DNA of 64,000 nucleotides, taken from a virus. Where the stretch lies: the IMG/VR virus record IMGVR_UViG_3300020469_000009. One strand, given 5' to 3'. Under the pieces are notes generated by a model. The model made no database searches. It was not told where the DNA came from and worked only from the letters and a program-made list of their open reading frames with translations. The position numbers were made by a program, and so were the translations under genes. This document shows, in pieces, positions 1-64,000 of this stretch. Every line of letters starts with the position of its first letter. Positions within the stretch are counted from its first letter, which is position 1.

Positions 1-660
1 ACTTGGCATATAGCCAGAGTTTAGGTTAGGGTTTGCAGTAACTGTGTCTACAAATGGGTCATTCACAGGTGTGATTGATCCAGTATCAGTTACGGGGTCA
101 GAGTCAGCAGTGCTAACACCATCATTTTTAGCTCTAGAGACAGCGAATGGATTTCCAGCCGCGTCCGTGTTGCTTCCTGCAGAGTGCGTATTAGGTTTCC
201 CTGTATTAAACGCAGTACCTGAGAAGTTAGAGAACGGTTCGTCGTACATGGCTTCAATACCAAGACCATTACCATCGCCACTAACACCTTCGTTAGTATT
301 GTTGTATCTTGCTCTTAGCGCGAATATAAGACCAGTTGGAGCGTTCATAGGTTGAACACCACATAAGTCAAATGCCATCATTTGTGGAACCGCACGTCTA
401 ACTAGAGATATAATGATAGGGTCATAACCAGCTCGACCAGTAGCGTTTACAGCACTATTCGTGTTTGCTCCACTCATAGCACCACCAAAGCTAGCACCAG
501 ATAAAGAAGCTTCTTCTAAGTTTTGCTCCTCTGCTAATGCCTTCTCTGTATTTTCGAGAACTTGTGCAAGAACAGCTTTCTTATCACGCTCATCTACTTT
601 TGGTAAATCTTCGTGTTCGATTACTGGAGCCCATTTCTCTGTAAGTACGTCGTATGACAT
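1..660 (-). CDS. gp23: Major capsid protein (T4 gp23-like), 5' part; runs off the window start
   Basis: Not in the ORF track. Manual translation from ATG at 660: MSYDVLTEKWAPVIEHEDLP...GYDPIIISLVRRAVPQMMAFDLCGVQPMNAPTGLIFALRARY, the hallmark gp23 segment. AGGAG SD upstream; follows gp22. Confidence 0.97.
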   Translation of the reverse strand, partial: MSYDVLTEKWAPVIEHEDLPKVDERDKKAVLAQVLENTEKALAEEQNLEEASLSGASFGGAMSGANTNSAVNATGRAGYDPIIISLVRRAVPQMMAFDLCGVQPMNAPTGLIFALRARYNNTNEGVSGDGNGLGIEAMYDEPFSNFSGTAFNTGKPNTHSAGSNTDAAGNPFAVSRAKNDGVSTADSDPVTDTGSITPVNDPFVDTVTANPNLNSGYMPS

Positions 661-727
661 GGTTTTTCTCCTAAGTTAATTTAAGTTAGATTATTAATTT
701 TCTTAAAAATCGTTGGTTTTTTCATTC

Positions 728-2722
728 TTATTTAAGTGCAGTTTTAGACAAGTATCTAACGTACTGCGAAACAACTGGGTTTCCAGTTCCTTCTACTTCA
801 GGTTGGCTTTCGCCTTCCTTCCCTGCGAAAACTTCATCACCATAAGATGACAGAGCTTTGGCTGCAGTTTCTGGAGAATCAAAGTAGGACTCTTTGAGAG
901 CCTCTAGCTTCTCTTTGTACTCATTAGTACTACCAGCTTCTACACTGTCTCCCAATTTTTCTAGGCGTATCTTTTGGGTTTCAGTTAAACCTTCACTTAC
1001 TTCAGTAGTAATGTCGGCTTTTTCGTAAGCTAGTACCTTCTCTTGCAGCTTTTCAACAAGTTCGTCTTTCTCACCAATTTGGTCTTTATATCCTTCAACC
1101 GCCTCGGTAAGTTCATCAACAACCTTAATATCATCTTCAGGTATGTCAATGTAATTCTTTTCAAATAGACCTTTAAGGTCTTTTATAAAGTTCTCAGCTA
1201 TTTCTGTTCTTAGAGAATACTTAATTTCTAAAGCATTTTCTTTTAGCCACTCTTCAGTAGCATAGTCAGTATATTTAGAGAACTTTTCTTCTAATTCTTT
1301 GATTCTATCAGCATTTTCAGCTTCTAATTTTTCTTCGATTTCAGAAACTTTAGCATTTACTTTTTCATTTACCGCAGTTTCAAAGACTATAGCAGCTTTA
1401 GATTTGAAATCTTCATCAAGGTCAACATCTTCTTCCATGTCATCCTCTTTTTCATCCATATCTTTTTTCATTTCTTTAGGCTCTTCTTTAGTCTCTTTAA
1501 CGTCATCTTCTTCTTCATCCATGTCGTCTTTAGCCATTTCTTCCATATCTTTTTTCATCTCCTTAGGCTCATCCTCTTCCTCGTCCATATCATCTTTTTT
1601 CATTTCTGATACGCCTTTTTTAGGATCGGAATCATCTTTCATTGGAGTTTCAACTGGGTCTTTACCTTGGTCATGAGGACCTTTATCAGCTTCAGCTTCT
1701 TCTTTATCAACATCGCCTTTAGCCATATCTAAAGTAGCTTTATCTTGCGGTGGTAAATTCTTATCATTAGCATTTTTTTCAATTTCAGTAGGTTGCTTTT
1801 CAGCTTTTACTTCATTAGCATCCTCATCCATTTTTTCGTCTTCTTCTTTTTCCATGTCCTTCATTTCTTTTTTCTCATCGTCTTTATGGGACATTTCTTC
1901 GACTTCTTTAGTTTCTTTCTTTTCGTCTTCTTCCTCGTCCATATCATCTTTTGCCATTTCTTTAACTTCTTCTTTGGCACCATCTTTACGGACTTTAGCT
2001 AAATCAGCTGCGTCGATGTCTCCATCGCCGTCTTTATCTAATTTTTTCTGATCACCTTTAAGCTCTTCTTTTTCCATATCTTTAGACATTTCTTCGACTT
2101 CTTTAGTCTCTTTTTTATCGTCTTTTTTATCTTTGATAGCTTTTTGTAGAGCAGGTGGTAATTTTTTCTGGCCAGCAGATAATTCTTCTTTAACGTCATC
2201 TTCTTCTTCGTCCATGTCGTCTTTTTTCATTTCTTTTGGCTCTTCTTTAGTCTCCTTAACTTCGTCTTCTTCCTCATCCATATCTTTTTCAGCTTCTTCT
2301 TCTTTAGTTTCAGCTACTTTTTTCTTTGGATCAGAATCGTCTTTCATTGGAGTTTCAATAGGGTCTTTTTCTTGGTCGTGAGCAGGTTTATCAGCTTCTA
2401 CTTCAGCAGATTCGTCTCCGCCACCAGTACCTTTATCACCACCTTTGTCAGTCATTGGCTCTGCACCCGTTTCATTTTTATCTGGCTCAGCAGTTGGAGC
2501 GGCCGCTTGTTTATTAGCCAAAGTTTCTTTTTCGTCTGCAGGTAATTCTTTATCGTTGACGTTCTTTTGAACAGTAGTATCTTGGCCCTCAGTGACTTCT
2601 TCCTCTTGAGGGTTTTTGATTTCGTCTTTTTTAGTCATATCAGCTTCTTTTGCTTGAAGGTTTTTCTCCATCAAGTCTTCTATGACTTCAATAAGACCTT
2701 TTTTCTCTTCGTTATCTGACAT
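728..2722 (-). CDS. gp22: Prohead core scaffold protein (gp22-like) with a ~430 aa acidic repetitive N-terminal extension
   Basis: C-terminal DFKSKAAIVFETAV...YATEEWLKEN...IAENFIKDLKGLFEKNYIDIPED is typical of gp22. Located between gp21 and gp23. Confidence 0.92.
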   Translation of the reverse strand: MSDNEEKKGLIEVIEDLMEKNLQAKEADMTKKDEIKNPQEEEVTEGQDTTVQKNVNDKELPADEKETLANKQAAAPTAEPDKNETGAEPMTDKGGDKGTGGGDESAEVEADKPAHDQEKDPIETPMKDDSDPKKKVAETKEEEAEKDMDEEEDEVKETKEEPKEMKKDDMDEEEDDVKEELSAGQKKLPPALQKAIKDKKDDKKETKEVEEMSKDMEKEELKGDQKKLDKDGDGDIDAADLAKVRKDGAKEEVKEMAKDDMDEEEDEKKETKEVEEMSHKDDEKKEMKDMEKEEDEKMDEDANEVKAEKQPTEIEKNANDKNLPPQDKATLDMAKGDVDKEEAEADKGPHDQGKDPVETPMKDDSDPKKGVSEMKKDDMDEEEDEPKEMKKDMEEMAKDDMDEEEDDVKETKEEPKEMKKDMDEKEDDMEEDVDLDEDFKSKAAIVFETAVNEKVNAKVSEIEEKLEAENADRIKELEEKFSKYTDYATEEWLKENALEIKYSLRTEIAENFIKDLKGLFEKNYIDIPEDDIKVVDELTEAVEGYKDQIGEKDELVEKLQEKVLAYEKADITTEVSEGLTETQKIRLEKLGDSVEAGSTNEYKEKLEALKESYFDSPETAAKALSSYGDEVFAGKEGESQPEVEGTGNPVVSQYVRYLSKTALK
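1430..2560 (-). repeat. Imperfect intragenic repeats in the gp22 extension
   Basis: Multiple (K)DDMDEEED(D/E)..KETKE units and two copies of EADK..HDQ.KDP.ETPMKDDSDPKK. Confidence 0.85.
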
Positions 2723-2757
2723 TTTGCTATAGCTCCAAATATTAATTTATTTATTTT

Positions 2758-3408
2758 TTATTGATTCTCTAAGAACCTTTTAAACAATTTTAGTTTTGTA
2801 TTATTTAATTCTCTACGACCGGCCTCAAGCAACTCTTTTCTAGCTTTTTCAAGGTCGATTCTTTGCCATACACCTGACTCATATATCCAATCCGCTTGCT
2901 CATAAACTCCCTCAACGAAAGCCTCTTGAGCAGATGGGTCAAATACAACATCAGCTGCTGTAGTTAAGACAAAATCTTCTTGCACTTCATTATATCCCTG
3001 ACGAGTCATTCTCAAAGAACCTAATCCTCGAGATGAAACACCAATTTTTACGCCATCGTCAAGTAGATTTTCAACGATTTTACCCATTGGAGTACTAAGG
3101 ACTTGTGCTTTTCCTTTATAGTAATAGCCATCTCTAGTTAACTCTTTCGTCATGATAGCCGCTCTTTCAGGGTTTACAACCGGCTCAGCCGGGTGGTTTA
3201 ATTCACCTAGTGCTCTTGACTGGGCGATATAATCTTTTTTATAAGCTTCAACAGCTTTATCCATTACGTGTTGAGGATAAACACGTCCATTTCTATTTTG
3301 TTTTTCTGCTTGTAAGAATGGACCTTGGATAAATTTCCTTTTTTGTTCTTTACCTTCTGTAAGAACTTCAAGGTCATTGAATGAAATATCTTCTTTGATT
3401 AATTTCAT
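2758..3408 (-). CDS. gp21: Prohead maturation protease (gp21)
   Basis: IQGPFLQAEKQNRNGRVYP, ALGELNHP, GVSSRGLGS and DVVFDPSA motifs. Confidence 0.97.
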   Translation of the reverse strand: MKLIKEDISFNDLEVLTEGKEQKRKFIQGPFLQAEKQNRNGRVYPQHVMDKAVEAYKKDYIAQSRALGELNHPAEPVVNPERAAIMTKELTRDGYYYKGKAQVLSTPMGKIVENLLDDGVKIGVSSRGLGSLRMTRQGYNEVQEDFVLTTAADVVFDPSAQEAFVEGVYEQADWIYESGVWQRIDLEKARKELLEAGRRELNNTKLKLFKRFLENQ

Positions 3409-3788
3409 TATTGTCCTCTGAATACGATAACGGCGTTTGGTGATGTACCACTAATGACTACATTGCCTTTTGCTTGTGCAATAGCAACTCCACCAGTCAT
3501 ATTAAAGTCCCATTTACCAGTAGCAAAAACTTTGCCGTCAATAGTAATTGCATTAGGACCCATATTAACTACAGATTCCATTTTAATTGGTCTCATATAA
3601 TGATTGATATTTTTTTCATCTGAGTCTGATGCTGGTGATTGGCCTGGACCGTAAATATTTTTTACTTGATAAGTAAATGTAAATGCATCTGAATCAAGTG
3701 TTGCAGCAGTGTCTATATGATAGACTACTCTGTTTCCTTGTGATGAACCTTGAATCCCTACGGATTTACTAACAACTGTATTTGCCAT
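3408..3788 (-). CDS. Hypothetical 126 aa protein, probably a virion/head protein (2 DSD motifs)
   Basis: Lies in the head operon, has its own late promoter (3793-3800), beta-rich composition. Confidence 0.6.
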   Translation of the reverse strand: MANTVVSKSVGIQGSSQGNRVVYHIDTAATLDSDAFTFTYQVKNIYGPGQSPASDSDEKNINHYMRPIKMESVVNMGPNAITIDGKVFATGKWDFNMTGGVAIAQAKGNVVISGTSPNAVIVFRGQ

Positions 3789-3803
3789 ATCTTATTTATT
3801 CCT

Positions 3804-4550
3804 TTAAGTACCTGAGTAATTACGTGACCTTGTACTTACTCTTTTTTTAGTAATTCTTGATTTTAGTGCAGCTAGTTTCTTTTTACCTGCTCCCATTGCT
3901 CGTTTTGCTCTTTTTAGTTTGATGCCTGTTCTACGTAATCTAGCTTTTTGTGTACCAGTTTGAGGTATACATCTATTACCCTGTAATCTAGTTCCTTTTG
4001 GACATCTTTTTCTTTTTGTAATTCTTCCTTTAGACCTTCTAAAAATAACTCTTGCTCTACCTGGTTGTGCTTCATCAAATGTAGTCATCCCATCTTCTAA
4101 TGGGTCATCCATACTTTCTGGTAAATCTTGGTCTACTAAATCAAATGAATCAGCAAACATAGCATCTTTGATTTTTAAGTAATTATTAACACCATCATCA
4201 TAATAGTCTCTCATACCATCAATTTCAAATTCTACATCCATTATTTCGCCATACTCATCAGGTATAAAATCGTAATAAGTTTCTGGACATGAACAATCAT
4301 CATCGTCATCTGGACAATCACATATAGTATCATTTAAATCAGTTTCTAATTTTTCATCCAATTCAATTTCATAATCAAATTGTACTACTTCTTGAAACTT
4401 TTCAATAGATACTTCATCATGTATTTCTTGTAATACATCTTCATTTATAATGTGGTCTGGTTTTACTTCAATACCTTCAGATACCTGTGCCTTTACTTTA
4501 GCACGGTGTTCGTCAAACTTATTTTGTTTCCAGTTTCTAAGATTGCTCAT
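3804..4550 (-). CDS. Prohead core protein, gp68-like, with an acidic Cys-containing N-terminal extension
   Basis: Very basic C-terminus (KRKRCPKG...ARLRRTGIKLKRAKRAMG) and position between the gp67-like gene and gp21. Confidence 0.6.
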   Translation of the reverse strand: MSNLRNWKQNKFDEHRAKVKAQVSEGIEVKPDHIINEDVLQEIHDEVSIEKFQEVVQFDYEIELDEKLETDLNDTICDCPDDDDDCSCPETYYDFIPDEYGEIMDVEFEIDGMRDYYDDGVNNYLKIKDAMFADSFDLVDQDLPESMDDPLEDGMTTFDEAQPGRARVIFRRSKGRITKRKRCPKGTRLQGNRCIPQTGTQKARLRRTGIKLKRAKRAMGAGKKKLAALKSRITKKRVSTRSRNYSGT

Positions 4551-4716
4551 CAGTTTCTACTTGTTTTGTTTCTGTTTCTGCCTCAGGAGAAATCATTTCT
4601 TTTGCCATTTCCGCTTTCATATCAGCTAGTTTCTCAAAAGCTTTTTGGTCTAATTTCTCTTTCGCATCAGACTTGAAACCTTGTTCGTCATTTAATAGTT
4701 CTTTAAGTCCACTCAT
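4537..4716 (-). CDS. Small prohead core protein, gp67-like (59 aa)
   Basis: Below the ORF-track cutoff. Manual translation MSGLKELLNDEQGFKSDAKEKLDQKAFEKLADMKAEMAKEMISPEAETETKQVETDEQS*. Perfect TATAAATA 4 nt upstream; syntenic position. Confidence 0.7.
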   Translation of the reverse strand: MSGLKELLNDEQGFKSDAKEKLDQKAFEKLADMKAEMAKEMISPEAETETKQVETDEQS

Positions 4717-4720
4717 AATT

Positions 4721-4728
4721 TATTTATA
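4721..4728 (-). promoter_or_regulatory. T4-type late promoter TATAAATA
   Basis: Perfect consensus, 4 nt upstream of ATG 4716. Confidence 0.85.
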
Positions 4729-4733
4729 CTCCC

Positions 4734-5723
4734 TTAGCCTCTTATCATATCCATCTCCAATTGGAGATTTTGTTTTAATTGTTCTTCAAGCTCGTCTTTT
4801 TCACCTTTACCTTCATCATAGAGAGCTTGACCATTTAACTGAACACCACCTGGTAATTCAGTATTCTCATACTTTTTCAAGTTTGAGCCCCACTGCATCT
4901 TTAATAATGCAGATGAATACTTTTTAATCCATATATCATTGTAAACATCGCCATATATCTCAGGGTCAGTTGCTTCATAACATTCAATTAAGAAGAACTC
5001 TCCTTTTTTAGGACGTTTCCAATCAATATCTAAATAAAGTCTGTTTTTAGCTTTACTAAATCTAATTGCTGGTGATGTGTTTAATAAGAAATCTATATGT
5101 TCAACATACATTTTTTGTATGTAATATCCAGTAATTCCTGAACCAGCTGCATTACCATAGAATGCATCAAAGTTATTTAAGAAGTATTGATATTCATAAT
5201 TGTACATTCCAGATTGAGCAAAGCTATCTACTTTTGATACTCTAGATATTTGTATGATATTTTCTGGTACTCTTATTCCTACTTGTCCACCTTCAACTAA
5301 TGCATATGAATCTCTTAAGTACAATTGTTCTTTTGTGTAATTTTTTCTGAATACTTTATTATCTGAGTCTAATGCAAGGTCACTATCTGTTTTTACATAA
5401 ACATTAAAACCAGAATCTGAATCTGTATTTTTACTTGGATTGTGAAATACTCTTGCACCTTTTTTATATTCAGAATCATGATTGAAAACTGGTGCTGTAA
5501 TATCTTGATGACGTCTTTGATTTTCAGCTATTACTTTAGCATTTACTTCTAATACTCTATAAGTTCTTTCATTACCGTCATAGTGATACTCTTGATACAT
5601 TTTAATTGCATCATCGATACAGTCTTCTAATTGCACATCAGATACTTCTACGTTTACAACAGGTGCTCCACACCTACGTAGCATATAATCAGCTAAACTT
5701 TGTTTACTTTTCGGTAGTGCCAT
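4734..5723 (-). CDS. gp13: Neck protein (gp13-like) with a DSD-rich insertion
   Basis: YMLRRCGAPVVNVEVSDVQLEDCIDDAI...YHYDG; WIKKYSSAL.K.QWG.NL.KY...LPGGVQLNG. Confidence 0.93.
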   Translation of the reverse strand: MALPKSKQSLADYMLRRCGAPVVNVEVSDVQLEDCIDDAIKMYQEYHYDGNERTYRVLEVNAKVIAENQRRHQDITAPVFNHDSEYKKGARVFHNPSKNTDSDSGFNVYVKTDSDLALDSDNKVFRKNYTKEQLYLRDSYALVEGGQVGIRVPENIIQISRVSKVDSFAQSGMYNYEYQYFLNNFDAFYGNAAGSGITGYYIQKMYVEHIDFLLNTSPAIRFSKAKNRLYLDIDWKRPKKGEFFLIECYEATDPEIYGDVYNDIWIKKYSSALLKMQWGSNLKKYENTELPGGVQLNGQALYDEGKGEKDELEEQLKQNLQLEMDMIRG

Positions 5724-7236
5724 CTATATTTTCCCGTGATTCACTGTACATGTCCATTTGGTCATCTTCAGTATTTATTTGACCTCCATCGATCTCTTTC
5801 ATTATTTCACGGTCAATCCTAGCAATATCGTCTTCAGACTGGGCTAAGATGATTTTTCGCACATATTCAATAGAGAAATATTTACCAACATATTCAGTAG
5901 CATCTCTTAATAGATTCATCCTGTCAGTTAGTAGTTCTACATCTTTAAGTTCTTTAAAGTGTGTGTCTTCTATGAAATCAAATGTAATATGAGTTCTCAT
6001 ATCATCAAATTCTTCAGCAGTACAAATACCTTTTAATGAACATTGTACTCTTAGTATTTCATTAAACAATTCACCAAATTGTTTCTTTAATCTAGCTACA
6101 AACTTACCAAATTTAAGTTCATCTCTTGAAATATCAGAAGCTCTACCAATTTGGAATGCTGTATCAGCACCATTTACTCTTGATAAAGGAACGTTAAGAG
6201 CTTCATATAATTTGTTTTTAAAATATATGATATCATCGAGGTCACCTAGATTTTGGCCACCAGGTAAAGTGGTAATCTCTGTTGCTCTTCCGTCTCTTCT
6301 TGGTAGCCAAAAATCTTCCAAGACACTCATAAATTTACGACTGTCCCTGATAGCACCAGTGACTGGGTCATAATCTATTTTGTTTCTAAATCTGTTTTGC
6401 ATATCTCTAAGATACTGCTCTGCTTTTATCTTTGGTAAATTACCAACATCAATATAGAATATTCTTCTTTCTGGAGCTCTTGCTATTCTGTAAACAATTA
6501 ATGAGTCTTCCATAGACCTTAAGTTATTGAATGCTTTTACAGCTTTATCTAAATAACCTATAATCATACCTTTATTTTTATCTACTATACCAGATGGACA
6601 GAATACTACAGAGTCTTTTGATAACTTAACTGCTGCACCCATATCACCATCAGGTGAAAATTCAAAATGTTCTTCTATATCTTCTAAGAAAGGCATTCCT
6701 GTTTTAATATTTTTTGAATAGATAGGTTTAATTACTCTTTTCATTTTAAGAGCATCAATAGGTCTTAATTCTTGTATACCGTCTTTTGGACTTTTTGCAT
6801 CTATGATTACTTGATAATATAATCTACCATCAACATACCACTGTCTAAATGTTTCATAAGATTTTTTCTGAAATCTTACTAACTCTAATATTTTTTGGAA
6901 TTCTGTTCTAATAAGCTCTTTAATTCGGTCATCCATATTTAGATTATCTAACCTAATTGATACAGGAGCTCTATCATGTTCTACTACAAAAGCTTCATTA
7001 ACAATATCATCAATAGCCATATCAGCTTCTGGATAAAGTGCTACTTCTCTATATGTAGATATAAGGGCGTGTTCGGTTCTGGCTTTATCGTCTTGTTCAT
7101 ACGTATAGCCTATACGTCCACCTACCGGTAAATCGGTTCCATCGTCTAATTGAACCGGTACTGGAGAGGGTATTTTAGGTGATTTTTCTGGTGATATTAA
7201 CTCAAAGCCAAATAAATCTTCTTTTTGTTCTGCCAT
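5704..7236 (-). CDS. gp20: Portal vertex protein (gp20)
   Basis: WYVDGRLYY, YRIARAPERRIFYIDVGNLPK, EDFWLPRRDG...TEITTLPGGQNLG. Confidence 0.98.
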   Translation of the reverse strand: MAEQKEDLFGFELISPEKSPKIPSPVPVQLDDGTDLPVGGRIGYTYEQDDKARTEHALISTYREVALYPEADMAIDDIVNEAFVVEHDRAPVSIRLDNLNMDDRIKELIRTEFQKILELVRFQKKSYETFRQWYVDGRLYYQVIIDAKSPKDGIQELRPIDALKMKRVIKPIYSKNIKTGMPFLEDIEEHFEFSPDGDMGAAVKLSKDSVVFCPSGIVDKNKGMIIGYLDKAVKAFNNLRSMEDSLIVYRIARAPERRIFYIDVGNLPKIKAEQYLRDMQNRFRNKIDYDPVTGAIRDSRKFMSVLEDFWLPRRDGRATEITTLPGGQNLGDLDDIIYFKNKLYEALNVPLSRVNGADTAFQIGRASDISRDELKFGKFVARLKKQFGELFNEILRVQCSLKGICTAEEFDDMRTHITFDFIEDTHFKELKDVELLTDRMNLLRDATEYVGKYFSIEYVRKIILAQSEDDIARIDREIMKEIDGGQINTEDDQMDMYSESRENIDGTTEK

Positions 7237-7304
7237 GTTTCTCCTAACACTGTTTTGTCATAATATGCCGCTTTAGTATTATACTAAAACGTACGCAATA
7301 ATTC

Positions 7305-7871
7305 TTAACCGACGTTGTCGGTAGTGTTCGAAGTCCAGAATTGATATCTGATAGTTGCAGAGAACTCTGAGATTGTATCGGCTGTGTCAAACGATACATC
7401 AATTGGATCGATTGTAGTCGGGAAACAACCACGTAGAACTATTGATTTATTCACTTGGCCATCTTTGCCGATTTGCTCGACAGTCCAATCTTGAACGAAT
7501 GAAGCAAAATCAGTAGCATCAATTCCGCCCGCCGAAGTATTACCAACATGCGTATTAATATTATTACTCCATGATTCCATTGCATTTCTTATAGCAAAGT
7601 TGTTATCATTAATCACGGTTATCGTCCAAGGTTGAAATTTTCTATCACCTGGTAGATATAATTCTCTTCCACGGTAAGGAACCATAATCTCTGATAATTC
7701 AGAACCAGGTAATTGTGCTGTTTTAATCATGAATGAACCAAGTTGTACTAGTCCAAGCCCAGTTGAATCTGTATTAGTGATTCCAGCTGGAAATTGTGGT
7801 ATTACTCTAAATTGGTTGGCTCTTGCGCCACCACCGATTAAAGCTGCTTTAAAATCATCTATTCTTGCCAT
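7305..7871 (-). CDS. gp19: Tail tube protein (gp19)
   Basis: GGGARANQFRV, LPGS...VPYRGR...GDRKFQPWTITVIND; follows the sheath gene. Confidence 0.95.
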   Translation of the reverse strand: MARIDDFKAALIGGGARANQFRVIPQFPAGITNTDSTGLGLVQLGSFMIKTAQLPGSELSEIMVPYRGRELYLPGDRKFQPWTITVINDNNFAIRNAMESWSNNINTHVGNTSAGGIDATDFASFVQDWTVEQIGKDGQVNKSIVLRGCFPTTIDPIDVSFDTADTISEFSATIRYQFWTSNTTDNVG

Positions 7872-7875
7872 TCTA

Positions 7876-9669
7876 TTATGCTCCTGCTACCTCTTCAAAA
7901 CTAACTCCACTTCGTACTGCTACAAAGTTAAGTGTAATGAAGTTTATTGAACGATTCGGTTTGATGTAGATATCAGCCACGAATCTGTTTCCATCGATTA
8001 CTGCTGCCGTGTTGTTTGAAGCATCACAGACTACTTTAAAGTCCGTCATTCCTCGTCTTGACTTAACATCTGCTAAGAACGGCTCTACCGCGGCTACGAA
8101 ATTTGCTCTTGTGAAATCATCATTGAATTCAAACAATTGGAACTTAGCAGCTGTAGCAATTGCTTTTTCTAATACAATGAATAACCTTCTAACATTAATT
8201 CTATCAAATGCTGATGGTTTGCTTAATGCTGTTTTATCACCAAATAGTAATGTTCCCTGTCCTTTAAATGTAACGACTGGGTTAACTCTAGATTTGTATA
8301 ATTCATCTCTTTCAGCTTGTGAAGGATTATATTGTAATTTAACTACGTTTTTGTAGAATCCTCTGTTTAAACCAGCTGGTGAGAACCAAGCATCATTAGT
8401 AAATTCTGCTCTTGCTGTGACTCCTGCAGTATCTGGATTTAAAGGCATATTAAAGAACTCGTCATTATATCTATCATATTGACGTTTCCAACCTGAATCA
8501 AATACTCCGTATGAGTTTGAATTCCAATCTGAGAAATAATCAACTATTTTTCTAGCTGATGGACTGTTTACAGCCACTGTTTCAGATGGTGATATAAATG
8601 CCATTGCATCTTTTCTTGCTTTAGCACCAGCCATTACATATTTACCGACTGTAGTGCTATGTTCACCAGTTATTAATAAGTTTACATCTTCAGTTTCAGC
8701 ATCTAGTAATTTATCGTATGCTGCCATGATTGCTCCATCTGTGACAGCTGAACCATCATTACCATTCTTAAGCAGTGCTTTATAGATTGGTGTACCTGAA
8801 GTTTCAGATGGTAAATCTGAATCATATGTTCTTTTCAATGTAGCAAATGAACCTCTTGCAATAGAAGTAATAGTTGCACCTGGAGTATAATTAGCTCCAC
8901 CTGCGCCTGTTGCTGTAGTACCAAAGTTATTTACTAAGTATACCCATTGTGATTGATCGTTTACTTTATTTACAAAGAAGTTATTAGCATTGTTTCCATC
9001 TTTACTGTTTGCAGCTTTTGATAGGAAAGAATAAGTTTCTAATACTTCGTTTGCTGTGCCAGTAGGTCTATCATTTAATGTGTAAACCATTACGTGGCAT
9101 TCGTCTCTTAAATCTGAATCATAAGTTTTTGCCCAGTCAGATGTGCCTGGTACTGCATCAAAGTAATCTCTAAGTTTAACACTACCAAATACGTTTGTTG
9201 TATTATATGTATCTGAATCTAGTTGACTGTCTACAATTAGTACACCAATATCATTACCAAGACTACCTGGGAATCTTGCATATACGTTTGATGTTAAACC
9301 TGTTTTGTCTGATGAAAAATCATTTTCGTTTTGAATATTAGCATCTGAATCTACTGCATTATCAGAGTCACCCATTGATGCGTTTAAAGCTCCAGTTGCT
9401 GATGCACGAACTACTTTACAAGCATTTGCATAAGATAAGAAATTAGCTGCAGCATACCAATCATCTCTGACGTATCCTGCGTTAGTGCCTTTTCTCGGCT
9501 GTCCGTGTTTGTTTAATAAATCTTGCTCTGAAGATATTAATGTGACTTCATTTACAGGACCCCACTCGAAACGTCCTGCAAAACCACCAATCGACGTGGC
9601 GACGGCTGGTACAATATTTGTAAGGTCTGTTTCTTTGACCTGTACTCCTGGGCTTACTAGAAATGCCAT
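7876..9669 (-). CDS. gp18: Contractile tail sheath protein (gp18)
   Basis: MAFLVSPGVQVKETDLT, FEWGP, WFSPAGLNRG, FDRINVRRLF. Confidence 0.98.
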   Translation of the reverse strand: MAFLVSPGVQVKETDLTNIVPAVATSIGGFAGRFEWGPVNEVTLISSEQDLLNKHGQPRKGTNAGYVRDDWYAAANFLSYANACKVVRASATGALNASMGDSDNAVDSDANIQNENDFSSDKTGLTSNVYARFPGSLGNDIGVLIVDSQLDSDTYNTTNVFGSVKLRDYFDAVPGTSDWAKTYDSDLRDECHVMVYTLNDRPTGTANEVLETYSFLSKAANSKDGNNANNFFVNKVNDQSQWVYLVNNFGTTATGAGGANYTPGATITSIARGSFATLKRTYDSDLPSETSGTPIYKALLKNGNDGSAVTDGAIMAAYDKLLDAETEDVNLLITGEHSTTVGKYVMAGAKARKDAMAFISPSETVAVNSPSARKIVDYFSDWNSNSYGVFDSGWKRQYDRYNDEFFNMPLNPDTAGVTARAEFTNDAWFSPAGLNRGFYKNVVKLQYNPSQAERDELYKSRVNPVVTFKGQGTLLFGDKTALSKPSAFDRINVRRLFIVLEKAIATAAKFQLFEFNDDFTRANFVAAVEPFLADVKSRRGMTDFKVVCDASNNTAAVIDGNRFVADIYIKPNRSINFITLNFVAVRSGVSFEEVAGA

Positions 9670-9755
9670 GTATGTGACTCCTTAAGAATTCTTTATAGTT
9701 TATTTATTTTTTAACAATCTACTGAGGTTGTTTTTCCACAGTCCCTCTACAGTTC

Positions 9756-9763
9756 TATTTATA
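9756..9763 (-). promoter_or_regulatory. T4-type late promoter TATAAATA upstream of gp18 (second AATAAATA at 9701-9708)
   Basis: Perfect consensus in the gp17-gp18 intergenic region. Confidence 0.8.
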
Positions 9764-9774
9764 ATTGTCAATCA

Positions 9775-11616
9775 TTAGAAATTTGGGTCAAAGTTCTGAT
9801 AAACCTTGTCAAACCATTCTGGTTTTTCATCTTCATCTACATTAATTGGAGTCCATAAATCTCCTGATTGGTCCTTTTCGCCTAAATAAGTATCATTTTC
9901 AGACAACCATCCGATTGGCATATCATCTTTATCTTCTATTTTATCTTTATACATAAGTCGAGAAGCATTTAATTCAGTAAGTTCTTTCCAATGCTCACAA
10001 CCTGATGCCCACCCAAACAATACTAAACACATAACTAAATCATCATTTGTGCCTGGCTCTGCTGCAAATGATGAACCTGACTCACCTTTTCGTACAAAAG
10101 TTGTGAGTTCTACGTATATATCATAGTCTTCTACAATTAGTTTATCAGCTTCTATCAATGATTTTATATTAGAACAACCACTAGTTTTAACTGAATGTGA
10201 TGTAGTCACACCTAATTTTGCACTTGGACCACCACCTAATTGGTGTCCTGCTCTTCCTTTTGATGATGACCTTAATAAATTTTCATAACTTAATTCAAAA
10301 TGTAAGTCATTTAATACTTGTGCACCTAAATCATTTGCCTCAACTAACACATGCGCATCATTAAAATGTTTTCCTACATTAGATATAAATTGTGGTAATA
10401 CCATTGGTGATATTTCATTTGACCTAAATTTAGCTACAGCTTTATATGGAACAGTTGTAATATCAAACACTACAAATGCTGAATAATCTAATCGAATACC
10501 TCTAGCTGTATCACACACAAGAATATACTTATGACCTGGTTTTGGTTCCTCATGATAATCAACCTCTTCAAATGTTTTTACAGGTTCTACATATGACATA
10601 TTTTGTAATTTTGTAGGTGATATCAAAGTATTACTAGAGCCAATAAATTGACATTCAAATTCTTGTCTAAATTGGTCTTCTGATGTGTTGGCAATTTGTT
10701 CTTCTTTCCAGTTTTCGTCTCTGCCAGGCACATCCCACCAATTAATTTCAATAGGATTAAATTGTGACCTCTTTGCCGTAGCTTCTGTCCACATTTTATA
10801 GAAATGGTTCATACCTCTTGGTGTAGATACCACTATCATTTTTGTATCTGAACCAGATGAAATTGTAGGATATACTGAACGGAAAAAATCTTCAGCATCA
10901 TTTGGTGGTACGAATGCAAACTCATCTAAAAACAGTAATGAAAATGACATACCCCTTGCAGCTGAACCTGATGATGATGTTGCTATTACTTTACTGCCAT
11001 TTTCTAATGATATTGACCTTTTGTTCCAAGTAATAACACCTTGTTGCAACCAATACGGTAAATTTTCGTATGATAACTGTAATCTACCTAAAATCTCTTG
11101 GGCTAATTCTCCTTTGTTAGCAAGTATACCTACAGTTTTACCTGGATTAAAAAGTAAGAACCATAAAATGTATGCTACACTTGTGGTTGACTTACCACAC
11201 TGTCTAGGCAATTTAGCTATATTGAATCTGTTTTGATGAAAAGAAGATAACATATCTCTTTGAAAGTCATAAAGTGTAAATGGTATTTCACCAAAGTCTA
11301 CAGACATAATTTTCATGTATGACTCAGCAAAATAAATTGGGTCTTCCATACACTTCTTATATTCTCTTAATTGTTCAGGTGTATAGTCAACATTTTGATA
11401 TGCTGCTTTGATATTAGGATTACCAACATAATGAGAAGCTTTGATATCGTTCTCAAAGAGTTCTGGTTTTGTATCTCTTGTGGGTGTGTCTTTATATTTT
11501 CTACCGACTGCTAAAAATGCTAATAAGTCTTTTTTAGTTTCGAAGTAGTGGTCACCGAACTGTTTCCAGCCATCATGAAGCTTTGAGTCGTACTCCTTAT
11601 CACTAACATAGTTCAT
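9775..11616 (-). CDS. gp17: Terminase large subunit (gp17)
   Basis: Walker A PRQCGKS, Walker B LLFLDEFAF, STPRGMNHFY, nuclease DDLVM. Confidence 0.98.
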   Translation of the reverse strand: MNYVSDKEYDSKLHDGWKQFGDHYFETKKDLLAFLAVGRKYKDTPTRDTKPELFENDIKASHYVGNPNIKAAYQNVDYTPEQLREYKKCMEDPIYFAESYMKIMSVDFGEIPFTLYDFQRDMLSSFHQNRFNIAKLPRQCGKSTTSVAYILWFLLFNPGKTVGILANKGELAQEILGRLQLSYENLPYWLQQGVITWNKRSISLENGSKVIATSSSGSAARGMSFSLLFLDEFAFVPPNDAEDFFRSVYPTISSGSDTKMIVVSTPRGMNHFYKMWTEATAKRSQFNPIEINWWDVPGRDENWKEEQIANTSEDQFRQEFECQFIGSSNTLISPTKLQNMSYVEPVKTFEEVDYHEEPKPGHKYILVCDTARGIRLDYSAFVVFDITTVPYKAVAKFRSNEISPMVLPQFISNVGKHFNDAHVLVEANDLGAQVLNDLHFELSYENLLRSSSKGRAGHQLGGGPSAKLGVTTSHSVKTSGCSNIKSLIEADKLIVEDYDIYVELTTFVRKGESGSSFAAEPGTNDDLVMCLVLFGWASGCEHWKELTELNASRLMYKDKIEDKDDMPIGWLSENDTYLGEKDQSGDLWTPINVDEDEKPEWFDKVYQNFDPNF

Positions 11617-11620
11617 AGGA

Positions 11621-12007
11621 TTACTCTTTACCTAATAGCTCTAACAAATCTTTGGTATTTAGTTTTACATTTAGATTGTTATTCGTCACATTGCTATCTT
11701 TTGTCACACCTTTATTAATTTTCTCCACACGAATGTGATGGTCCATTAGTTGGCCTGCAATATTACCTAGCGTTTGTGCCGTATTAGATGCTACTTCAAT
11801 GGCTCGCGGGTGCTCGGACTCCTGCGCGAGTTGAACAGCACTATCAAGTACATCTTGAAGTCTCTCGCTTGCAGCGTACAGGACTTCCCTGGCATACTCG
11901 TAGTCATCTTGACGATGTTGTACTAATTTGGCTACTTGACCTTTGGTATCTTTTACCTCGGTATCTAGTTCAGTTAGTTGCTTTTTTTCATCTCCATTTT
12001 TTTCCAT
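11621..12007 (-). CDS. gp16: Terminase small subunit (gp16)
   Basis: DDYEYAR...AQESEHPRAIEV motif; immediately upstream of gp17. Confidence 0.88.
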   Translation of the reverse strand: MEKNGDEKKQLTELDTEVKDTKGQVAKLVQHRQDDYEYAREVLYAASERLQDVLDSAVQLAQESEHPRAIEVASNTAQTLGNIAGQLMDHHIRVEKINKGVTKDSNVTNNNLNVKLNTKDLLELLGKE

Positions 12008-12011
12008 ACTC

Positions 12012-12028
12012 TATTTATAGTATAAGTA
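12012..12028. promoter_or_regulatory. Back-to-back late promoters: TATAAATA (-, gp16) and TATAAGTA (+, enzyme island)
   Basis: Each sits exactly 4 nt from its ATG (12007 and 12033). Confidence 0.75.
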
Positions 12029-12032
12029 TAAT

Positions 12033-12611
12033 ATGAATAAGGACGATTTTGTAATTGAATTACCTGGATTTGAATTTGATAAAGATAGATTGATAGACTT
12101 TATGAATTCAGATGTATTAGGTGATTGGAGAGAGCTAAACCATTTTCCTATGAAAGGGCTAAGTAATGAATTTAATCTTGGTGGTACTTTTCTTATGGAA
12201 GGTGGTGGTTATATGTTAAAAGAATTAGAGACAAAACATGTTGACCATGTACGTCATATATATGACCAAGTAAATCCAAATATATTATTGTGGGCAAAGA
12301 TGGCTTTAAAACCAGCAAACTTTTTAAAATATCCACCCTATATGAAATTAGCAAAACATAAAGATAGATTAAGAACAGGTAGTATTCACTTTCCATTAGG
12401 ACCAGGTGAACCTACTAATTTTTATGATGATGACTATAATTTAATATATCAACATGAACATAATGGTAATCCAGTTATTATGCACACTCACAAATATTTT
12501 CATGGTGTGGATAATAAAGATAAAGAAAGATATTGTTTTCAAATCACACTAAAACATGATTGGGAATTATTACATGAATGGAATGCGAATGGAACTCTCT
12601 ATACAAGTTGA
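12033..12611 (+). CDS. Putative Fe(II)/2-oxoglutarate-dependent oxygenase (cupin fold)
   Basis: HxD (KHKD), distal His (YFHGVDN) and downstream Arg (ERYCFQI). Confidence 0.7.
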   Translation: MNKDDFVIELPGFEFDKDRLIDFMNSDVLGDWRELNHFPMKGLSNEFNLGGTFLMEGGGYMLKELETKHVDHVRHIYDQVNPNILLWAKMALKPANFLKYPPYMKLAKHKDRLRTGSIHFPLGPGEPTNFYDDDYNLIYQHEHNGNPVIMHTHKYFHGVDNKDKERYCFQITLKHDWELLHEWNANGTLYTS

Positions 12612-13146
12612 ATCAGTAGACCCTACTCAAATGAACTCTATGCAAATGTTAGAGCTGTTTGAATTTTGTGCTGAAGCCTCTCAAGAAGATTTGCCACCAG
12701 CAAAAAATATGGAAGTAAAAGATTATGAAAATAAACCAGAAACTTTATTACATAAATTATGGATATCAAAAGAATATGATAGATTGTTTTTAGGTTGGCA
12801 AGGAGAAAGATTAGTTGGTATTTCAGCCTGTTATAGGTTAAATAAAAAGGTTATGATATGTGGTTGCCGTTCTTGGACAGTACCAGATATGAGAACTAAA
12901 TATGTTCATGGTAATCATATATTTCCAGAACAATTTAAGTATGCCAAAAATGAAGGATGTCATGCAGCTTGGTTTACTTTTAATGATTATAATGTATGGC
13001 TATACAAATTTTTAAAAAGAATAAGTGAAGGTAAAGCTACAGCATTTGGTATGAAAAATTCAGATACATATAAAGATATGACATTTGTACCTGGTCAGAT
13101 GTTAATAAAAAATACTACTCAAATGGTTGCTATAAAAAAATTATGA
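12556..13146 (+). CDS. GNAT-like acyl/acetyltransferase (true start probably ATG 12589)
   Basis: LFLGWQGERLVGISAC, WTVPDMR, AKNEGCHAAWFTFNDYN resemble GNAT motifs D/A/B. Confidence 0.55.
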   Translation: MIGNYYMNGMRMELSIQVESVDPTQMNSMQMLELFEFCAEASQEDLPPAKNMEVKDYENKPETLLHKLWISKEYDRLFLGWQGERLVGISACYRLNKKVMICGCRSWTVPDMRTKYVHGNHIFPEQFKYAKNEGCHAAWFTFNDYNVWLYKFLKRISEGKATAFGMKNSDTYKDMTFVPGQMLIKNTTQMVAIKKL

Positions 13147-13883
13147 TACCCGTATTTGCTCCATTAAAAGAACAATTAGATTTTAGTGAACACAAAATTG
13201 TGGAAGAACTATTAGCTACTCATATTGATAAACATAGTGTATTAGCTACAACTACATTTGAAGATGGACAATCTAGATGGAAAGGCGTAATGTCTTTTGA
13301 AGATGAAAAATTTGCTAAAACAAAAGACGTAATTCATTATGAAGATTCAAGTGATACACATCGGTCTATAATTAGAGGAATGGACACGTTTTGGATGACT
13401 AATCTTACTTATCATGATGACCGTTCAAAATATGAAAGTTGGGATTATCATAGAACAATACCATTGTGGGTAGAACATCAACATCCTTGGAAGTTCAGAG
13501 AAGATTTAAACATTCCTTATACTCAAGCTGTAATTCAAATGTTGCCATTTGAATATGTCACAACAGTAAGATGTATTTTACAGCAACCACCATCAATTGG
13601 TGTAATACACGCTGATTCTGGTAAGAAAATGAATCAACAATATTATGCTGATGGCAATGGTTCTATAACTTTAAATGTTTTAGCCGGTGGTGCTAATCTT
13701 TGGGTTGAAACAGATACTGGTGAAAAAATGATTGATGAATCTAAATGGAAGGTTTGGCATTTTGATGATTCAAATCCGCATTGTACCACAGAGACAAAAT
13801 CAAGAAGAATACAAATAAGAGTATTTGGAAAATTGAAATCAGACTATACAGAATTGCTAGACTTAGAACACGCCTTATTATAA
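13143..13883 (+). CDS. Asp/Asn beta-hydroxylase-like Fe(II)/2OG oxygenase
   Basis: VRCILQQPPSIGVIHAD (HxD), WHFDDSNPH (cf. FDDS..H of the AspH family), RRIQI. Confidence 0.7.
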   Translation: MIPVFAPLKEQLDFSEHKIVEELLATHIDKHSVLATTTFEDGQSRWKGVMSFEDEKFAKTKDVIHYEDSSDTHRSIIRGMDTFWMTNLTYHDDRSKYESWDYHRTIPLWVEHQHPWKFREDLNIPYTQAVIQMLPFEYVTTVRCILQQPPSIGVIHADSGKKMNQQYYADGNGSITLNVLAGGANLWVETDTGEKMIDESKWKVWHFDDSNPHCTTETKSRRIQIRVFGKLKSDYTELLDLEHALL

Positions 13884-13904
13884 GTGATTGATTTCTTATA
13901 ATAA

Positions 13905-13950
13905 AAAAGTGAAAAAAAACCTTTACAATGACCTTGTTTTATGATAAGAT
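13905..13950 (+). promoter_or_regulatory. Sigma70-type (early) promoter with UP-like A tract
   Basis: TTTACA (13922-13927), 17 bp spacer ending in TGn, TAAGAT (13945-13950). A tracts upstream; AGGAG SD at 13968-13972. Confidence 0.75.
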
Positions 13951-13980
13951 AACATCATAAATTAAACAGGAGCAAACTAT

Positions 13981-14187
13981 ATGTCTAACACTATCACTTC
14001 AGAATTCGCTTTTCACAACACACACCCAAAAGATTTATTCCCCATATTTGACAATTTCAATATAGTATTTTTTAAATTTTTGGATATTTCGGACCAAGGG
14101 GCTTTAGTTTTTCAACTAACTTTTTCATCCAAAATTGACTTTCAAAACTTCAATAATTTCCTCAAAGGGGACAATTCAAATTATTAA
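13981..14187 (+). CDS. Small Phe-rich hypothetical protein (68 aa), probably early-expressed
   Basis: Own sigma70 promoter and strong SD; stop overlaps that of the convergent gene. Confidence 0.65.
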   Translation: MSNTITSEFAFHNTHPKDLFPIFDNFNIVFFKFLDISDQGALVFQLTFSSKIDFQNFNNFLKGDNSNY

Positions 14188-15200
14188 ACCGGTTTAGCCT
14201 TTGGCGAAAACGCTTTAGGATATACAGCAACTCTTGAATTTTTAATTCCAGCACTATTTCTGTTATTTCTAAAACCTGCTACATAAGTAGGTTCATATTC
14301 ACCACCAGGAATTTGTGGATTAATAATTTTATGATTTGAAACTATTTCGTATGTATCACCTTTTTTCTTTAAAGTCATTGGACCTTGATGAAATTCATCT
14401 ACATTATATGGTGAAGGTTTTTTACCTGCTTCTGGTCCATACACAGTATTCTTTTTTACAGTTGGGTCTTTTACGGTTCTTTTAAATGCATCTCCACTTC
14501 GTAATCCATCAGGTCTTTCATCTTTTACAGCATCTATAAAGTCTTGAGCTTTTTTATTTTTCTTTAATTTTGGGTCTTTTGAAATTCCACCATACTGCAT
14601 AAAATTTTTTGGTCCAGTTCCGTCTTTATGTGATATAAATCCAACTTGAGTTCTACCGTCTACACCTAAAAGACAAAAGTCTGACTTAGGCACTTTATCA
14701 CCACGATAAGGTGGTTGTGAAATAATGTCTGATGCTTTTACTATTCTTTTACCAACTTTAATATTTAGATAAGGTGTTCCATCTTTATCCATAGCAGCAT
14801 GAAACAAATTATGAAATGCAGTTAAAGCCATATTTTCTTTTGCAGTAGATTTGCCCTTGGGAACGCCACCTAAGTCTGGAGATTTGTAAAAGTCTTTCTC
14901 TTTACCCATATACATAGGTTCACCTTTGTAAAAGAATTTCACCGCACCTTGGTTTCTGATAGGTTGTTCTAGAGTTTGTTGCATAGATTGTACACCATGC
15001 TCTACACCATTTACTTCTATTTTTTTATCTAAAACAATTAGACCTTTTGTAGTTAAAAACTCTTTTCCATCTTTAATTTTTTGAATAATAATAGGTAAAC
15101 GACCTTTTCTCTTAGAATCAGCTAAGTCTAACCAAGTAAATTCTGGTTTAGAAGCTTCATCTAAAAATTCATTAAATTTTTTGTGTATTTTTGTTTTCAT
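14184..15200 (-). CDS. Putative PD-(D/E)XK-type nuclease with a capsid-targeting-like N-terminus
   Basis: PKSDF...GFISHKDG resembles a restriction-endonuclease-like catalytic core. N-terminal KKFNEFLDEA resembles the T4 internal-protein targeting peptide. Confidence 0.5.
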   Translation of the reverse strand: MKTKIHKKFNEFLDEASKPEFTWLDLADSKRKGRLPIIIQKIKDGKEFLTTKGLIVLDKKIEVNGVEHGVQSMQQTLEQPIRNQGAVKFFYKGEPMYMGKEKDFYKSPDLGGVPKGKSTAKENMALTAFHNLFHAAMDKDGTPYLNIKVGKRIVKASDIISQPPYRGDKVPKSDFCLLGVDGRTQVGFISHKDGTGPKNFMQYGGISKDPKLKKNKKAQDFIDAVKDERPDGLRSGDAFKRTVKDPTVKKNTVYGPEAGKKPSPYNVDEFHQGPMTLKKKGDTYEIVSNHKIINPQIPGGEYEPTYVAGFRNNRNSAGIKNSRVAVYPKAFSPKAKPV

Positions 15201-15981
15201 TTTTCCTCAATAACATTATAAATGGTTTTACTGGGTCTACCTCCCACCATTTTTCTCCAGGAAATGCATTACCTGGTCTATGGTGATGGTTGTTATGCCA
15301 ATTTTCTCCTAATGCTATTGGTAGCATCCAAGGTGTATTTTTGCTATCTTCTCCAGTATCATAAGTTCTATATCCACTCATATGATTCCAATAATTACTC
15401 ATATTAGTACTAAATACACTCATGAATCCTGGCACAACACCTAAGAATAATAATGCATTAAGTCCGCCAAAAGCGAAAAGCAAAGCATAGTAAGACAGAA
15501 TAATAAGATGATACCAATCGTGAAAAACAACCTGCACTTTATCTCTAATCATATGACGACCATACATTAAAGCTGCACTTGGTTTGTCTCTAAACAATTT
15601 ATCATCATAGAACGAAAACAAGATTTTAAATCCATGTTCGTGAGGACTATGTGGATCATAGCCTTTATCTGTATAATGGTGGTGCTGTCTATGCATCATC
15701 ACCCACGCTAATGGCGAACCGGTATTTGCGAGTATGCCAAGTAAGGAAAAAGCATACTCGACTATCTTATAAGTCTTAAAAGACCTATGAGACAATAGTC
15801 TATGATATGTAAAATTAATTCCCAAAGCTATTATTGCAAACCACATAGCAAATGCTGCTACCCACCAACCAGTTGCAACTGGTAAAGTTATGGCATAAAT
15901 AACTCCGGCTAAAAGAATGAGATGCTGATATGGAAACCATTCAGACCTCGGACGCATATATTGTTTAATTAAGTTTATCAT
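15172..15981 (-). CDS. Membrane fatty-acid desaturase (delta-9, DesC/OLE1-like)
   Basis: Three His boxes (HRLLSH, HRQHH, HNNHH), GENWHNNHH, D.DPHSP, hydrophobic segments. Confidence 0.93.
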   Translation of the reverse strand: MINLIKQYMRPRSEWFPYQHLILLAGVIYAITLPVATGWWVAAFAMWFAIIALGINFTYHRLLSHRSFKTYKIVEYAFSLLGILANTGSPLAWVMMHRQHHHYTDKGYDPHSPHEHGFKILFSFYDDKLFRDKPSAALMYGRHMIRDKVQVVFHDWYHLIILSYYALLFAFGGLNALLFLGVVPGFMSVFSTNMSNYWNHMSGYRTYDTGEDSKNTPWMLPIALGENWHNNHHHRPGNAFPGEKWWEVDPVKPFIMLLRKNENKNTQKI

Positions 15982-15985
15982 AAAT

Positions 15986-16005
15986 TATTTATTCCGCTAT
16001 AAATA
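15986..16005. promoter_or_regulatory. Back-to-back late promoters: AATAAATA (-, desaturase) and TATAAATA (+, GNAT-to-hydroxylase operon)
   Basis: Located at 15986-15993 (-) and 15998-16005 (+). Confidence 0.8.
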
Positions 16006-16015
16006 TATTTTTATT

Positions 16016-16705
16016 ATGGGAACAATAATGCGTCAACTTTCTATTGAAGACAAAGACCAAGTCTACGACCTAATGATGCGTAGATATATTCAATTGTCTA
16101 AATCACCAGTTCAATCCAGAAGCAATGAAAATGTTCAAGAACAATATGACCTATTCATAGATGAACATATGAATTTTCAATGGACTGATGGCCTCCCTAA
16201 TGAGGTTAACAAGGGCAGGGCTTTCGGTGTATTCCATGATGAAGAATTAATGGTAATACTCACACAAAAATTCTCAACAACTAGAATGCCATCTTGGTAT
16301 GTGGGTAATATGATTTCTTGTCCATCACTGAAGAGTTATAAAACTGTTGCTGAATATACTGCTAAGTTATTAGATATGGCTGTATCAGATGCAGAAAAAT
16401 ATGGGTATACTCAGTTTTATTGGGTCACTTCCACAAAAGGATGGAATAAAAGAGAACAACTTTGGTATAACTATAGTGATACCTTTAAAAGGTATAATGT
16501 CTTTATTGAGAATGTAATACCAGCAAACACTGAACCTAAGTTTGATTATGAAAAAGTTATTACTGGTTATAGGAAACATCCAATAGATTTGGCAATTAAG
16601 TCAGCAAGAATAAAGCCACATCTAAGACATGAAACATTTAAAGAGTATTTAAAAGTAGATTATGTACCATTGCAGGATTTAGATAATGAGTTTGGAAAAA
16701 GTTAA
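16016..16705 (+). CDS. GNAT-like protein
   Basis: MRQLSIEDKDQV, RAFGVFHDEELM, KLLDMAVSDAEKYGYTQFYW pattern. Confidence 0.5.
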   Translation: MGTIMRQLSIEDKDQVYDLMMRRYIQLSKSPVQSRSNENVQEQYDLFIDEHMNFQWTDGLPNEVNKGRAFGVFHDEELMVILTQKFSTTRMPSWYVGNMISCPSLKSYKTVAEYTAKLLDMAVSDAEKYGYTQFYWVTSTKGWNKREQLWYNYSDTFKRYNVFIENVIPANTEPKFDYEKVITGYRKHPIDLAIKSARIKPHLRHETFKEYLKVDYVPLQDLDNEFGKS

Positions 16706-17294
16706 AATATTAGATGATAGCTGGAAAGAACCAGTAAAAGAATTACTAAAACTTAGAGATACCCATAGTGGTATGTCAAAAGAATCTATAGATTTTGATA
16801 ATATTTGGAGTGACGAATATTTAAACAAATACTTTGATCCAAATGAACCATATTTTCTATGGGGATATATTGATGATGGAAAATTAACTAGTATGTGTGG
16901 TGTATATAAATGGAAACTTATTCCAAGATGCACAACTACAATTTTTGTATCTGATTATTCAGTTGGCATGGGCATATTTGCTATTGTAGAAGATATGTGG
17001 AAAGTTCATTTCAAGTGGATGTTAGATAATGGTATCACACAGGGATTTACTTTTTCAGATGCAGAAACTACTCTTGATGCAGTCACAGCAAAAACAAGAA
17101 TACAAAAAGCTAAAAAGAAACTATTACAAAGAGCTGGTGATAATCGATGGTTTACACAAGTAGAAGAAGTAGTAAAAGCAAATACAGATACGTCTTGGAC
17201 AGGATTTAAAATTATAACTGGTAATCGTAAATGGCCAGTTGATATGGTAATTAAAAGCTACACTTACACAGGAAATTGGTTTGAAAAAGACTGA
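16686..17294 (+). CDS. GNAT-like protein, likely paralog of 16016-16705
   Basis: FLWGYIDDGKLTSM; C-terminal VEEVVKANT...IITGNRKWPVDMVIK parallels IENVIPANT...VITGYRKHPIDLAIK of the upstream gene. Confidence 0.5.
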   Translation: MSLEKVKILDDSWKEPVKELLKLRDTHSGMSKESIDFDNIWSDEYLNKYFDPNEPYFLWGYIDDGKLTSMCGVYKWKLIPRCTTTIFVSDYSVGMGIFAIVEDMWKVHFKWMLDNGITQGFTFSDAETTLDAVTAKTRIQKAKKKLLQRAGDNRWFTQVEEVVKANTDTSWTGFKIITGNRKWPVDMVIKSYTYTGNWFEKD

Positions 17295-18291
17295 GGATAT
17301 TATATCATTGGCAAATGGTAAACCTATTGCAGTCACAGGTAATGGTCGGTGTGGTACATCATTCATAAATAGACAATTATACAGACATGCAGTTATTAAT
17401 AGTTCAGAACCTCAGGGCTTTTTAGAAGAATTCATGAGACTTTCCAGAGGTATATATGAATATCAATGGGAACCTATACCAAGAGTAAAAGATTTTAGCC
17501 AGGAATCAGCTTATACTGGTTATTTGTTTTCTGCTCTTAGTAATAAAAGCAATAAAAAATATTCAGGATTTAATTTAACAACTGATGAAGCTTTAGAATA
17601 TTTAAGACCAAGAATAGAAAAACTGAAAAAGCATGGGTTAGATAATCTACATTTAAAAATTTTTCCAATAGATTTTTGTGTATTACATAAAATTGATGAA
17701 GAGTTTTGTAAAGAATTATTGCATCACTACCATTGGATATTTTTGTATAGAGAAGATTGGAAAGATGCATTTTCAAGTCTTTTATTTGGTGCAACTAGAG
17801 ACAAGTTTCATTTCTATGATGATGAAGATATTATGAATACCGATACTTGGAAATATGGTGGGGCGAAAGATGCAAAGAGTTTTGTAAATCCTTATACCGC
17901 AACTGCAATAATGGACCAATCTTATGGTATGATAAATTCTATATTTACAAAAGAAATCTCTTGTTCTATAATAGAGATGAAAGAAATTCAAGAAATACCA
18001 GACAATCATGCTGAGTTTTTAAATACAAACTGTCCATATAAACCAAATGATTTTTGGACACAATCACCAAAAATGTTTAGCAATAAAAAAGAGTTTACCA
18101 ATCAAGCTTTAATAAACTTAGATAAAGCTACAGATAAAGCTGAAAAAAGACTCAAACAACTAGTTGCTGGTTCAAATGGATTGATGACTTTAGATGGTGA
18201 CTCTTTGAGAATGGATGATTCAAAATTAAGAGATGGTAAACCTTATTTAGAGTATAATATAGGTACACCATTTTTGGAGTATAATATTTAG
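17281..18291 (+). CDS. Putative PAPS-dependent sulfotransferase (Stf0/LpsS-like)
   Basis: 5'-PSB-like loop IAVTGNGRCGTSF and 3'-PB-like WIFLYREDWKDAFSS. Confidence 0.6.
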   Translation: MKKTEDIISLANGKPIAVTGNGRCGTSFINRQLYRHAVINSSEPQGFLEEFMRLSRGIYEYQWEPIPRVKDFSQESAYTGYLFSALSNKSNKKYSGFNLTTDEALEYLRPRIEKLKKHGLDNLHLKIFPIDFCVLHKIDEEFCKELLHHYHWIFLYREDWKDAFSSLLFGATRDKFHFYDDEDIMNTDTWKYGGAKDAKSFVNPYTATAIMDQSYGMINSIFTKEISCSIIEMKEIQEIPDNHAEFLNTNCPYKPNDFWTQSPKMFSNKKEFTNQALINLDKATDKAEKRLKQLVAGSNGLMTLDGDSLRMDDSKLRDGKPYLEYNIGTPFLEYNI

Positions 18292-19260
18292 ATGGAACAT
18301 TTTTACACACACAATAATCATTTTAAGTGGGGATATAATAAGAAATGGTTTACACAAAGACAAAAACCTCAAGACAGATATACTGTTGAATTTGGTGTTG
18401 TTGATAATCCTTTGGATTTTAAACAAGAGTGTTATAGAGCTGCAAGATTAATTGATGAGTATGCTTATGGTGTGGGTACTTCTATTGAACTTATGTTTAG
18501 TGGTGGTTCAGAATCTGAAGTAATGCTTCGTTCTTTCATAGACCAAGATATAAGAGTCAATATTAATATTATGACTTATGACCCACATTTGAATTTACAT
18601 GATATATCTCATGCAATAGTATTTTGTGAAACAAATAATTTAGATTATGTACTTCATGAAGTACCAATATTACAGTGGTTGCATGAAGAAGGTCTTAAAT
18701 ATGGGTCACTATCACAGTCTATTTCACCAAGAATTCTGCCCCACATGCTGCTTATGGAGAGACTAAGTGAAGGTATACCAGTCATGGGAATGGGTGAATG
18801 TTATATTGCACATGGAAATTTAAAACAATACTATGATTTAGTGGACGGTAAAATTATGCGAAATACTAAAGATGATTATGAACCAGCACCTTGGTATTTT
18901 TATGAAAGAGAAAAAATTAATAGTTGGTATCGATTTGCACAAAAACAAAACATTAAAGCAATACCAGGATTTTTCCAATATACACCAGAACTTATGTATG
19001 CTTTCCTTGATGAAGAAATGACAAAGCAATTAGCAATGAATAATTGGCCTGGTAAATTATCTAACACTAGTACTAAAAAAGAAATATATTCAAAACACTT
19101 TCCTGGAATACTACAAAAGAGAAAGTACGATGGATTTGAACAATTAGCTAAAATGGATAATCAATTAAGACCTACATTACAAAGTGAGTATGGCGACTAT
19201 TCTCAAGAAGTAAAAATTGAATATAATGAATTAATAAAACAACTGGAAGGCGATAAATGA
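18292..19260 (+). CDS. PP-loop (adenine nucleotide alpha-hydrolase / asparagine-synthetase-like) enzyme
   Basis: LMFSGGSESE, a variant of SGGxDS; later VMGMGE. Confidence 0.6.
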   Translation: MEHFYTHNNHFKWGYNKKWFTQRQKPQDRYTVEFGVVDNPLDFKQECYRAARLIDEYAYGVGTSIELMFSGGSESEVMLRSFIDQDIRVNINIMTYDPHLNLHDISHAIVFCETNNLDYVLHEVPILQWLHEEGLKYGSLSQSISPRILPHMLLMERLSEGIPVMGMGECYIAHGNLKQYYDLVDGKIMRNTKDDYEPAPWYFYEREKINSWYRFAQKQNIKAIPGFFQYTPELMYAFLDEEMTKQLAMNNWPGKLSNTSTKKEIYSKHFPGILQKRKYDGFEQLAKMDNQLRPTLQSEYGDYSQEVKIEYNELIKQLEGDK

Positions 19261-19988
19261 AAAAGATGTTAATTACAGGTGCTTCATCTGGTATAGGTGC
19301 AGCTTTTGTAGACCATTACAAAGATAAGTTTGAACTTATTACAACTGCAAGAACCGAGAAAGAATGGATTACTGACCCAGGCGATATAACTGACAAAGAA
19401 TTTAGAGCTGAATTAATTAAAAAACATAATCCTCATGTAGTGATTAATAATGCTGGTGGATTTAGAGAAACATTTGATGAGACATACCACTTAAATACTG
19501 TATCTGCAGGTGAAATCTTTGAAGGATTTTATGATAAGATGCTACCATATACTCATATATTTAATGTAATATCTTACGGTATTAGAATGTATGGCTGGCA
19601 AGATATGAGTAGAGAACGTTCTTATTACTATTCAAGTAAAAAAGCTTTATATGAGTTTGTCAATAATGTAAATATGTCTAAACATAGACCAGTACATGTA
19701 TGTAATTTAATACCGGGTGTTGTAAAAACTGATGCTGTAGATGCTGATATTTTAAGAAAAACTCAAATCAATAAAGGTATAGTAGAAGAAAATACTTTAG
19801 AGTACTATCTCAAAGAGAATTATCATAAAGGTAGAACACCATTCCATGCTTTCTTTCCTATTGCTAAAGAAGATTTACCAATTATATCAGAATTCATAAT
19901 GACACTTCCAGATTACATAAATATAGATGATATTGTAATAGGAATGTTTAATAAACAAACATTTCCTGGTAAACCAACAACACAATGA
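19257..19988 (+). CDS. Short-chain dehydrogenase/reductase
   Basis: LITGASSGIG, INNAG, YxxxK (YYSSK), PGVVKT. Confidence 0.9.
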   Translation: MKKMLITGASSGIGAAFVDHYKDKFELITTARTEKEWITDPGDITDKEFRAELIKKHNPHVVINNAGGFRETFDETYHLNTVSAGEIFEGFYDKMLPYTHIFNVISYGIRMYGWQDMSRERSYYYSSKKALYEFVNNVNMSKHRPVHVCNLIPGVVKTDAVDADILRKTQINKGIVEENTLEYYLKENYHKGRTPFHAFFPIAKEDLPIISEFIMTLPDYINIDDIVIGMFNKQTFPGKPTTQ

Positions 19989-19995
19989 GGAGTGT

Positions 19996-20679
19996 ATGCA
20001 AACAGGCGATTTTAATAAAGCCGCTGAATTATTAGAAACTACAGCTAATTTTGATATTATAAAGATTAAAGCTGGCCTTGATATTCAAATGTATCAAGAA
20101 ATTCTAAAAGAAGTAGAAGCTAAATTTCCTTTTTATAAAAAAGATAATCAAGAAACTTATGAAGGTTTAGCCTTGCAGTATTTTGATGAAGATAATCCTT
20201 ATTCTGACGGTGTAAATCAAGCTTCAGGTTCTGATAAGTATAGTAGTTATAAAGATGTTGGTTATGAAAAATACTTAAAAACTGGTGAAGGACATTTTGA
20301 TGATTGGCAATATGATAGAAGTAAACTAAACGATGCTGGTAAATTGTTTCAGCCATTTTTTGATTTATGTAAAGAAAAGTTTCCTGAATTACATTTGTAT
20401 AGAGCAAGATTATTAAAAACACATCCTAGACATTTTTGTTTAGACCATGTTGATGAACCAAAGTCATTACGAATACACCTACCTATTGTATCTAATAAGT
20501 GGGCAATAATGTATTTTTTAGATAGACCATATTATTTAAAAGCTGATGGTAGTGTTTACTTATGCAATACTGGTCATAAATTCCATTCATTCTATAATTT
20601 TTCTTCAGGTTTATTTAGAACTCACATTGTTGTAAATGCTAAATTAAAATCAGATATGGGTCAATATGTGGTGGGCTAA
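19996..20679 (+). CDS. Asp/Asn beta-hydroxylase-like Fe(II)/2OG oxygenase
   Basis: RARLL...HVD...RIHLPIVSN...ADGSVY..NT...HSFYN...RTHIV. Confidence 0.8.
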   Translation: MQTGDFNKAAELLETTANFDIIKIKAGLDIQMYQEILKEVEAKFPFYKKDNQETYEGLALQYFDEDNPYSDGVNQASGSDKYSSYKDVGYEKYLKTGEGHFDDWQYDRSKLNDAGKLFQPFFDLCKEKFPELHLYRARLLKTHPRHFCLDHVDEPKSLRIHLPIVSNKWAIMYFLDRPYYLKADGSVYLCNTGHKFHSFYNFSSGLFRTHIVVNAKLKSDMGQYVVG

Positions 20680-21430
20680 ATTAGATTTTACAGTTAATGT
20701 TGATGCAATGGTAAAGCAGCTGGAAGTTGCTAAAGCTATGTATAAGGCAATATATGATGACCACGGTTATGGACCACAATTTGGTGGATTGTCTATTTTG
20801 TCAGACAATGGTGACCCTCTTAGAGGAATGATATCAGGAAAACAAGCATGGGAAGAAGGAAAAATTAATTTTGAATTGGCAATAAAAAAAGGTATCAATT
20901 TTGAATATAACTATGATAAGAAAACTAAGTTATGTATAGGAGAAACTGAAAGAGTAATTGATTTACTAGATGATATGGGTATGACTCCAAGAAGAGCAAG
21001 ATATACTGTGCTTAAACCTGGTGGAAAGAGTTCTATACATAATGATTCAAAAAGCGGTGAATATGCTTGTAGGATTCACATACCTTTAATTACAAATAAA
21101 AAATGTACACACTCTTTATTTTTAGAAGATGGTACAAAGATAGATGAAAAACATTTTCCTGCTGATGGCAGTGTTTACATTATGCAAGTAAATAATGTTC
21201 ACCAAATTATAAATCCTACTGAAAAAGAAAGATGGCATTTTCTGTGTAGTTGTTATGATTCTACAGGATATAGTCCATTTAAAATATCTAACAATGAGTT
21301 AAACACTGTAAAGGTAAAGGCAGAAGCTTTTAAGAATGGTGTAAAATGGACGGAAGGTGGTGGTAAATTATTTGAAGATATTACTCATACTTCTCAAGTT
21401 CATCAGCCAGACCAGGAAAGTAATACTTAG
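20666..21430 (+). CDS. Asp/Asn beta-hydroxylase-like Fe(II)/2OG oxygenase
   Basis: RARYTVLKPGG...HND...RIHIPLITN...ADGSVY...HQIIN...ERWHF. Confidence 0.8.
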   Translation: MWWAKLDFTVNVDAMVKQLEVAKAMYKAIYDDHGYGPQFGGLSILSDNGDPLRGMISGKQAWEEGKINFELAIKKGINFEYNYDKKTKLCIGETERVIDLLDDMGMTPRRARYTVLKPGGKSSIHNDSKSGEYACRIHIPLITNKKCTHSLFLEDGTKIDEKHFPADGSVYIMQVNNVHQIINPTEKERWHFLCSCYDSTGYSPFKISNNELNTVKVKAEAFKNGVKWTEGGGKLFEDITHTSQVHQPDQESNT

Positions 21431-21800
21431 TTCCAACTTTAGCTTGCAGTTCTACAAACTCATCATATGTCATTTCACTAATTGTATGTTCTACAGTACC
21501 ACCGCCAGAATCAGGTATTGATTGTAAGATAGGTTGAATTGTATTTAACATTTCAGTAGCTGAAGATTCATCTTTCATAACACGATAAGTGTTCATTTGA
21601 AACTCACCATTTTTTCTATCTTTTTCATCTAATAATCTGATAAAGAAAAGCATTTTGTTTTGTTCAACATAACCACCTTGTGATTCTAGTAATGCTGATA
21701 ACTGATCTCTAGACATATGTGAATATATGTATAAACCAAACTCGGCTTCTAAGACTGTTTCGTCACTTGGAACTGATAGTGTAGTTTTTAATGCATGCAT
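21381..21800 (-). CDS. Hypothetical protein (139 aa), late-expressed
   Basis: ORF with a perfect TATAAATA 4 nt upstream. Confidence 0.7.
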   Translation of the reverse strand: MHALKTTLSVPSDETVLEAEFGLYIYSHMSRDQLSALLESQGGYVEQNKMLFFIRLLDEKDRKNGEFQMNTYRVMKDESSATEMLNTIQPILQSIPDSGGGTVEHTISEMTYDEFVELQAKVGTKYYFPGLADELEKYE

Positions 21801-21804
21801 ACAT

Positions 21805-21812
21805 TATTTATA
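21805..21812 (-). promoter_or_regulatory. Late promoter TATAAATA
   Basis: 4 nt upstream of ATG 21800. Confidence 0.8.
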
Positions 21813-21959
21813 TCATGATTGAAGATACCAGATAACTGCAACTGCTAGAGTTGGTGGAATAATAGCAATGCAAGAAGGTATTAAAACCATATATAACATT
21901 GGATTTTTTAACATCCAATCCATATCATCTTCATGTGTCTTTTTTATTGCCTTTTTCAT
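21813..21959 (-). CDS. Small single-TM protein (48 aa)
   Basis: Manual translation MKKAIKKTHEDDMDWMLKNPMLYMVLIPSCIAIIPPTLAVAVIWYLQS*; fills the intergenic gap. Confidence 0.5.
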   Translation of the reverse strand: MKKAIKKTHEDDMDWMLKNPMLYMVLIPSCIAIIPPTLAVAVIWYLQS

Positions 21960-21982
21960 AGTATAATTATACCAAGCTTCAA

Positions 21983-21990
21983 AATAAATA
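21983..21990 (+). promoter_or_regulatory. Late promoter AATAAATA upstream of the glycosyltransferase operon
   Basis: Followed by AAGG and ATG 22008. Confidence 0.65.
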
Positions 21991-22007
21991 GATTATAAGG
22001 TTATAAT

Positions 22008-22688
22008 ATGTTTCCAGCGAAAATAAATTTTGTGTGTTTGAAATATGGCACAAAATATTCATCACAATATGTAAATACACTCTATAGTATGCTTTCGAGG
22101 CATGTTAGTATTCCATTTGAATTACATTGTATGACTGAAGACCCAACCGATATAATACCTGAAATAAAAATTGTTGAGCTTCCAGACCTAGGTTTAGATA
22201 AATGGTGGTGGAAAATGTTAATGTTTAAAGAAGATTTTTTTGAAGATGGTATGTTTTTAGACTTAGATATTATAATCAAAAACGATATTACTCATTTATA
22301 TGCGCCTACTAACTACATGAGAATACTTTATACAAACTGGATAGACTTAGGTGAACAAAAAAAGTGGACAATTGGTGATAACTATAAGTATTGTGAATTA
22401 AATTCATCAGTGATGTGTTGGGATAAAGATACTAAAAGACAGTTTATATGGGATGACTTTATAGAAAATAGAGATAAGATTTTATTTTTATATAGAGGAA
22501 TAGATAATTATTTAGAAAATAGACAAAAAAGAAATATAAGAGTATATCCAAACGATCAAACATTTTGTTATTCATATTGGAATTGCGATAAAGATTATAG
22601 GCCAGAATCTAGTATAATTCTATTTGACTACAATGAAAAAAAGCAACATCAAATTAGAAAAAAGTGGGTAAAAGAACTATGGGTCTAA
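22008..22688 (+). CDS. Glycosyltransferase (GT-A fold, DxD)
   Basis: CLKYGTKYSSQYVNTL, WWWKM, FLDLDIII, LNSSVMCW. Confidence 0.85.
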   Translation: MFPAKINFVCLKYGTKYSSQYVNTLYSMLSRHVSIPFELHCMTEDPTDIIPEIKIVELPDLGLDKWWWKMLMFKEDFFEDGMFLDLDIIIKNDITHLYAPTNYMRILYTNWIDLGEQKKWTIGDNYKYCELNSSVMCWDKDTKRQFIWDDFIENRDKILFLYRGIDNYLENRQKRNIRVYPNDQTFCYSYWNCDKDYRPESSIILFDYNEKKQHQIRKKWVKELWV

Positions 22689-23326
22689 TGCAACAAACAA
22701 AAATGATGGAACTTTTTCCTATTCCTGTATGGGAATGGAGCAGACAATTAGCTGAAATATCTCAAGACTACCCACATCGTACAGAAGACTTTGCTAAATC
22801 ATATTCTAGAAATCAATTTATAGCTAAAACTTGGATGCTAGAAGTTTTAAAAGTATATGTTGATATTGACAGAAGTACTAAATGGTGGATTATGGGTTCA
22901 TGGTATGGTTCAATTACAGTACCACTTATACGAAGTACATTCAAACCAAAAGATAAAATACACTTAGTAGATTTTGATAATGAAGCTTTAGATATAGCAA
23001 AAAAACTACATGGTGATTATGCAATTTCAACACATCATATAGATGTAAACTGGGAGATGAAACGTCTTTCAAAGTTGAAAGCAGACATTTGGATTAATAC
23101 TAGTTGTGAACATATGTACCCTTTAACAGAAGAGTTTAATCCAAATGGTCTGTGTGTTTTTCAATCTACTAATTTTGCTAAAGACCCATCACACATTAAT
23201 TGTTGTAAAAATTTAGATGAGTTTATTGAACAATGCAATTTTAAAGAAATACTTTATTCAGGAGAAAAACCATTCCATGATTGGGATGATATTCACAAAA
23301 GATTTATGGTAATAGGATATAAATGA
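22664..23326 (+). CDS. SAM-dependent methyltransferase-like protein
   Basis: IMGSWYG (motif I), LVDFD, INTSCEHM, KRFMVIG; a family often found next to phage GTs. Confidence 0.7.
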   Translation: MGKRTMGLMQQTKMMELFPIPVWEWSRQLAEISQDYPHRTEDFAKSYSRNQFIAKTWMLEVLKVYVDIDRSTKWWIMGSWYGSITVPLIRSTFKPKDKIHLVDFDNEALDIAKKLHGDYAISTHHIDVNWEMKRLSKLKADIWINTSCEHMYPLTEEFNPNGLCVFQSTNFAKDPSHINCCKNLDEFIEQCNFKEILYSGEKPFHDWDDIHKRFMVIGYK

Positions 23327-24105
23327 TAAATGTATTTACTGTAAGGTGGGGAACTAAATATAGTATAGATTATGTAAATCGTTTGTACAATATGGTGAAA
23401 AGAAATTTAAGAGCTGATTTTAAATTTTACTGCCAAACTGATGATACAAATGGTATGGACACTAATATAGTTGCATTACCTTTTTTAGATGAATTACCAA
23501 ACTCAACACCAGAAAAAATGTATGCATCTGAAGAATTTATAACTGGATTACCAAGACTTTGGGATAGACCTAAACTAAATTATTGGAAACCAAATGGGTG
23601 GGGAATTACTGGACAAAAAATGTATTTTGATTTAGACTTAGTAATTCAAAATAGTTTATTGCCTATCATTAAATTGCATAAAGACAAACCCTTAATAGGT
23701 AGGTCTTGGTGGCATAATATGAATGATGAAAAAAAACCTTTTTGGCTTAAAAATTACGGTGCCAGATGTAATGGTGGTATGATGATGTGGAATGATGAAC
23801 AAGGTAAACCATTATGGCGTGATTTAAAAAAGAATGCTGAAAAGATTTATTTTATATGCACTGGTGGTTCTGATAATTGGATTACATATAGACACTTTGA
23901 TAAATTTGATAAGATACCACCTAAATATTATTACTCTTTTAATAGAGGATGTGAATGGCCACATGATACAGATATGCATAGACATAGAAAGAATAAAATA
24001 GTATGTGTTTTTAATACTGATGAATATGGTAGAAACAAACACTTTCAATTAGAACTACATCAAGCAGAAAGGAATTACAAATGGGTACAAGAGTACTGGC
24101 AGTAA
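23323..24105 (+). CDS. Glycosyltransferase (GT-A fold, DxD)
   Basis: VRWGTKYSIDYVNRLYNMV, YFDLDLVI, CNGGMMMW. Confidence 0.85.
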   Translation: MINVFTVRWGTKYSIDYVNRLYNMVKRNLRADFKFYCQTDDTNGMDTNIVALPFLDELPNSTPEKMYASEEFITGLPRLWDRPKLNYWKPNGWGITGQKMYFDLDLVIQNSLLPIIKLHKDKPLIGRSWWHNMNDEKKPFWLKNYGARCNGGMMMWNDEQGKPLWRDLKKNAEKIYFICTGGSDNWITYRHFDKFDKIPPKYYYSFNRGCEWPHDTDMHRHRKNKIVCVFNTDEYGRNKHFQLELHQAERNYKWVQEYWQ

Positions 24106-24749
24106 GAATTGGAGACAAATATGGACCTGAATATGAAGATTATTTAAGGTCTAAAATACCTAATATAGATTTTGTAAGAGTATCAGATTGCAGATTTAAA
24201 CTACAATGGAATAAAGTAGCATTTATGTCATTGCCAACAGAAGACCCAGTTGTTGTAATTGATATTGATATTTTACTTATGAATGACTATATGGAATTGA
24301 TAGATTATCCTATTCAGAAAGGTCAGTTTCTAGGATTGAAGGCGTGGTGGAAAGATACTGCTCATCCTGACTATAGTCTAAATGGGGCTTTTTACAAGTA
24401 TTATCCCAAAGACTGTAAATATATTTACAAGAAATTATGCTCTGATCCTGAGTACTGGATGAACCACTACATTGGACGCGGCATAACACATGGTCCAGTG
24501 AATGGTGAACAATATTTTGTAGAGGATTCAGTAAAAGAACAGTTAGAACTAATATATGTGCCATCATCTTGGTTTGGTAAAATGATTTTAAATCCAGGAA
24601 GTGAATGGCTAAATGATTGTAATGACGCGTATCCTGGTGATTATTTTTATGATAATAAAGATGAAGTGTTTAATCCTTCTGTGAAGCTTGTGCATTTTCA
24701 AAAGACACGTTCGCTTCATGAATTATGGAAAACAACTCCACAGGAGTAG
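24081..24749 (+). CDS. Glycosyltransferase (GT-A fold, DxD)
   Basis: RIGDKYGPEY, QWNKV, VIDIDILL, LNGAFYK, NGEQYF, KLVHF. Confidence 0.82.
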   Translation: MGTRVLAVRIGDKYGPEYEDYLRSKIPNIDFVRVSDCRFKLQWNKVAFMSLPTEDPVVVIDIDILLMNDYMELIDYPIQKGQFLGLKAWWKDTAHPDYSLNGAFYKYYPKDCKYIYKKLCSDPEYWMNHYIGRGITHGPVNGEQYFVEDSVKEQLELIYVPSSWFGKMILNPGSEWLNDCNDAYPGDYFYDNKDEVFNPSVKLVHFQKTRSLHELWKTTPQE

Positions 24750-25425
24750 ATGCTTTTCTTATTCTTGATTTAATATCTTTACTAGCATCTCTTACGGCCG
24801 GAATGTCGAATACTTCGATTTTCATTCTAAATAAATCTTCTTGACTGTAGTTTTTGGCCATGTGTTCTACAGATATAGTTGGTACTTCAACAGGTACCTC
24901 TTCTACTTTTTCAATTACTTTTTCTATAACTTCTTTTTCAGATTCAATATTACTACGTAGCTCATGTTCTATCTGAGCTCTTATTTCATCTTCATCAATT
25001 TGACTATTAAGAATACCGCCAGAGTCTTTCCAGTCTTTAAACTGTTGATATTCTTCTAAAGCTGCTTCTTCAGCTTGCCAAAAAACCTTTGTATCTTCAT
25101 CAATATCATCTATTGTGTATTGCTGTAATATTTTTGAAAAGAATGTACCAGGACCAGAAGCATTGGCTGCATGATTTTCTACTCTACCCCAACCTTCACT
25201 ATCAAAGTATTTAGCTTGTACTAAAGTTCTTTCTTCATCTAGCCATCTTACATTTTCAATTGTAAGTTTACCATCAATTAATTCTCTTCTTTGACCTTGG
25301 TTGTGTAATACAGCTCCACGTTTGACCTGCATCTTTTCACGAGTTGTTTCGTTTCCTTCACGGTCATACATCTGTATATCTGCCGATGTAAATTCTGGTT
25401 TATCTGTTATGTAATCGTCTGACAT
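24670..25425 (-). CDS. Hypothetical late protein (possible fibre assembly chaperone)
   Basis: Late promoter 4 nt upstream; lies downstream of the fibre genes. Confidence 0.55.
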   Translation of the reverse strand: MSDDYITDKPEFTSADIQMYDREGNETTREKMQVKRGAVLHNQGQRRELIDGKLTIENVRWLDEERTLVQAKYFDSEGWGRVENHAANASGPGTFFSKILQQYTIDDIDEDTKVFWQAEEAALEEYQQFKDWKDSGGILNSQIDEDEIRAQIEHELRSNIESEKEVIEKVIEKVEEVPVEVPTISVEHMAKNYSQEDLFRMKIEVFDIPAVRDASKDIKSRIRKASTPVELFSIIHEANVSFENAQASQKD

Positions 25426-25438
25426 ATATTATTTATTC

Positions 25439-26434
25439 CTACGCCGGATTAGCAAGCGAGAGATAATAAGTCGCTTGTGCCGTTGCTGAACCTGACGGTG
25501 TTGAAGTTGATGTATAAGTTGGGTCACTAAAAGATTGTGTTTGGTTATCAGTTGTCTGTCTAGTATCAGTGAAAGAACCTCTATTTGAACTACCACTTGG
25601 AGCGGAAGTCACCACTGAATATTGTAATTTAGATGCTGCTACTTTATTAATAAGTGCAGGAATACATGCTTGGTCTATAAAACTTGTGGCTTGGTATGAA
25701 CCAGTTTCATCAATTGATGCTATTTCTTTTACTACTGTACCATTCCACATTACAGGTTTTATATCACTACCAGGAACTGAACCTAATGCTGTTTTTATCC
25801 AAAGTTTATGAGTTGTTGTACCAGCTGAATATGTAGTATCACTATGCCAAGTACCACAGTCTACCCAAGTACCACTTCCACCATTTGTTGGAGCATTTGT
25901 ACCTATTCTATATGAACCTACTTCATCACCTGAATACATATCTACTAAACATTGAGAAATAATTTCGTCAAAATAATCATCATTATATCCAGATGCTGTT
26001 CTAAGTGTAGCAGGTGATACAAATTTTAAGTATGAATATTGGTCATTAGCAGAAAATGATGTACCTAAAGTAGATGCTGACCTATTTTGATGATATGCAT
26101 AAGTTGCAACAGTGCTTGTACCTAAACCTGGAAATGAAGGATAGTCATCACCACCAGAGTTATTTCTTGCTTGTGTATTTGCTTGTTGAGTAGAAGCTGT
26201 ATCTGTGGCTGAACCAATAGATGTCCAACCAGAAACTGAACCAACATTTAAAGCTCCTGCAGGACCTGTACCAGCAGATGTTTGTCCGTTTGCAGCATTT
26301 ACACCAGAAGATGTATGATAATATTGTAGGAAAGATGCATAACGTTTTCGGATATTATATTGTAAACGATCCAACTCGCCGTCGGTCATTTGTTTCAAGC
26401 CTGAAGTTCCGTTTACTTTTAATGGTCTTGCCAT
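25439..26434 (-). CDS. Virion structural / tail-fibre-associated protein (S/T/G-rich)
   Basis: Composition and position after the fibre gene; N-terminus MARPLKVNGTSGLKQMT. Confidence 0.6.
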   Translation of the reverse strand: MARPLKVNGTSGLKQMTDGELDRLQYNIRKRYASFLQYYHTSSGVNAANGQTSAGTGPAGALNVGSVSGWTSIGSATDTASTQQANTQARNNSGGDDYPSFPGLGTSTVATYAYHQNRSASTLGTSFSANDQYSYLKFVSPATLRTASGYNDDYFDEIISQCLVDMYSGDEVGSYRIGTNAPTNGGSGTWVDCGTWHSDTTYSAGTTTHKLWIKTALGSVPGSDIKPVMWNGTVVKEIASIDETGSYQATSFIDQACIPALINKVAASKLQYSVVTSAPSGSSNRGSFTDTRQTTDNQTQSFSDPTYTSTSTPSGSATAQATYYLSLANPA

Positions 26435-26442
26435 AATTTATC

Positions 26443-28614
26443 CTATACTAATAACGACCCTGAAAGAACCGTTAATCCGTTTACGTCTTGTATAATTAGT
26501 GATTGAGTACTAGAAAAACTCTGACCCGCAACTGAGAGTGATAAAGATTGTGGTGATAATACTGATGTTGAATCAATAGACCTCCACTCTGCATATCTAT
26601 ATGAACCATCTGAGTCTGTATTATTTGTACCTGGTTTTACTGAGTGTTTAACAATATTCTTTTCTGTTCTTTCTGCTGAAGACATATCCAATGCTTTATT
26701 TTGTGCAGTTGGATCATCAATTAAAGTAGCATCTAAGAAATAAATTTCTGCAGCTCTAAATCCAGCAAATGTTCTACCTGTTTCAGACTGTTTGTTTATA
26801 ATTTCTATTACAAGCCCATCAAAATGTGCATCGGTATCTGTACCAGTTCTTACAACTATGTTTCTACCATCTGAATCATCAGTTGTTGGTAGATAAATTC
26901 TCTTACCAAATAAATCAGAGTCATGCTCTGAATCATACATAACTGATATAAAGTTATATCCTGTTCCTCTAGGAGAACCATCTGAATCTGAATCATAAAC
27001 ACCCATAAGACCTGAACCAAATGAGTTTCTTTGAATTGCTGTACCTTTTCTACCTGCTCTTGTTGCATAGTCAGAATCATTTAATAAGTTAACAATTTTT
27101 CTAGCAACCCTTGCTTCTGAATCTCCTACATCAATTTGTAATACTTTATCTTCTGAATCAGCTGCAGTTTGATTTACTAATGCACCATAAGGAACTGAGA
27201 ATTCTGAATCTGGATTACCTGAGAATGAACCACGTCTATTGAATACAACTTCCATGTGGTGTGTTTCTGAATCCACTGAATCAAATCTTGGTGTTTTATT
27301 ACTATTATCTTCTAACCATAATGAACCATTTTCAACATCAAACGCTGGAGGTGTAGCACTAACAACTGCAACTGCGTTTAGTGTGACAACTTCATCAGCA
27401 CCAGTAAATGCAGCTCCTCTAATTTTAAATCTGTTATTTTCAGTGACACCCATTTGACCAGGAGCTGTTTCATCTGAGTCAATTGTACCAATATTACCCA
27501 CCATATTTTTCAGAGTAATACCTTTTCTCTGATATATTGGTGAATTTACTATTTCATTAATACCAAATGTAGATGTTTCCATTACTTCACCAGAAGATGC
27601 TATACGTGGAGTAGTTTCATCACCAAAGAAGAAAGTAATCTCTACACGTTTTGCAAAGTCTGAATCATTATCTGAATCTCTTTTTAAGAAAAATGTATCT
27701 GAATCTGTAGGTACAAACTTACGTAAAGCTGTAATGGAATGGTCTGTAGTTTGTACAAATTTATCTGCCGCTTCTACTTCTAATTTTTTATCACCACCAT
27801 AAATGTAAACGATGGATGCATTTACTTTATCTATTTCAGCAATAATGTTTTGGTCCATAGAGTTAAGAGAAGCTGATGCATTTACAGCATTTGCTATTCT
27901 TGTTGCAATTTGTGATGATGATAAATCTGAATCAATATTGAAAGATATATCTACAACACCACCACCAAATTTACTACCATGCACAGCATTTACAGGTGTA
28001 ATATCTGAATCTGTAGTACCATCTGAATCATGCAATAGTAATTTTAATTTATCACTATTTGCTCTATTTCTAAAAGCTTTAGATACTGGTATGTGTCTTA
28101 CTTTATAATTTTTGCCATCACCATTTTGAATAGTTGAATCTCTACCAGAACCTGTAATTGCTGATAAAGTTTTTGTAGAATCTGAATCTACAAATGTAGG
28201 TGAATAACCATCTGAATCTCTTACAAAATTTAAAGCAAAATCTGAATCTAAGAAACCAGATTGTCTGATTCTTAATTTAACATTTAATCCTGCTTGGTCT
28301 GAATCTAATATTCTTCTAGAAATAATTCTAATTTGTGAACCATTTTGAAATTGTTGACCATACGGTCTAAATCCTGGCATTCTATATTTGACACCAGATA
28401 TCTGTACTTTTTCTACAGCTAAAATATTAGATGTGCCATCTGAGTCTCTTGTGACTGTAGGTCTTTTTGTGTATAACTTTCTAGTGGATAGGTTAATTGC
28501 TATCTCACCTTGTTCAATTTGGTCTGTAGTCGGTTGACCCTCAGCATTTAAACCTGTAGATAAACTTCTACGGTGTTTATAAACTGGTCTGCCATTTGAA
28601 AAGTTAATAGTCAT
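26443..28614 (-). CDS. Tail fibre protein with a gp37-like N-terminus, DS[DE]-rich (~23 motifs)
   Basis: KHRRS...PTTDQIEQGEIAINLSTRKLYTK resembles the T4 gp37 N-terminal GELAINL motif. Confidence 0.7.
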   Translation of the reverse strand: MTINFSNGRPVYKHRRSLSTGLNAEGQPTTDQIEQGEIAINLSTRKLYTKRPTVTRDSDGTSNILAVEKVQISGVKYRMPGFRPYGQQFQNGSQIRIISRRILDSDQAGLNVKLRIRQSGFLDSDFALNFVRDSDGYSPTFVDSDSTKTLSAITGSGRDSTIQNGDGKNYKVRHIPVSKAFRNRANSDKLKLLLHDSDGTTDSDITPVNAVHGSKFGGGVVDISFNIDSDLSSSQIATRIANAVNASASLNSMDQNIIAEIDKVNASIVYIYGGDKKLEVEAADKFVQTTDHSITALRKFVPTDSDTFFLKRDSDNDSDFAKRVEITFFFGDETTPRIASSGEVMETSTFGINEIVNSPIYQRKGITLKNMVGNIGTIDSDETAPGQMGVTENNRFKIRGAAFTGADEVVTLNAVAVVSATPPAFDVENGSLWLEDNSNKTPRFDSVDSETHHMEVVFNRRGSFSGNPDSEFSVPYGALVNQTAADSEDKVLQIDVGDSEARVARKIVNLLNDSDYATRAGRKGTAIQRNSFGSGLMGVYDSDSDGSPRGTGYNFISVMYDSEHDSDLFGKRIYLPTTDDSDGRNIVVRTGTDTDAHFDGLVIEIINKQSETGRTFAGFRAAEIYFLDATLIDDPTAQNKALDMSSAERTEKNIVKHSVKPGTNNTDSDGSYRYAEWRSIDSTSVLSPQSLSLSVAGQSFSSTQSLIIQDVNGLTVLSGSLLV

Positions 28615-28621
28615 ATATTAT

Positions 28622-30034
28622 TTATCCCATTGTAATTATCTTCGCTTGACCTTTAAATTTAGTCTGAGAAAAGATAATAGCATTACCTGCAGTATCTGTC
28701 ACTGTTGTCACGGTGACTGGTATGTACATTTGGTCAGCTGATTCAAACCCAACATATCCATCGTGTCCATAACTATTTGGATTTCCTGATATTGCATCTG
28801 AGTCTGCACCTTGTGTACCCCATATTGTTTTAAATCTCTGTATTTTATCTGAGTCTGGAGATGATGATGTCATTTCAGAATCAATAGCATTATAAGCTTG
28901 TGTTCTTATAAAACCTAATACTTCTGTATTTACAGCCGCTAATGTTCCAGCTTTATATACTTTTTTGAAAACTTTCACATCCATCACTGATGCTAAGTTT
29001 GCGAATTCTCTATTTTGTTGTGAATCTGTAAAAGCGGCCGCAGTCATTGGCAGCATAAATCTTCCGGCCGGTACTTCTTCCACTCCATTAATGTTAAATG
29101 CAGATGTAGTTTTATGCCAATCATCTGAGTCAAAATTATCTGTAAATATTCTTATTGAATCTGAATCTCTTGCTGCTGACCTAATATTTTGTCTTACAAA
29201 TACCCAACCAATATCATGTCCTGAATATGTGAATTCATAAATTGAGTGAGGTGAATTTAGTAATACAGGTGATTTAACGCCGTTTGAACTTAATACACCT
29301 GAATAGTTTACTCCATATCCTAAAGCTCTTTTATCGTAAACTGCGCCTTCTGAATCAAAAGGAATACTAAAAGCTGCTGCATTTGTAAATATACCATCTA
29401 CATTTCTAATATGTGTATGTCTAGCATCAGGGGCTGATATGCCTCCAGAATTAGTTGCCCATTCAGCTCTTTGGTCTGAATCTTTAAATCTAAATGGTGT
29501 TGTCCAAACTGACATAGTTCTACTATTAGAGAATGAACCTCTTGATTCTCTAATTTTAATAACATCACCTGGTTGAGCTAAAGGTAAAACTACATGAAAA
29601 GTTCTATTAGTGTTAATACCTGAAGCATCAACATCTATCATTTCACCTCTTGATGCAAAGTAAAATTCTGAATCTAAATATAAGTCTGGTATACCATCAC
29701 CATCAGAATCTGCATCTATTCTCCAACCTCTTGTTTGGTCAAGTAATTTAAAACCTGAATTGTAATCTGAATCTCTTGTAGCATCTGGCGTTCTAAAAGA
29801 TATATTTAGATATTTACCTGCTGGATGTAATTCACCAACACGATATTCGAATTCACCAAATCTTCTTCTATAACCGTAGAATGGTTTATCTACATCTTGG
29901 CCAATAGGATTATCACCAAATTTACTATATACATCAGCAAATAGCTCATTGATTTTAGACCCACCTTTTCTAGCTGAGTCTCCTGTACCTGAGTCTGGGG
30001 ATATACCTAAATTAATTAAATCTTTTGTCGCCAT
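28622..30034 (-). CDS. gp9: Baseplate wedge tail-fibre connector, gp9-like (gp9/gp10 family)
   Basis: INLGISPDSGTGDSARKGGSKINELF, LHPAGKY, GEMIDVDAS...LPLAQPGDVIKIRESRGSFS. Confidence 0.72.
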   Translation of the reverse strand: MATKDLINLGISPDSGTGDSARKGGSKINELFADVYSKFGDNPIGQDVDKPFYGYRRRFGEFEYRVGELHPAGKYLNISFRTPDATRDSDYNSGFKLLDQTRGWRIDADSDGDGIPDLYLDSEFYFASRGEMIDVDASGINTNRTFHVVLPLAQPGDVIKIRESRGSFSNSRTMSVWTTPFRFKDSDQRAEWATNSGGISAPDARHTHIRNVDGIFTNAAAFSIPFDSEGAVYDKRALGYGVNYSGVLSSNGVKSPVLLNSPHSIYEFTYSGHDIGWVFVRQNIRSAARDSDSIRIFTDNFDSDDWHKTTSAFNINGVEEVPAGRFMLPMTAAAFTDSQQNREFANLASVMDVKVFKKVYKAGTLAAVNTEVLGFIRTQAYNAIDSEMTSSSPDSDKIQRFKTIWGTQGADSDAISGNPNSYGHDGYVGFESADQMYIPVTVTTVTDTAGNAIIFSQTKFKGQAKIITMG

Positions 30035-30049
30035 GTTTTATTTATTTCA

Positions 30050-30916
30050 CTAAAGGTTAAAATCTCTTACTATCTTAATAACATTACCATCAGAATCAGA
30101 TAAATTGGTAATTCTTGGACTAACTCTAGAATCACTATCAAATATTGCATCCGAGTCTGGTGTTTTCAATACTACATGACCCACATCAGCACCAAGTAAA
30201 TCACTATCACTTCTACGTAATAAGTTAATGTCTTTTCTATCAGAATCAGTAGCATTTCCTGGAGTTGCTACAATTGCTCTTGAATCTAAAATTACTTTGG
30301 TTTGTGCAATTGGTCCATGGAACCAGACTTTTGTTTCAAATTCTAATGTCCATTCTACTGTTCTTCTTGTAGTAATATCTCCTGTAAAATCATCTGTCCA
30401 AGTCACTGATGTTAGTGAAAAAGGCATATCAAATGCATTTGTAGGAACAGGTGTTTTTGTATCTGCATCTGCAGGAAAATGTCTTACTTTTACTGTATAA
30501 GCTGGATTAAAAAATGGTACAATTTGTTCTATTATTTGCCAACCATCATTTAAAGTTTTTGTTTCACAATACAAAGTATAAGACAATGTATAAGGAACTG
30601 GCATATTTGCTTTTTGTCTTGGATATGCTAAACTATCTGGTGCTCTTAAAATATTAGGTTTGTTATTAAGTTTTCTATTTTGGTCATATATCATAGCAAC
30701 AAATTGATAAGACATTCTTGGTAAAAGTCTTTCAAACATTTCTTCAGTAGGTCTTAAACCTTTTTGTGCTTCAAGCCATTTTTGTCTTGGTCCATAAGAT
30801 ATTGGAACAGGTACTAGTTTGCCATCACGTCTTTTTATAACAATATTGTTGAATAAACTACCAAACACTGCAGTTGCAGTTTTAACAGTTTCGTGATAAA
30901 ATTGAGTACCTAACAT
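30050..30916 (-). CDS. gp15: Tail sheath stabiliser / tail terminator (gp15)
   Basis: FGSLFNNI, VPISYGPRQKW, LPRMS, QIIEQIVPFFNP; DSD-rich C-terminal tail. Confidence 0.93.
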   Translation of the reverse strand: MLGTQFYHETVKTATAVFGSLFNNIVIKRRDGKLVPVPISYGPRQKWLEAQKGLRPTEEMFERLLPRMSYQFVAMIYDQNRKLNNKPNILRAPDSLAYPRQKANMPVPYTLSYTLYCETKTLNDGWQIIEQIVPFFNPAYTVKVRHFPADADTKTPVPTNAFDMPFSLTSVTWTDDFTGDITTRRTVEWTLEFETKVWFHGPIAQTKVILDSRAIVATPGNATDSDRKDINLLRRSDSDLLGADVGHVVLKTPDSDAIFDSDSRVSPRITNLSDSDGNVIKIVRDFNL

Positions 30917-32010
30917 TAAATATCATCCAAATTTCTTATACCAGGTTGACCAAAAGCTCTAGCTGTATAGTCATCTGTTATTGTTTTCGGCGTTTCTCGT
31001 ACGATGCCGTTATTATCGTATACTTCTTGATTCTCAGCTCTTTGTTCAATTTCGGTATTTGATGCCCAAGAATCAGAAATTAAATCGCTATCAGTTATAT
31101 CTATAGCTTTAGTTTCCGAGTCTGTAAATGTAATTCCTGTAGCTGCCTGACTAACAATTTGATCTGTAGTACTTGTAGCTTTTCCAGTATTGTCGTATGT
31201 TATAGCAGTAGGATTGAAATATAAATCTTCTCCTGATAACTCGAATAGTTTACAATGTAGTTTATATTGATAGTTATTTCCTAATTGGAAAAATGCTCCA
31301 TCATGATATGTTGTGACACGTGTAATTTCAAAAACCTTTGGAACATACTGACTTTTGTTTTGTGCTGACCTACCAAATGGAATTACAATAAGGTCACCTT
31401 CAAGAGGTCTTGTTCTTGAAAACTTTGAAAGTAAATGTTGATATTGATCAGAATCAGAATCATTAGAAGCAGATGAAGCTCCAAATGTATCGGAGTCTGT
31501 AAGTCTTTGTTTTAATATTGTTCTATAATCTGAGTCTCTTTGTGTAAATCTATTAATTGCAACTGACATGATAACTTCTTCTCTGAACTCCATACCATAT
31601 AGAGTCATAGTATCTCCTTCACCTTCAAATCCAGCTGAAGCAACCAATAACATATCAATTTGATAACCTGAATCAAAGTGTGATTCCGGTCTTTCATTCC
31701 AAACATTATCAGTATAGTCTGATGCTCTTGGCATATAACGAACAGTTATACCATTTACATTTATAGACTCTCTAATTAAGTTTTGAATTGTTCTTTGTTC
31801 GTTTGTAGAAAACCTAGATGACGCACCAAATTGGTTTATATAACCATCAATAAAAGTATTTTGAATACCTGATTTAATTGAATAAGATTTATTTATTGAT
31901 TGTATGGAACGGTTTAGATTTTCACCAAAATCTGAATCATTATCAGAATCGCCACCAAAGCCTGTTGGTGCGATTGTAAAACCTGCAAAGTTGTTCTTTA
32001 CTGATGACAT
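30916..32010 (-). CDS. gp14: Neck protein (gp14)
   Basis: EQRTIQNLIRESINVNG..VRYMPR, GFEGEGD, RPLEGDLI, FFQLGNNYQYKLHCKLF. Confidence 0.92.
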   Translation of the reverse strand: MSSVKNNFAGFTIAPTGFGGDSDNDSDFGENLNRSIQSINKSYSIKSGIQNTFIDGYINQFGASSRFSTNEQRTIQNLIRESINVNGITVRYMPRASDYTDNVWNERPESHFDSGYQIDMLLVASAGFEGEGDTMTLYGMEFREEVIMSVAINRFTQRDSDYRTILKQRLTDSDTFGASSASNDSDSDQYQHLLSKFSRTRPLEGDLIVIPFGRSAQNKSQYVPKVFEITRVTTYHDGAFFQLGNNYQYKLHCKLFELSGEDLYFNPTAITYDNTGKATSTTDQIVSQAATGITFTDSETKAIDITDSDLISDSWASNTEIEQRAENQEVYDNNGIVRETPKTITDDYTARAFGQPGIRNLDDI

Positions 32011-32019
32011 TTGTGCTCA

Positions 32020-32862
32020 TTACCCATAAAACCCTGCATCATATCCAATCCTAACTTGTCTTGCGACAAGTTCTGCAAATGCATCTTCAACGTTATCAGC
32101 AGATATTCTAAATGAAGAATTAGTCAATCCTTGAATTTCATTAAAGTCAGAGTACAGTTTTTGTTGGTCAGCTGCAGCTAATTTACCTGTTTGAGTACCA
32201 GCACTTAATCTTGATAAAGCACCATCAAAATCTAAACCTACTTGGTCTAGAGAAAATTCAGTTTGTACTTTTAAAAGACCATCAGCACCAACTTTTAAAA
32301 AAGCTGGAGCATTTACACTATACTCATTATTTTTTAAACGTACAGTATTAATATCTATTCTTCCATGAGGATTAGACCTAGAATACTTATCAATAAATGC
32401 TTGACGACCTGATGGGTCAATTCTATCAGTTAAGAATACTGTATCACCGGGTTTCAAACCTGCAAATGTATCACTATCAAAACCAGTAGTATTATTTCCT
32501 ATATTTGTGTGTACTGCATCAGAATCCCATCTTAAATCGTTAGATGATTTAACTCCTAAGATTCTAAAATCTGAATCACCCACTGGAGTTTCAAATCTTT
32601 TAATACGTAAATCTTTATCTGAGTCTGCTCTATAAACAGCTTCCATAAAGTTTCCTACTTTAATAAAAGCAGTTCTTAATGGGTCACCTGTGTTTGAGTT
32701 TGGAGAAGAACCAATATTAATTCTAACATTGTTTTTAACTATACGATTAGAATCATTAAAGGCAATAGTGCCAGACTGAGTATTTACAGGTGCAATACCA
32801 ACCTGTGTATCAGAATCTGCAAATCCAAAATTAGGTACTAATATGTCTTTTAAGTTAGCCAT
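32020..32862 (-). CDS. gp9/gp10-family baseplate/fibre-attachment protein
   Basis: INIGSSPNSNTGDPLRTAFIKV motif of the gp9/gp10 N-terminal family. Confidence 0.65.
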   Translation of the reverse strand: MANLKDILVPNFGFADSDTQVGIAPVNTQSGTIAFNDSNRIVKNNVRINIGSSPNSNTGDPLRTAFIKVGNFMEAVYRADSDKDLRIKRFETPVGDSDFRILGVKSSNDLRWDSDAVHTNIGNNTTGFDSDTFAGLKPGDTVFLTDRIDPSGRQAFIDKYSRSNPHGRIDINTVRLKNNEYSVNAPAFLKVGADGLLKVQTEFSLDQVGLDFDGALSRLSAGTQTGKLAAADQQKLYSDFNEIQGLTNSSFRISADNVEDAFAELVARQVRIGYDAGFYG

Positions 32863-33037
32863 TTGCTATCTTCTCCATCAATTTTAAAATTTTATCCATT
32901 TTTGTTTCTAAACTTGTTATTCTTGTTTCAGTTTGTTTATCTTTTAGAGTTTTAGCTTTATATTCATCATAAGCAGCTCTATTAGTATTTAAAATAGCTC
33001 CACTCTTGGGGTCTCTTCTTAAATGTTTTTTATCCAT
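32855..33037 (-). CDS. Small conserved hypothetical protein (60 aa)
   Basis: LRRDPKSGAILNTN plus a coiled coil; resembles the small gene that follows VrlC in T4-like phages. Confidence 0.65.
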   Translation of the reverse strand: MDKKHLRRDPKSGAILNTNRAAYDEYKAKTLKDKQTETRITSLETKMDKILKLMEKIANG

Positions 33038-36000
33038 TATGCTACTGCTATTATCCTTAAATCACGTAATTTGCTTATAAATGATGAGTTTTTACTATTC
33101 ATTTCTATTTTTATTTGAAATGCATCAAATTCTTTTCCTAAATCTTGTGTAAGACTAAATTGTTCAAATACTGCAGAACTTTTAAATTTACCAAAATTAG
33201 TTTCATTTACAATTTGAGTTCTTGGGAATGTTTCAAATTCAATTTCTCCGAACTCTGTATTATCACCTACTGCCCTTGTTTTGTATCTAATGTTGAACTC
33301 ACCAGATGGGTCCATATCAGCATCAAAGAACATTCTTATTTGTGATGCTGGTACATCTAATTTTAAAACTTTTGTAATATAACCAGCTTGTTCATCTCTA
33401 CTAGATATTCCAGCTTGGAAAGCAGCAAATTCTGTTTGTGCTGTTGCAGTTGATGTAGCTGTGACAGGTGTAGCAACTAATCCAGACATATCTGAATCAT
33501 CAATATATGTACCAATGTTATTTTTATAAGCAAACATAGTACTTGCAGAATCTAATCTAATTACTGGTGATACAAATTTGTTAGTTGTTTTTAAAGTTAT
33601 TTGTTGTTCAAAATCAGCGGTTGCAGTTTTATTCATTGAACCATTAACTAGTCTTGGCGAAGAAAAACCTACAATTCTATCTATTGGTGCACGATTGAAA
33701 CTAGTTTCTTTTACTTGAGGTGAATCGTAATATTGATCACCAGTACTATAACCAAATAAGTTAGAAGCAGCTCTTAATATTAAGTTTGCACCACTTGTTG
33801 TTTTAAGCTGTGATTCAACAGTTGTTTCATCAAATATAATTGGAGATGTATTTGTTCGTACTGCATCATATTGTATACTACCAGTAGCAACTACATTTTC
33901 ACCACCACCTTTTCCAGCTTTAACACTTTTATGCCAACCACCAGTGACTGGATTAGAATTAATTGCAGCTGAATCAGAATCTTGCTCACTTAAATCTATC
34001 ATATAAGTGTCTTGTGTAGCATTTTTTACTTTATGTCTAGCTGTTGTTGATGATGTTGTTAAGTTAGAAAGTCCACTTACATTATTAATAAATGAAGTTG
34101 GAATACCATTTAATACGGATTCACCTCTAAATCTTACTAGGTCTGAGTCTGCACCATTACTAATAGTACCATTACCACTTACACCTAGTATTCTAACTTG
34201 GTGAGTATCATCAGGACCATACATACCGTGGTTAGGATGATGTACTTTAATATAATAAGAATTATCAAATGTTTCAATAGCTAATCCCTGAGCCGCTTGT
34301 CCAATTGGTTGACCATAAAAATTAGCTTTATCTCTCATAGTAATTGTAGAATCAGCTGTAGTAAATTCAGCTCTATTAGCTGTAAATGTTAAATCTCTGT
34401 TTTGTTCAGGCGTCCAAGTACTTCCATTTTGTGAACTAAAGAATGAACCATAATATCCACCAACGTTAGGTTGTTTATCAATTTTACCACCAGTATTTAC
34501 ATCTTCTTGTCCTTGTTGTGCTGTCCAAACTGATGTAGTATCAGATGGTGTAAGTAATACAATTGCATATTCTGTTTGTTCTCTTAAAAATACTGGAGCA
34601 TCAAATCTAAAGTTTGTTTTGGTTGCAGGTTTTAATAAGTTAGCATTTGCAGATGTGACATCTACTCTTGCTCTACCTAAAATATCTCTGCCAGGATAGC
34701 CGTTTTCAGTACTTCTTATTTCACAAAGTACATGGTCATTGTTTGTTCTAGTATCTACAAATCCTAAGTAAATATCTACTGAAGTTATAAACGAACCAGT
34801 TGCTCTGGCATTTTGATTAGCAGGATTAAAGTTATTAGGGTCATTTCCTGGGTCAAGTGGTAATGTAAATAATTGTGCTACTGGGTCTCCAAAGTTCCAG
34901 TTCAATGCTGGCCATACAAAAGGAGTGGTTGTTGTAGTTGATGTTGAACGTGTAGCATCTGAAGTTGATTGTGATATAAGTCTATTACCAGCTTCTCGTG
35001 TAGCTCTTAATGAGACTAAATCACCAACTTCAAAGAAACCTCTTGATTCATATATGACTTGACCTTCTGTTGTTGCAGAACCATCTTTGTCTGTAAGTAC
35101 TAAAGATTTAGTACCAGTTTTAAATGTTCTTGCAGGTATAGTTAATCTACCTCTAATTTGTCCTTTTCCATCTGTTCTTAAAGCACCTACAGTACCGTAA
35201 GTTCTTGTTGTAGAAACATCAATTGGTAAATAATCTGTTTGCTGGCAATTATTTGAAACATCTACAGAATCAAAGACAGCTTTTAAGTCAGTGTTAGGTC
35301 TGAATCCTGTACCTACAAATTCTACAACTCTCGATCTGATGAATGCATCATCTTTTTCTCTTACTTCTCTAATATTAAAATTACTACTACTTGTAAATTC
35401 TTCTTCTTGTGCTATGAAATTACTAGTTGTTGTTGTACCAGTTTCAGTTTCTGTAGTAGTTGTTGTATCACCAAGCCACCACGTCCAAATATTTCCTAGA
35501 CTAGTTGTAGTAGTTGTAGTAGTTGTTCCAGTCCAGTTAGTTTCTGTAGTATTAAATTCTGTGTTTGGAATATCTCTTGTGACTGGTGTTAAGTTATCAA
35601 ATACAGCTTCGGATACAGAAGTTGTACCTCCACCAAATGCTGTTCTATCAATAAAGAAATTTTCAACAATATTCCAAGATGGGTCTCTCCAAAAGTCTTG
35701 GTTAGGTGTTAGAGATATTATTCCACTATACGTCCAAGCTGCATAAGGATTTATTCTTACAAGTTCAGAAGCAAATGTTTGTTCTAACATTTTTTGTTCA
35801 GTGTAAGATTTCATAATATAACCAGGACCCTGAGTTAAGTAATAAGGGTCAATGTTTGTACCGGCATCAGAACGTTCTAAAACTATGTCTCTTTCAACTG
35901 AAGGTGCTCTTAACTGATTTGTTTGTGTATCAATAGAAGCTCTAAATTCTTTGTTTTGTAAATCACCTGGTGTACTTATAACTGATGAAAAATCATCAAC

Positions 36001-39000
36001 AACAAAACCAGATTTTACTCTTGTACCTACATTATCGTGTAATGCTTGAGACTCTAATAAAGATAAAGATACAGATGTTTCAAGATTTCTAACACGTTTT
36101 TCGATTTTAGAAATGTCTTTCATGGTAAAACCACGTTGTTGACCTTCAGCTATATCAATAGTTTTAGTAGGGTATCTTACAGCTGGTGGTACATCAATAG
36201 TTGCTAATAACATAGTACCAGGTGCTAAATCAGGCTGTGTTGCAGCTCTGGTATCACCTATACCAGGTATAACTTTAATTTCTGCATCTTTGTTAAGTAC
36301 AAAAGATAATTTTTGTCCTAAGAAATATTCTGCATCTGTGGAAAATTGACCATCAGGCATTACGTGTGTACCTGTATTCTCTAAGTTTCTCCAGCTAAAT
36401 GATAGTGGGTTTTGTGCTGTTGAATAATTAGAACCTAGTCTTTGTCTAAATCTAAAATCTACTGAGTTTCTTAAATTAGTACCATTTAAAGGTTCATAAC
36501 TTTTTATTTCTTGTGGTTCTCTAAAATATCTTGGGTCAACTGAATAAAAACCGTCTGCAGCATATGAATCAACACTATAAAATAAACCTTGGAACGGATC
36601 AGCATCAAAGTAAGAAAAGAAAACTAGTAAGTCACCACTTGATGGTGCAGGAACAGATTTTTTTCTAATAATAGAGCCAATACCATAATAATCAGCTCTT
36701 TGTCCATTGTCCACAAGATAATTGTTAGTAATATCAGTGCCGGCTATTGTAGTTCCTAATGAAGTAAATGTAATATTATCTAAAATTGCAGTTTCTCTAT
36801 CAGGTACTTTTATTGTGATAGCTTCTCCTGCTACAAATGCTACACCTTTTTCAAAACAAACTTGTACTTCATCAGCCAATCCTGTACCAGATTTTACAAT
36901 ATGATAACCTGTAGTAGCTGATAACGTACTTTCTCCTGTTGCAACTGTGTTTGATAATGCTACTCTTGCTCTTGTTTTAGATTCTTTACCTATAAGTAAT
37001 GAACCTTGAGGAATTGTAGCACCACCAGATATAGAAAGTTTTACTGGTGTAAATGCTGCACTTGGTAAAGTTGTACTTTCGGCAAATGAATTATTATCTG
37101 TAGCTTGTACAATTTTATATACTTTGTATAGGTCTGGATAGTACATATTAATTCTTCTATCTTGTGCAGACCATGATGAGTTTACTGCTGTAGTTCTTGA
37201 ACTATCAGTATTTCTGATTTTTAAGACTCCGTATTTTAAAGTTTTTGTAATTTCTACAGCATCATCAATTCTTGTTCTTTTGTAATCACCATTTCTATTA
37301 TGACTCCATTGCGAATCAGTTAAATTGGGTGTCACTGATAATCCACCTTCAGTAGAAGAAATAGTTGGTGGAGATTTGTACATCACTTCAAAGTCATTAT
37401 CAAATGGAACTGTACCAGACCTTAATGTTTTAAATGTTTTATCTGAATTACCTAATAATTCACCACCTACATTTTTTAGTGTAGCACCAGAACCTGGAGT
37501 CCAATCAGTAAAGGCTGCAAAACCAACACCGTCTGAATCATCTTTTGCAGCTCTAATTCTTCTTACTTGAGAAAAGTCATATAATCTTGATGTTTTAATT
37601 TTAGATTTTACGGCTGTTAAAGCTCCTCTTGGTACATCACCTGATAATTGTGCACCAACTGCGAAAGGAGCTGATGAATTAGTAATTAATATACCATTTC
37701 TTTGTTGAGATACTCCAGCAATTGTTTTTGTACCTGTAAAATCAGTCCAATCTGAATCATTTTTTACTGCAGCTCCTGCTCCGATATTACTATCTAATTT
37801 TATTACATGTCCAGTTTGTACTTTACCAATTAGTGTTGCTTTAATTTCTTCACCGGCGACATAAACTCCTTTATGTAATGATGTATGGTCTGAATCATAA
37901 GTTGAATTATCTGAATCACCAATTGTGATATGTTGAAACATCTTTATATCATGCATATAAAGTCTGCCTTTAGCAATTCCACCTGCAGTTGATGTGACTT
38001 GTACACCATAAGGTCTACCAAATCCGATTGTAATACCATCTGAATCTTGTAATGCTAATTTATTTTGATATGAACCAATACCACCAGCCTGAGTTAATAG
38101 CATTCCTGATAAAACACCAGATGTCATATCATAAATATCTACGTAAGGTGCTCCTTTTATAGAAAGTTTTGAATTGAATTCTTTTTTAGCTTCAGTATTT
38201 CTGTCAATGTAAATATCTTTTGGTGCACTTGTTTCTAAACGATAACCATCAACATAAGCTATACCTGGAGAAAATGAAACACCAAATCTATCTGAATCTT
38301 CCCAAGAGTTTTCTCTAATTTTTGGCAAGAATTTTTTAACATAATATGAACCTGATTCTTCTCTACGTCTTTTTGCTAACTCATCTCCTAAGAAATTGTA
38401 TTGAGGATTTTGAGAATTACTACGACCTTGAATTGCTCTTTCAGTATCACCAACAATAACACCATTATTAATTTCTATTTGTTTATAAAATGTCGGATCA
38501 GAACCTTGGTCAAGAGTACTTTTAATTAGTACACTTATAGAGTTTTGTAATCTGTTTGCACCAGGTGCACCTTCATTAGTACTACCACGAGCATTATCAA
38601 ATAACGTGGCATCATCATTTGCAGTAATCGCTTTTGAAGTGATAGAAAATCCAATAGCCGCTGTTGGCCTATTTGTAGTCGATGATACAACTACATTTTG
38701 TTCATTTATTCTAGTAAAAAATCCATCAATGTAATACACACCATTTTTTATTGTTGCCACTGCAGATTTAGAAACTTTTGAAAATACGTTTACATGTGAT
38801 ATAGTGCTTCCTGGGTTATCAGCTGTTTTAGCATAGATAAAACCTTCATCACTATCAGTAAATTTTTTGCTTGTAATATATGTAAAGAATATTGAACCCG
38901 CTGTAGCACTTTCATTAATACCAGTAGGTGTTTTTAAGACTTTTGCTTGTACATCTCCAGCTTGGTTTGTAATTAATGTTTCAGAAAAATTACCTATATT

Positions 39001-39297
39001 ACCTTCTACTGTACCAGTATCTGCACTTGTTAGTGGAAAGTTAACATTACCAGACCCTGATATAAGAGTCATTGCATGAACATCAAAGTTTACATGAATA
39101 TTTCCTTCATTAACTCTTGAACCATCTTTAAATACATGGTCACCAAATCTTTGAATCTGATTTTGTGTAATTGTTTGTAGCTGACTAAGTTCACGAGATT
39201 GTACGGCAAAGCCTGGTCTAAACAAGACTCGTAAATAATCCTTTTTTGGATCGTAATCGTCAAAATAAGGCGATACGTTTAAATTAATTGTTGACAT
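33037..39297 (-). CDS. Large virion structural protein, VrlC/DUF4815-like (2086 aa)
   Basis: NLNVSPYFDDYD..KDYLRVLFRPGFAVQSRELSQLQ, KSGFVVDDFS, DPVAQLF, SQNGSTWT. Confidence 0.88.
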   Translation of the reverse strand: MSTINLNVSPYFDDYDPKKDYLRVLFRPGFAVQSRELSQLQTITQNQIQRFGDHVFKDGSRVNEGNIHVNFDVHAMTLISGSGNVNFPLTSADTGTVEGNIGNFSETLITNQAGDVQAKVLKTPTGINESATAGSIFFTYITSKKFTDSDEGFIYAKTADNPGSTISHVNVFSKVSKSAVATIKNGVYYIDGFFTRINEQNVVVSSTTNRPTAAIGFSITSKAITANDDATLFDNARGSTNEGAPGANRLQNSISVLIKSTLDQGSDPTFYKQIEINNGVIVGDTERAIQGRSNSQNPQYNFLGDELAKRRREESGSYYVKKFLPKIRENSWEDSDRFGVSFSPGIAYVDGYRLETSAPKDIYIDRNTEAKKEFNSKLSIKGAPYVDIYDMTSGVLSGMLLTQAGGIGSYQNKLALQDSDGITIGFGRPYGVQVTSTAGGIAKGRLYMHDIKMFQHITIGDSDNSTYDSDHTSLHKGVYVAGEEIKATLIGKVQTGHVIKLDSNIGAGAAVKNDSDWTDFTGTKTIAGVSQQRNGILITNSSAPFAVGAQLSGDVPRGALTAVKSKIKTSRLYDFSQVRRIRAAKDDSDGVGFAAFTDWTPGSGATLKNVGGELLGNSDKTFKTLRSGTVPFDNDFEVMYKSPPTISSTEGGLSVTPNLTDSQWSHNRNGDYKRTRIDDAVEITKTLKYGVLKIRNTDSSRTTAVNSSWSAQDRRINMYYPDLYKVYKIVQATDNNSFAESTTLPSAAFTPVKLSISGGATIPQGSLLIGKESKTRARVALSNTVATGESTLSATTGYHIVKSGTGLADEVQVCFEKGVAFVAGEAITIKVPDRETAILDNITFTSLGTTIAGTDITNNYLVDNGQRADYYGIGSIIRKKSVPAPSSGDLLVFFSYFDADPFQGLFYSVDSYAADGFYSVDPRYFREPQEIKSYEPLNGTNLRNSVDFRFRQRLGSNYSTAQNPLSFSWRNLENTGTHVMPDGQFSTDAEYFLGQKLSFVLNKDAEIKVIPGIGDTRAATQPDLAPGTMLLATIDVPPAVRYPTKTIDIAEGQQRGFTMKDISKIEKRVRNLETSVSLSLLESQALHDNVGTRVKSGFVVDDFSSVISTPGDLQNKEFRASIDTQTNQLRAPSVERDIVLERSDAGTNIDPYYLTQGPGYIMKSYTEQKMLEQTFASELVRINPYAAWTYSGIISLTPNQDFWRDPSWNIVENFFIDRTAFGGGTTSVSEAVFDNLTPVTRDIPNTEFNTTETNWTGTTTTTTTTSLGNIWTWWLGDTTTTTETETGTTTTSNFIAQEEEFTSSSNFNIREVREKDDAFIRSRVVEFVGTGFRPNTDLKAVFDSVDVSNNCQQTDYLPIDVSTTRTYGTVGALRTDGKGQIRGRLTIPARTFKTGTKSLVLTDKDGSATTEGQVIYESRGFFEVGDLVSLRATREAGNRLISQSTSDATRSTSTTTTTPFVWPALNWNFGDPVAQLFTLPLDPGNDPNNFNPANQNARATGSFITSVDIYLGFVDTRTNNDHVLCEIRSTENGYPGRDILGRARVDVTSANANLLKPATKTNFRFDAPVFLREQTEYAIVLLTPSDTTSVWTAQQGQEDVNTGGKIDKQPNVGGYYGSFFSSQNGSTWTPEQNRDLTFTANRAEFTTADSTITMRDKANFYGQPIGQAAQGLAIETFDNSYYIKVHHPNHGMYGPDDTHQVRILGVSGNGTISNGADSDLVRFRGESVLNGIPTSFINNVSGLSNLTTSSTTARHKVKNATQDTYMIDLSEQDSDSAAINSNPVTGGWHKSVKAGKGGGENVVATGSIQYDAVRTNTSPIIFDETTVESQLKTTSGANLILRAASNLFGYSTGDQYYDSPQVKETSFNRAPIDRIVGFSSPRLVNGSMNKTATADFEQQITLKTTNKFVSPVIRLDSASTMFAYKNNIGTYIDDSDMSGLVATPVTATSTATAQTEFAAFQAGISSRDEQAGYITKVLKLDVPASQIRMFFDADMDPSGEFNIRYKTRAVGDNTEFGEIEFETFPRTQIVNETNFGKFKSSAVFEQFSLTQDLGKEFDAFQIKIEMNSKNSSFISKLRDLRIIAVA

Positions 39298-39321
39298 GTA
39301 TAAATCTCTTCATTCTATTTA

Positions 39322-40734
39322 TTACAATCTCAATAGTATATTCAAAGATTCTATCTGATCTTTTGATCTTTGTAGTGCTTTTTCCAAGTAATCTACTGAT
39401 AGAAACTTACCGCTATTAAATTTTATTTCAGCACTAGTAGCTTTTTTAATTACATTGTTATGTGCTGTTGAAATTATTGAATCACTATCAGTGAAAGTTT
39501 TTCTTAACTTCCCAGAGTTAATGTAAAAAACATCTTTACCACTGACTGCTATTACCTTTCCAGCTGTGTCTGAATCACCATTTTTAAAGAAGGTGTCATT
39601 GATAGAAAATAAAGCTGTATTATCACAGGTAATTTTTTTAGCAACTGTATAATAATCTTTTGTACCAATTAAATTTGTAGATGCATCAATAGGATTTTTC
39701 ATTAAACCTATCATAGAAAACTCACCAACTGCTAAATCTGCAAATCCGTTTTCTAAAGGTATCACCCTTGAAGTTAACATAACATCTCTTGCTTGTAATT
39801 CGTCTCCTGCATCAGCACCATGACCAAGTCCAGGTGATAAATCTAATCTATAACATTTTAGTTCTGAATCATTCTCAGAATCAACAGCATAAGGTAAAGC
39901 TGTATAACCTTTACCATATTGAATAACTTCAAACTTCCAAACTGCTGATTGTTCGCTATCTCTCGTAGCAATTGCTTTAAATACTTGTGTAGGTGTAGCA
40001 CCAGTACCATCAACACCTCTCATTTTTACTGTATTTTTACTTGTGAAACCTCTTAATTTATCTGAGTCAGGCCTTTCATTTGGACCATGTTTAATTCGTA
40101 CATTAAAGATAGAACCAGAAATTGCATTATTTTGTACTTGCAATTGATCATATCTTGATGTACCACTTGTGACTGTTTGAGATTCTTCTCTTGATACTCT
40201 TTCTGGTACAGGCATAAAATCTTCAGTCATGAATAAAATTGCATCTGAATTTGTAATTGTGTACATATACTGCCACCAGTGGTTATCAGATGTTTTAAAT
40301 GGTAATGATGATGAACCAGTAGGAGCAACAGTTGATGCTGTGAGAGAAGGTGCAAATAATACTTTATACACATTTTGGCGTGGAACACCCTGTACAATTT
40401 CTGTAGACATTACGTAGTAATCACTATCATTAGAAGTATCAGTATTCCAACCAGAATAGACTCTGTTTTTTACCCAGTTCTTTCTTTGAATAACTCTTGA
40501 TACACCACCTGGTAAGACACGGTGCATTGTGACTATATTTTTATATACGTTAATTAAATCTGAATCGGTGACGTTTTCTGAAAGGTCTGAATCATGAAAT
40601 GGATAATCTTCTGAATCTGTATAAGCAATATACGCATAATAGGTATCATCATTTGAAGTATTACGAACTTCGTCTCTTGCTGATTTTGCAATAAGTGTTT
40701 TAAGTTCTGGTGTTATTTTACCAATTGTTGCCAT
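39322..40734 (-). CDS. gp8: Baseplate wedge subunit (gp8)
   Basis: SRVIQRKNW, YYVM, VYKVL, SDNHWWQYMYTI, FMPVP, GHGADA..EL. Confidence 0.85.
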   Translation of the reverse strand: MATIGKITPELKTLIAKSARDEVRNTSNDDTYYAYIAYTDSEDYPFHDSDLSENVTDSDLINVYKNIVTMHRVLPGGVSRVIQRKNWVKNRVYSGWNTDTSNDSDYYVMSTEIVQGVPRQNVYKVLFAPSLTASTVAPTGSSSLPFKTSDNHWWQYMYTITNSDAILFMTEDFMPVPERVSREESQTVTSGTSRYDQLQVQNNAISGSIFNVRIKHGPNERPDSDKLRGFTSKNTVKMRGVDGTGATPTQVFKAIATRDSEQSAVWKFEVIQYGKGYTALPYAVDSENDSELKCYRLDLSPGLGHGADAGDELQARDVMLTSRVIPLENGFADLAVGEFSMIGLMKNPIDASTNLIGTKDYYTVAKKITCDNTALFSINDTFFKNGDSDTAGKVIAVSGKDVFYINSGKLRKTFTDSDSIISTAHNNVIKKATSAEIKFNSGKFLSVDYLEKALQRSKDQIESLNILLRL

Positions 40735-43700
40735 TAATTTTTTCTCTTAAACTCAAGGTTCTCTTTGTAATCAGAGTCAGTAATAGTCCCTAATAGTTGC
40801 GTTGTATTATTTATTCCAGCACCAGAAGGATATGTAGAGGAAACAATAATAGTATTTCCACCACCGAGATAGTTTCCAAAAGCTCTAGAGCTTCTTGGTG
40901 ATTTTACATCTGAAAAACCTCTTACATTTTCAATTGCGAATCTGTTTCTAATTTGGCTATCTCTTATAATTTGATCTGAATCCATTTCTGAGTCTGGAGC
41001 AATATACGTAATATTACCTAACGCGACATCTTTACCAGGTATTCTCCAACCTTCATTATATTCTGAGTCTCTTAAAGAATTAAAGATATTATATTTTCTT
41101 TCGTAAGCATCTATATCATAATACGTTGTACCATTTTCAACAAATACTAATTCTTTATTTAGTCTCATAGCTGTGTTAAAATCTTGTGACTTACCTATTC
41201 TAATTTCTCTTGTTCTATCAATGGCTTGAGCAAAGGTATCTACATCAGTATCACTATCTTTAATTCTGCTATAGTCAATTTTTTCAAAGGTGGAAACTGT
41301 TAAAGCATCAAATCTTTGAAAAATATCTTTAGGAATTTCAGAATCATAAACTCTAAATTGTTCAAAGTCTTCATACTTAATTTGTGAAATACCAATTGTC
41401 TCAACATTATTATATCTTTTTGCACTATGGAATTCACTTGGAACATAATGTGTTTTAGTATTATTTACTCTTGAAAGACGTGTAATTTCACTATCATGTT
41501 TTTGTGTAGTCATTGAACGTTTAAAGAAGTCTGAATCAAAACCATTTCCTAATATTAATTTACCATCACCTTTTCTTGGTGTAAAGTACATACCAAATTT
41601 GACTTTTAAATCTGAATCTGAATCAATTGCACTTCTTACATAATTATAATGTCCTTCACTGTCAAATATAGTCCAAACTTTATGTACTAGCCCTACAGGT
41701 TCATAATCAAAGAATGAATTACCTCTTTGAGAAAGAATAGATGATTCTACGTTTCTTTGAGTATAATCGGCAGTTAAGAATGTACCCGAAGCATCATTTG
41801 TAGGTGATACAATATTAAATGGGTTAGCACCAAATGCTATGGAATCAGCAAATACAGCTACACCTGCAGTGGACTTATCATTAAAGAAATCATCATCGGC
41901 ATCAAAGGTAAGATTTGCAACTTCACTTCCAATATCAGTAGTAGGTTTTACAACTTCAGAAGTTTTAGTATCTGCTAAAGTGTTAACGTTTAATTCACCA
42001 AATAAGTAAAGTCCAGCTGGATGTAAGGTATCTTTAATTGGACCTCTCCAAGAATTCATATTTAAGTCAGACTGAATGATATATGAATATTCTGAAACTG
42101 TAAAGTTATCTCTAAGTACACCACCTGATACTGAACTTAAGAATCCACTTTCATTTAAGAATGTTTTTTCTGTTTCTGTTGTTAATGGAAATTGAACATT
42201 AATTTTTGGAGAACCAAACTGTACAACTGTGTTAGATACAGGGAAAGTTTCTTGTGAAAGTTTTGAACCATCTTGTGGATTTACTTTTATAACTCTAAGT
42301 AATGCATGAGGTATCTTATCAAATGTATCAATATCACTATCATTTGGAAACTTCATAGAGACATTTAGTGTTGATACAACTTGTTCACTATCAGCTTTAC
42401 TTAATGTAAAACTAGTACCGTCAGTAGATTTAGTTGTGACTACACCACCATAACCAGTACTTACAAAAGTACCAATATTTTTAGATGTACCTTTACCACT
42501 ACCATCTGAATCTGCTTCATCAGCTGATACAAAAACTTGTGAAGTATAAGTTTGTGTTAGCTCTGAATCATTTGCAGCTGAATTTTGTAATTGGTTAATA
42601 TGAAACTTATCTAATCTATAAAGTCTTGGGTCATTAATTTTAACTGGAAAAGCCTGTACAGCATGTCTTGGTAATGGGTTTTGAATAATAGGAACACTAG
42701 CATAACCACTTACACCAGAACCTCCTAAAACATTAAAGATTTGGTTTCCATTATTATGACCTAAAGTCGATGAATTAAAAGAATCTGAGTCTAATGCTAC
42801 AGTTGTTCTATCACTGTCTCTTCCAAAAGAATGTGTTGGACTCCAAGTTCCATGTGAACTACCATCAGTTATTTGACCAAAATGATAACTATTATCACTA
42901 TCATAAATTTCAGAATCATTACCACGAACGTTTGAAGGATAACCATATTTTTGTCCAGGTTTACCTGCAACTCTTGTGGTTGATGTAATCTTATCCCAAC
43001 GAGCTGTGGCTGTAGCACCAAGATATCCTGGTTCGGCTCCTGTGATAGATGCTGTTTTTCGTAAATTTCCTCTTCCATCTGAATCTATATTTGTTATAGG
43101 TTCTTCCGCACCAGCCCAAGCACTTACCCATCTTGCCCATTTACGTGGACCTGTTTCACCTTCATTCCAAGAATAATAAGTTGGTGTGACACCTTGAATA
43201 TCAAACTCTGAATCTGATTTCCATCTTTCTATAAAGTCACTGTCACCATCAGAATCATAATACTTAACACTTCTTATTTTCCAGTTATAATTTTCTGAAT
43301 CCCACGCCACTGGCATTTTAATTAGTTTAAATTTATTACCACTCTTAAAAAAGTATTTCCTGTTTGATGAATAGTTTACATAATGGTCATCAATTCTTGT
43401 TTGATTGTTTAATCCGAATGCAAAGGTTGAACGAAATTTACCTTGAGCATATTGCATACTTCTAATACCATTTTTATGAAACTGAGCTTTATGTTTGTCA
43501 AAGTTTCCAGGATAGGAAACTCCTAAAATTATTGAGGTATTAGATAAAACTCCATCTGAATCAAGATCACTACCTGGAGCAAATCTTAGATTAAAGTCAC
43601 TATTATCTTTACCTTCATACAAATAGTTTGTACCAAGTTCTTCTGTACCAGACCAATATAAAGTATCACTATCATTACAAATACCATCAGAGTCTTCTAT

Positions 43701-45077
43701 TTTTAAATTAATTGTTATGACTTCACTATCATGTCTCATACTACCAGCATCTGAATCTGGTGAAAAGTGTTGGAATTCTACTACGTTTCCAATATCAATT
43801 GACTCTTGATTTGCAATTCTTACTGAAAAGGGTGATACAGTTTGAGGTACACCAAATTGGTCTGAATCAAAGAAACCTGTTTGAGGTGTAGATACTTCTA
43901 ATATTTTACCTACCTCTGATGAAAGACCTCTTGCATCTAATCCAGTTCCATCAGTTGTTCTTATAAAAGGTTCTGGTATATGTGTGTATTGTCCTTTTTG
44001 AATAATAGGAACTATTACTGGTTCAAAATCTTCAGATAAATAACCAGTTCCTCCTAATCTCACTTGACTTCCATCAATTTCTGTGACAGCACCTTCAGCA
44101 TCTACGGCTGTTACGAAACCTAAAGCACCAGCACCATCAACACCACCGGGACTTACAAACTCTATAGTATCTCCAACTCTATAACCTTTACCACGGTTAC
44201 GAATCATGACTCTATCAATTTCACCTGATTGTATTTTAGAAACTTGTATTGGAATACTATTTGCAGTATCATTAACAAAAAACTTATCACCTACTCTAAA
44301 ACCAGCTCCACCATCTATAATTGACGTATTACCAATGTGATTAAGAAGTTTTACTTTTACTACTTTTGAAGTATCAGTAGAGTCTCTTAAAATTACTTCT
44401 CTACCTTTTACTAATCTTCCACCCATATCTGAGTCAGGATTTTTAGTAAGATATAAAGTTAGAACTGTATTGTTATTTTTTGTGACACCAGTAAATGTAC
44501 CATCAAGAACTGTAAGTATGTTTGCAGATGAATCACTATCTACAGCATCACTATCTAATCTAATTGTAGATAACTCATAATTGAAGTCACCTAAATTAGT
44601 CTCATTTAAAACTACTTCAGCTTTTATCTGTGTAAAGGATGTAAAAAGAGATTCAGAAGCTTGTATGATTTGTGTTTTTGGTTCAAATACATCAGCTTCT
44701 TTTCCAAATAACATTCTAAATAAAAGCTTAAATGCATTTGGAGTTCCTTTTGCTAAGTAAACATCTCTTGCTTTTTTAAATATGATTTCATCTGAAACAG
44801 CATTACCTGTAATTGTGAAAGGTGTTAATTGTCTTCTAAAATATTCTTTAAATTCTGTAAGTGTGGTATCAACGTCTCGGTAAGCTTCAGCATTTTGAAT
44901 TAAGTCACCGGCATTTGGAACTGTTTTAAAAAGATTAAGTGCTGATGTAGAGTCACTATCGTTTTGTTGTTCTAAATATTCATAATATGCTTCTACAAAT
45001 AACTGGAAGTTCGGATGTTCAGATTTTATGAACTCCGGTAGCTGCTTTTTTATTATTGGCAGTATGTGTTTTGCCAT
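40734..45077 (-). CDS. gp7: Baseplate wedge initiator (gp7-like), very DS[DE]-rich (~34 motifs)
   Basis: QLPEFIKSEHPNF..FVEAYYEYLE, YLAKGT..AFKLLFRMLFG, YSYII, LHPAGLYLFG. Confidence 0.85.
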   Translation of the reverse strand: MAKHILPIIKKQLPEFIKSEHPNFQLFVEAYYEYLEQQNDSDSTSALNLFKTVPNAGDLIQNAEAYRDVDTTLTEFKEYFRRQLTPFTITGNAVSDEIIFKKARDVYLAKGTPNAFKLLFRMLFGKEADVFEPKTQIIQASESLFTSFTQIKAEVVLNETNLGDFNYELSTIRLDSDAVDSDSSANILTVLDGTFTGVTKNNNTVLTLYLTKNPDSDMGGRLVKGREVILRDSTDTSKVVKVKLLNHIGNTSIIDGGAGFRVGDKFFVNDTANSIPIQVSKIQSGEIDRVMIRNRGKGYRVGDTIEFVSPGGVDGAGALGFVTAVDAEGAVTEIDGSQVRLGGTGYLSEDFEPVIVPIIQKGQYTHIPEPFIRTTDGTGLDARGLSSEVGKILEVSTPQTGFFDSDQFGVPQTVSPFSVRIANQESIDIGNVVEFQHFSPDSDAGSMRHDSEVITINLKIEDSDGICNDSDTLYWSGTEELGTNYLYEGKDNSDFNLRFAPGSDLDSDGVLSNTSIILGVSYPGNFDKHKAQFHKNGIRSMQYAQGKFRSTFAFGLNNQTRIDDHYVNYSSNRKYFFKSGNKFKLIKMPVAWDSENYNWKIRSVKYYDSDGDSDFIERWKSDSEFDIQGVTPTYYSWNEGETGPRKWARWVSAWAGAEEPITNIDSDGRGNLRKTASITGAEPGYLGATATARWDKITSTTRVAGKPGQKYGYPSNVRGNDSEIYDSDNSYHFGQITDGSSHGTWSPTHSFGRDSDRTTVALDSDSFNSSTLGHNNGNQIFNVLGGSGVSGYASVPIIQNPLPRHAVQAFPVKINDPRLYRLDKFHINQLQNSAANDSELTQTYTSQVFVSADEADSDGSGKGTSKNIGTFVSTGYGGVVTTKSTDGTSFTLSKADSEQVVSTLNVSMKFPNDSDIDTFDKIPHALLRVIKVNPQDGSKLSQETFPVSNTVVQFGSPKINVQFPLTTETEKTFLNESGFLSSVSGGVLRDNFTVSEYSYIIQSDLNMNSWRGPIKDTLHPAGLYLFGELNVNTLADTKTSEVVKPTTDIGSEVANLTFDADDDFFNDKSTAGVAVFADSIAFGANPFNIVSPTNDASGTFLTADYTQRNVESSILSQRGNSFFDYEPVGLVHKVWTIFDSEGHYNYVRSAIDSDSDLKVKFGMYFTPRKGDGKLILGNGFDSDFFKRSMTTQKHDSEITRLSRVNNTKTHYVPSEFHSAKRYNNVETIGISQIKYEDFEQFRVYDSEIPKDIFQRFDALTVSTFEKIDYSRIKDSDTDVDTFAQAIDRTREIRIGKSQDFNTAMRLNKELVFVENGTTYYDIDAYERKYNIFNSLRDSEYNEGWRIPGKDVALGNITYIAPDSEMDSDQIIRDSQIRNRFAIENVRGFSDVKSPRSSRAFGNYLGGGNTIIVSSTYPSGAGINNTTQLLGTITDSDYKENLEFKRKN

Positions 45078-46891
45078 TACTTAGCTCTCGATACATTAAA
45101 CAAGTTTAGTGAAGCTTTATCATTTTTATCGATGGCTATCACTGTTGAATCTCCGACTGATATTTGTAATAAGTAATTTCCTGAAGTAAGTACATCAAAA
45201 GAATCTGGTATAGCTATGAATCCAATCTTTGAATCTTCTGGGTCAAAGTCACTAATATTAACTTCTCCAGTTTCATAGTCTACAGTACCTGCAGTTGTAT
45301 TTACTATTATGTTATCATCACCGATTACGTCTACTAATCTAAGAACACCTTTACCATCATCCATAAATTTAGAAAATGTATCTCTACCTGACCTTTTAAA
45401 TTGTGTTGAATTTATTACACCACCAACTGAAGCTTCTCCAGCATAAGGGGCTGTAAATAATCTATTATTAAAAGAGAAAGATGCATTATCTAAAACTCTA
45501 TTTTTAGCATTTACATCAAACCTTAAATTTATTCTTGGGTTTGCTGATACTATAGATTTATCTAAGTCTAAAATTTCTTGTGTTAGTTTAGATACTGAAA
45601 AACTTTCTAAGAAATCACCAATATATGAAGTGTTTAGTACATTGTAAAGTGCTAAAACTTTTGCTTCAAGTACTTCTTTACTCGTAGTTAATTTCGATGC
45701 ATCATATTGTACAATTGTTTTTGCTATAATTCTTGTAATTTGCGGGTCAACAACCTGTGGCGTTACTGTCACTAGATTAAATTTTGAAAGTATATCTCTA
45801 GTAATAGTTAATTTTGCTTGTGCCGTAAGTGCATCACCAGACTTTGGTTTAATAGAAAAGAAAACTTTACCTGGTTTACCTACAGTTTCACCGCCATATA
45901 CATTTAACGCTTGTATATCAGCATATTCTTTTTTCAAAATTGCTTTATAATCATTTTCAGTCACAGCTCTAAACTGTGCTTGAAAGAAATTAGGTGCATT
46001 GTCTTTAATTTCTTTAATAGTTTCTATTGCTCCACCACCTTGAGCTTTTATAGTATTCACTATTGTGATATCATTTCTACCAGCAATTGAAGGTGTGAAT
46101 GCATTTACTCCATTTGCATCTGAACCATTTGTGACTATATAAGAAACTAATACTTCATCACCAGCATTTAAGGCTTGGCCGAGTATACCATTACCAAACA
46201 TAATTCTATGTGTAAGGTCTCTAGTTTCTTCTATAAAATAAATTGTACTTAAATTATTAACATCATTAGTACCTTGAGTTTCATTTGACACTGGAGTCCA
46301 TTTAGAACCATTTACTGAAACCACAATAGTACTTGTGTCTATATTTTTATTTAGTAAATCAAATTTAGGAAAAGAAAGATTAGATGAATTAGGTACAAAT
46401 CTTTGAGTAATAGAATTACCTTCTACAATTTCAACAACTAAATCTTTTGTGGTACCATTTGTTTCAGAAGCATCATATTGAACTGAATATGCTTTTGTAG
46501 TAAAAAAGTTATATGTTGTTGTTCCATCTGAAGCTGTAAATAATGAACCTATTGGAAGTTGATAAAGATTAGCTCCACCAACTTTTGGAATTCTTAATGT
46601 GATTGTACCTTTTGAACCACGTGCTGAACGAGGCTGATAATTTAACATCTTAGCAATAGACAATACATTGTTTCTCATAAGAGCTGTATCTAAGAACATC
46701 TCATTTACAAGATAGTTTGCAGTTAAGTTATTATAATGTGTATTGTATGCTAAAATATCTACCAGTGTGTTTAATGCTGAACCAGTAAAATCATAGTCGG
46801 AAAAAGTAGAATCGTTTTTAAAATATGTAATTATATCTTGTTTTATATCTTTAAAATCTGGATTAGCTACTACCGGTCTTTGGTCTGCCAT
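45077..46891 (-). CDS. gp6: Baseplate wedge subunit (gp6)
   Basis: DYDFTGSALNTLVDILAYNTHY, NEMFLDTA, QFRAVTENDY, GTVDYETG. Confidence 0.95.
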   Translation of the reverse strand: MADQRPVVANPDFKDIKQDIITYFKNDSTFSDYDFTGSALNTLVDILAYNTHYNNLTANYLVNEMFLDTALMRNNVLSIAKMLNYQPRSARGSKGTITLRIPKVGGANLYQLPIGSLFTASDGTTTYNFFTTKAYSVQYDASETNGTTKDLVVEIVEGNSITQRFVPNSSNLSFPKFDLLNKNIDTSTIVVSVNGSKWTPVSNETQGTNDVNNLSTIYFIEETRDLTHRIMFGNGILGQALNAGDEVLVSYIVTNGSDANGVNAFTPSIAGRNDITIVNTIKAQGGGAIETIKEIKDNAPNFFQAQFRAVTENDYKAILKKEYADIQALNVYGGETVGKPGKVFFSIKPKSGDALTAQAKLTITRDILSKFNLVTVTPQVVDPQITRIIAKTIVQYDASKLTTSKEVLEAKVLALYNVLNTSYIGDFLESFSVSKLTQEILDLDKSIVSANPRINLRFDVNAKNRVLDNASFSFNNRLFTAPYAGEASVGGVINSTQFKRSGRDTFSKFMDDGKGVLRLVDVIGDDNIIVNTTAGTVDYETGEVNISDFDPEDSKIGFIAIPDSFDVLTSGNYLLQISVGDSTVIAIDKNDKASLNLFNVSRAK

Positions 46892-46894
46892 TTA

Positions 46895-47302
46895 TTACCT
46901 CAATCTTTCAAGTACGAGATTTACCTCGTTATTAGTGTTTACATCAAGCAACTCATAGGTAATTCCTATGTTGTATGCATTCGCTTCAACTAAATCTCCG
47001 ATAGCTATTTTTAATACTTTTACTCTTGGCTCATGGTTTTTTATAGCTGATTCGATTACTCGTCTCATATTTTGTATGGTGATACTATCAACTGGTTCAA
47101 AAAGTAAAGCCCTTGCATCAGAACCAAACATCGGTTGAAATGGTCTTTCATAAAAAGATGTTTGTACTATATTTTTTAAAGCTTGATTAATAGCAGAGTC
47201 ACCTTTTTTCATTACTAAATCGTTAGTAAGTGGATGTTTTGTAAAATTTAAGTCAAAGTCTAAATATTTACTTTTTCGTTGAAATGTCTCTTGTATCGCC
47301 AT
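46895..47302 (-). CDS. gp25: Baseplate wedge subunit (gp25)
   Basis: YLDFDLNFTKHP, KNIVQT...ERPFQP.FG, HEPRV. Confidence 0.95.
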   Translation of the reverse strand: MAIQETFQRKSKYLDFDLNFTKHPLTNDLVMKKGDSAINQALKNIVQTSFYERPFQPMFGSDARALLFEPVDSITIQNMRRVIESAIKNHEPRVKVLKIAIGDLVEANAYNIGITYELLDVNTNNEVNLVLERLR

Positions 47303-47306
47303 GAAT

Positions 47307-47329
47307 TATTTATTACCGCAGAATAAATA
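47307..47329. promoter_or_regulatory. Back-to-back late promoters (gp25 operon on -, fibre cassette on +)
   Basis: AATAAATA on both strands (47307-47314 and 47322-47329). Confidence 0.75.
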
Positions 47330-47359
47330 AATCATAAACATGTTTATAATTGGTGATTA

Positions 47360-49666
47360 ATGGCTTATAACGATTCCGAGATAAGACCTTTTCAGACCGA
47401 CGTAACTGGCTTACGTTCTGAATGGGCAAAAGTCTCTAAAATATATGACAAGCGCGGCATTACCGCAATGGATGAAAGACGTCTCTCTGACGACTTAAAA
47501 GCCTATGTCAAATACATAGCCGCCAATATGGACTCCGATACTATCAATGGTATTGATCAAAGAGTAGATTCAGATTCACTTGTACAATTTTTCGGTAAGC
47601 CAAACACTTGGAGTCGTTCAAGTGCAATCGAAAATAATACTAACATAGGAGATACTGAATGGGCTAAGGTAAGAAATTTCTTAGATGCTATTCCAGTAGC
47701 TTATGATGATGGAGCTGGTAATCAATATACTGGTGCACCTCATGCAGTATTAACTGCAGATTCTGATGGGTCAGCTAAATGGGTAAGTATATTAACATTA
47801 TTAAAAGGTTATCTATTACATTTTTTAAAGTTTGACCGTGTTGAACTTAGAAGAATGCAAGGTGAACTAAATGTAGTAAAAAATGATAGTGAAGGTTTTA
47901 AATCAGTTGCTCAAAACTTACCAGCACATCTAGATTCTGATGGACCCACAGCTACAAACTTACTAGAATCTTTATTAAATTATTTTGACGATACAGCTTT
48001 AGGTTTAGGCTTTAATTCTAGTGTCACTACTAAATTCTTAGTACCATTCAACAGAGATATATCTTATGGTGCTATAAGTGTAGATTCAGATACAAATAAC
48101 CTTGTAGATTCTGATACAAATAGAAATAGATTATATTACATTAGAAGAAAATTAGCTGATACAGTAATTACAGCTATTATGCTAGATTCTGACTATACAG
48201 ATGCTGGTCACACTAGACAATATGGTCAAAACTTGCTTGCTACTAGATTATTTACTGTAAAAGATAAGATTACTAGAAGAAATGCTCAAATGCATGCTAC
48301 AAACTTTAACTTATTTTACGAGTACTTACACTTTGACTGGATTGCAAGAGATTCAGAATTCTCTGGTAATGCTGGTGCATCAGGTACTATTGATGCAAAC
48401 TTTGGTAAAGGTGTACTTGTAGATTCAGATACACAGGGTTATTCTTTAAATTATGATAAACATGTCAATCCAGGTCTAATTAATACTTTAGAAGATTCTG
48501 ATTATGTTTCATTGCTTGTTAGAAGAAATCAGTTCTTCTGGGGATTCATGGGTCTAAGACTTGGAGCTACAGATTCTGATAGATTAATGTTATTAACTGA
48601 TTCTGATTACAAAACCAGAGCTACAAGCGGTGGTAAAAAGAAACATACAAATTATTATAATTATCATCCAGGATTTTTAACACGTTTTAAACAAATTAAT
48701 AAGAGCTTTACTGAAAGAGTAATGCTTGGTTATCTTAATCGAGATGTAGATTCAGATAATAAATTGCATAGGTCTAAAATATGGCAGCCATTAAGTGAAT
48801 ATGTCAGAAGTAATGATAGTGATTTAGAAAAATTTAGAAGAAGTATACTAACTTCTATGAATGATTCTGATAGAATTACAATAGCAAATGATATTGTTAT
48901 GAGAGCTATTGATTCAGATTCAGATGATGGCCTTGCAATAAAAAATAGATTAACTGATATAGTTATCAATCAACTTATAAATCAAGACTCAGAAAACAGT
49001 TTAATACAAAGTGTTGCTAGAAAAGAAATTCTTAAAATGGATTCAGATTCTGAGTTAGTTTCAAGAACATTTACACACTTACTTAATAGAATATCTGAAA
49101 GTGCAGTAGCATCTGACTCAGATTCTATGGGCAGAGATTCTGACCTAAGAGTAAGATTTGACAATTTAATTTTAGATAGAGTACAAAGGCTAGATTCAGA
49201 TGATTTAAACAGTGGTACAAATTTAAAATCAACATTACGTAAAAACTATATACAAACATTTGATTCAGATTCTGATTTACAAAAACGTACTGCTATAGGT
49301 GCTATCCAAGCAATGAGAGATGATAGTGATATCCTTAAAACTCAACTTAGTACATTACGAAGTAAATTAAAAACAATTACACAAGAACATATTGTACATG
49401 ATTCAGAAGGCAGTTATTCATCATTCCAATTTACTATGCCTAAAGGAAATCATCCACCTACAAATACTGATGTAGCTGTATTCTTAAATGGTGTATTACA
49501 AATGAATTCAACATCACAAAATAAACTTGGTACAGCAGCCGTAAATCATACTGTAGATATATCATCATCAGCTGTATCAGCCGCTGGAGTGATTACACTT
49601 AACTTTGCTGTTAACGTTCCAATTTCAGATGTCATAACAGTAAAATATACAACTTATCAGAAATAG
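47360..49666 (+). CDS. Unknown virion-type protein, densest DS[DE] content (~29 motifs in 768 aa)
   Basis: Late promoter at 47322-47329; C-terminal VAVFLNGVLQ fibre-type beta module; helical DSD-punctuated middle region. Confidence 0.65.
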   Translation: MAYNDSEIRPFQTDVTGLRSEWAKVSKIYDKRGITAMDERRLSDDLKAYVKYIAANMDSDTINGIDQRVDSDSLVQFFGKPNTWSRSSAIENNTNIGDTEWAKVRNFLDAIPVAYDDGAGNQYTGAPHAVLTADSDGSAKWVSILTLLKGYLLHFLKFDRVELRRMQGELNVVKNDSEGFKSVAQNLPAHLDSDGPTATNLLESLLNYFDDTALGLGFNSSVTTKFLVPFNRDISYGAISVDSDTNNLVDSDTNRNRLYYIRRKLADTVITAIMLDSDYTDAGHTRQYGQNLLATRLFTVKDKITRRNAQMHATNFNLFYEYLHFDWIARDSEFSGNAGASGTIDANFGKGVLVDSDTQGYSLNYDKHVNPGLINTLEDSDYVSLLVRRNQFFWGFMGLRLGATDSDRLMLLTDSDYKTRATSGGKKKHTNYYNYHPGFLTRFKQINKSFTERVMLGYLNRDVDSDNKLHRSKIWQPLSEYVRSNDSDLEKFRRSILTSMNDSDRITIANDIVMRAIDSDSDDGLAIKNRLTDIVINQLINQDSENSLIQSVARKEILKMDSDSELVSRTFTHLLNRISESAVASDSDSMGRDSDLRVRFDNLILDRVQRLDSDDLNSGTNLKSTLRKNYIQTFDSDSDLQKRTAIGAIQAMRDDSDILKTQLSTLRSKLKTITQEHIVHDSEGSYSSFQFTMPKGNHPPTNTDVAVFLNGVLQMNSTSQNKLGTAAVNHTVDISSSAVSAAGVITLNFAVNVPISDVITVKYTTYQK

Positions 49667-49678
49667 GATAAATAGAAT

Positions 49679-51790
49679 ATGGGAACTAAGACAAGAGATT
49701 TATCAAAACTAGGAGCTGGTTTTGTTGTAGATGGAAATAAATCACGTATTGATAGTGATAATACAATTGAAACATTTACCACATTATCTGTAAAAAGAGA
49801 TAATTCTAGTTATAACTCTGGAAAAGACAGTGATATATTTGTTGTAAATCCTGACCAAGCAAATCCTACAATTGAAACCAGACACTCTACAAAAATTAAA
49901 GATAAACTTGTATTTGATAAAGTACAAAAAGATGCTAATAGAAATGTAGCAGTAGATACAGCAGCAACAGTCAATTTACGTGCAGGACAACACTTTGATA
50001 GTGATTTAATAGATGCAGTTGTAGATGCAGTAATTGCAAAAGGTAGAAATGATTTAGATAAAGTAAATAGTAATTATCATCCTAAATTAGCACAATTACA
50101 AGCTGAGATGGCTACAAGGCTTATGAGCGATATGAATGCTGATAAAGGACCTACAGTTGGACAGTATTTAAGATGGACAGGTAATAAGTATGAACCACAA
50201 GACCCTGATGCAACTGGTAATTTTACTATTGACTTTCAATCAGCACAGGTTTCACCACAAGCTATTACAGATTCAGATACTAAAATAGGTTTTTCAAAAG
50301 TAATTTCAAATGCAAATGCTTTAGTATTTGTAAATGGTCACTTACAGCCAGTGGATTCAGATGCATTTGGTGATGGTCAATCTCCAACTGGTGCTGGTAC
50401 ATCTACAAGAGATTCAGATTCCGACAAGTATGCAATTATTGATTATAAGATACTTGCAAATGTCACAACAAAAGATGTAGACCAAGTAGTATCAGGTCCA
50501 GCAGATGCGATTAAGTTTTATGGTAGTTTAAAAGCAAATGATGAAGTATCAGTTATATCACCTATTGATGAAACTATAGCTCACTTTTATAAGAACTTTA
50601 GATTTGCCGACTCAGACTTTGTAGTTCTGCGTAAATCAAGAAGAGCTGATTTAAGTGCTAATGGTACACACCAAACATTTAGAATGATTGATTCAGATAT
50701 TTACAGTGATTCTGATTTAATTGTTTCAAGAGTTGGTGGTAATCCTCTTATCTTCTTAAATGGTATTAACTTATCTCAAAAACAAGGAGACTTTTATTTC
50801 TGGGATTCAGATTCTGACCAAGTAAATACATATAAAACTTCTAGAGTAATAGCATTTGATTCAGACCAATTCTTAAAAGATTCAGATGAATTATCAGCTG
50901 TATGGATAAGAAACGTATCAAACCAATTAGGTGGAAACAGATTACCTTCCGAAGCATTCCAAACATTAGAACATACATTTACTGTAAATGATTCAGACCA
51001 CCCAGGATTTGCTACAGGTTTAGTAGATTGTTCACCAGTATTACAAACATCAAATGACCCATTCAATGTACTAGTATTTTTAAATGGTGTATTATTATCA
51101 CAAACACCTGTCTTAGAATATCAAGTAAATGGAAATGATATATTGTTCCCATCTAGACTTAATGTTAATGACTTTGTAGCTATATACTCATTTAGTGGTC
51201 CAACAGCTGGAGTAAGTACTTTAGGTCAATTATCAAATGTTGATGAGGCTGTAGATGGTCAACAACCAAGCATAGGTGAAGCACTAGTATATTCTGGTGG
51301 TCAATGGACACATCAATTCTCTGACCAAATTAAAGAAACACCACTAACATCAGCTTGGATGAGAGTTTCATTTGATTCAGATAATGGTCCTAATCCTAAT
51401 AAGATTATTGATAGAGCTACTTATGGATTTGATTCAGATCAACTAAAATATTCAAGACATTCAGAAGGTGTTTATTTCTTCTTATTAGATTCAGAAGTAG
51501 TACCAGTAAATGATACAAATGGATTCTATATGTCCATGGCAGTGTCAACTTGTGCACCACAGGGTCAACCTATATTTTCATCAATAGATGCTCAAGGCGC
51601 AAATGCAGTAGCACCTGGTCCAGGAGCCGATTCAGAAACTGGTAAAACAATAGATGTCTTTGGTGGTAAACCATTAATTGCAAATCCAAACAATAGAGCA
51701 ATCAGAGTACGTACGTGGGATGCTAGTTCTAATCCAATTGACCCAATACAAATGAATGTACAAGTCTGGTTTAAGCGACAGTCTGGATAA
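49679..51790 (+). CDS. Tail/head fibre-like protein with repeated VF(V/L)NG modules (~19 DS[DE])
   Basis: LVFVNG, LIFLNG and LVFLNG modules; GQYLRWTGNKY and GEALVYSGGQW fibre motifs. Confidence 0.7.
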   Translation: MGTKTRDLSKLGAGFVVDGNKSRIDSDNTIETFTTLSVKRDNSSYNSGKDSDIFVVNPDQANPTIETRHSTKIKDKLVFDKVQKDANRNVAVDTAATVNLRAGQHFDSDLIDAVVDAVIAKGRNDLDKVNSNYHPKLAQLQAEMATRLMSDMNADKGPTVGQYLRWTGNKYEPQDPDATGNFTIDFQSAQVSPQAITDSDTKIGFSKVISNANALVFVNGHLQPVDSDAFGDGQSPTGAGTSTRDSDSDKYAIIDYKILANVTTKDVDQVVSGPADAIKFYGSLKANDEVSVISPIDETIAHFYKNFRFADSDFVVLRKSRRADLSANGTHQTFRMIDSDIYSDSDLIVSRVGGNPLIFLNGINLSQKQGDFYFWDSDSDQVNTYKTSRVIAFDSDQFLKDSDELSAVWIRNVSNQLGGNRLPSEAFQTLEHTFTVNDSDHPGFATGLVDCSPVLQTSNDPFNVLVFLNGVLLSQTPVLEYQVNGNDILFPSRLNVNDFVAIYSFSGPTAGVSTLGQLSNVDEAVDGQQPSIGEALVYSGGQWTHQFSDQIKETPLTSAWMRVSFDSDNGPNPNKIIDRATYGFDSDQLKYSRHSEGVYFFLLDSEVVPVNDTNGFYMSMAVSTCAPQGQPIFSSIDAQGANAVAPGPGADSETGKTIDVFGGKPLIANPNNRAIRVRTWDASSNPIDPIQMNVQVWFKRQSG

Positions 51791-51810
51791 TAAATATAGT
51801 AGGAGAAAAT

Positions 51811-52251
51811 ATGGCAAAGTCAAAAACTAGAAGATTCGCAGAATTACCAAATTTAGTACAACAAGATGCGAATGCTAATATAACGAATATCATTACACAA
51901 GGTATTACATCAAACACTTTGACAGTAAGTGGAAATGTAAGTGCTGGTGATGGAGCGTTTAATAGTTTATCTATGACTGGCTCTCTAGGAAGTGTACAAA
52001 GTTTAACATCAAATGATAGTGTCACTGCTGGAAGTTTTGTCACAACAGTAATTCATACAGGCGTGGGCACTGTCACAGTACCTACTGCAGGTTGGATAGC
52101 TGGTTCACAATTATCCATAGTCTCTAACGGTACACTAACAATAGATTGGGGAACCAGTGCTAAAGGAACATCATTAGGCAATGCTGCAAAGATGGCTTCA
52201 GGAACTTTTGACGGAAGTAAATGGTTCTTCTCTGAAGCATCGGCAGGGTAA
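51811..52251 (+). CDS. Small fibre-like virion protein
   Basis: SKTR N-terminal motif, beta-helix-like LTVSGNVSA; late promoter plus AGGAG. Confidence 0.6.
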   Translation: MAKSKTRRFAELPNLVQQDANANITNIITQGITSNTLTVSGNVSAGDGAFNSLSMTGSLGSVQSLTSNDSVTAGSFVTTVIHTGVGTVTVPTAGWIAGSQLSIVSNGTLTIDWGTSAKGTSLGNAAKMASGTFDGSKWFFSEASAG

Positions 52252-52252
52252 A

Positions 52253-52657
52253 ATGCATGTACTTACTCAATACTATAAAAAAATAACTTCAGACCAAGTA
52301 GGTTTTCTGCTTGAACCCTCAGAACAAGAAAGAAACAATGCTACATCCGTAGTAATTGAAGTGCCTGAAGGTATCAATATTACATCATTACCTGGTGTAG
52401 CAGCTCTCACAATTCCTGAATTTCCAAATGCTAACTATATTAAAGTAGTAGTTAACGGAAATATATTAGGTGCTGGAGGATTTGGTTCTGGTGGTGGAAT
52501 AGAAAACAATACAAGAAATACACAAATTAGACCGTGGGGAAGTGGTCTTGTAAGAGGCGGTGGTGCTTCAACAGGTGCTGTAAGAGATGCCTTTAATGGA
52601 CCTGTAGATTTAGTAAATGGTAATAAGAGTGACTTGCCAAGAATCTTTAATTTTTAG
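52253..52657 (+). CDS. Short gp38-adhesin-like, Gly-rich receptor-binding candidate
   Basis: Probable start ATG 52253 (the track starts at 52181); VVVNGNILGAGGFGSGGG resembles the Gly-rich motif of T2-type gp38. Confidence 0.45.
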   Translation: MHVLTQYYKKITSDQVGFLLEPSEQERNNATSVVIEVPEGINITSLPGVAALTIPEFPNANYIKVVVNGNILGAGGFGSGGGIENNTRNTQIRPWGSGLVRGGGASTGAVRDAFNGPVDLVNGNKSDLPRIFNF

Positions 52658-52663
52658 GATGAT

Positions 52664-53803
52664 ATGTCAGATAAAATTTCAAAAACTAGAAAAATCGCAA
52701 ATGCGGTAAACCCAAACGGTCCTGGTGGAAAGTTCTTTTTATCAACTGACTCTGATGCAATACTTTTCGGTAATAAAAATAATACATCATTAAAACTAGG
52801 TACAATTAATGTAGGTACTGATGGTGACCGTACACATTTTACAAGAACATCAAGAAATCTATTATTCCCACTAAATAACAGACCAGATTCAGACCACTTT
52901 AACAGATTTTCATCTACTAATCTACCATCTGCTAGACCATTTCAAGATGCAATCATTGGTAGTGACTCAGATAATTCACTTACAACTTTTAAAGGAAACT
53001 TCTTTCTTGGAGAAGATATAGGTGGTTATTTGTTAGATGACTTTACAAACCGCCATAGAAAATATCCTTTAGATTCTGATATGATTTTTGGACATGGAAC
53101 AGGTTCACAAGCAATTGCTTATCTTGAAGGTAGAAAAATAAGTAGGTTTAAAACTCGTGGTGGTATCATGTTTGGTAGAAAACATGGTGGTCAAACTATG
53201 AATATTGCAAGAGTATCAGGTGAAAATACACCATTGCAATTCGGATATCCTAAAACTGCTGGTAATGTACATGATTCTGAAAACACTGTATTCACAAGTT
53301 TTGGTACTTTAGACTTACAAGGTAGAACTTTATTCAAATCAACTGATGTGAATTTAGGATTTTTAGGACATGATTCAGATTCAGATAATGGTTTTGCATT
53401 TGAATATAATAGTTCAGGAAATACAGGTTCTTCTAAAACTATGAGTGCTCAAAATGAACAATCAATGAGCTCATTTATACAAGGAAAACAAGTAGGACAT
53501 AAATCATATGTAAATATGACAGGTGCTACATTAACAGGAACTGGCACATTTAAGTTTGCACCTATACATAATTCAAGTGGAACAATAGTAAGAAATTCAT
53601 CATTAAGTGTATCTGATATTAGAGATTCAGATGGCACACTAACAGCAAACCATTCTGGTAGTGGTCATAATATAATGACTGTAGATAGTGATGGATTCAC
53701 TATAGGCTCCACAAACGTTTCTATACCTAGTAAGTATAACTTAACTATAATAAATGCAGCTGGTTCAACAGTTGCTACAATAAAGTTTATAGACCCAAGT
53801 TAG
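52664..53803 (+). CDS. Fibre-like virion protein (~9 DS[DE])
   Basis: SKTR N-terminal motif; C-terminal LTIINAAGSTV. Confidence 0.6.
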   Translation: MSDKISKTRKIANAVNPNGPGGKFFLSTDSDAILFGNKNNTSLKLGTINVGTDGDRTHFTRTSRNLLFPLNNRPDSDHFNRFSSTNLPSARPFQDAIIGSDSDNSLTTFKGNFFLGEDIGGYLLDDFTNRHRKYPLDSDMIFGHGTGSQAIAYLEGRKISRFKTRGGIMFGRKHGGQTMNIARVSGENTPLQFGYPKTAGNVHDSENTVFTSFGTLDLQGRTLFKSTDVNLGFLGHDSDSDNGFAFEYNSSGNTGSSKTMSAQNEQSMSSFIQGKQVGHKSYVNMTGATLTGTGTFKFAPIHNSSGTIVRNSSLSVSDIRDSDGTLTANHSGSGHNIMTVDSDGFTIGSTNVSIPSKYNLTIINAAGSTVATIKFIDPS

Positions 53804-53816
53804 GATTAAATAGAAT

Positions 53817-54395
53817 ATGCCACAGAAGAGTAAAACAAGAAAACACGCAGATATAATCAGTTCATTAACATTTAATGATGCTGGTGATTTAACAGGTTTT
53901 GAAAATCCTCAAAGCATCACATTACCTGGTTTAGAAGTCACAGGTAATTCTATATTCAATGGTAATATAGGTGTTGTAGGAAATGCAGTATTTACTGGTG
54001 CTACTATTGATATAAAACAGGGTGGTATTTTTCTTGGTTCTGATTCAGATAGTTTTAATGGTACTGCAATATTCTATGGTACTGATTCTGATGATGTATG
54101 GACAAACTATGGTACAACAAATCAAATAGGTAAAACATATCTCAGAGGAAATGTAGATGTTGAAGGAACACTTAATGTCAAGTCTTCTGGAACAATTACA
54201 TTTAACTCAAATGTCACCATACCTAATTTAACTATGAACTCTGGTTCTACACTTACTTCTACAGGTAAGTCTACATTTACAAATTTGACAACAGCTAACT
54301 TCACACTCGGTGGTACAACTGTATCTTCATTTAATACATTTACAATAGAAAATACCGGTGGAACAGCACAATTTACAGGAAAGACTTTTGCTTAG
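53817..54395 (+). CDS. Fibre-like virion protein
   Basis: SKTR N-terminal motif, beta-helix-like GNVDVEGTLNV, C-terminal FTIENTGGT. Confidence 0.6.
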   Translation: MPQKSKTRKHADIISSLTFNDAGDLTGFENPQSITLPGLEVTGNSIFNGNIGVVGNAVFTGATIDIKQGGIFLGSDSDSFNGTAIFYGTDSDDVWTNYGTTNQIGKTYLRGNVDVEGTLNVKSSGTITFNSNVTIPNLTMNSGSTLTSTGKSTFTNLTTANFTLGGTTVSSFNTFTIENTGGTAQFTGKTFA

Positions 54396-54693
54396 TATCT
54401 CTCCTACAGCCAAGCATTACATTAAAGAAAAATTAGCTACTCAAGAAAAAAAGTATGCATTTCTTTCTATCAAAGGTGGAGGATGTGCAGGATTTGAATA
54501 CACTTGGGATTTTACTAATAGTGAAGATGATGGTGTACTAATTGAAGATGTATTAGTTGTTGATAAAATAGCTGAATTACATATATTAGGTTCAGAGGTA
54601 GATTATGTGCAAGAATTTTCTGGCTCACAACTTGTTATTAGAAATCCTAATGCATCTATGTCTTGTGGATGTGGTGAAAGTTTTTCTGTTTAA
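54388..54693 (+). CDS. iscA: A-type Fe-S cluster carrier (IscA/HesB/ErpA family)
   Basis: GGGCAGFEY, NPNA, SCGCGESF. Probable TTG start at 54388 after AGGA (track ORF begins at 54358). Confidence 0.93.
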   Translation: MLSISPTAKHYIKEKLATQEKKYAFLSIKGGGCAGFEYTWDFTNSEDDGVLIEDVLVVDKIAELHILGSEVDYVQEFSGSQLVIRNPNASMSCGCGESFSV

Positions 54694-55172
54694 TAACCTA
54701 TTGCGTGAATAACATCAGACATAAACAAAGCTTTTTCATCAGCTCTTCTTCTTACAAGTCCATTTAAAACTTTACCACCAGCTTTTCTCCATTTAGGAAA
54801 CTCATTTGCTGCACCTTCATAATCACCACGATTTAATTTTTGTCTGAGTGTGGATGCTTGTAGATTACCTAAGCCAACATTAAAAGAAAAAGATACTAAA
54901 GCATCAAACTGATTTTGTGTAAGTCTTGTAATAGGAATTAATGTATTGACACCACTTTCAAACCTTGCAAGGTCTTTTTTTAAAATGTCATCAACTTCTT
55001 CTGAGGTAAATGTCTTATTCCATTCTTTTGGTAAAGATTTACCATTACCAATTAAATGTCCAACTCCAACTGTCCATAAACCAATGGGGTCTTGATAAGG
55101 CTGATATCTAACACCTTCATGGTGTTTAATCATCTTAATACAATTATTGCTTGTCTTTGTTGGATTGCTCAT
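54690..55172 (-). CDS. Endolysin, GH24 phage lysozyme
   Basis: E-x8-D-x5-T triad (HEGVRYQPYQDPIGLWTVGVGH), QFDALVSFSFNVG, GLVRRRADE. Probable start at 55172 (MSNPTK). Confidence 0.93.
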   Translation of the reverse strand: MSNPTKTSNNCIKMIKHHEGVRYQPYQDPIGLWTVGVGHLIGNGKSLPKEWNKTFTSEEVDDILKKDLARFESGVNTLIPITRLTQNQFDALVSFSFNVGLGNLQASTLRQKLNRGDYEGAANEFPKWRKAGGKVLNGLVRRRADEKALFMSDVIHAIGY

Positions 55173-55353
55173 CTGGTTTGTTTTGTTCTGTGTAGGCTTT
55201 GACGAAGGCTTCAAGTCTGTTTCTGACCTTCCCCACAGGTTCCATTTCCACGCCATCAAATGCTCCTCGCTTTACGCAAACGTCTATAATTTTAATACTA
55301 TCCGCTATGTCACGGATGTTTAGCTCAGCCTCTGGCTTTTTCGCTTCACTCAT
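55144..55353 (-). CDS. Hypothetical protein (69 aa)
   Basis: AAGGAG SD; IIDVCVKRGAF...VGKVRNRL. Confidence 0.7.
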   Translation of the reverse strand: MSEAKKPEAELNIRDIADSIKIIDVCVKRGAFDGVEMEPVGKVRNRLEAFVKAYTEQNKPDEQSNKDKQ

Positions 55354-55364
55354 AATTTACTCCT

Positions 55365-55814
55365 TTATTTTTTAATTGCTCTTGAACCAAACCAAAATGC
55401 TACAATTGCTGCAAATATAGACCTAGTTTCTTCAGACCATAATGCATTTGTAATTGCTTCTATATCTCCACCTTGTGTTAGTACTACATAAGCTGCAACT
55501 CCTTCTACAAAGAAGAATATTGCAAAAAACAAATATGTAATAACTGGTCTAACTGAAGAACGCAAATTAGTAATCCATTGAGCTGCGCCTTTACCCATTT
55601 CAGTATCATGTACTAAAAGTTGAGAATCTCTTTGTGTTTCAGCAGCTTGCATCATAGCGTCAGCTTTATAAGTAGCTAGTTTTTCTTCACGCTCCATTTG
55701 CATAGCCATGACTTCTATTTCATGTGCTTTGTCTTTTTTATCTTGGAAAAAGTCTAGAATTTTAGGAACAAAAGACGTACCAAATCCAAGAAATGTTGAT
55801 AATAATGTTAACAT
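55365..55814 (-). CDS. Holin-like membrane protein (3TM / GTA-holin type)
   Basis: LRSSVRPVITY, hydrophobic helices, FWFGSR C-terminus; upstream of the lysozyme. Confidence 0.75.
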   Translation of the reverse strand: MLTLLSTFLGFGTSFVPKILDFFQDKKDKAHEIEVMAMQMEREEKLATYKADAMMQAAETQRDSQLLVHDTEMGKGAAQWITNLRSSVRPVITYLFFAIFFFVEGVAAYVVLTQGGDIEAITNALWSEETRSIFAAIVAFWFGSRAIKK

Positions 55815-55825
55815 AGTTTACCTTC

Positions 55826-56002
55826 CTATTTAAGCTTCGCAACTTGTTTTATGATTTTGTCTTTAGTTTGTCTTCGGTCGACTTCATAATCAAATTGACG
55901 TGCATATTGTTCAAGCTCAAGTTTCGTCATTGCTTTTAATTCTGAAACTTGCTTTACCTTAGGAGGAACGACTATCCTCCAAATTGTTTTAAATATATTC
56001 AT
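55826..56002 (-). CDS. Small Rho-N/HeH-like helical protein (58 aa)
   Basis: Manual translation MNIFKTIWRIVVPPKVKQVSELKAMTKLELEQYARQFDYEVDRRQTKDKIIKQVAKLK*; late promoter plus GAGG SD. Confidence 0.6.
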   Translation of the reverse strand: MNIFKTIWRIVVPPKVKQVSELKAMTKLELEQYARQFDYEVDRRQTKDKIIKQVAKLK

Positions 56003-56045
56003 AATAATATAACCTCAGTTTATTTATTCCTATAAATCAGATTTA

Positions 56046-57236
56046 TTAAACTAAACCATTTGCTGTTTCATAGTCTGCAAGTATGGCTAACTGTTCTTGT
56101 ATATCTTCTCTTTGCCAAAAAGCCAATAGTTCATCCATCAATTTTCCGTGAGCATCACCAATTGCTTTATCTGCTGTGTATAAACCATATTCTCTACTAT
56201 CTCTTTTTATTGGTAAATATAATTCATCATAAAATCTGTATACAAAAAAACCTGGATATTTTGTTTTATCATACCAATCAGGATTATCAAAGAAAGGATG
56301 TGCACCAAAAATATTTTTACTTGCTAAACCTTTTTCCATGGCAGAGGAACCATCAATAAGTTCAGATGTTAACGTATCGGTGTATTCATAATCTTGATAA
56401 AGTGATAGATATGTTCTATATTCTTCAAATGGAAATACATCTTCTGGCCACTGACCATCTTGCCACATATTAAAAAATTTTTTATAACCACTTTTCTCTG
56501 CTATTACTTTAGCTGCTGCGTACTTTTTTTTGACTTTCTTATAATATTTTTTTACATCTTTACTTTTTTTAGTCAAACCAAGTTTATCTTTCTTTATAAA
56601 TTTTGTTACGCCTTTTTCTACTTTATCATATGCCAAACTAATTTCTGCTTTTGCAACATAATAATCAGATTGTGTATATTTTCCACCACCCAGTGAAGTT
56701 TTTGTAGAAGAATCTTCTACAGTCTTTTCTACTTCTTTGGGTTTTTCAGCTGCTTCATTTGGTTTAGCTTCTACCAATGCCTTTTCAACTGGTTCACCGT
56801 CTTTATCTAATTCTACATTAGGTACATTTTTACAGATATCAAACGACTTACCACCCAAAGCATCTGATATAGCATCTTCAGCTCCAGCTGCAATTCCAGC
56901 AGCTCCTTGGAGTACTGGGTCTAATACATTTTTAAGAGCACCAGTTAAAACACCTGCACCTAAAGCTTTACCAAAATCTTTTTCTATTGCAAGTACTGCA
57001 GCACCTACGGCTAATCCTTCTTTTAAACCTTTTATTTTTTCTAATTCTACTTGTAGATTTTTTGGTTTAGGTATTTGTGAAACCAACTTATCTTTAATAT
57101 CACCTTTGATAGATTCAGCTTTATCTTTAAATTCTTGCAACTTATCCAAATCAACACTATCTTTTAAAGTGTCTGCCATATCCTTTGTTTTTTCAGTTAA
57201 AGCTCCTAAAGCTTCATTTGCTCCACACTTACTCAT
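56046..57236 (-). CDS. Hypothetical protein (396 aa) downstream of PAAR
   Basis: Long ORF whose start overlaps the PAAR stop. Confidence 0.65.
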   Translation of the reverse strand: MSKCGANEALGALTEKTKDMADTLKDSVDLDKLQEFKDKAESIKGDIKDKLVSQIPKPKNLQVELEKIKGLKEGLAVGAAVLAIEKDFGKALGAGVLTGALKNVLDPVLQGAAGIAAGAEDAISDALGGKSFDICKNVPNVELDKDGEPVEKALVEAKPNEAAEKPKEVEKTVEDSSTKTSLGGGKYTQSDYYVAKAEISLAYDKVEKGVTKFIKKDKLGLTKKSKDVKKYYKKVKKKYAAAKVIAEKSGYKKFFNMWQDGQWPEDVFPFEEYRTYLSLYQDYEYTDTLTSELIDGSSAMEKGLASKNIFGAHPFFDNPDWYDKTKYPGFFVYRFYDELYLPIKRDSREYGLYTADKAIGDAHGKLMDELLAFWQREDIQEQLAILADYETANGLV

Positions 57237-57538
57237 TACCCACCTGCAAATACATCTGGTGAACCTTCATTAGAAGCATTTGCAACCCAACTACCATGAC
57301 CACCAGTTGCATCAGTTTTCCTATGTACCTTTTTACCATTTACTAAAACTTTACTTGATCCACCAACTGCAGGGTCTCCACAACTAGTTGAATCTGTACT
57401 TTCTCCACGTATTACATTTTTACCATTAGCAAATACATTTAAAGAACCACCTGTATAAGCAGTTTGATGAAATGGACTTGGTGTAGGACTTGCATGTCCT
57501 ACATGTTTATCATCTTTTCTAGTGACAGCTAAGCTCAT
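57236..57538 (-). CDS. PAAR spike-tip protein (gp5.4-like)
   Basis: D.HVGH, GSLNVFANG, TSCGD, GSSKVLVNG, GSPDVFAG. Confidence 0.9.
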   Translation of the reverse strand: MSLAVTRKDDKHVGHASPTPSPFHQTAYTGGSLNVFANGKNVIRGESTDSTSCGDPAVGGSSKVLVNGKKVHRKTDATGGHGSWVANASNEGSPDVFAGG

Positions 57539-58143
57539 TATCTTACACTCCTAACGGAACCGTTATTTTGTACTTGAAAAGCAGAAAAGTCTACCTTATC
57601 ATATTCTTTCTTTAGTGAAAGAAAGCTTTTTAAGTTATTTTTATCATCATCAAAAAATCGTACTCTCTCAAAGTCACCTGAACCTAAGTACTTTTGAAAA
57701 ATCTTTTTCTTAGCACTAGCGGCACTACCACCTAGATTACCAGCTCTTTCTACATGTACTTTGTCTATATCTATACCATGAGCTCTAAAAGTATCTAAAA
57801 ATAAATCTCTATCATCCATATCAGATCGAGCTGTAATTATAATTACTTTTGAACCTTTTCTAGTAGCATTTCTTATAATTGCTTTTGCTTTTTTTACCAT
57901 ACGTCCAATTGGCATAGCAGTTTGCTGAAACATTTTTGAATTTTTAAATTCACCAAAATCCCACTCTTCATCTTTCTTTAATTTGTACTTATTATATTGT
58001 ACTGGTGGAAGCTCTTTCACATCACCTGTTTTTTTATTTTTAACTTTTACTTTAGCAGAAGTTTTAAACAAAGTGTCATCAATATCAAAGACTGTAAGTC
58101 CTTTACCAGCTTCTTCTTCTAATATGTCAGTAAATTTTTTCAT
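57538..58143 (-). CDS. HAD-superfamily hydrolase with a capsid-targeting-like N-terminus
   Basis: VFDIDDTL (motif I), IITARS (II), FFDDDKNN (IV); N-terminus MKKFTDILEE. Confidence 0.8.
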   Translation of the reverse strand: MKKFTDILEEEAGKGLTVFDIDDTLFKTSAKVKVKNKKTGDVKELPPVQYNKYKLKKDEEWDFGEFKNSKMFQQTAMPIGRMVKKAKAIIRNATRKGSKVIIITARSDMDDRDLFLDTFRAHGIDIDKVHVERAGNLGGSAASAKKKIFQKYLGSGDFERVRFFDDDKNNLKSFLSLKKEYDKVDFSAFQVQNNGSVRSVR

Positions 58144-58694
58144 GTCTTTACCAAGTTAAATAATTGTGTAGCTAAATTCATACCAGCTTCATGGTCATTC
58201 AAATAGTGAAAGCCAGCTTTAATTCTACCAATACCACATTCTAATCCAGCTTCCATAATACCTACTCTATGAGATGGGTATATACTAGATACATAAAGTC
58301 CAGCTAAATATCCTTGTGTTGAATGTCCACTTGGATAAGATTTAGTCTTATTTGTTTTACTGGGTAATCTATCCACATTTAATCCATAATGTTCTGCAGC
58401 TGCATAGGGTCTTAATTTAGCAAATTTTCTTTTCCAAAACTTTATAGTTTGTACAGCCTGGTCTTCTAATTCATAAACTTCTCTAGCAGGAAAATCTATA
58501 TTATTTTCTTTACAATATTCTTTGATAGCAAATGATGGGTCTTCATCATGAGCTGCTACGGATGCTTCCCAAAACTTATTACGAGTTTTTGTTTGCTCTA
58601 TTACATACTCTATTTTTTCTTGAGTATGTTGTTCAGGCTCAGGCAATTGTGTATATGCCATAGCTAATTTTGGTAATTTAACTTTTGTTCCCAT
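58140..58694 (-). CDS. PAP2 / acid-phosphatase family protein (start uncertain: 58694 or 58661)
   Basis: K-x6-RP (KRKFAKLRP), SYPSGHS, GRIKAGFHY. Confidence 0.88.
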   Translation of the reverse strand: MGTKVKLPKLAMAYTQLPEPEQHTQEKIEYVIEQTKTRNKFWEASVAAHDEDPSFAIKEYCKENNIDFPAREVYELEDQAVQTIKFWKRKFAKLRPYAAAEHYGLNVDRLPSKTNKTKSYPSGHSTQGYLAGLYVSSIYPSHRVGIMEAGLECGIGRIKAGFHYLNDHEAGMNLATQLFNLVKT

Positions 58695-59112
58695 TTTTAA
58701 TGTTCTCGATATCAGCTTTGTTTTTTTCAATCTCTGCATTTTGTAATGCATCAACAATCTTTTGAGCTTTTTCTTGGTCAGTGTCTTGGTGTAAATCTTT
58801 ATCAACAATCTTTTCTAATTTAAGAAAAGGTATTCTTTCATTTTGTACAAATCTCCAAGTATAGCCATCATCATTATAAACACCAAAAACAGTTTCAGTA
58901 AATCCTATCTTTATAATAAGAGCTGGTTTGCCTTCTAAAATTACTTTATCGCCTTCATTAAAAGACTTGCTCATTCTAAATCTAGCACCTTTTGCAAATC
59001 CAGTTGCCCAGTCTTTAATCCACATACCTACAATAATCGAGCCAATCACAGCAGCCCACGGGCCAGCAATGGTCCATATACTAAGTACTTGTGTATTTAA
59101 AAGTTCATTCAT
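58678..59112 (-). CDS. Minimal MscS-like membrane protein
   Basis: One TM segment, then IKDWATG...FNEGDKVILEGKPALIIKIG, matching MscS TM3 plus the middle beta domain. Confidence 0.65.
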   Translation of the reverse strand: MNELLNTQVLSIWTIAGPWAAVIGSIIVGMWIKDWATGFAKGARFRMSKSFNEGDKVILEGKPALIIKIGFTETVFGVYNDDGYTWRFVQNERIPFLKLEKIVDKDLHQDTDQEKAQKIVDALQNAEIEKNKADIENIKNGNKS

Positions 59113-60392
59113 TAGTTTAACAATATATTTCCAGTTGTATCAATATCAACATCACCTGTGACATTGGTTATTTGTCCATCACCATATTGTTCATTAACTG
59201 CACCAGTAATTGTTTCTGTACGTGTACCTTTAATTGTTTCTATATGGTTAGCTTTAGTACCTACTGTAAGGTCTCCTAATGCTGATATATTTAATTTATC
59301 AGTGACTGTTTGTGTATGGATAGCGGAAGTAAACATATCTCTTTTACCCATTACAATTTCATTCATATTCGTGGCCACAGAAAGGTCCTCAGAATCACCA
59401 ATTGTTGTATTCCTTGATTTGTCTACAATACGTATTTCATGGCCTCCTACACGTTGAGTATAGTCTTCGTTTACATTGCTAGAAAATGCTTGACCTACTT
59501 CAATTAATTCATTGCCACCTACCGCTGAGTTTCTTGAGCCTTTTACATTCATTGTATAGTCTTTTTCTACTTCAAGATGATAATTGCCTTTTACAAGTTC
59601 TTTTTTATCACCATCAATAGTAATATCTACATTACCTTTTACATAAATCTTATCATTTCCAAAAATAACTGTGTAGTTATCTTTTCTAATAGTAGTAGCA
59701 ACATCACCATCATTTTGAATTTCATAATTAGTACCAGATTGGTGATACATAGATATTCTTTCATTATTTTTAGTATCATCAATTTCAAATACATGACCAG
59801 ATTCTGTTTCTGTCACTTTATTGAATGGATATATTGGTGTATTACCTTTCATTATTTCTGGCATATCCCAAGTATTTCTTGTAAACTTAGCATCATCTTC
59901 TTCATCAATACTTACAGTTTTTAAGAATGGTGGTATTGCTGTTTCTACTTTTGTTTGTCTTTGGTCTACTTTATTAACATATGATGGGTGGGCTTCATAT
60001 AAAGATTGAAGAGCTGAATCAGGTGTATCAACACCATCACTTCTTCTAGGATGTGCACCTTTCGGGTCATGAAATCCTAGTTCAGGATTTTTTGCATAAG
60101 GTGTAGAAGGTAAAGTTCCAAGAATAATATTTTCTTGCATATCACTACCATCAATAAAATAACCAACAACCCATGAACCATTTAAAATACCTGTTGCTGA
60201 TGTACCTATACCTGCTAATGATGCAGACGTAATAGGCATCACTACTTGAGACCAAGGTAAATCTTTAGTAGGTAAAAGTGTTTTATCATCAGTATGAATA
60301 CCATGTACTCTTACTTTTATTCTGCCCATCTTCATAGGGTCTATTCTGTCTTCAACAACGCCAGTGAACCAGAACATTTTTCCGTCTAACAT
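59112..60392 (-). CDS. gp5: Baseplate central spike (gp5-like, OB fold plus beta-helix, no lysozyme domain)
   Basis: WFTGVVEDRIDP..MGRIKVRV.G.H, LPWS, YPFNKVTETESGHVFEIDDT, VxGN repeats. Confidence 0.93.
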   Translation of the reverse strand: MLDGKMFWFTGVVEDRIDPMKMGRIKVRVHGIHTDDKTLLPTKDLPWSQVVMPITSASLAGIGTSATGILNGSWVVGYFIDGSDMQENIILGTLPSTPYAKNPELGFHDPKGAHPRRSDGVDTPDSALQSLYEAHPSYVNKVDQRQTKVETAIPPFLKTVSIDEEDDAKFTRNTWDMPEIMKGNTPIYPFNKVTETESGHVFEIDDTKNNERISMYHQSGTNYEIQNDGDVATTIRKDNYTVIFGNDKIYVKGNVDITIDGDKKELVKGNYHLEVEKDYTMNVKGSRNSAVGGNELIEVGQAFSSNVNEDYTQRVGGHEIRIVDKSRNTTIGDSEDLSVATNMNEIVMGKRDMFTSAIHTQTVTDKLNISALGDLTVGTKANHIETIKGTRTETITGAVNEQYGDGQITNVTGDVDIDTTGNILLN

Positions 60393-60393
60393 A

Positions 60394-61581
60394 CTATACT
60401 TCCTCTTTTAAACTTTCTTTAGCACAGTCCATTACCATTTTAACTTCATCACCTGCATAAAAGTCTCTTTTGGCTGTGACATAATATTTACCTGTCCACA
60501 TATTATCTTTTTCACCCATTCTAGAACCAGCAGGGTCTGGATTTGGTATATCTAATTGTACAACTTGTCCAATATCAACTTCAGGATTACCTTTAACTGT
60601 AATTTGTACTAATTGATTATAACCTGTGACTGATGACCTTTTTAAACCAGACAAGTCACTTTGATATTGTGAACTTGCAGAAAAATATATTCTGCCCATT
60701 CCATAATCTTGATTATAATATTGTGGAAATGGATTTAAGTATTTTGCTTTATCAAATTCTTTATGATAATTCCAATTAAGAACAGTTTGAGTTTTTTCTT
60801 TTAAACTAACATCATATTCTCTGGCAACTAAATAACCTTCTCTTAAAGCTTTTGCCATATCATAAGAATGACCAAACTTTAAATCAGATATAGCTGATAA
60901 ATCTTGTTCCACATTAGGTATACCATCAGTAGCATTATTTGCTCTATACTTAAAAGTGAATGGTGGATTATCTTTATAAAAATCTAAAGCTTTTTCAATA
61001 GGCATAAAGTTATATAGACCTTTACTGTCTTGAAAGAACCGAAATCTTATATCATCAGTTGTAGAAACTGCATTTGATGCTAACCAGCCTATAGCTCTTG
61101 TAGGACTCCAATTGGGAATAATAACTGTTGAACTACCTTTTGAAGCTTCAAATACACCAAATTTTTCGTCTGTATATTTTTGAAATATTTTTAAAGCAAT
61201 TTCATTAAATGGACCAGTAAATGATTGAGAAAACTTTTGATGCAAACCTTGGAAAGCAAATTCAGATATACACTCTAAAATATACATCCTACTAGTTTCT
61301 AAATCAGATAAACCTTTTATTTTAGTAATTCTTAAAGTGTAATCTCTTATTTGACCCATAATATCTATTTGTACTTTAAATAGGTCACCACCTTGTACAG
61401 GGAAACCTGATATTATGTTTCTACCATCAGTAATTAAAAACTCACCCATAATAGTTCTATCAACTATGGATGAAAAGATATTCATTTCTGATACCATCAT
61501 AGTGATATCAGCTGCTTCTCCACCTCTAATTATTTTTGCGCTTTTTAGTTCGTAAGCACCAGTTTGTTTTCCGCTAGCCAT
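60394..61581 (-). CDS. Baseplate hub protein (gp27-like)
   Basis: Position between gp53 and gp5; IIPNWSP..AIGWL, VKGNP.VDIGQVV, GKYYVT. Confidence 0.7.
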   Translation of the reverse strand: MASGKQTGAYELKSAKIIRGGEAADITMMVSEMNIFSSIVDRTIMGEFLITDGRNIISGFPVQGGDLFKVQIDIMGQIRDYTLRITKIKGLSDLETSRMYILECISEFAFQGLHQKFSQSFTGPFNEIALKIFQKYTDEKFGVFEASKGSSTVIIPNWSPTRAIGWLASNAVSTTDDIRFRFFQDSKGLYNFMPIEKALDFYKDNPPFTFKYRANNATDGIPNVEQDLSAISDLKFGHSYDMAKALREGYLVAREYDVSLKEKTQTVLNWNYHKEFDKAKYLNPFPQYYNQDYGMGRIYFSASSQYQSDLSGLKRSSVTGYNQLVQITVKGNPEVDIGQVVQLDIPNPDPAGSRMGEKDNMWTGKYYVTAKRDFYAGDEVKMVMDCAKESLKEEV

Positions 61582-62227
61582 TTATATACTCTTGTATTTC
61601 GTCAATCAATTTGTCTACTACTTTTGATGTCGGAATAATAATATTTCTTTTTGTTTCATTTAACTCTTCTTCATGTGTTTGAATTGACACAGGAGCTACT
61701 GTAGGATATGTAATTCCTATACCATTTGCATCTTTTCCTGTTGTATTATTTACTATTGAATCATAAGAATATTCTTTTTTATTTGCATCTATAAAATGTC
61801 TAGGTTTAGTCACAACACTTGTTCCTGTCACAGAGCTTTTAAAATTATTACCTGTTGTACCTACAAACTGTATGAATTCCATTACTTGTACTTTTGTAAG
61901 AGTTTGTGAAACACCATCACTGTCAGTTTGTACTTTATATTTTTGAAATAAAAATTCATCTTGTTGCTGTTGGTCTCTTGGCCAATCATTATAGATACTC
62001 ATTATATTATTAGCAAGCATGATAGCCCAGTGTTTACCGGTATCAGAATAATAATCATAAGCTAAATTTTCTGGTGTATCTCCGTCTTTGATAGAATAAA
62101 ATTCAAAGTTATCAGAATTTGTAGTAATCTCATCTCTCATTTTAGGACGTATAGACATATCAGTCATAACTCTTTTTACACCGTCAGAAAATTCATATAC
62201 TATTCTATTGTATTGTTTGAAGTACAT
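61574..62227 (-). CDS. gp53: Baseplate wedge subunit (gp53)
   Basis: MYFK, YSIKDGDTPENLAYDYY...HWAIMLANN...DWP, EEELNETKRNI. Confidence 0.9.
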   Translation of the reverse strand: MYFKQYNRIVYEFSDGVKRVMTDMSIRPKMRDEITTNSDNFEFYSIKDGDTPENLAYDYYSDTGKHWAIMLANNIMSIYNDWPRDQQQQDEFLFQKYKVQTDSDGVSQTLTKVQVMEFIQFVGTTGNNFKSSVTGTSVVTKPRHFIDANKKEYSYDSIVNNTTGKDANGIGITYPTVAPVSIQTHEEELNETKRNIIIPTSKVVDKLIDEIQEYING

Positions 62228-63294
62228 TATTCAGACACCTTGTTTTGAATTAATGGTTCTATTTCTATATAGCTTAATGTTAAAGATGTTTTTACTGGTG
62301 AACCATCTTCATGTAAAAAGTTTTCAGCATCACCACCATATTGAATATCACAAGATGATAAGAAACATTTAAAAGGTTGTTGATGATGAGTTAATAGATT
62401 ACCGTTTCTATAGTATTTTATGTCCCATTGTGAAGGCATTTTAAGAAAGTGTTCACCAGCATTACCAGTGTTTACACTTCCACCACCTTTAGATGGTAGC
62501 ATATAATATAAAAACATATCACAAATTCTTTTAACTTCTTCAGCTTCTCTTGAATTTCGTGGGACTAAATCAAATGTATAATTAAAAGTTCTATGAGCCA
62601 TGCCGCCAAATACTTGATATGAATATGGATTTACTATTTGTCCTTCTGCAATAGCAATTGTATCTCCTACTTGTCCTGATTGTCTTACAACTTCAGCTAA
62701 AACACCTTCTGCCAATTTAGAATCTGATTTTGTCTGATTAAAAGCATCAGCTATACTACCGCCACCAGCTTTCTTGGCAGCTTTGATTGCTTCCATTCCC
62801 ATTGCACCAATATCTTTTTGACTATAATCTGCAGATGTAGTAGCATTTAAACTATCTGGTAAATATAATGATATTGAACCTTGTTGTCTTACTTGAGGTG
62901 CTTCTGATTTTATACCAGATGATAATATAAAGTCTCCTATTTTAACTTTACCATTTACTAATTTACCAAACTTTGTAGCTTTTGCTGATAATGAACCACC
63001 ATCAAATATACTACCAATTGCATTCACTGTATCTACAGCTGCATCAGCAATAGATTCTAGTTGGCCACCAATAGCTTTACCTATTTGTTTAAATGGATTT
63101 CCTGCACCTAGGTCTATATCAAAAGCAGAACCACCGTCTGATTTTCCGAATAAACCACCTGAACCTCTATCTGCTTTATTGCCGTAATTAGTTGGTTCAT
63201 AAGATAACTCTTCAGGCATAAAAGTAATGTAGTTCGGTGAACTGTTAGTTCCCAAATCTTGTGGAAATCTTAAGGCTTTAAAATTTTCTGGCAT
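62227..63294 (-). CDS. Baseplate tail-tube cap/initiator (gp48/gp54-like)
   Basis: LRFP.DL, ISLYLP, NPY...F.G...RTFNYTFDLVPRN..EA, SLTLSYIEIE. Confidence 0.82.
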   Translation of the reverse strand: MPENFKALRFPQDLGTNSSPNYITFMPEELSYEPTNYGNKADRGSGGLFGKSDGGSAFDIDLGAGNPFKQIGKAIGGQLESIADAAVDTVNAIGSIFDGGSLSAKATKFGKLVNGKVKIGDFILSSGIKSEAPQVRQQGSISLYLPDSLNATTSADYSQKDIGAMGMEAIKAAKKAGGGSIADAFNQTKSDSKLAEGVLAEVVRQSGQVGDTIAIAEGQIVNPYSYQVFGGMAHRTFNYTFDLVPRNSREAEEVKRICDMFLYYMLPSKGGGSVNTGNAGEHFLKMPSQWDIKYYRNGNLLTHHQQPFKCFLSSCDIQYGGDAENFLHEDGSPVKTSLTLSYIEIEPLIQNKVSE

Positions 63295-63321
63295 ATTAAA
63301 TAATCCTATAGAGTATTTATT
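63295..63321. promoter_or_regulatory. Late-promoter motifs in the gp48/54 - gp4 intergenic region
   Basis: AATAAATA (-) at 63314-63321; ATTAAATA (+) at 63295-63302. Confidence 0.55.
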
Positions 63322-63864
63322 ATGCCGACTTACAAAGGAAAATTAGCAGCGTTAAATAATCCTGACAAATATACGGGTGATGTAAAGAACATTACATACC
63401 GTAGTATGTGGGAAAGAAACGTAATGAAATGGTGTGACGACAATCCTGCAGTCCTTGAATGGGCTAGTGAAGAGATTGCAATACCATACCAACACCCTGT
63501 GACTGGTAAAAGAGCTAGATATTATCCTGATTTTTATATTAAATTTAACGATGGTGTAATAAAAGTTATTGAAGTTAAACCTAAAAAAGAAACTGTTGCA
63601 CCAGCATCACCTACAAGAAAATCAAAAAGATGGATTGAAGAAACTGCCAGGTTTGCTATTAATGCTGAAAAATGGAAGAATGCTCAGATTGCTTGTTCTA
63701 AAAATGGACTAAGATTTGAAATATGGACTGAAGAAACTCTACAAAAAATGGGTATCTTAAAATGGGAAGCTGAGAAATCTCAATTATTAGCTGAAAGAAG
63801 ATTACTTAAAAGAAAAGAAATACAAAAACGAAAGCCTTATACTAGACCCACAAGGCGTTCTTAA
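63322..63864 (+). CDS. gp4: Head completion nuclease (gp4, TnsA-like)
   Basis: NPDKYTGD..NITYRSMWE, WASEE..IPY, RYYPDF, IEVKP, N.EKW. Confidence 0.93.
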   Translation: MPTYKGKLAALNNPDKYTGDVKNITYRSMWERNVMKWCDDNPAVLEWASEEIAIPYQHPVTGKRARYYPDFYIKFNDGVIKVIEVKPKKETVAPASPTRKSKRWIEETARFAINAEKWKNAQIACSKNGLRFEIWTEETLQKMGILKWEAEKSQLLAERRLLKRKEIQKRKPYTRPTRRS

Positions 63865-64000
63865 GTAGCATATGCATCTGAATATCCAACTTGGGTATTA
63901 GTACCACCAGGAGTAATATTAGTTGTTTGACTTGATTGATTATTATTTGTCGAAGAAACTACAACTGTATCACCAGTAGCTCCACCTCCACTATTATTTT
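63861..64000 (-). CDS. 3' end of an upstream gene (N/T/S-rich tail, possibly gp29-like hub/tape protein)
   Basis: Open frame NNSGGGATGDTVVVSSTNNNQSSQTTNITPGGTNTQVGYSDAYAT*. Confidence 0.45.
   Translation of the reverse strand, partial: NNSGGGATGDTVVVSSTNNNQSSQTTNITPGGTNTQVGYSDAYAT

What the first reader, a model, noticed from the sequence alone, without database searches (positions are those of the whole stretch)
97..62227. Virion-wide DS[DE] tripeptide (~180 copies) that behaves like a modification sequon on surface-exposed structural proteins
SEEN (manual counts, approximate): gp7 ~34, 47360 protein ~29, gp37-like fibre ~23, 49679 fibre ~19, gp8, gp9 and VrlC ~10 each, 52664 ~9, gp14 ~8, gp15, gp18 and 32020 5 each, gp13 4, and one in the available part of gp23 (97-105). 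I found none in portal gp20, tube gp19, gp6, gp25, the gp27-like hub, gp48/54, gp17, gp21 or the island enzymes. A rough random expectation (about 0.08 x 0.08 x 0.13 per position) gives fewer than 1 per 700 aa, so several proteins are enriched more than 20-fold. The motif occurs in unrelated folds with variable flanks. It uses both TCN and AGT Ser codons, so it is not a DNA repeat. KNOWN: Ser in staphylococcal SD repeats is glycosylated by SdgA/SdgB; Bacteroidetes O-glycosylation uses a D-(S/T)-x sequon; some actinobacteriophages glycosylate virion proteins with their own GTs. INFERENCE: DS[DE] is the recognition site for a post-translational coat over the whole virion exterior. An alternative is a direct Ca/Fe-binding or charge motif.
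Basis: partly seen in the sequence, partly recalled or inferred. Interest (0 to 1): 0.95.

Follow-up and report, generated by a model that had tools for sequence, protein, structure and literature searches.

The report
Asp-Ser-Asp tag on phage tail proteins
The outward-facing tail, neck, baseplate and fibre proteins (not the head) of this uncultured marine T4-like phage and a broad clade of relatives carry Asp-Ser-Asp/Glu about 20 times more often than chance, at conserved loop positions. It looks like an undescribed tag, most plausibly a serine-modification site, though no chemistry has been shown.

Summary
The window has 181 DS[DE] against 16.4 expected. DSD (145 vs 10.2, z=42) is the top outlier of all tripeptides. 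Fifteen ORFs hold 175 sites (9.0 expected).

It is not virion-wide. The full major capsid protein has 1 site. Portal, tube, scaffold, inner baseplate, terminase and all island enzymes have none or one.

Selection acts on the protein, because Ser codons match the background. Sites are conserved far above background (28/29 kept at 64% identity). In an AlphaFold sheath model they lie in loops of the outer domains.

The trait spans at least four divergent uncultured lineages (GC 0.31-0.41). It is absent from the closest cultured relatives (Pelagibacter phage HTVC008M, Methylophilales phage Melnitz) and from 72 other T4-like sheaths.

Best reading (about 0.45): a sequon for a phage-made serine modification, probably O-glycosylation. 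Trait-positive phages carry GT8-like transferases and sugar-pathway genes. However, the same transferase families also occur in trait-negative phages, so no writer is identified. Main rival: an unmodified cation-binding or charge motif.

This scan noted DSD in one other genome and analogous tail tags (DGY, [S/T]GS) in other clades.

The parts
40734..45077 (-). gp7-like baseplate wedge protein, 1447 aa, 34 DS[DE] (1.6 expected)
   Evidence: PF23786; 28 of 33 alignable sites kept in the 71%-identical homolog
47360..49666 (+). 768-aa fibre-like protein with no family, 29 sites (1.0 expected); densest bearer (3.8 per 100 aa)
   Evidence: 28/29 sites kept at 64% identity vs 27% expected
26443..28614 (-). 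723-aa fibre-like protein, 23 sites (1.0 expected)
49679..51790 (+). 703-aa fibre-like protein, 19 sites (0.9 expected)
39322..40734 (-). gp8-like baseplate protein, 470 aa, 10 sites; 5 sit at the same alignment columns in the distant lineage D
28622..30034 (-). gp9/10-like protein, 470 aa, 10 sites, all after the conserved N-terminal domain (residues 4-52)
   Evidence: (PF07880)
33037..39297 (-). VrlC/DUF4815 giant protein, 2086 aa, 10 sites, confined to residues 148-587 and 1717-1934
52664..53803 (+). 379-aa protein, 9 sites (0.28 expected)
30916..32010 (-). gp14 neck protein, 364 aa, 8 sites, all outside the conserved core (residues 53-158)
   Evidence: PF11649
30050..30916 (-). gp15 tail-sheath stabiliser, 288 aa, 5 sites, all in the C-terminal extension (224-274); two of these sites are shared across lineages A-C, one of them also with D
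   Evidence: (PF16724)
32020..32862 (-). 280-aa protein, 5 sites
7876..9669 (-). gp18 tail sheath, 597 aa, 5 sites at residues 101, 107, 151, 184 and 283, all in the variable outer domains
4734..5723 (-). gp13 neck protein, 329 aa, 4 sites
   Evidence: PF26809
53817..54395 (+). 192-aa protein, 2 sites (0.07 expected)
3408..3788 (-). 126-aa protein, 2 sites (0.04 expected)
22008..24749 (+). Candidate modification cassette, not proven. It holds three paralogous GT-A (GT8-like) glycosyltransferases (22008-22688, 23323-24105, 24081-24749) and a Rossmann, methyltransferase-like protein (22664-23326). None carries a DS[DE] site.
   Evidence: conserved in lineages A, A', B (partly) and C
12033..21800 (.). 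Rest of the enzyme island inside the morphogenesis module: FA_desaturase-like (15172-15981, minus strand), SDR (19257-19988), PF05118 Asp/Asn beta-hydroxylase-like (20666-21430) and about ten ORFs with no family. None carries a DS[DE] site.
1..660 (-). N-terminal 220 aa of major capsid protein gp23 with 1 site (nt 97-105). The full protein has 1 site in 496 aa, so this serves as a negative control.

Best explanation
DS[DE] is a short linear recognition tag placed on solvent-exposed loops of the proteins that form the outside of the tail: sheath outer domains, neck, outer baseplate and fibres. The most likely mechanism is that a phage-encoded cytoplasmic enzyme recognises Asp-Ser-(Asp/Glu) and modifies the serine hydroxyl. 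The most plausible chemistry is O-glycosylation that the phage's GT8-like transferases start or extend using phage-made nucleotide sugars. That would coat the tail exterior but not the head. Shown here: the enrichment, its protein-level nature, positional conservation, loop and peripheral location, tail-only distribution, clade distribution, and the GT-A fold of the neighbouring transferases. Inferred: that the serine is modified at all, that the modification is a glycan, and which enzyme does it.
For: (1) The pattern is strict and asymmetric. DSD is 145 vs 10.2 and DSE 36 vs 6.3, while DT[DE], ES[DE], NS[DE], DG[DE] and DA[DE] are at or below expectation. A plain DxD metal site would not demand Ser.
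(2) Sites are mostly single and dispersed with near-random spacing, so they behave as independent sites.
(3) Purifying selection acts per site. Examples are 28/29 kept at 64% identity and 10/10 at 79%. A subset is conserved across lineages with about 55% sheath identity while other sites turn over.
(4) Location. All sheath sites of 120 homologs fall in residues 92-308, the variable outer domains. In the AlphaFold model the 5 sites are in loops or at a helix N-end, and 3 are in low-confidence loops. The gp14, gp15 and gp9-like sites lie outside the conserved cores.
(5) Interior proteins and enzymes have 0-1 sites.
(6) The trait is clade-specific. Whole records give G001 188 vs 31, G005 184 vs 25 and G004 99 vs 16, against HTVC008M 20 vs 26, Melnitz 24 vs 27 and G009C28 10 vs 23.
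(7) Trait-positive lineages A, A', B and C all carry GT8-like transferases plus a methyltransferase-like gene beside the tail genes. They also carry sugar-tailoring genes: DegT aminotransferase, carbamoyltransferase, a Gmd-like N-terminus and a KdsA-like gene. The two complete trait-negative cultured genomes lack both families.
(8) The 22008 protein models as a GT-A fold (pLDDT 85.7). Its best Foldseek matches are the UGGT catalytic domain, GlyE (5gvw; to my knowledge, not checked here, it acts on the serine-rich repeat protein PsrP), LARGE1 and LgtC. It has an invariant DxD.
(9) Precedent: serines of DSD motifs are O-GlcNAcylated by SdgB (PMC3794999).
(10) In lineage A the rest of the proteome is depleted in DS[DE] (7 vs 21.4). 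Orthologs give 1-2 where trait-negative orthologs have 4-8.
Against: No chemistry can be seen in sequence. The GT8-like and methyltransferase-like families are not specific to the trait. L533 has the cassette inside its tail module next to gp8-like and VrlC-like genes and shows no enrichment (6 vs 4.5). G009C28 has distant copies and none. About 70 of 80 loci with a 24081-family gene, and almost all of the 80 with a 22008-family gene (162 vs 174), are unenriched. GT8-type enzymes usually extend glycans, and no initiating protein O-glycosyltransferase has been identified. Lineage D carries the trait with no enzyme island in its tail module. The depletion outside virion proteins is not seen in lineage C or inside the window. 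Baselines vary from 0.43 to 0.9, so that signature is weak. Such sugar gene sets in marine phages are, by my own knowledge, usually ascribed to host-surface or DNA modification. The absence of the tag from the head is not predicted by a simple shielding function.
Confidence: 0.45

Rival explanations
1. The motif works unmodified. The two carboxylates and the serine hydroxyl on surface loops bind divalent or trivalent cations from seawater (Ca2+, Mg2+, Fe3+), or simply give the tail exterior a dense, hydrated negative surface. Possible uses are stabilising loops, controlling fibre deployment, reducing sticking to non-host particles, or bridging to host surface polymers.
For: The acidic D-x-D/E geometry places both carboxylates on one side. 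The sites are on loops and surfaces. In gp15 one conserved DSD column is D-D or DGD in the trait-negative HTVC008M and Melnitz, which suggests a pre-existing acidic loop. The restriction to the tail fits a function in adsorption or tail mechanics better than a general shield. No specific writer enzyme could be tied to the trait. Lineage D has no enzyme island in its tail module.
Against: Known Ca-binding DxD-type motifs (my own knowledge, not checked here) do not require Ser in the middle. Here DG[DE], DA[DE], DT[DE] and DN-type variants are not enriched. Sites are single and dispersed rather than clustered into multi-ligand sites. The closest relatives living in the same seawater have none.
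Confidence: 0.3
2. The tag is read by an enzyme, but the chemistry is not glycosylation. Options are serine phosphorylation by an acid-directed kinase, beta-hydroxylation of the aspartate by the PF05118-like or other 2OG oxygenases, or a radical-SAM modification.
For: A PF05118 Asp/Asn beta-hydroxylase-like gene (20666-21430) is present in lineages A, A' and C and absent from the three trait-negative genomes. The same holds for a radical SAM gene, TauD and a FA-desaturase-like di-iron protein. Lineage C's island holds eight radical SAM proteins, three with SPASM domains, a class that by my own knowledge includes peptide- and protein-modifying maturases. Lineage B also has one.
Against: The PF05118 hit is marginal (25.7 bits against a cutoff of 22.6). 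2OG oxygenase clusters also sit in the tail module of trait-negative HTVC008M. No kinase was seen. The radical SAM sets differ between lineages. None of these families has a known D-S-D/E specificity (my own knowledge).
Confidence: 0.12
3. There is no reader. DS[DE] is just this clade's preferred loop or helix-cap sequence, fixed by history, drift or composition, with no specific function.
For: Asp and Ser have high turn and N-cap propensity (my own knowledge). One sheath site sits exactly at a helix N-terminus.
Against: A 19-fold excess of one ordered tripeptide over all equivalent turn sequences is hard to explain this way. So are the near-perfect site conservation at 64-71% overall identity, the persistence across lineages with GC 0.31-0.41, and the gain of new sites at new positions in each lineage. 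Together these require selection for the motif itself.
Confidence: 0.05

Closest known systems
SdgB/SdgA O-GlcNAcylation of staphylococcal Ser-Asp repeat proteins (PMC3794999)
   Same: The acceptor is a serine flanked by aspartates. The paper itself speaks of 'DSD motifs', nearly all of which are modified. It is a cytoplasmic, sequence-directed O-glycosylation.
   Different: There the serines lie in long tandem SD repeats of a disordered stalk. Here 181 mostly isolated tripeptides sit in folded, unrelated proteins, with only 9 DSDSD. By my own knowledge SdgB is a GT-B (GT4) enzyme, whereas the transferases beside the tail genes here are GT-A, GT8-like. No SdgB homolog was found.
General O-glycosylation of Bacteroidetes, motif D-(S/T)-(A/I/L/V/M/T) (PMC8550257)
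   Same: It is a three-residue sequon beginning Asp-Ser, used proteome-wide on many unrelated proteins.
   Different: The third residue there is aliphatic or Thr, and Thr is accepted as acceptor. Here the third residue is strictly acidic and Thr is not used. By my own knowledge that system acts on exported proteins outside the cytoplasm, whereas T4-type tails assemble in the cytoplasm.
Virion glycosylation of mycobacteriophages by phage-encoded glycosyltransferases (Freeman et al. 2023, Cell Host Microbe)
   Same: Phage glycosyltransferase genes lie next to structural genes and structural proteins are O-glycosylated. I saw this paper only as reference 61 of PMC12801897. It is not held, so its content is from my own knowledge.
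   Different: As I recall, those glycans are on capsid and tail-tube subunits, without a defined tripeptide sequon. Here the capsid and tube lack the motif and the outer tail carries it.
Virus-encoded glycosylation of chlorovirus capsid protein and mimivirus fibrils (my own knowledge, not checked here)
   Same: Those viruses make their own nucleotide sugars (GDP-mannose dehydratase, sugar aminotransferases) and transferases to decorate virion surface structures. Trait-positive phages here carry a Gmd-like N-terminus, DegT, KdsA-like and several GT genes.
   Different: They are eukaryotic giant viruses with different acceptor rules, and no DS[DE] tag is known there.
His-x-His iron sites of the T4 gp37 fibre tip and the 'Ferrojan horse' idea (my own knowledge, not checked here)
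   Same: A short i/i+2 motif repeated along tail fibres binds metal ions, and the feature is tail-specific.
   Different: The HxH sites are buried on the trimer axis of one fibre domain. DS[DE] occurs on loops of many non-fibrous proteins and requires Ser in the middle.
Other tail-exterior tripeptide tags noted by this scan (DGY in huge phages; [S/T]-G-S in marine Flavobacteria phages; DSD in another genome)
   Same: Each is an ordered tripeptide 10-20 times enriched on outward-facing tail, baseplate and fibre proteins, absent from inner proteins, and lying beside phage sugar-transferase genes (AI notes that I did not check).
   Different: The tripeptides and phage clades differ. DGY and [S/T]GS are not enriched in this window.

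Membership tests
SdgB-type Ser-Asp-repeat O-glycosylation | Acceptor serines lie in long tandem (SD)n repeats | tested here: not met
   Sites are dispersed with near-random spacing; only 9 overlapping DSDSD among 181 sites
SdgB-type Ser-Asp-repeat O-glycosylation | A GT-B (GT4) transferase homologous to SdgB | tested here: not met
   The island transferases are GT-A, GT8/GT24-like by fold and have no PDB sequence relatives. A 324-aa protein with weak GT-B-type hits exists elsewhere in the relative G001 but was not characterised.
SdgB-type Ser-Asp-repeat O-glycosylation | The serine carries GlcNAc | not testable with these tools
   Needs mass spectrometry
Bacteroidetes general O-glycosylation sequon | Motif D-(S/T)-(A/I/L/V/M/T) | tested here: not met
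   The third residue is D (80%) or E (20%). DSL is 1 vs 4.8, DSA 4 vs 4.8, DST 2 vs 6.1 and DT[DE] 5 vs 8.3 in the enriched proteins.
Phage virion glycosylation (mycobacteriophage type) | Phage glycosyltransferase genes adjacent to structural genes | tested here: met
   Three GT8-like genes at 22008-24749 lie between the terminase/sheath block and the fibre genes. The arrangement is syntenic in lineages A, A', B and C.
Phage virion glycosylation (mycobacteriophage type) | Capsid and tail-tube subunits are the glycosylated proteins | tested here: not met
   gp23 has 1 site in 496 aa and the tube has 0. This concerns motif presence only.
Phage virion glycosylation (mycobacteriophage type) | Glycan demonstrably attached to virion proteins | not testable with these tools
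   No cultured member of the trait-bearing clade was found
GT-A fold, GT8-clan retaining glycosyltransferase (22008-22688 and paralogs) | GT-A Rossmann-like fold with a DxD motif | tested here: met
   AlphaFold model pLDDT 85.7, pTM 0.87. Foldseek E about 1e-8 and TM 0.6-0.69 to the UGGT catalytic domain, GlyE, LARGE1, LgtC and glycogenin. D85 and D87 are invariant in 39 homologs. The Pfam score itself is below threshold; only PHROG 1962 'glycosyltransferase' matches, at 2e-9.
T4-like myophage near Kyanoviridae / pelagimyophages | T4-type morphogenesis module | tested here: met
   Pfam hits to gp5, gp6, gp25, gp53, gp13, gp14, gp15, gp18, gp23, portal, S77 protease, scaffold and terminase. The portal is 51% identical to cyanomyophages. 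The sheath is 47-49% identical to HTVC008M, Mosig and Melnitz.

The most novel reading that the evidence does not exclude
The DS[DE] loops, possibly after beta-hydroxylation of the aspartate by the PF05118-like oxygenase that is shared by trait-positive lineages, act as siderophore-like chelating sites. The whole tail exterior would then carry Fe(III) or Ca(II). This would be a sequence-encoded version of the 'Ferrojan horse' idea, in which marine phage tails ferry or mimic chelated iron to reach host receptors. More generally, different phage clades may each use their own tripeptide code for a tail-only surface chemistry.
Probability: 0.1. Interest if true: 0.9.

Novelty: new variant of a known kind. 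Interest (0 to 1): 0.8.

Why it matters
If the tag is a modification sequon, it would be the first defined short sequon for a phage virion protein modification. It would also be restricted to the tail exterior of a large, abundant and wholly uncultured clade of marine T4-like phages (the window's sheath protein cluster alone was seen on 18 contigs). Serine acceptors could then be predicted site by site from sequence. That makes the chemistry directly testable by mass spectrometry on environmental virus concentrates or on recombinant proteins. It would also give a function to enzyme islands of the kind seen here inside phage morphogenesis modules. If instead the motif binds metal ions, it bears on how much trace metal marine phage particles sequester. 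Either way it is a strong, clean and previously unreported sequence signal.

Tried and rejected
- DNA-level explanation: rejected. Nine-mers are diverse, Ser codons follow the background, and AGT codons do not fit a GANTC-type site.
- Shared repeated domain among bearers: rejected (all-vs-all BLAST).
- Pfam, PHROG and NCBIfam scans of the island left about ten ORFs unnamed. Profiles of the GT-like and MT-like families found no solved relatives by sequence.
- Writer by phylogenetic profiling. The 22008 family occurs in at least 517 viral loci, almost all unenriched. The 24081 family has 176 relatives; only those at 57% identity or more that have tail genes in range, plus L535/536, are enriched. 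L533 is a clean counter-example. About ten further genes are shared by lineages A and C and absent from three negatives, which is too many and rests on too few genomes to single one out.
- Depletion of the motif in non-virion proteins as a sequon signature: seen in G001 but not in G004 or within the window. Baselines vary, so it is kept only as weak support.
These were useful only as negative controls.
- Search for an alternative enriched tripeptide in L533: nothing with meaningful counts.
- Literature: no paper links a DSD motif to phage virions.
- No whole genome is held for the window, so genome-wide statistics rest on the 152-kb relative G001.
Full report
**Observation.** I translated the 59 long ORFs of the window and counted DS[DE] against each protein's own composition and against 500 shuffles. 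There are 181 sites where 16.4 are expected.

An unbiased ranking of all tripeptides puts DSD first (145 vs 10.2, z=42) and DSE second (36 vs 6.3). The serine codons in the motif (TCA 103, TCT 40, AGT 29) follow the background usage. The flanks carry almost no information, and the bearers share no repeated domain. The signal is therefore selected at the protein level. Fifteen ORFs (9,222 aa) hold 175 sites against 9.0 expected, and the other 44 ORFs hold 6 against 7.4.

**What carries it and what does not.** Pfam names the bearers as sheath gp18, neck gp13 and gp14, gp15, gp7-like, gp9/10-like and the DUF4815/VrlC protein. Several fibre-like proteins also have no family.

Portal, tube, gp6, gp25, the gp48-like cap, terminase, prohead protease and all island enzymes have none. 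The gp5-like spike and gp53 have one each. The window holds only the first 220 residues of gp23. The full protein, read from the window's own 163-kb Tara scaffold, has 1 site in 496 residues. The capsid proteins of two other trait-bearing lineages have none. So the feature belongs to the tail exterior, not the whole virion.

Within proteins, the sites avoid conserved cores:
- All five sheath sites lie between the domain III N-terminal segment and the subtilisin-like core.
- All gp15 sites are in a C-terminal extension.
- All gp14 sites are outside the neck-protein domain.
- Across 120 sheath homologs, every DS[DE] falls at reference residues 92-308.
- In an AlphaFold model built on 60 homologs (pLDDT 78), the five sites sit in loops or at a helix N-terminus, three of them in low-confidence loops.

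**Conservation.** In relatives from IMG/VR, the sites are kept far more often than overall identity predicts. Examples are 28 of 29 in the 47360 protein at 64% identity (27% expected), 10 of 10 in gp8-like at 79%, and 28 of 33 in gp7-like at 71%. Between deeply diverged lineages a subset is still at the same alignment column: five of ten in gp8-like, and two gp15 sites across three or four lineages. Other sites are lineage-specific. Asp and Glu interchange at the third place, and the first two places do not vary. Spacing between sites is close to random, with a small excess of overlapping DSDSD (9 vs 3.9).

**Distribution.** The phage is an uncultured marine T4-like myophage. Its portal is 51% identical to cyanomyophages. 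Its sheath is 47-49% identical to Pelagibacter phages HTVC008M and Mosig and to Methylophilales phage Melnitz.

The trait is present in:
- the window's own lineage (G001 188 vs 31; G005 184 vs 25);
- an intermediate lineage (L527);
- lineage B (L048, L070), found by a triple-DSD DNA pattern scan;
- lineage C (G004 99 vs 16; G007 100 vs 11);
- lineage D, with GC 0.41 (L321/L500: 46 sites in a 1415-aa protein, 15 in a fibre, 13 in the sheath).

Of the 120 closest sheath clusters (50-100% identity), 68 have three or more sites (413 vs 60 expected). Of 72 T4-like sheaths from GTDB genome contigs, none has three (36 vs 29.5). The complete genomes of HTVC008M (20 vs 26.3) and Melnitz (24 vs 26.6), the 106-kb contig G009C28 (10 vs 23) and the distant gp7 relatives have no enriched protein. 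No cultured phage in the collection carries the trait or a close copy of the 24081 gene. A literature search found no report of it.

**Surroundings.** Between the terminase/sheath block and the fibre genes lies a 12.7-kb island on the opposite strand. It encodes:
- a FA-desaturase-like membrane protein;
- an SDR;
- a marginal PF05118 Asp/Asn beta-hydroxylase-like protein;
- about ten ORFs with no family;
- at its fibre-proximal end, three paralogous transferases (22008, 23323, 24081) interleaved with a Rossmann, methyltransferase-like protein (22664).

The 22008 protein models confidently as a GT-A fold. Its best matches are the UGGT catalytic domain, GlyE, LARGE1, LgtC and glycogenin, and it has an invariant DxD.

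The island is syntenic in G001 and G005 and in the intermediate lineage. Lineage B has its own island with a GT8 gene, copies of the 22008 and 22664 families, a carbamoyltransferase, a DegT sugar aminotransferase, a radical SAM protein and nitroreductase-like proteins. Lineage C has the transferase and methyltransferase-like genes plus eight radical SAM proteins, three with SPASM domains.

Elsewhere, lineages A and C share a cluster of unnamed proteins and a weak GT-B-like protein. They also share a TauD oxygenase and a KdsA/DAHP-synthase-like gene. In G001 this cluster also holds a protein with a Gmd-like N-terminus and a DegT gene. None of these genes is found in the three trait-negative genomes. 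HTVC008M and Melnitz lack both the GT8-like and methyltransferase-like families.

**Limits of the association.** The transferase families are widespread in marine viral contigs that show no DS[DE] excess. The loci with a 22008-family gene outside the top-ranked ones give 162 vs 174. About 70 of 80 loci with a 24081-family gene are flat. L533 has the cassette inside its tail module, next to gp8-like and VrlC-like genes, with 6 vs 4.5. G009C28 also has distant copies. Lineage D's tail module has no island at all. The cassette is thus at best necessary, not sufficient, and no writer is identified.

A second possible signature, avoidance of the motif in non-virion proteins, is seen in G001. There 162 ORFs hold 7 vs 21.4, and orthologs hold 0-2 where the trait-negative orthologs have 4-8. 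It is not seen in G004 or inside the window, and baselines vary between 0.43 and 0.9. I treat it as weak.

**Interpretation.** The following points all indicate that the motif itself is under selection and that the serine is its functional centre:
- a strict requirement for Asp then Ser;
- tolerance of Asp or Glu at the third place only;
- single dispersed sites;
- placement on loops of peripheral domains;
- site-by-site conservation together with lineage-specific gains.

That is how an enzyme sequon behaves. The one experimentally known case of serines in DSD being modified is O-GlcNAcylation by SdgB (PMC3794999). Together with the transferase and sugar-pathway genes of the trait-bearing phages, I rank sequon-directed serine modification, probably O-glycosylation, first at about 0.45.

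A direct cation-binding or charge role of the unmodified motif comes second at about 0.3. It explains the tail-only distribution and the lack of a specific writer. It does not explain the demand for serine or the D/E asymmetry. Other chemistries on the same tag (phosphate, Asp hydroxylation, radical-SAM chemistry) get about 0.12. A functionless loop preference gets about 0.05. The remainder is left for explanations not considered here.

**Comparison with known systems.** The motif resembles the SdgB target but is not a tandem repeat, and the neighbouring enzymes are of another fold. It resembles the Bacteroidetes D-(S/T)-(A/I/L/V/M/T) sequon (PMC8550257) in its first two residues only. Gene arrangement recalls mycobacteriophage virion glycosylation (Freeman et al. 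2023), but the bearer proteins differ. I saw that paper only as a reference, and it is not held.

Notes of this scan report DSD in one other genome and analogous tail-exterior tags (DGY, [S/T]GS) in other phage clades. I did not check them. If they hold, clade-specific tripeptide tags on tail exteriors may be a general phenomenon.

**Verdict.** The mechanism is unproven, and the decisive experiments are ordinary mass spectrometry and co-expression assays.

Noticed in passing
window 57538-58808 (- strand): A HAD-type acid-phosphatase-like protein (57538-58143, 91% identical in G001/G005, more conserved than its neighbours) and a PAP2-family membrane phosphatase (58140-58808) sit inside the baseplate gene block. 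Neither was found in HTVC008M, Melnitz or G009C28.
   Followed up: partly
window 15172-15981 (- strand): A FA_desaturase-family (di-iron, membrane) protein lies inside the morphogenesis-module island. It is conserved in lineages A, A' and C and absent from the three trait-negative genomes.
   Followed up: partly
L482:5426-17294 (G004 = IMGVR_UViG_3300028829_004377): Lineage C's island holds eight radical SAM proteins in a row, three with an N-terminal SPASM-type domain, plus a weak QueC-like hit, directly beside DS[DE]-rich fibre genes.
   Followed up: partly
L030:105-11267 and L033:1215-1988 (G001 = IMGVR_UViG_3300025137_005412): A sugar and acyl cluster: two unnamed proteins, a weak GT-B-like protein, a protein with a Gmd-like N-terminus, a DegT aminotransferase, further GT-like ORFs, an SDR, a ketosynthase-like ORF and TauD. 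A KdsA/DAHP-synthase-like gene lies elsewhere. Parts are 39-60% identical in lineage C. It suggests an amino-deoxy sugar pathway, possibly perosamine-type.
   Followed up: partly
L492-L493 (G007 = IMGVR_UViG_3300021957_006387), 236-21748: A row of eleven ORFs (244-1116 aa, eight of them 553-734 aa) upstream of the sheath gene, each with 4-17 DS[DE] sites. It may be an expanded fibre or decoration family; paralogy was not tested.
   Followed up: no
G004 ORFs of 400 aa or more (L482-L485): In lineage C the tag is often preceded by Arg-Leu (RLD 20 vs 2.4, LDS 25 vs 4.7). The preferred context may therefore be longer there, or paralogous repeats may inflate the count.
   Followed up: no
Pelagibacter phage HTVC008M, ORFs of 400 aa or more (L501-L508): The tripeptides FEG, SFE and VFE are each about 6-fold enriched (17-20 vs about 3), hinting at an [S/V]FEG motif or repeated domains in its large structural proteins.
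   Followed up: no
L031:3130-3702 (G001 23130-23702) vs window 1-660: A 191-aa ORF far from the capsid gene shares a 36-residue stretch (64% identity) with the N-terminal part of gp23. An earlier first-reader note also saw this.
   Followed up: no
window 728-2722 (- strand): The 664-aa scaffold protein (20% Glu, 13% Asp) contains a duplicated segment P[IV]ETPMKDDSDPKK at residues about 121-134 and 356-369. Its two DS[DE] are within compositional expectation.
   Followed up: no
L031:16231-16878 and L032:1968-2930 (G001 36231-36878, 41968-42930): Two ORFs outside the structural module (216 and 321 aa, no Pfam) carry 5 DS[DE] each. They are probably further virion proteins encoded elsewhere in the genome.
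   Followed up: partly

Follow-up and report, generated by a model that had tools for sequence, protein, structure and literature searches.

What does a block of modifying enzymes do inside the structural module of a marine phage, and is it, as the original prediction held, the writer of the DS[DE] tripeptides in which the tail proteins of the same virus are enriched? The enzyme island at positions 12033-24749 of the window (the whole stretch of 64,000 nucleotides that was analysed) is genuine and belongs to a divergent, uncultured marine T4-like myovirus. Its predicted location between gp16 and the fibre genes, mostly on the opposite strand, is confirmed by PHROG matches: portal, tube, sheath, TerL (9775-11616) and TerS (11621-12007) lie upstream on the minus strand, TerS forming one flank, and the tail genes form the other, with gp15, gp13/14 and wedge/fibre proteins from 26443; 15 of the 18 ORFs run on the plus strand. 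Relatives with TerL 74-96% identical keep the gene order of the whole island. Its genes, two conserved neighbours and the late-type motifs are the following.

12033..12611, plus strand: possible cupin or Fe/2OG oxygenase, soluble, 192 aa (hhalign to the 20666 family, 66% over the barrel region)
12556..13146, plus strand: GNAT-like protein, 196 aa (HMM of its relatives against Mosig_00073, 'N-acetyltransferase domain', 3.5e-8)
13143..13883, plus strand: clade-restricted orphan, 246 aa, candidate Fe/2OG enzyme (invariant HxD...H...R pattern)
13981..14187, plus strand: ORF of 68 aa, with a homolog found only in the closest relative, L001
14184..15200, minus strand: basic protein, 338 aa, pI 9.7 (phrog_13937, a family without assigned function, 7e-42)
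15172..15981, minus strand: membrane fatty-acid/lipid desaturase (Pfam FA_desaturase, 2.3e-14, 54 bits against a cut-off of 29.7)
15986..16005: back-to-back divergent late-type motifs, AATAAATA on the minus strand and an exact TATAAATA on the plus strand (15998)
16016..16705, plus strand: GNAT-fold acyltransferase, 229 aa (AF2 model and Foldseek)
16686..17294, plus strand: paralog of 16016, 202 aa, GNAT fold by paralogy (blastp 8.5e-7, hhalign 97%)
17281..18291, plus strand: sulfotransferase-like P-loop protein, 336 aa (language-model feature match alone)
18292..19260, plus strand: PP-loop ATP-pyrophosphatase-like protein, 322 aa (profile against TtuA-type thiolase, E 0.03, SGGSES region)
19257..19988, plus strand: short-chain dehydrogenase/reductase, SDR (Pfam adh_short, 1.3e-10)
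19996..20679, plus strand: Asp/Asn-beta-hydroxylase-like cupin (hhalign 96% to the 20666 family, a paralog)
20666..21430, plus strand: Fe/2OG oxygenase of the Asp/Asn-beta-hydroxylase family (Pfam PF05118, Asp_Arg_Hydrox, 25.7 bits, gathering score 22.6)
21381..21800, minus strand: acidic protein, 139 aa, with its own TATAAATA at 21805-21812
21983..21990, plus strand: late-type motif AATAAATA, 17 nt upstream of the glycosyltransferase cassette
22008..22688, plus strand: GT-A (GT8-like) DxD glycosyltransferase, first gene of the cassette (PHROG 1962, glycosyltransferase, 2.2e-9)
22664..23326, plus strand: class-I SAM methyltransferase-like protein (profile against methyltransferase/spermidine synthase chains, E 0.04-0.1)
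23323..24105, plus strand: paralogous GT-A DxD glycosyltransferase (blastp 1.3e-14 to 22008, hhalign 100%)
24081..24749, plus strand: GT8-like glycosyltransferase, the most conserved gene of the cassette (AF2 model and its structural matches)
24670..26434, minus strand: two conserved neighbours outside the island, an acidic 251-aa and a Ser/Thr-rich 331-aa protein, without a family match

The ORFs at 13981-14187, 14184-15200 and 21381-21800 were absent from the original prediction; 14184 is found only in L001, L002 and L014, and the 21381 gene and its motif are both kept in relatives.

Most of the enzyme classes predicted for the island are supported. The three DxD glycosyltransferases stand: the DLD motif of the paralogs 22008 and 23323 is invariant (in 12 relatives for 22008) and aligns in 22008 with the DxD of LgtC, a weak match yet the best PDB sequence match. 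The model of 24081 (pLDDT 66, pTM 0.67) is GT-A/GT8-like, with matches to GlyE, glycogenin, UGGT, PBCV-1 A64R and LgtC at E ~1e-4; its structural neighbours include enzymes of protein-linked glycans, namely GlyE, glycogenin, the Skp1 galactosyltransferase and the PBCV-1 capsid enzyme A64R. For the methyltransferase the support is weak to moderate, an HMM of 22664 matching Mosig_00090, annotated 'methyltransferase', at 1.2e-18. All three GNAT-like proteins were recovered: 16016 by its model (pLDDT 81, pTM 0.75; top Foldseek matches all GNAT acetyltransferases, best E 4e-8), 16686 by paralogy, and 12556, conserved across lineages A-C, by its homolog in Pelagibacter phage Mosig. The sulfotransferase call agrees with an Atlas feature search against Stf0/Sulfotransfer_3 clusters (0.97, 191/256 features in common), and 17281 had no Pfam or PDB sequence match. 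The PP-loop enzyme, likewise supported weakly to moderately, has aligned paralogs in L013 with weak QueC/NAD_synthase Pfam matches. Pfam bears out the SDR, whose PHROG matches are FabG-like and epimerase families, and the desaturase, which also has three His boxes, TM-like segments and a match to the NCBIfam DesA family at 2.3e-20.

The four predicted Fe/2OG hydroxylases fared unevenly. Two hold as Asp/Asn-hydroxylase-like cupins, 20666 and 19996, the HMM of the latter matching a Mosig Asp_Arg_Hydrox protein at 1.2e-10; the other two remain unproven candidates. The similarity of 12033-12611, which had no match in Pfam, PHROG or NCBIfam, is suggestive of a cupin. The orphan 13143 has relatives in only 21 clusters among 5.8 billion proteins, none of the 21 with a Pfam domain, and found no PDB or family match; residues H156, D158, H206, H213 and R222 are invariant, and hhalign against the 20666 family gives 13%. 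The class assignments of the sulfotransferase, the PP-loop protein, the methyltransferase, 12033 and 13143 carry weak scores and are best read as putative.

When is the island expressed? The motif NATAAATA is the published late promoter of cyanomyoviruses (PMC2984593), and 20 of its 28 copies are intergenic, upstream of both structural genes and island units. In relatives the motifs are conserved at near-constant spacing, while the flanking bases have diverged. The divergent pair at 15986..16005 is kept in L014, L002, L005, L007 and L022; its AATAAATA stands 4 nt from the desaturase ATG, a spacing kept as far as G001; and the motif at 21983 keeps a spacing of 16-17 nt in L081, L084, L101, L085 and L091, again with diverged flanks. 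Because these are gp55-type NATAAATA promoters, transcription of the island is read as probably late. The claim that every operon is preceded by such a motif held for 15986, 15998 and 21983 and failed for 12021, which reads TATAAGTA and does not match; an exact motif does lie at 12012-12019, on the minus strand and pointed at TerS, and none was found upstream of the first unit (12033-13883). Conserved late-type motifs thus stand ahead of three transcription units.

Most likely the island builds a decorated glycan late in infection, an ability that the gene classes support, as predicted. It comprises two layers. One is a core that is old and has a wide distribution: a single cassette (22008-24749) of three soluble GT8-like DxD glycosyltransferases plus a SAM methyltransferase, with the adjoining Asp/Asn-hydroxylase-like cupins and the membrane desaturase. 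The other consists of the lineage-specific genes of 12033-19988 minus the desaturase, that is, three GNAT-fold acyltransferases, the sulfotransferase-like, PP-loop and SDR proteins, and two possible cupins. A short methyl-capped glycan may be assembled by the cassette in the cytoplasm from nucleotide sugars of the host, and the lineage-specific enzymes would decorate it with acyl, sulfate or hydroxyl groups. For the desaturase, the simplest view is that of a lipid auxiliary gene in its own right.

GNAT, PP-loop, SDR, cupin and sulfotransferase proteins are also typical tailoring enzymes, and might instead make an acylated, sulfated or hydroxylated small molecule or lipid, unrelated to protein or lipopolysaccharide glycans, from a permissive insertion site. 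The same site in relatives indeed holds radical SAM/SPASM enzymes, a TctA transporter and a nitronate monooxygenase, and insertions are known to concentrate in the g15-g18 interval (PMC2984593). We nevertheless consider this very improbable: the island showed nothing that would supply a scaffold (NRPS, PKS or precursor peptide), three glycosyltransferases and a methyltransferase point to a glycan, and synteny over TerL identities of 74-96% points to a working unit, not to random cargo.

On what would the glycan be placed? Our preferred reading, to which we give a probability of roughly 45%, is that the island acts late in infection and decorates the phage's own tail-side proteins, which are made simultaneously and would be a likelier acceptor than host lipopolysaccharide. 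Several observations speak against a virion glycan. Lipo-oligosaccharide is also an acceptor for GT8 enzymes such as LgtC, the first unit is without a late motif, and the PF05118 family also contains lipid hydroxylases, e.g., LpxO and OlsC. The enzymes might instead remodel the host envelope, altering lipopolysaccharide, aminolipids or membrane lipids, by which superinfection would be blocked, progeny kept off debris, or membranes kept functional. The glycosyltransferases of the comparable host-recognition cluster (HRC) in pelagimyophages were interpreted in this way, as modifying the host O-chain (PMC7029224), cyanophage desaturases are established lipid auxiliary genes (PMC5776448), the SDR matches a FabG-like reductase, and Mosig carries the same enzyme families with a tail that lacks the sequon. 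We regard the envelope as a possible, though rather doubtful, target. Late-type promoters fit exclusion functions poorly; TM segments, membrane anchors and signal peptides are lacking in all island proteins but the desaturase; no sugar-nucleotide synthesis, flippase or ligase genes were seen within the island; and the cassette keeps a close and lasting linkage to tail genes and the Ser/Thr-rich neighbour. In lineages A-C, as in the DS[DE]-poor L118, the 251-aa and 331-aa proteins lie between the tail genes and the cassette, and L113 has only the Ser/Thr-rich one; in lineages D/E both come after the tail genes, with the cassette more distant.

The tripeptide itself is well supported as a real, sequon-like trait of the tail proteins. 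The predicted number of about 180 sites was reproduced, with 181 DS[DE] observed against 16 expected (11-fold) and 137 DSD against 6 (23-fold). The serines are encoded by both Ser codon families and the motif has no flanking context. ESD was counted 0 times and DTD twice, and no DS[DE] falls in the tube, portal, gp6, terminase or any island enzyme. The sites are kept better than the average residue (61/61 at 74-93% identity, 38/61 at 53-75%), and the enrichment acts at the protein level, clade-wide. Since the tail surface bears a conserved, context-free, Ser-centred tripeptide, some virion modification in this clade is plausible. The general O-glycosylation sequon of Bacteroidetes, said to have been described by Fletcher and colleagues in 2009 as D-(S/T)-(A/I/L/V/M/T), is likewise a three-residue, context-free motif in which an Asp immediately precedes the Ser that is modified. 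It is served by a periplasmic system with a lipid-linked glycan; in our phage, in contrast, position three is taken by Asp or Glu, Thr is ruled out and the candidate enzymes would be cytoplasmic.

The island is a possible DS[DE] writer, in which the GT-MTase-GT-GT cassette, with or without a hydroxylase, would modify Ser or Asp on exposed tail, baseplate, fibre and neck proteins. In its favour, besides the late-type motifs and the properties of the tripeptide, the cassette lies beside tail genes wherever enough sequence of a DS[DE]-rich lineage is available (A-C, L013, L092 and G001). However, we judge this version unlikely, and the comparison of lineages does not support it. Only the cassette, a cupin hydroxylase and the desaturase are common to all DS[DE]-rich lineages; the 12033-19988 genes minus the desaturase are conserved in the nearest three lineages only and are missing from the DS[DE]-rich D/E and L013, radical SAM enzymes taking their place in DS[DE]-rich lineages beyond the nearest three. 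The DS[DE] trait is a single clade synapomorphy, so its co-occurrence with the cassette is not independent evidence; both being clade-wide, there are no independent gains or losses with which to test co-variation.

Outside the clade, those island genes that might serve as a writer across the clade are present without the enrichment, which contradicts the original prediction. Mosig has the core families in the same neighbourhood, yet its tail proteins (7 kb) hold 3 DS[DE] against 4.6 expected and no alternative sequon-like tripeptide. The uncultured contig L118/L120 carries the full cassette, again adjoining tail genes and the same Ser/Thr-rich neighbour, with a 24081 ortholog 49% identical. 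Whereas gp8 of our phage has 10 sites, that of the contig has 0, and 15 baseplate/tail proteins of the contig carry 4 against 3.2 expected; gp8, gp6, gp5, gp25, gp48 and gp53 have 0 each, and only a VrlC-like protein is above baseline. In L113 (ortholog 52%) the three flanking proteins have 0 sites. Identity to 24081 is 48-91% for the orthologs of all DS[DE]-rich lineages and 49-52% for those of L111, L113 and L118; the family comprises 712 protein clusters, and no subfamily of the tree is specific to DS[DE]. The acceptor site is not tied to DS[DE] by evidence, and the island is not the sole candidate modifier, because other enzyme clusters occur elsewhere in this genome.

Soluble glycosyltransferases and a methyltransferase beside structural genes are found also with chlorovirus PBCV-1 A064R, whose glycosyltransferase domain (A64R) the 24081 model resembles (TM 0.5), and reportedly in the virion glycosylation loci of Che8/Corndog-type mycobacteriophages (Freeman and colleagues, 2023, cited in PMC11256854). 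The mycobacteriophage targets are reported to be C-terminal regions of capsid and tail-tube subunits, not a dispersed tripeptide; hosts and phage lineages are unrelated to ours, and the glycan of our phage is a putative one.

The best explanation of the island is that it represents this clade's form of the marine T4-like hyperplastic region or HRC inside the structural module, known from pelagimyophages and cyanomyophages (Zaragoza-Solas et al. 2020, PMC7029224) and, as the g15-g18 region of cyanomyoviruses, from Millard et al. 2009, as cited in PMC2984593. Here too it lies beside neck, tail and fibre genes and contains GT8-type glycosyltransferases, methyltransferases, Asp/Asn hydroxylases, acetyltransferases, a desaturase and a sulfotransferase, and the equivalent region of Mosig holds homologs of at least 7 island genes. 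Unlike the HRC, this block is not hypervariable in the nearest lineages, being collinear from 96% down to 74% TerL identity, and it is set apart by its conserved late-type motifs; unlike Mosig and more distant relatives, it accompanies DSD-enriched tail proteins. The desaturase, finally, resembles the cyanophage lipid desaturases vFAD (Roitman et al. 2018, PMC5776448) as a short membrane enzyme with three His boxes in a marine T4-like phage, and differs from them in the late-type motif just before its ATG.

In the original prediction, an island of enzyme genes at 12033-24749 would modify the DS[DE] tripeptide (Asp-Ser-Asp/Glu) of tail proteins. The underlying observation of island and motif is largely right, the motif is striking, and the island itself belongs to a known, recurrent kind. 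Most likely, the island specifies a late-expressed, cytoplasmic set of enzymes that would build and decorate a glycan, and we tentatively put the probability that it decorates virion proteins at somewhat under one half (about 0.45). The source is an uncultured marine T4-like myovirus, since the closest cultured phages, the cyanomyoviruses, share just ~51% identity in the portal protein, and DNA near-identical to the island was found in none of 50,697 phage records. PHROG matches place the T4-like structural module on the minus strand of the window, with the enzyme genes inserted inside it, after TerS and before the tail and neck genes:

Upstream of the island, minus strand, in window order: scaffold, portal (5704-7236), tube, sheath, TerL (9775-11616), TerS (11621-12007)
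12033-24749: enzyme island
26443 onward, minus strand: wedge/fibre-connector proteins, gp15 (30050-30916) and gp13/14, then VrlC-like, gp8-like, and gp7-like proteins

The island is filled by 18 ORFs, named here by start coordinate, with hardly any intergenic space; 15 of these are encoded on the other strand than the structural genes, and all island proteins but the desaturase are devoid of hydrophobic segments.

The abundant T4-like phages of the ocean commonly carry enzyme islands in their tail module, and the literature assumes host lipopolysaccharide as their target, of which we know of no demonstration in marine T4-like phages. The interval between the g15-side tail genes and g16-g18 was described as the hyperplastic region of cyanomyoviruses (PMC2984593), and in pelagimyophages the same position is taken by the host-recognition cluster, whose abundant GT8 enzymes are read as host O-chain modifiers (PMC7029224). 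As in these regions, non-structural enzyme genes of the island interrupt the structural module, with the neck/tail genes on one side and g16-g18 on the other. It also resembles the host-recognition cluster in that gene content at its site varies among related phages (one relative, L102, has no island between tail genes and TerS) and in its wealth of glycosyltransferases of GT8 type and of LPS-like tailoring genes. Decoration of the host envelope, the role read into the cluster, is rather unlikely for the island in our estimate. The conserved cassette of two glycosyltransferases flanking a methyltransferase and followed by a third (GT-MTase-GT-GT, 22008-24749) travels with the tail genes and with the neighboring gene for a Ser/Thr-rich protein (25439-26434).

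Searches of all island proteins with Pfam, PHROG, and NCBIfam profiles gave matches for just 4 to 5 of about 20:

14184-15200: unknown PHROG family
15172-15981: membrane fatty-acid desaturase (PF00487 score above threshold, three His boxes, TM segments)
19257-19988: SDR
20666-21430: Asp/Asn beta-hydroxylase-family Fe(II)/2OG oxygenase (PF05118, 25.7 bits against a gathering score of 22.6)
22008-22688: PHROG glycosyltransferase

Glycosyltransferases 22008 and 23323 are clear paralogs. Their D85-L-D87, unchanged across 12 sequences, corresponds in alignment to the DxD of LgtC, and the 24081 family has D61 and D63 as invariant residues. The model of 24081 (24081-24749), of moderate confidence (pLDDT 66), has a GT-A/GT8-like fold (Foldseek probability 1.0, TM 0.45-0.56 to GlyE, glycogenin, LgtC, and a family-8 protein), with UGGT and PBCV-1 A64R as further structural neighbors. 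None of the three proteins matches Pfam Glyco_transf_8 at E 0.01; they share a GT8-like fold and motif without being members of that family by profile. The confident model of 16016 (pLDDT 81) has the GNAT fold (Foldseek E 4e-8), 16686 is its paralog, and 12556 matches an N-acetyltransferase-domain protein of Pelagibacter phage Mosig EXVC030M (Mosig). The acyl-CoA pyrophosphate-binding motif Q/R-x-x-G-x-G/A is not evident in the translations of the GNAT-like proteins, nor is there a match to Pfam Acetyltransf; their acyl donor could be other than acetyl-CoA. By language-model features, 17281 clusters with Stf0/Sulfotransfer_3; 18292 has a weak PP-loop match across its SGGSES motif; and 22664 combines weak class-I methyltransferase matches with a solid match to the annotated methyltransferase of Mosig. 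Profile searches against PDB sequences returned weak matches for the GT, PP-loop, and MTase profiles and nothing useful for 24081, 17281, and 13143.

Most of the enzyme classes originally read from the sequence stand, the glycosyltransferase, GNAT, cupin, desaturase, and SDR assignments being supported by profile, model, or paralogy. Among the proposed hydroxylases, 19996 is a paralog of 20666, linked to PF05118 by profile-profile comparison only (96%). In the same comparison to the 20666 family, 12033 reached 66%, which is suggestive at best, and 13143 reached 13%; the latter is an orphan restricted to the clade, where its HxD...H...R pattern is invariant, and no relatives of it were detected elsewhere. 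These folds and families are observed, and the donor and the product are predicted. Lipid desaturases are an established auxiliary function of phages (PMC5776448). We regard a small-molecule or lipid product of the island as very improbable.

The claim of some 180 Asp/Ser sequons is borne out, as DS[DE] occurs 181 times in the window versus 16 expected from composition, and DSD alone 137 times versus 6. Copies of the motif are concentrated in the tail, baseplate, fibre, and neck proteins, where z-scores reach 26; portal, tube, gp6, terminase, and all island enzymes have none. ESD does not occur at all and DTD only twice, positions flanking the motif carry no information, and both serine codon families are used. 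Such features point to protein-level selection and a putative, very specific reader. A DNA-level cause in the form of a fixed 9-mer was rejected, TCA, TCT, and AGT being used roughly in proportion to background. The sites are kept position by position in relatives (61/61 at 74-93% protein identity and 38/61 at 53-75%), well above background residue identity. Enrichment was observed in every relative with TerL at least 64% or gp15 56-97% identical, wherever the locus has structural genes; tail-gene loci are enriched 7- to 20-fold and loci centred on TerL 2- to 15-fold, and baseline is reached where TerL identity is 56% or less. Traced over the whole window and loci L001-L021 and L081-L102, the enrichment marks an entire uncultured clade, with TerL identity of 64% or more. 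Nothing relevant on a DSD sequon, or on a virion sequon in phages, came up in the literature. In one DS[DE]-rich relative (L021, 11870-21515), four large proteins take the place of the sheath after TerL; they have no homolog in the window and contain 43 (in 1081 aa), 28, 16, and 7 copies of the motif.

Relatives down to 74% TerL identity have a collinear island, the whole block being common to the nearest lineages (A-C), and most of it is replaced in more distant DS[DE]-rich lineages; therefore, at most the shared core could be a clade-wide writer. This core, present in all DS[DE]-rich lineages with enough sequence, is the cassette in the order GT, small ORF, methyltransferase, GT, and 24081-like gene, together with the adjacent cupin hydroxylase and the desaturase. 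Elsewhere the island site holds radical SAM/SPASM enzymes, TctA, nitronate monooxygenase, and carbamoyltransferase (lineages D/E, L013, and L113-L119), with several radical SAM/SPASM enzymes in L092 and G001/L097, and PP-loop proteins, a TctA transporter, and nitronate monooxygenase in L013. At L092 16913-20860 and L097 5426-11102 and in L113-L117, genes for radical SAM/SPASM enzymes and for radical SAM enzymes of the B12-binding type follow one another in runs. Extension of contig L114 towards the structural genes passed through more than 45 kb encoding radical SAM and other enzymes beside the same GT cassette; the DS[DE] status of its phage is read from three unassigned flanking proteins only, because these >45 kb contain no tail genes. 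A desaturase homolog (35% identical) was also seen between two VrlC-like fibre gene pieces of a distant DS[DE]-rich relative (L096, 5405-6208). Two genes separate the tail genes from the GT cassette:

24670-25425, minus strand: acidic 251-aa protein
25439-26434, minus strand: Ser/Thr-rich 331-aa protein

Neither has family matches. Both occupy this position in the clade and in metagenomic contig L118, and the DS[DE]-poor L113 has the Ser/Thr-rich one only. These neighbors could be the real substrate or partners of the cassette.

If the island were the writer of the sequon, the two were expected to co-vary among related phages. Within the DS[DE] clade, cassette and enrichment are both fixed, and across the phages compared, the presence or absence of the cassette does not co-vary with the motif. 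In Mosig, homologs of the GT, methyltransferase, 24081-like, GNAT-like, hydroxylase, and desaturase genes adjoin the tail genes, and 7 kb of tail proteins contain only 3 DS[DE] versus 4.6 expected; these proteins contain no other sequon-like tripeptide, none exceeding 3.3-fold. L118/L120 has the full cassette in the same synteny, with a 24081 ortholog 49% identical, and its gp8 has 0 DS[DE] sites versus 10 in the window phage; gp5, gp6, gp25, gp48, and gp53 have none, and its tail proteins other than the VrlC-like one are at baseline (4 sites versus 3.2 expected). That VrlC-like fibre protein (L118 12881-18022, equal to L120 12195-17336) has 7 DS[DE] versus 1.25 expected, which may be an effect of repeats or else an ancestral or weaker version of the motif. 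In the L118 tail proteins, 34 of 37 DS dipeptides precede A, D, S, or N. Finally, L113 has a 24081 ortholog 52% identical and 0 sites in three flanking proteins. The conserved core is therefore not specific to the motif, and the result that the original prediction named as refuting it, the same island in phages with no motif enrichment, was obtained for this core. A possible opposite case, the motif without the island, is L021/L102, extremely DS[DE]-rich with no island between tail genes and TerS, on a contig just 18% complete and rearranged. The 24081 tree has a backbone without resolution and shows no DS[DE]-specific subfamily.

As judged by this comparison of genomes, the writer-sequon pairing appears weakened rather than supported. 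The motif could be explained otherwise, by metal binding, a host enzyme, or another phage enzyme. A change of cassette specificity within the DS[DE] clade is possible, and action of the island on DS[DE] specifically takes up a minor part of the probability given to virion proteins. In its concrete form, the GT-MTase-GT-GT cassette, perhaps with the adjacent cupin hydroxylases, would have gained in this clade O-glycosylation of Ser in D-S-[D/E], present ~170 times on exposed tail, baseplate, fibre, and neck proteins; synteny and motif statistics are observed, and this acceptor is a doubtful prediction. If true, no sequon-directed virion glycosylation in the cytoplasm would have preceded it among T4-like phages, and it would give a direct handle on the role of the enigmatic enzyme islands of marine myophages. 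The clade is a rare concrete test case, as a highly specific, position-conserved tripeptide on tail proteins stands beside a four-gene soluble sugar-transferase cassette with late promoters. The comparative result is also a warning that an island adjoining a motif is no evidence of joint function.

The published late promoter of cyanomyoviruses, NATAAATA (PMC2984593), has 28 copies in the window, 20 of which fall in the tiny intergenic fraction before gene starts, tail and fibre genes included. In the island it was found at these places:

Upstream of the desaturase (15172-15981): NATAAATA-type motif
Upstream of the 16016-21430 operon: exact TATAAATA
Upstream of the small gene 21381-21800: NATAAATA-type motif
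21983, upstream of the GT cassette: AATAAATA

The island motifs hold their position in relatives while adjoining bases diverge, and the predicted late timing of the motif-bearing units has good comparative support. A late motif had been claimed before each operon; this stands for the 16016 operon, the GT cassette, and the desaturase, where it is kept in relatives, and fails at 12021, which reads TATAAGTA and is no match. An exact copy at 12012-12019 points to the terminase gene, and the 12033 unit, unlike the four units listed above, has no NATAAATA immediately upstream.

Exactly 4 nt separate the end of NATAAATA from the annotated ATG of nine genes, a spacing kept in relatives including the distant G001:

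3793-3800, minus strand
12012-12019, minus strand
15986-15993, minus strand
21805-21812, minus strand
25430-25437, minus strand
28619-28626, minus strand
30039-30046, minus strand
47307-47314, minus strand
49667-49674, plus strand

If transcription starts at the distance usual in T4, the late mRNAs of these genes would be leaderless or nearly so; if not, their real start codons would be located further downstream. The desaturase and the 16016 operon are separated by two divergent late motifs, back to back at 15986-16005. In three relatives (L005, L007, and L022), the pair preceding the 16016-like gene overlaps as the palindrome TATTTATAAATA, and therefore one site may serve both strands.
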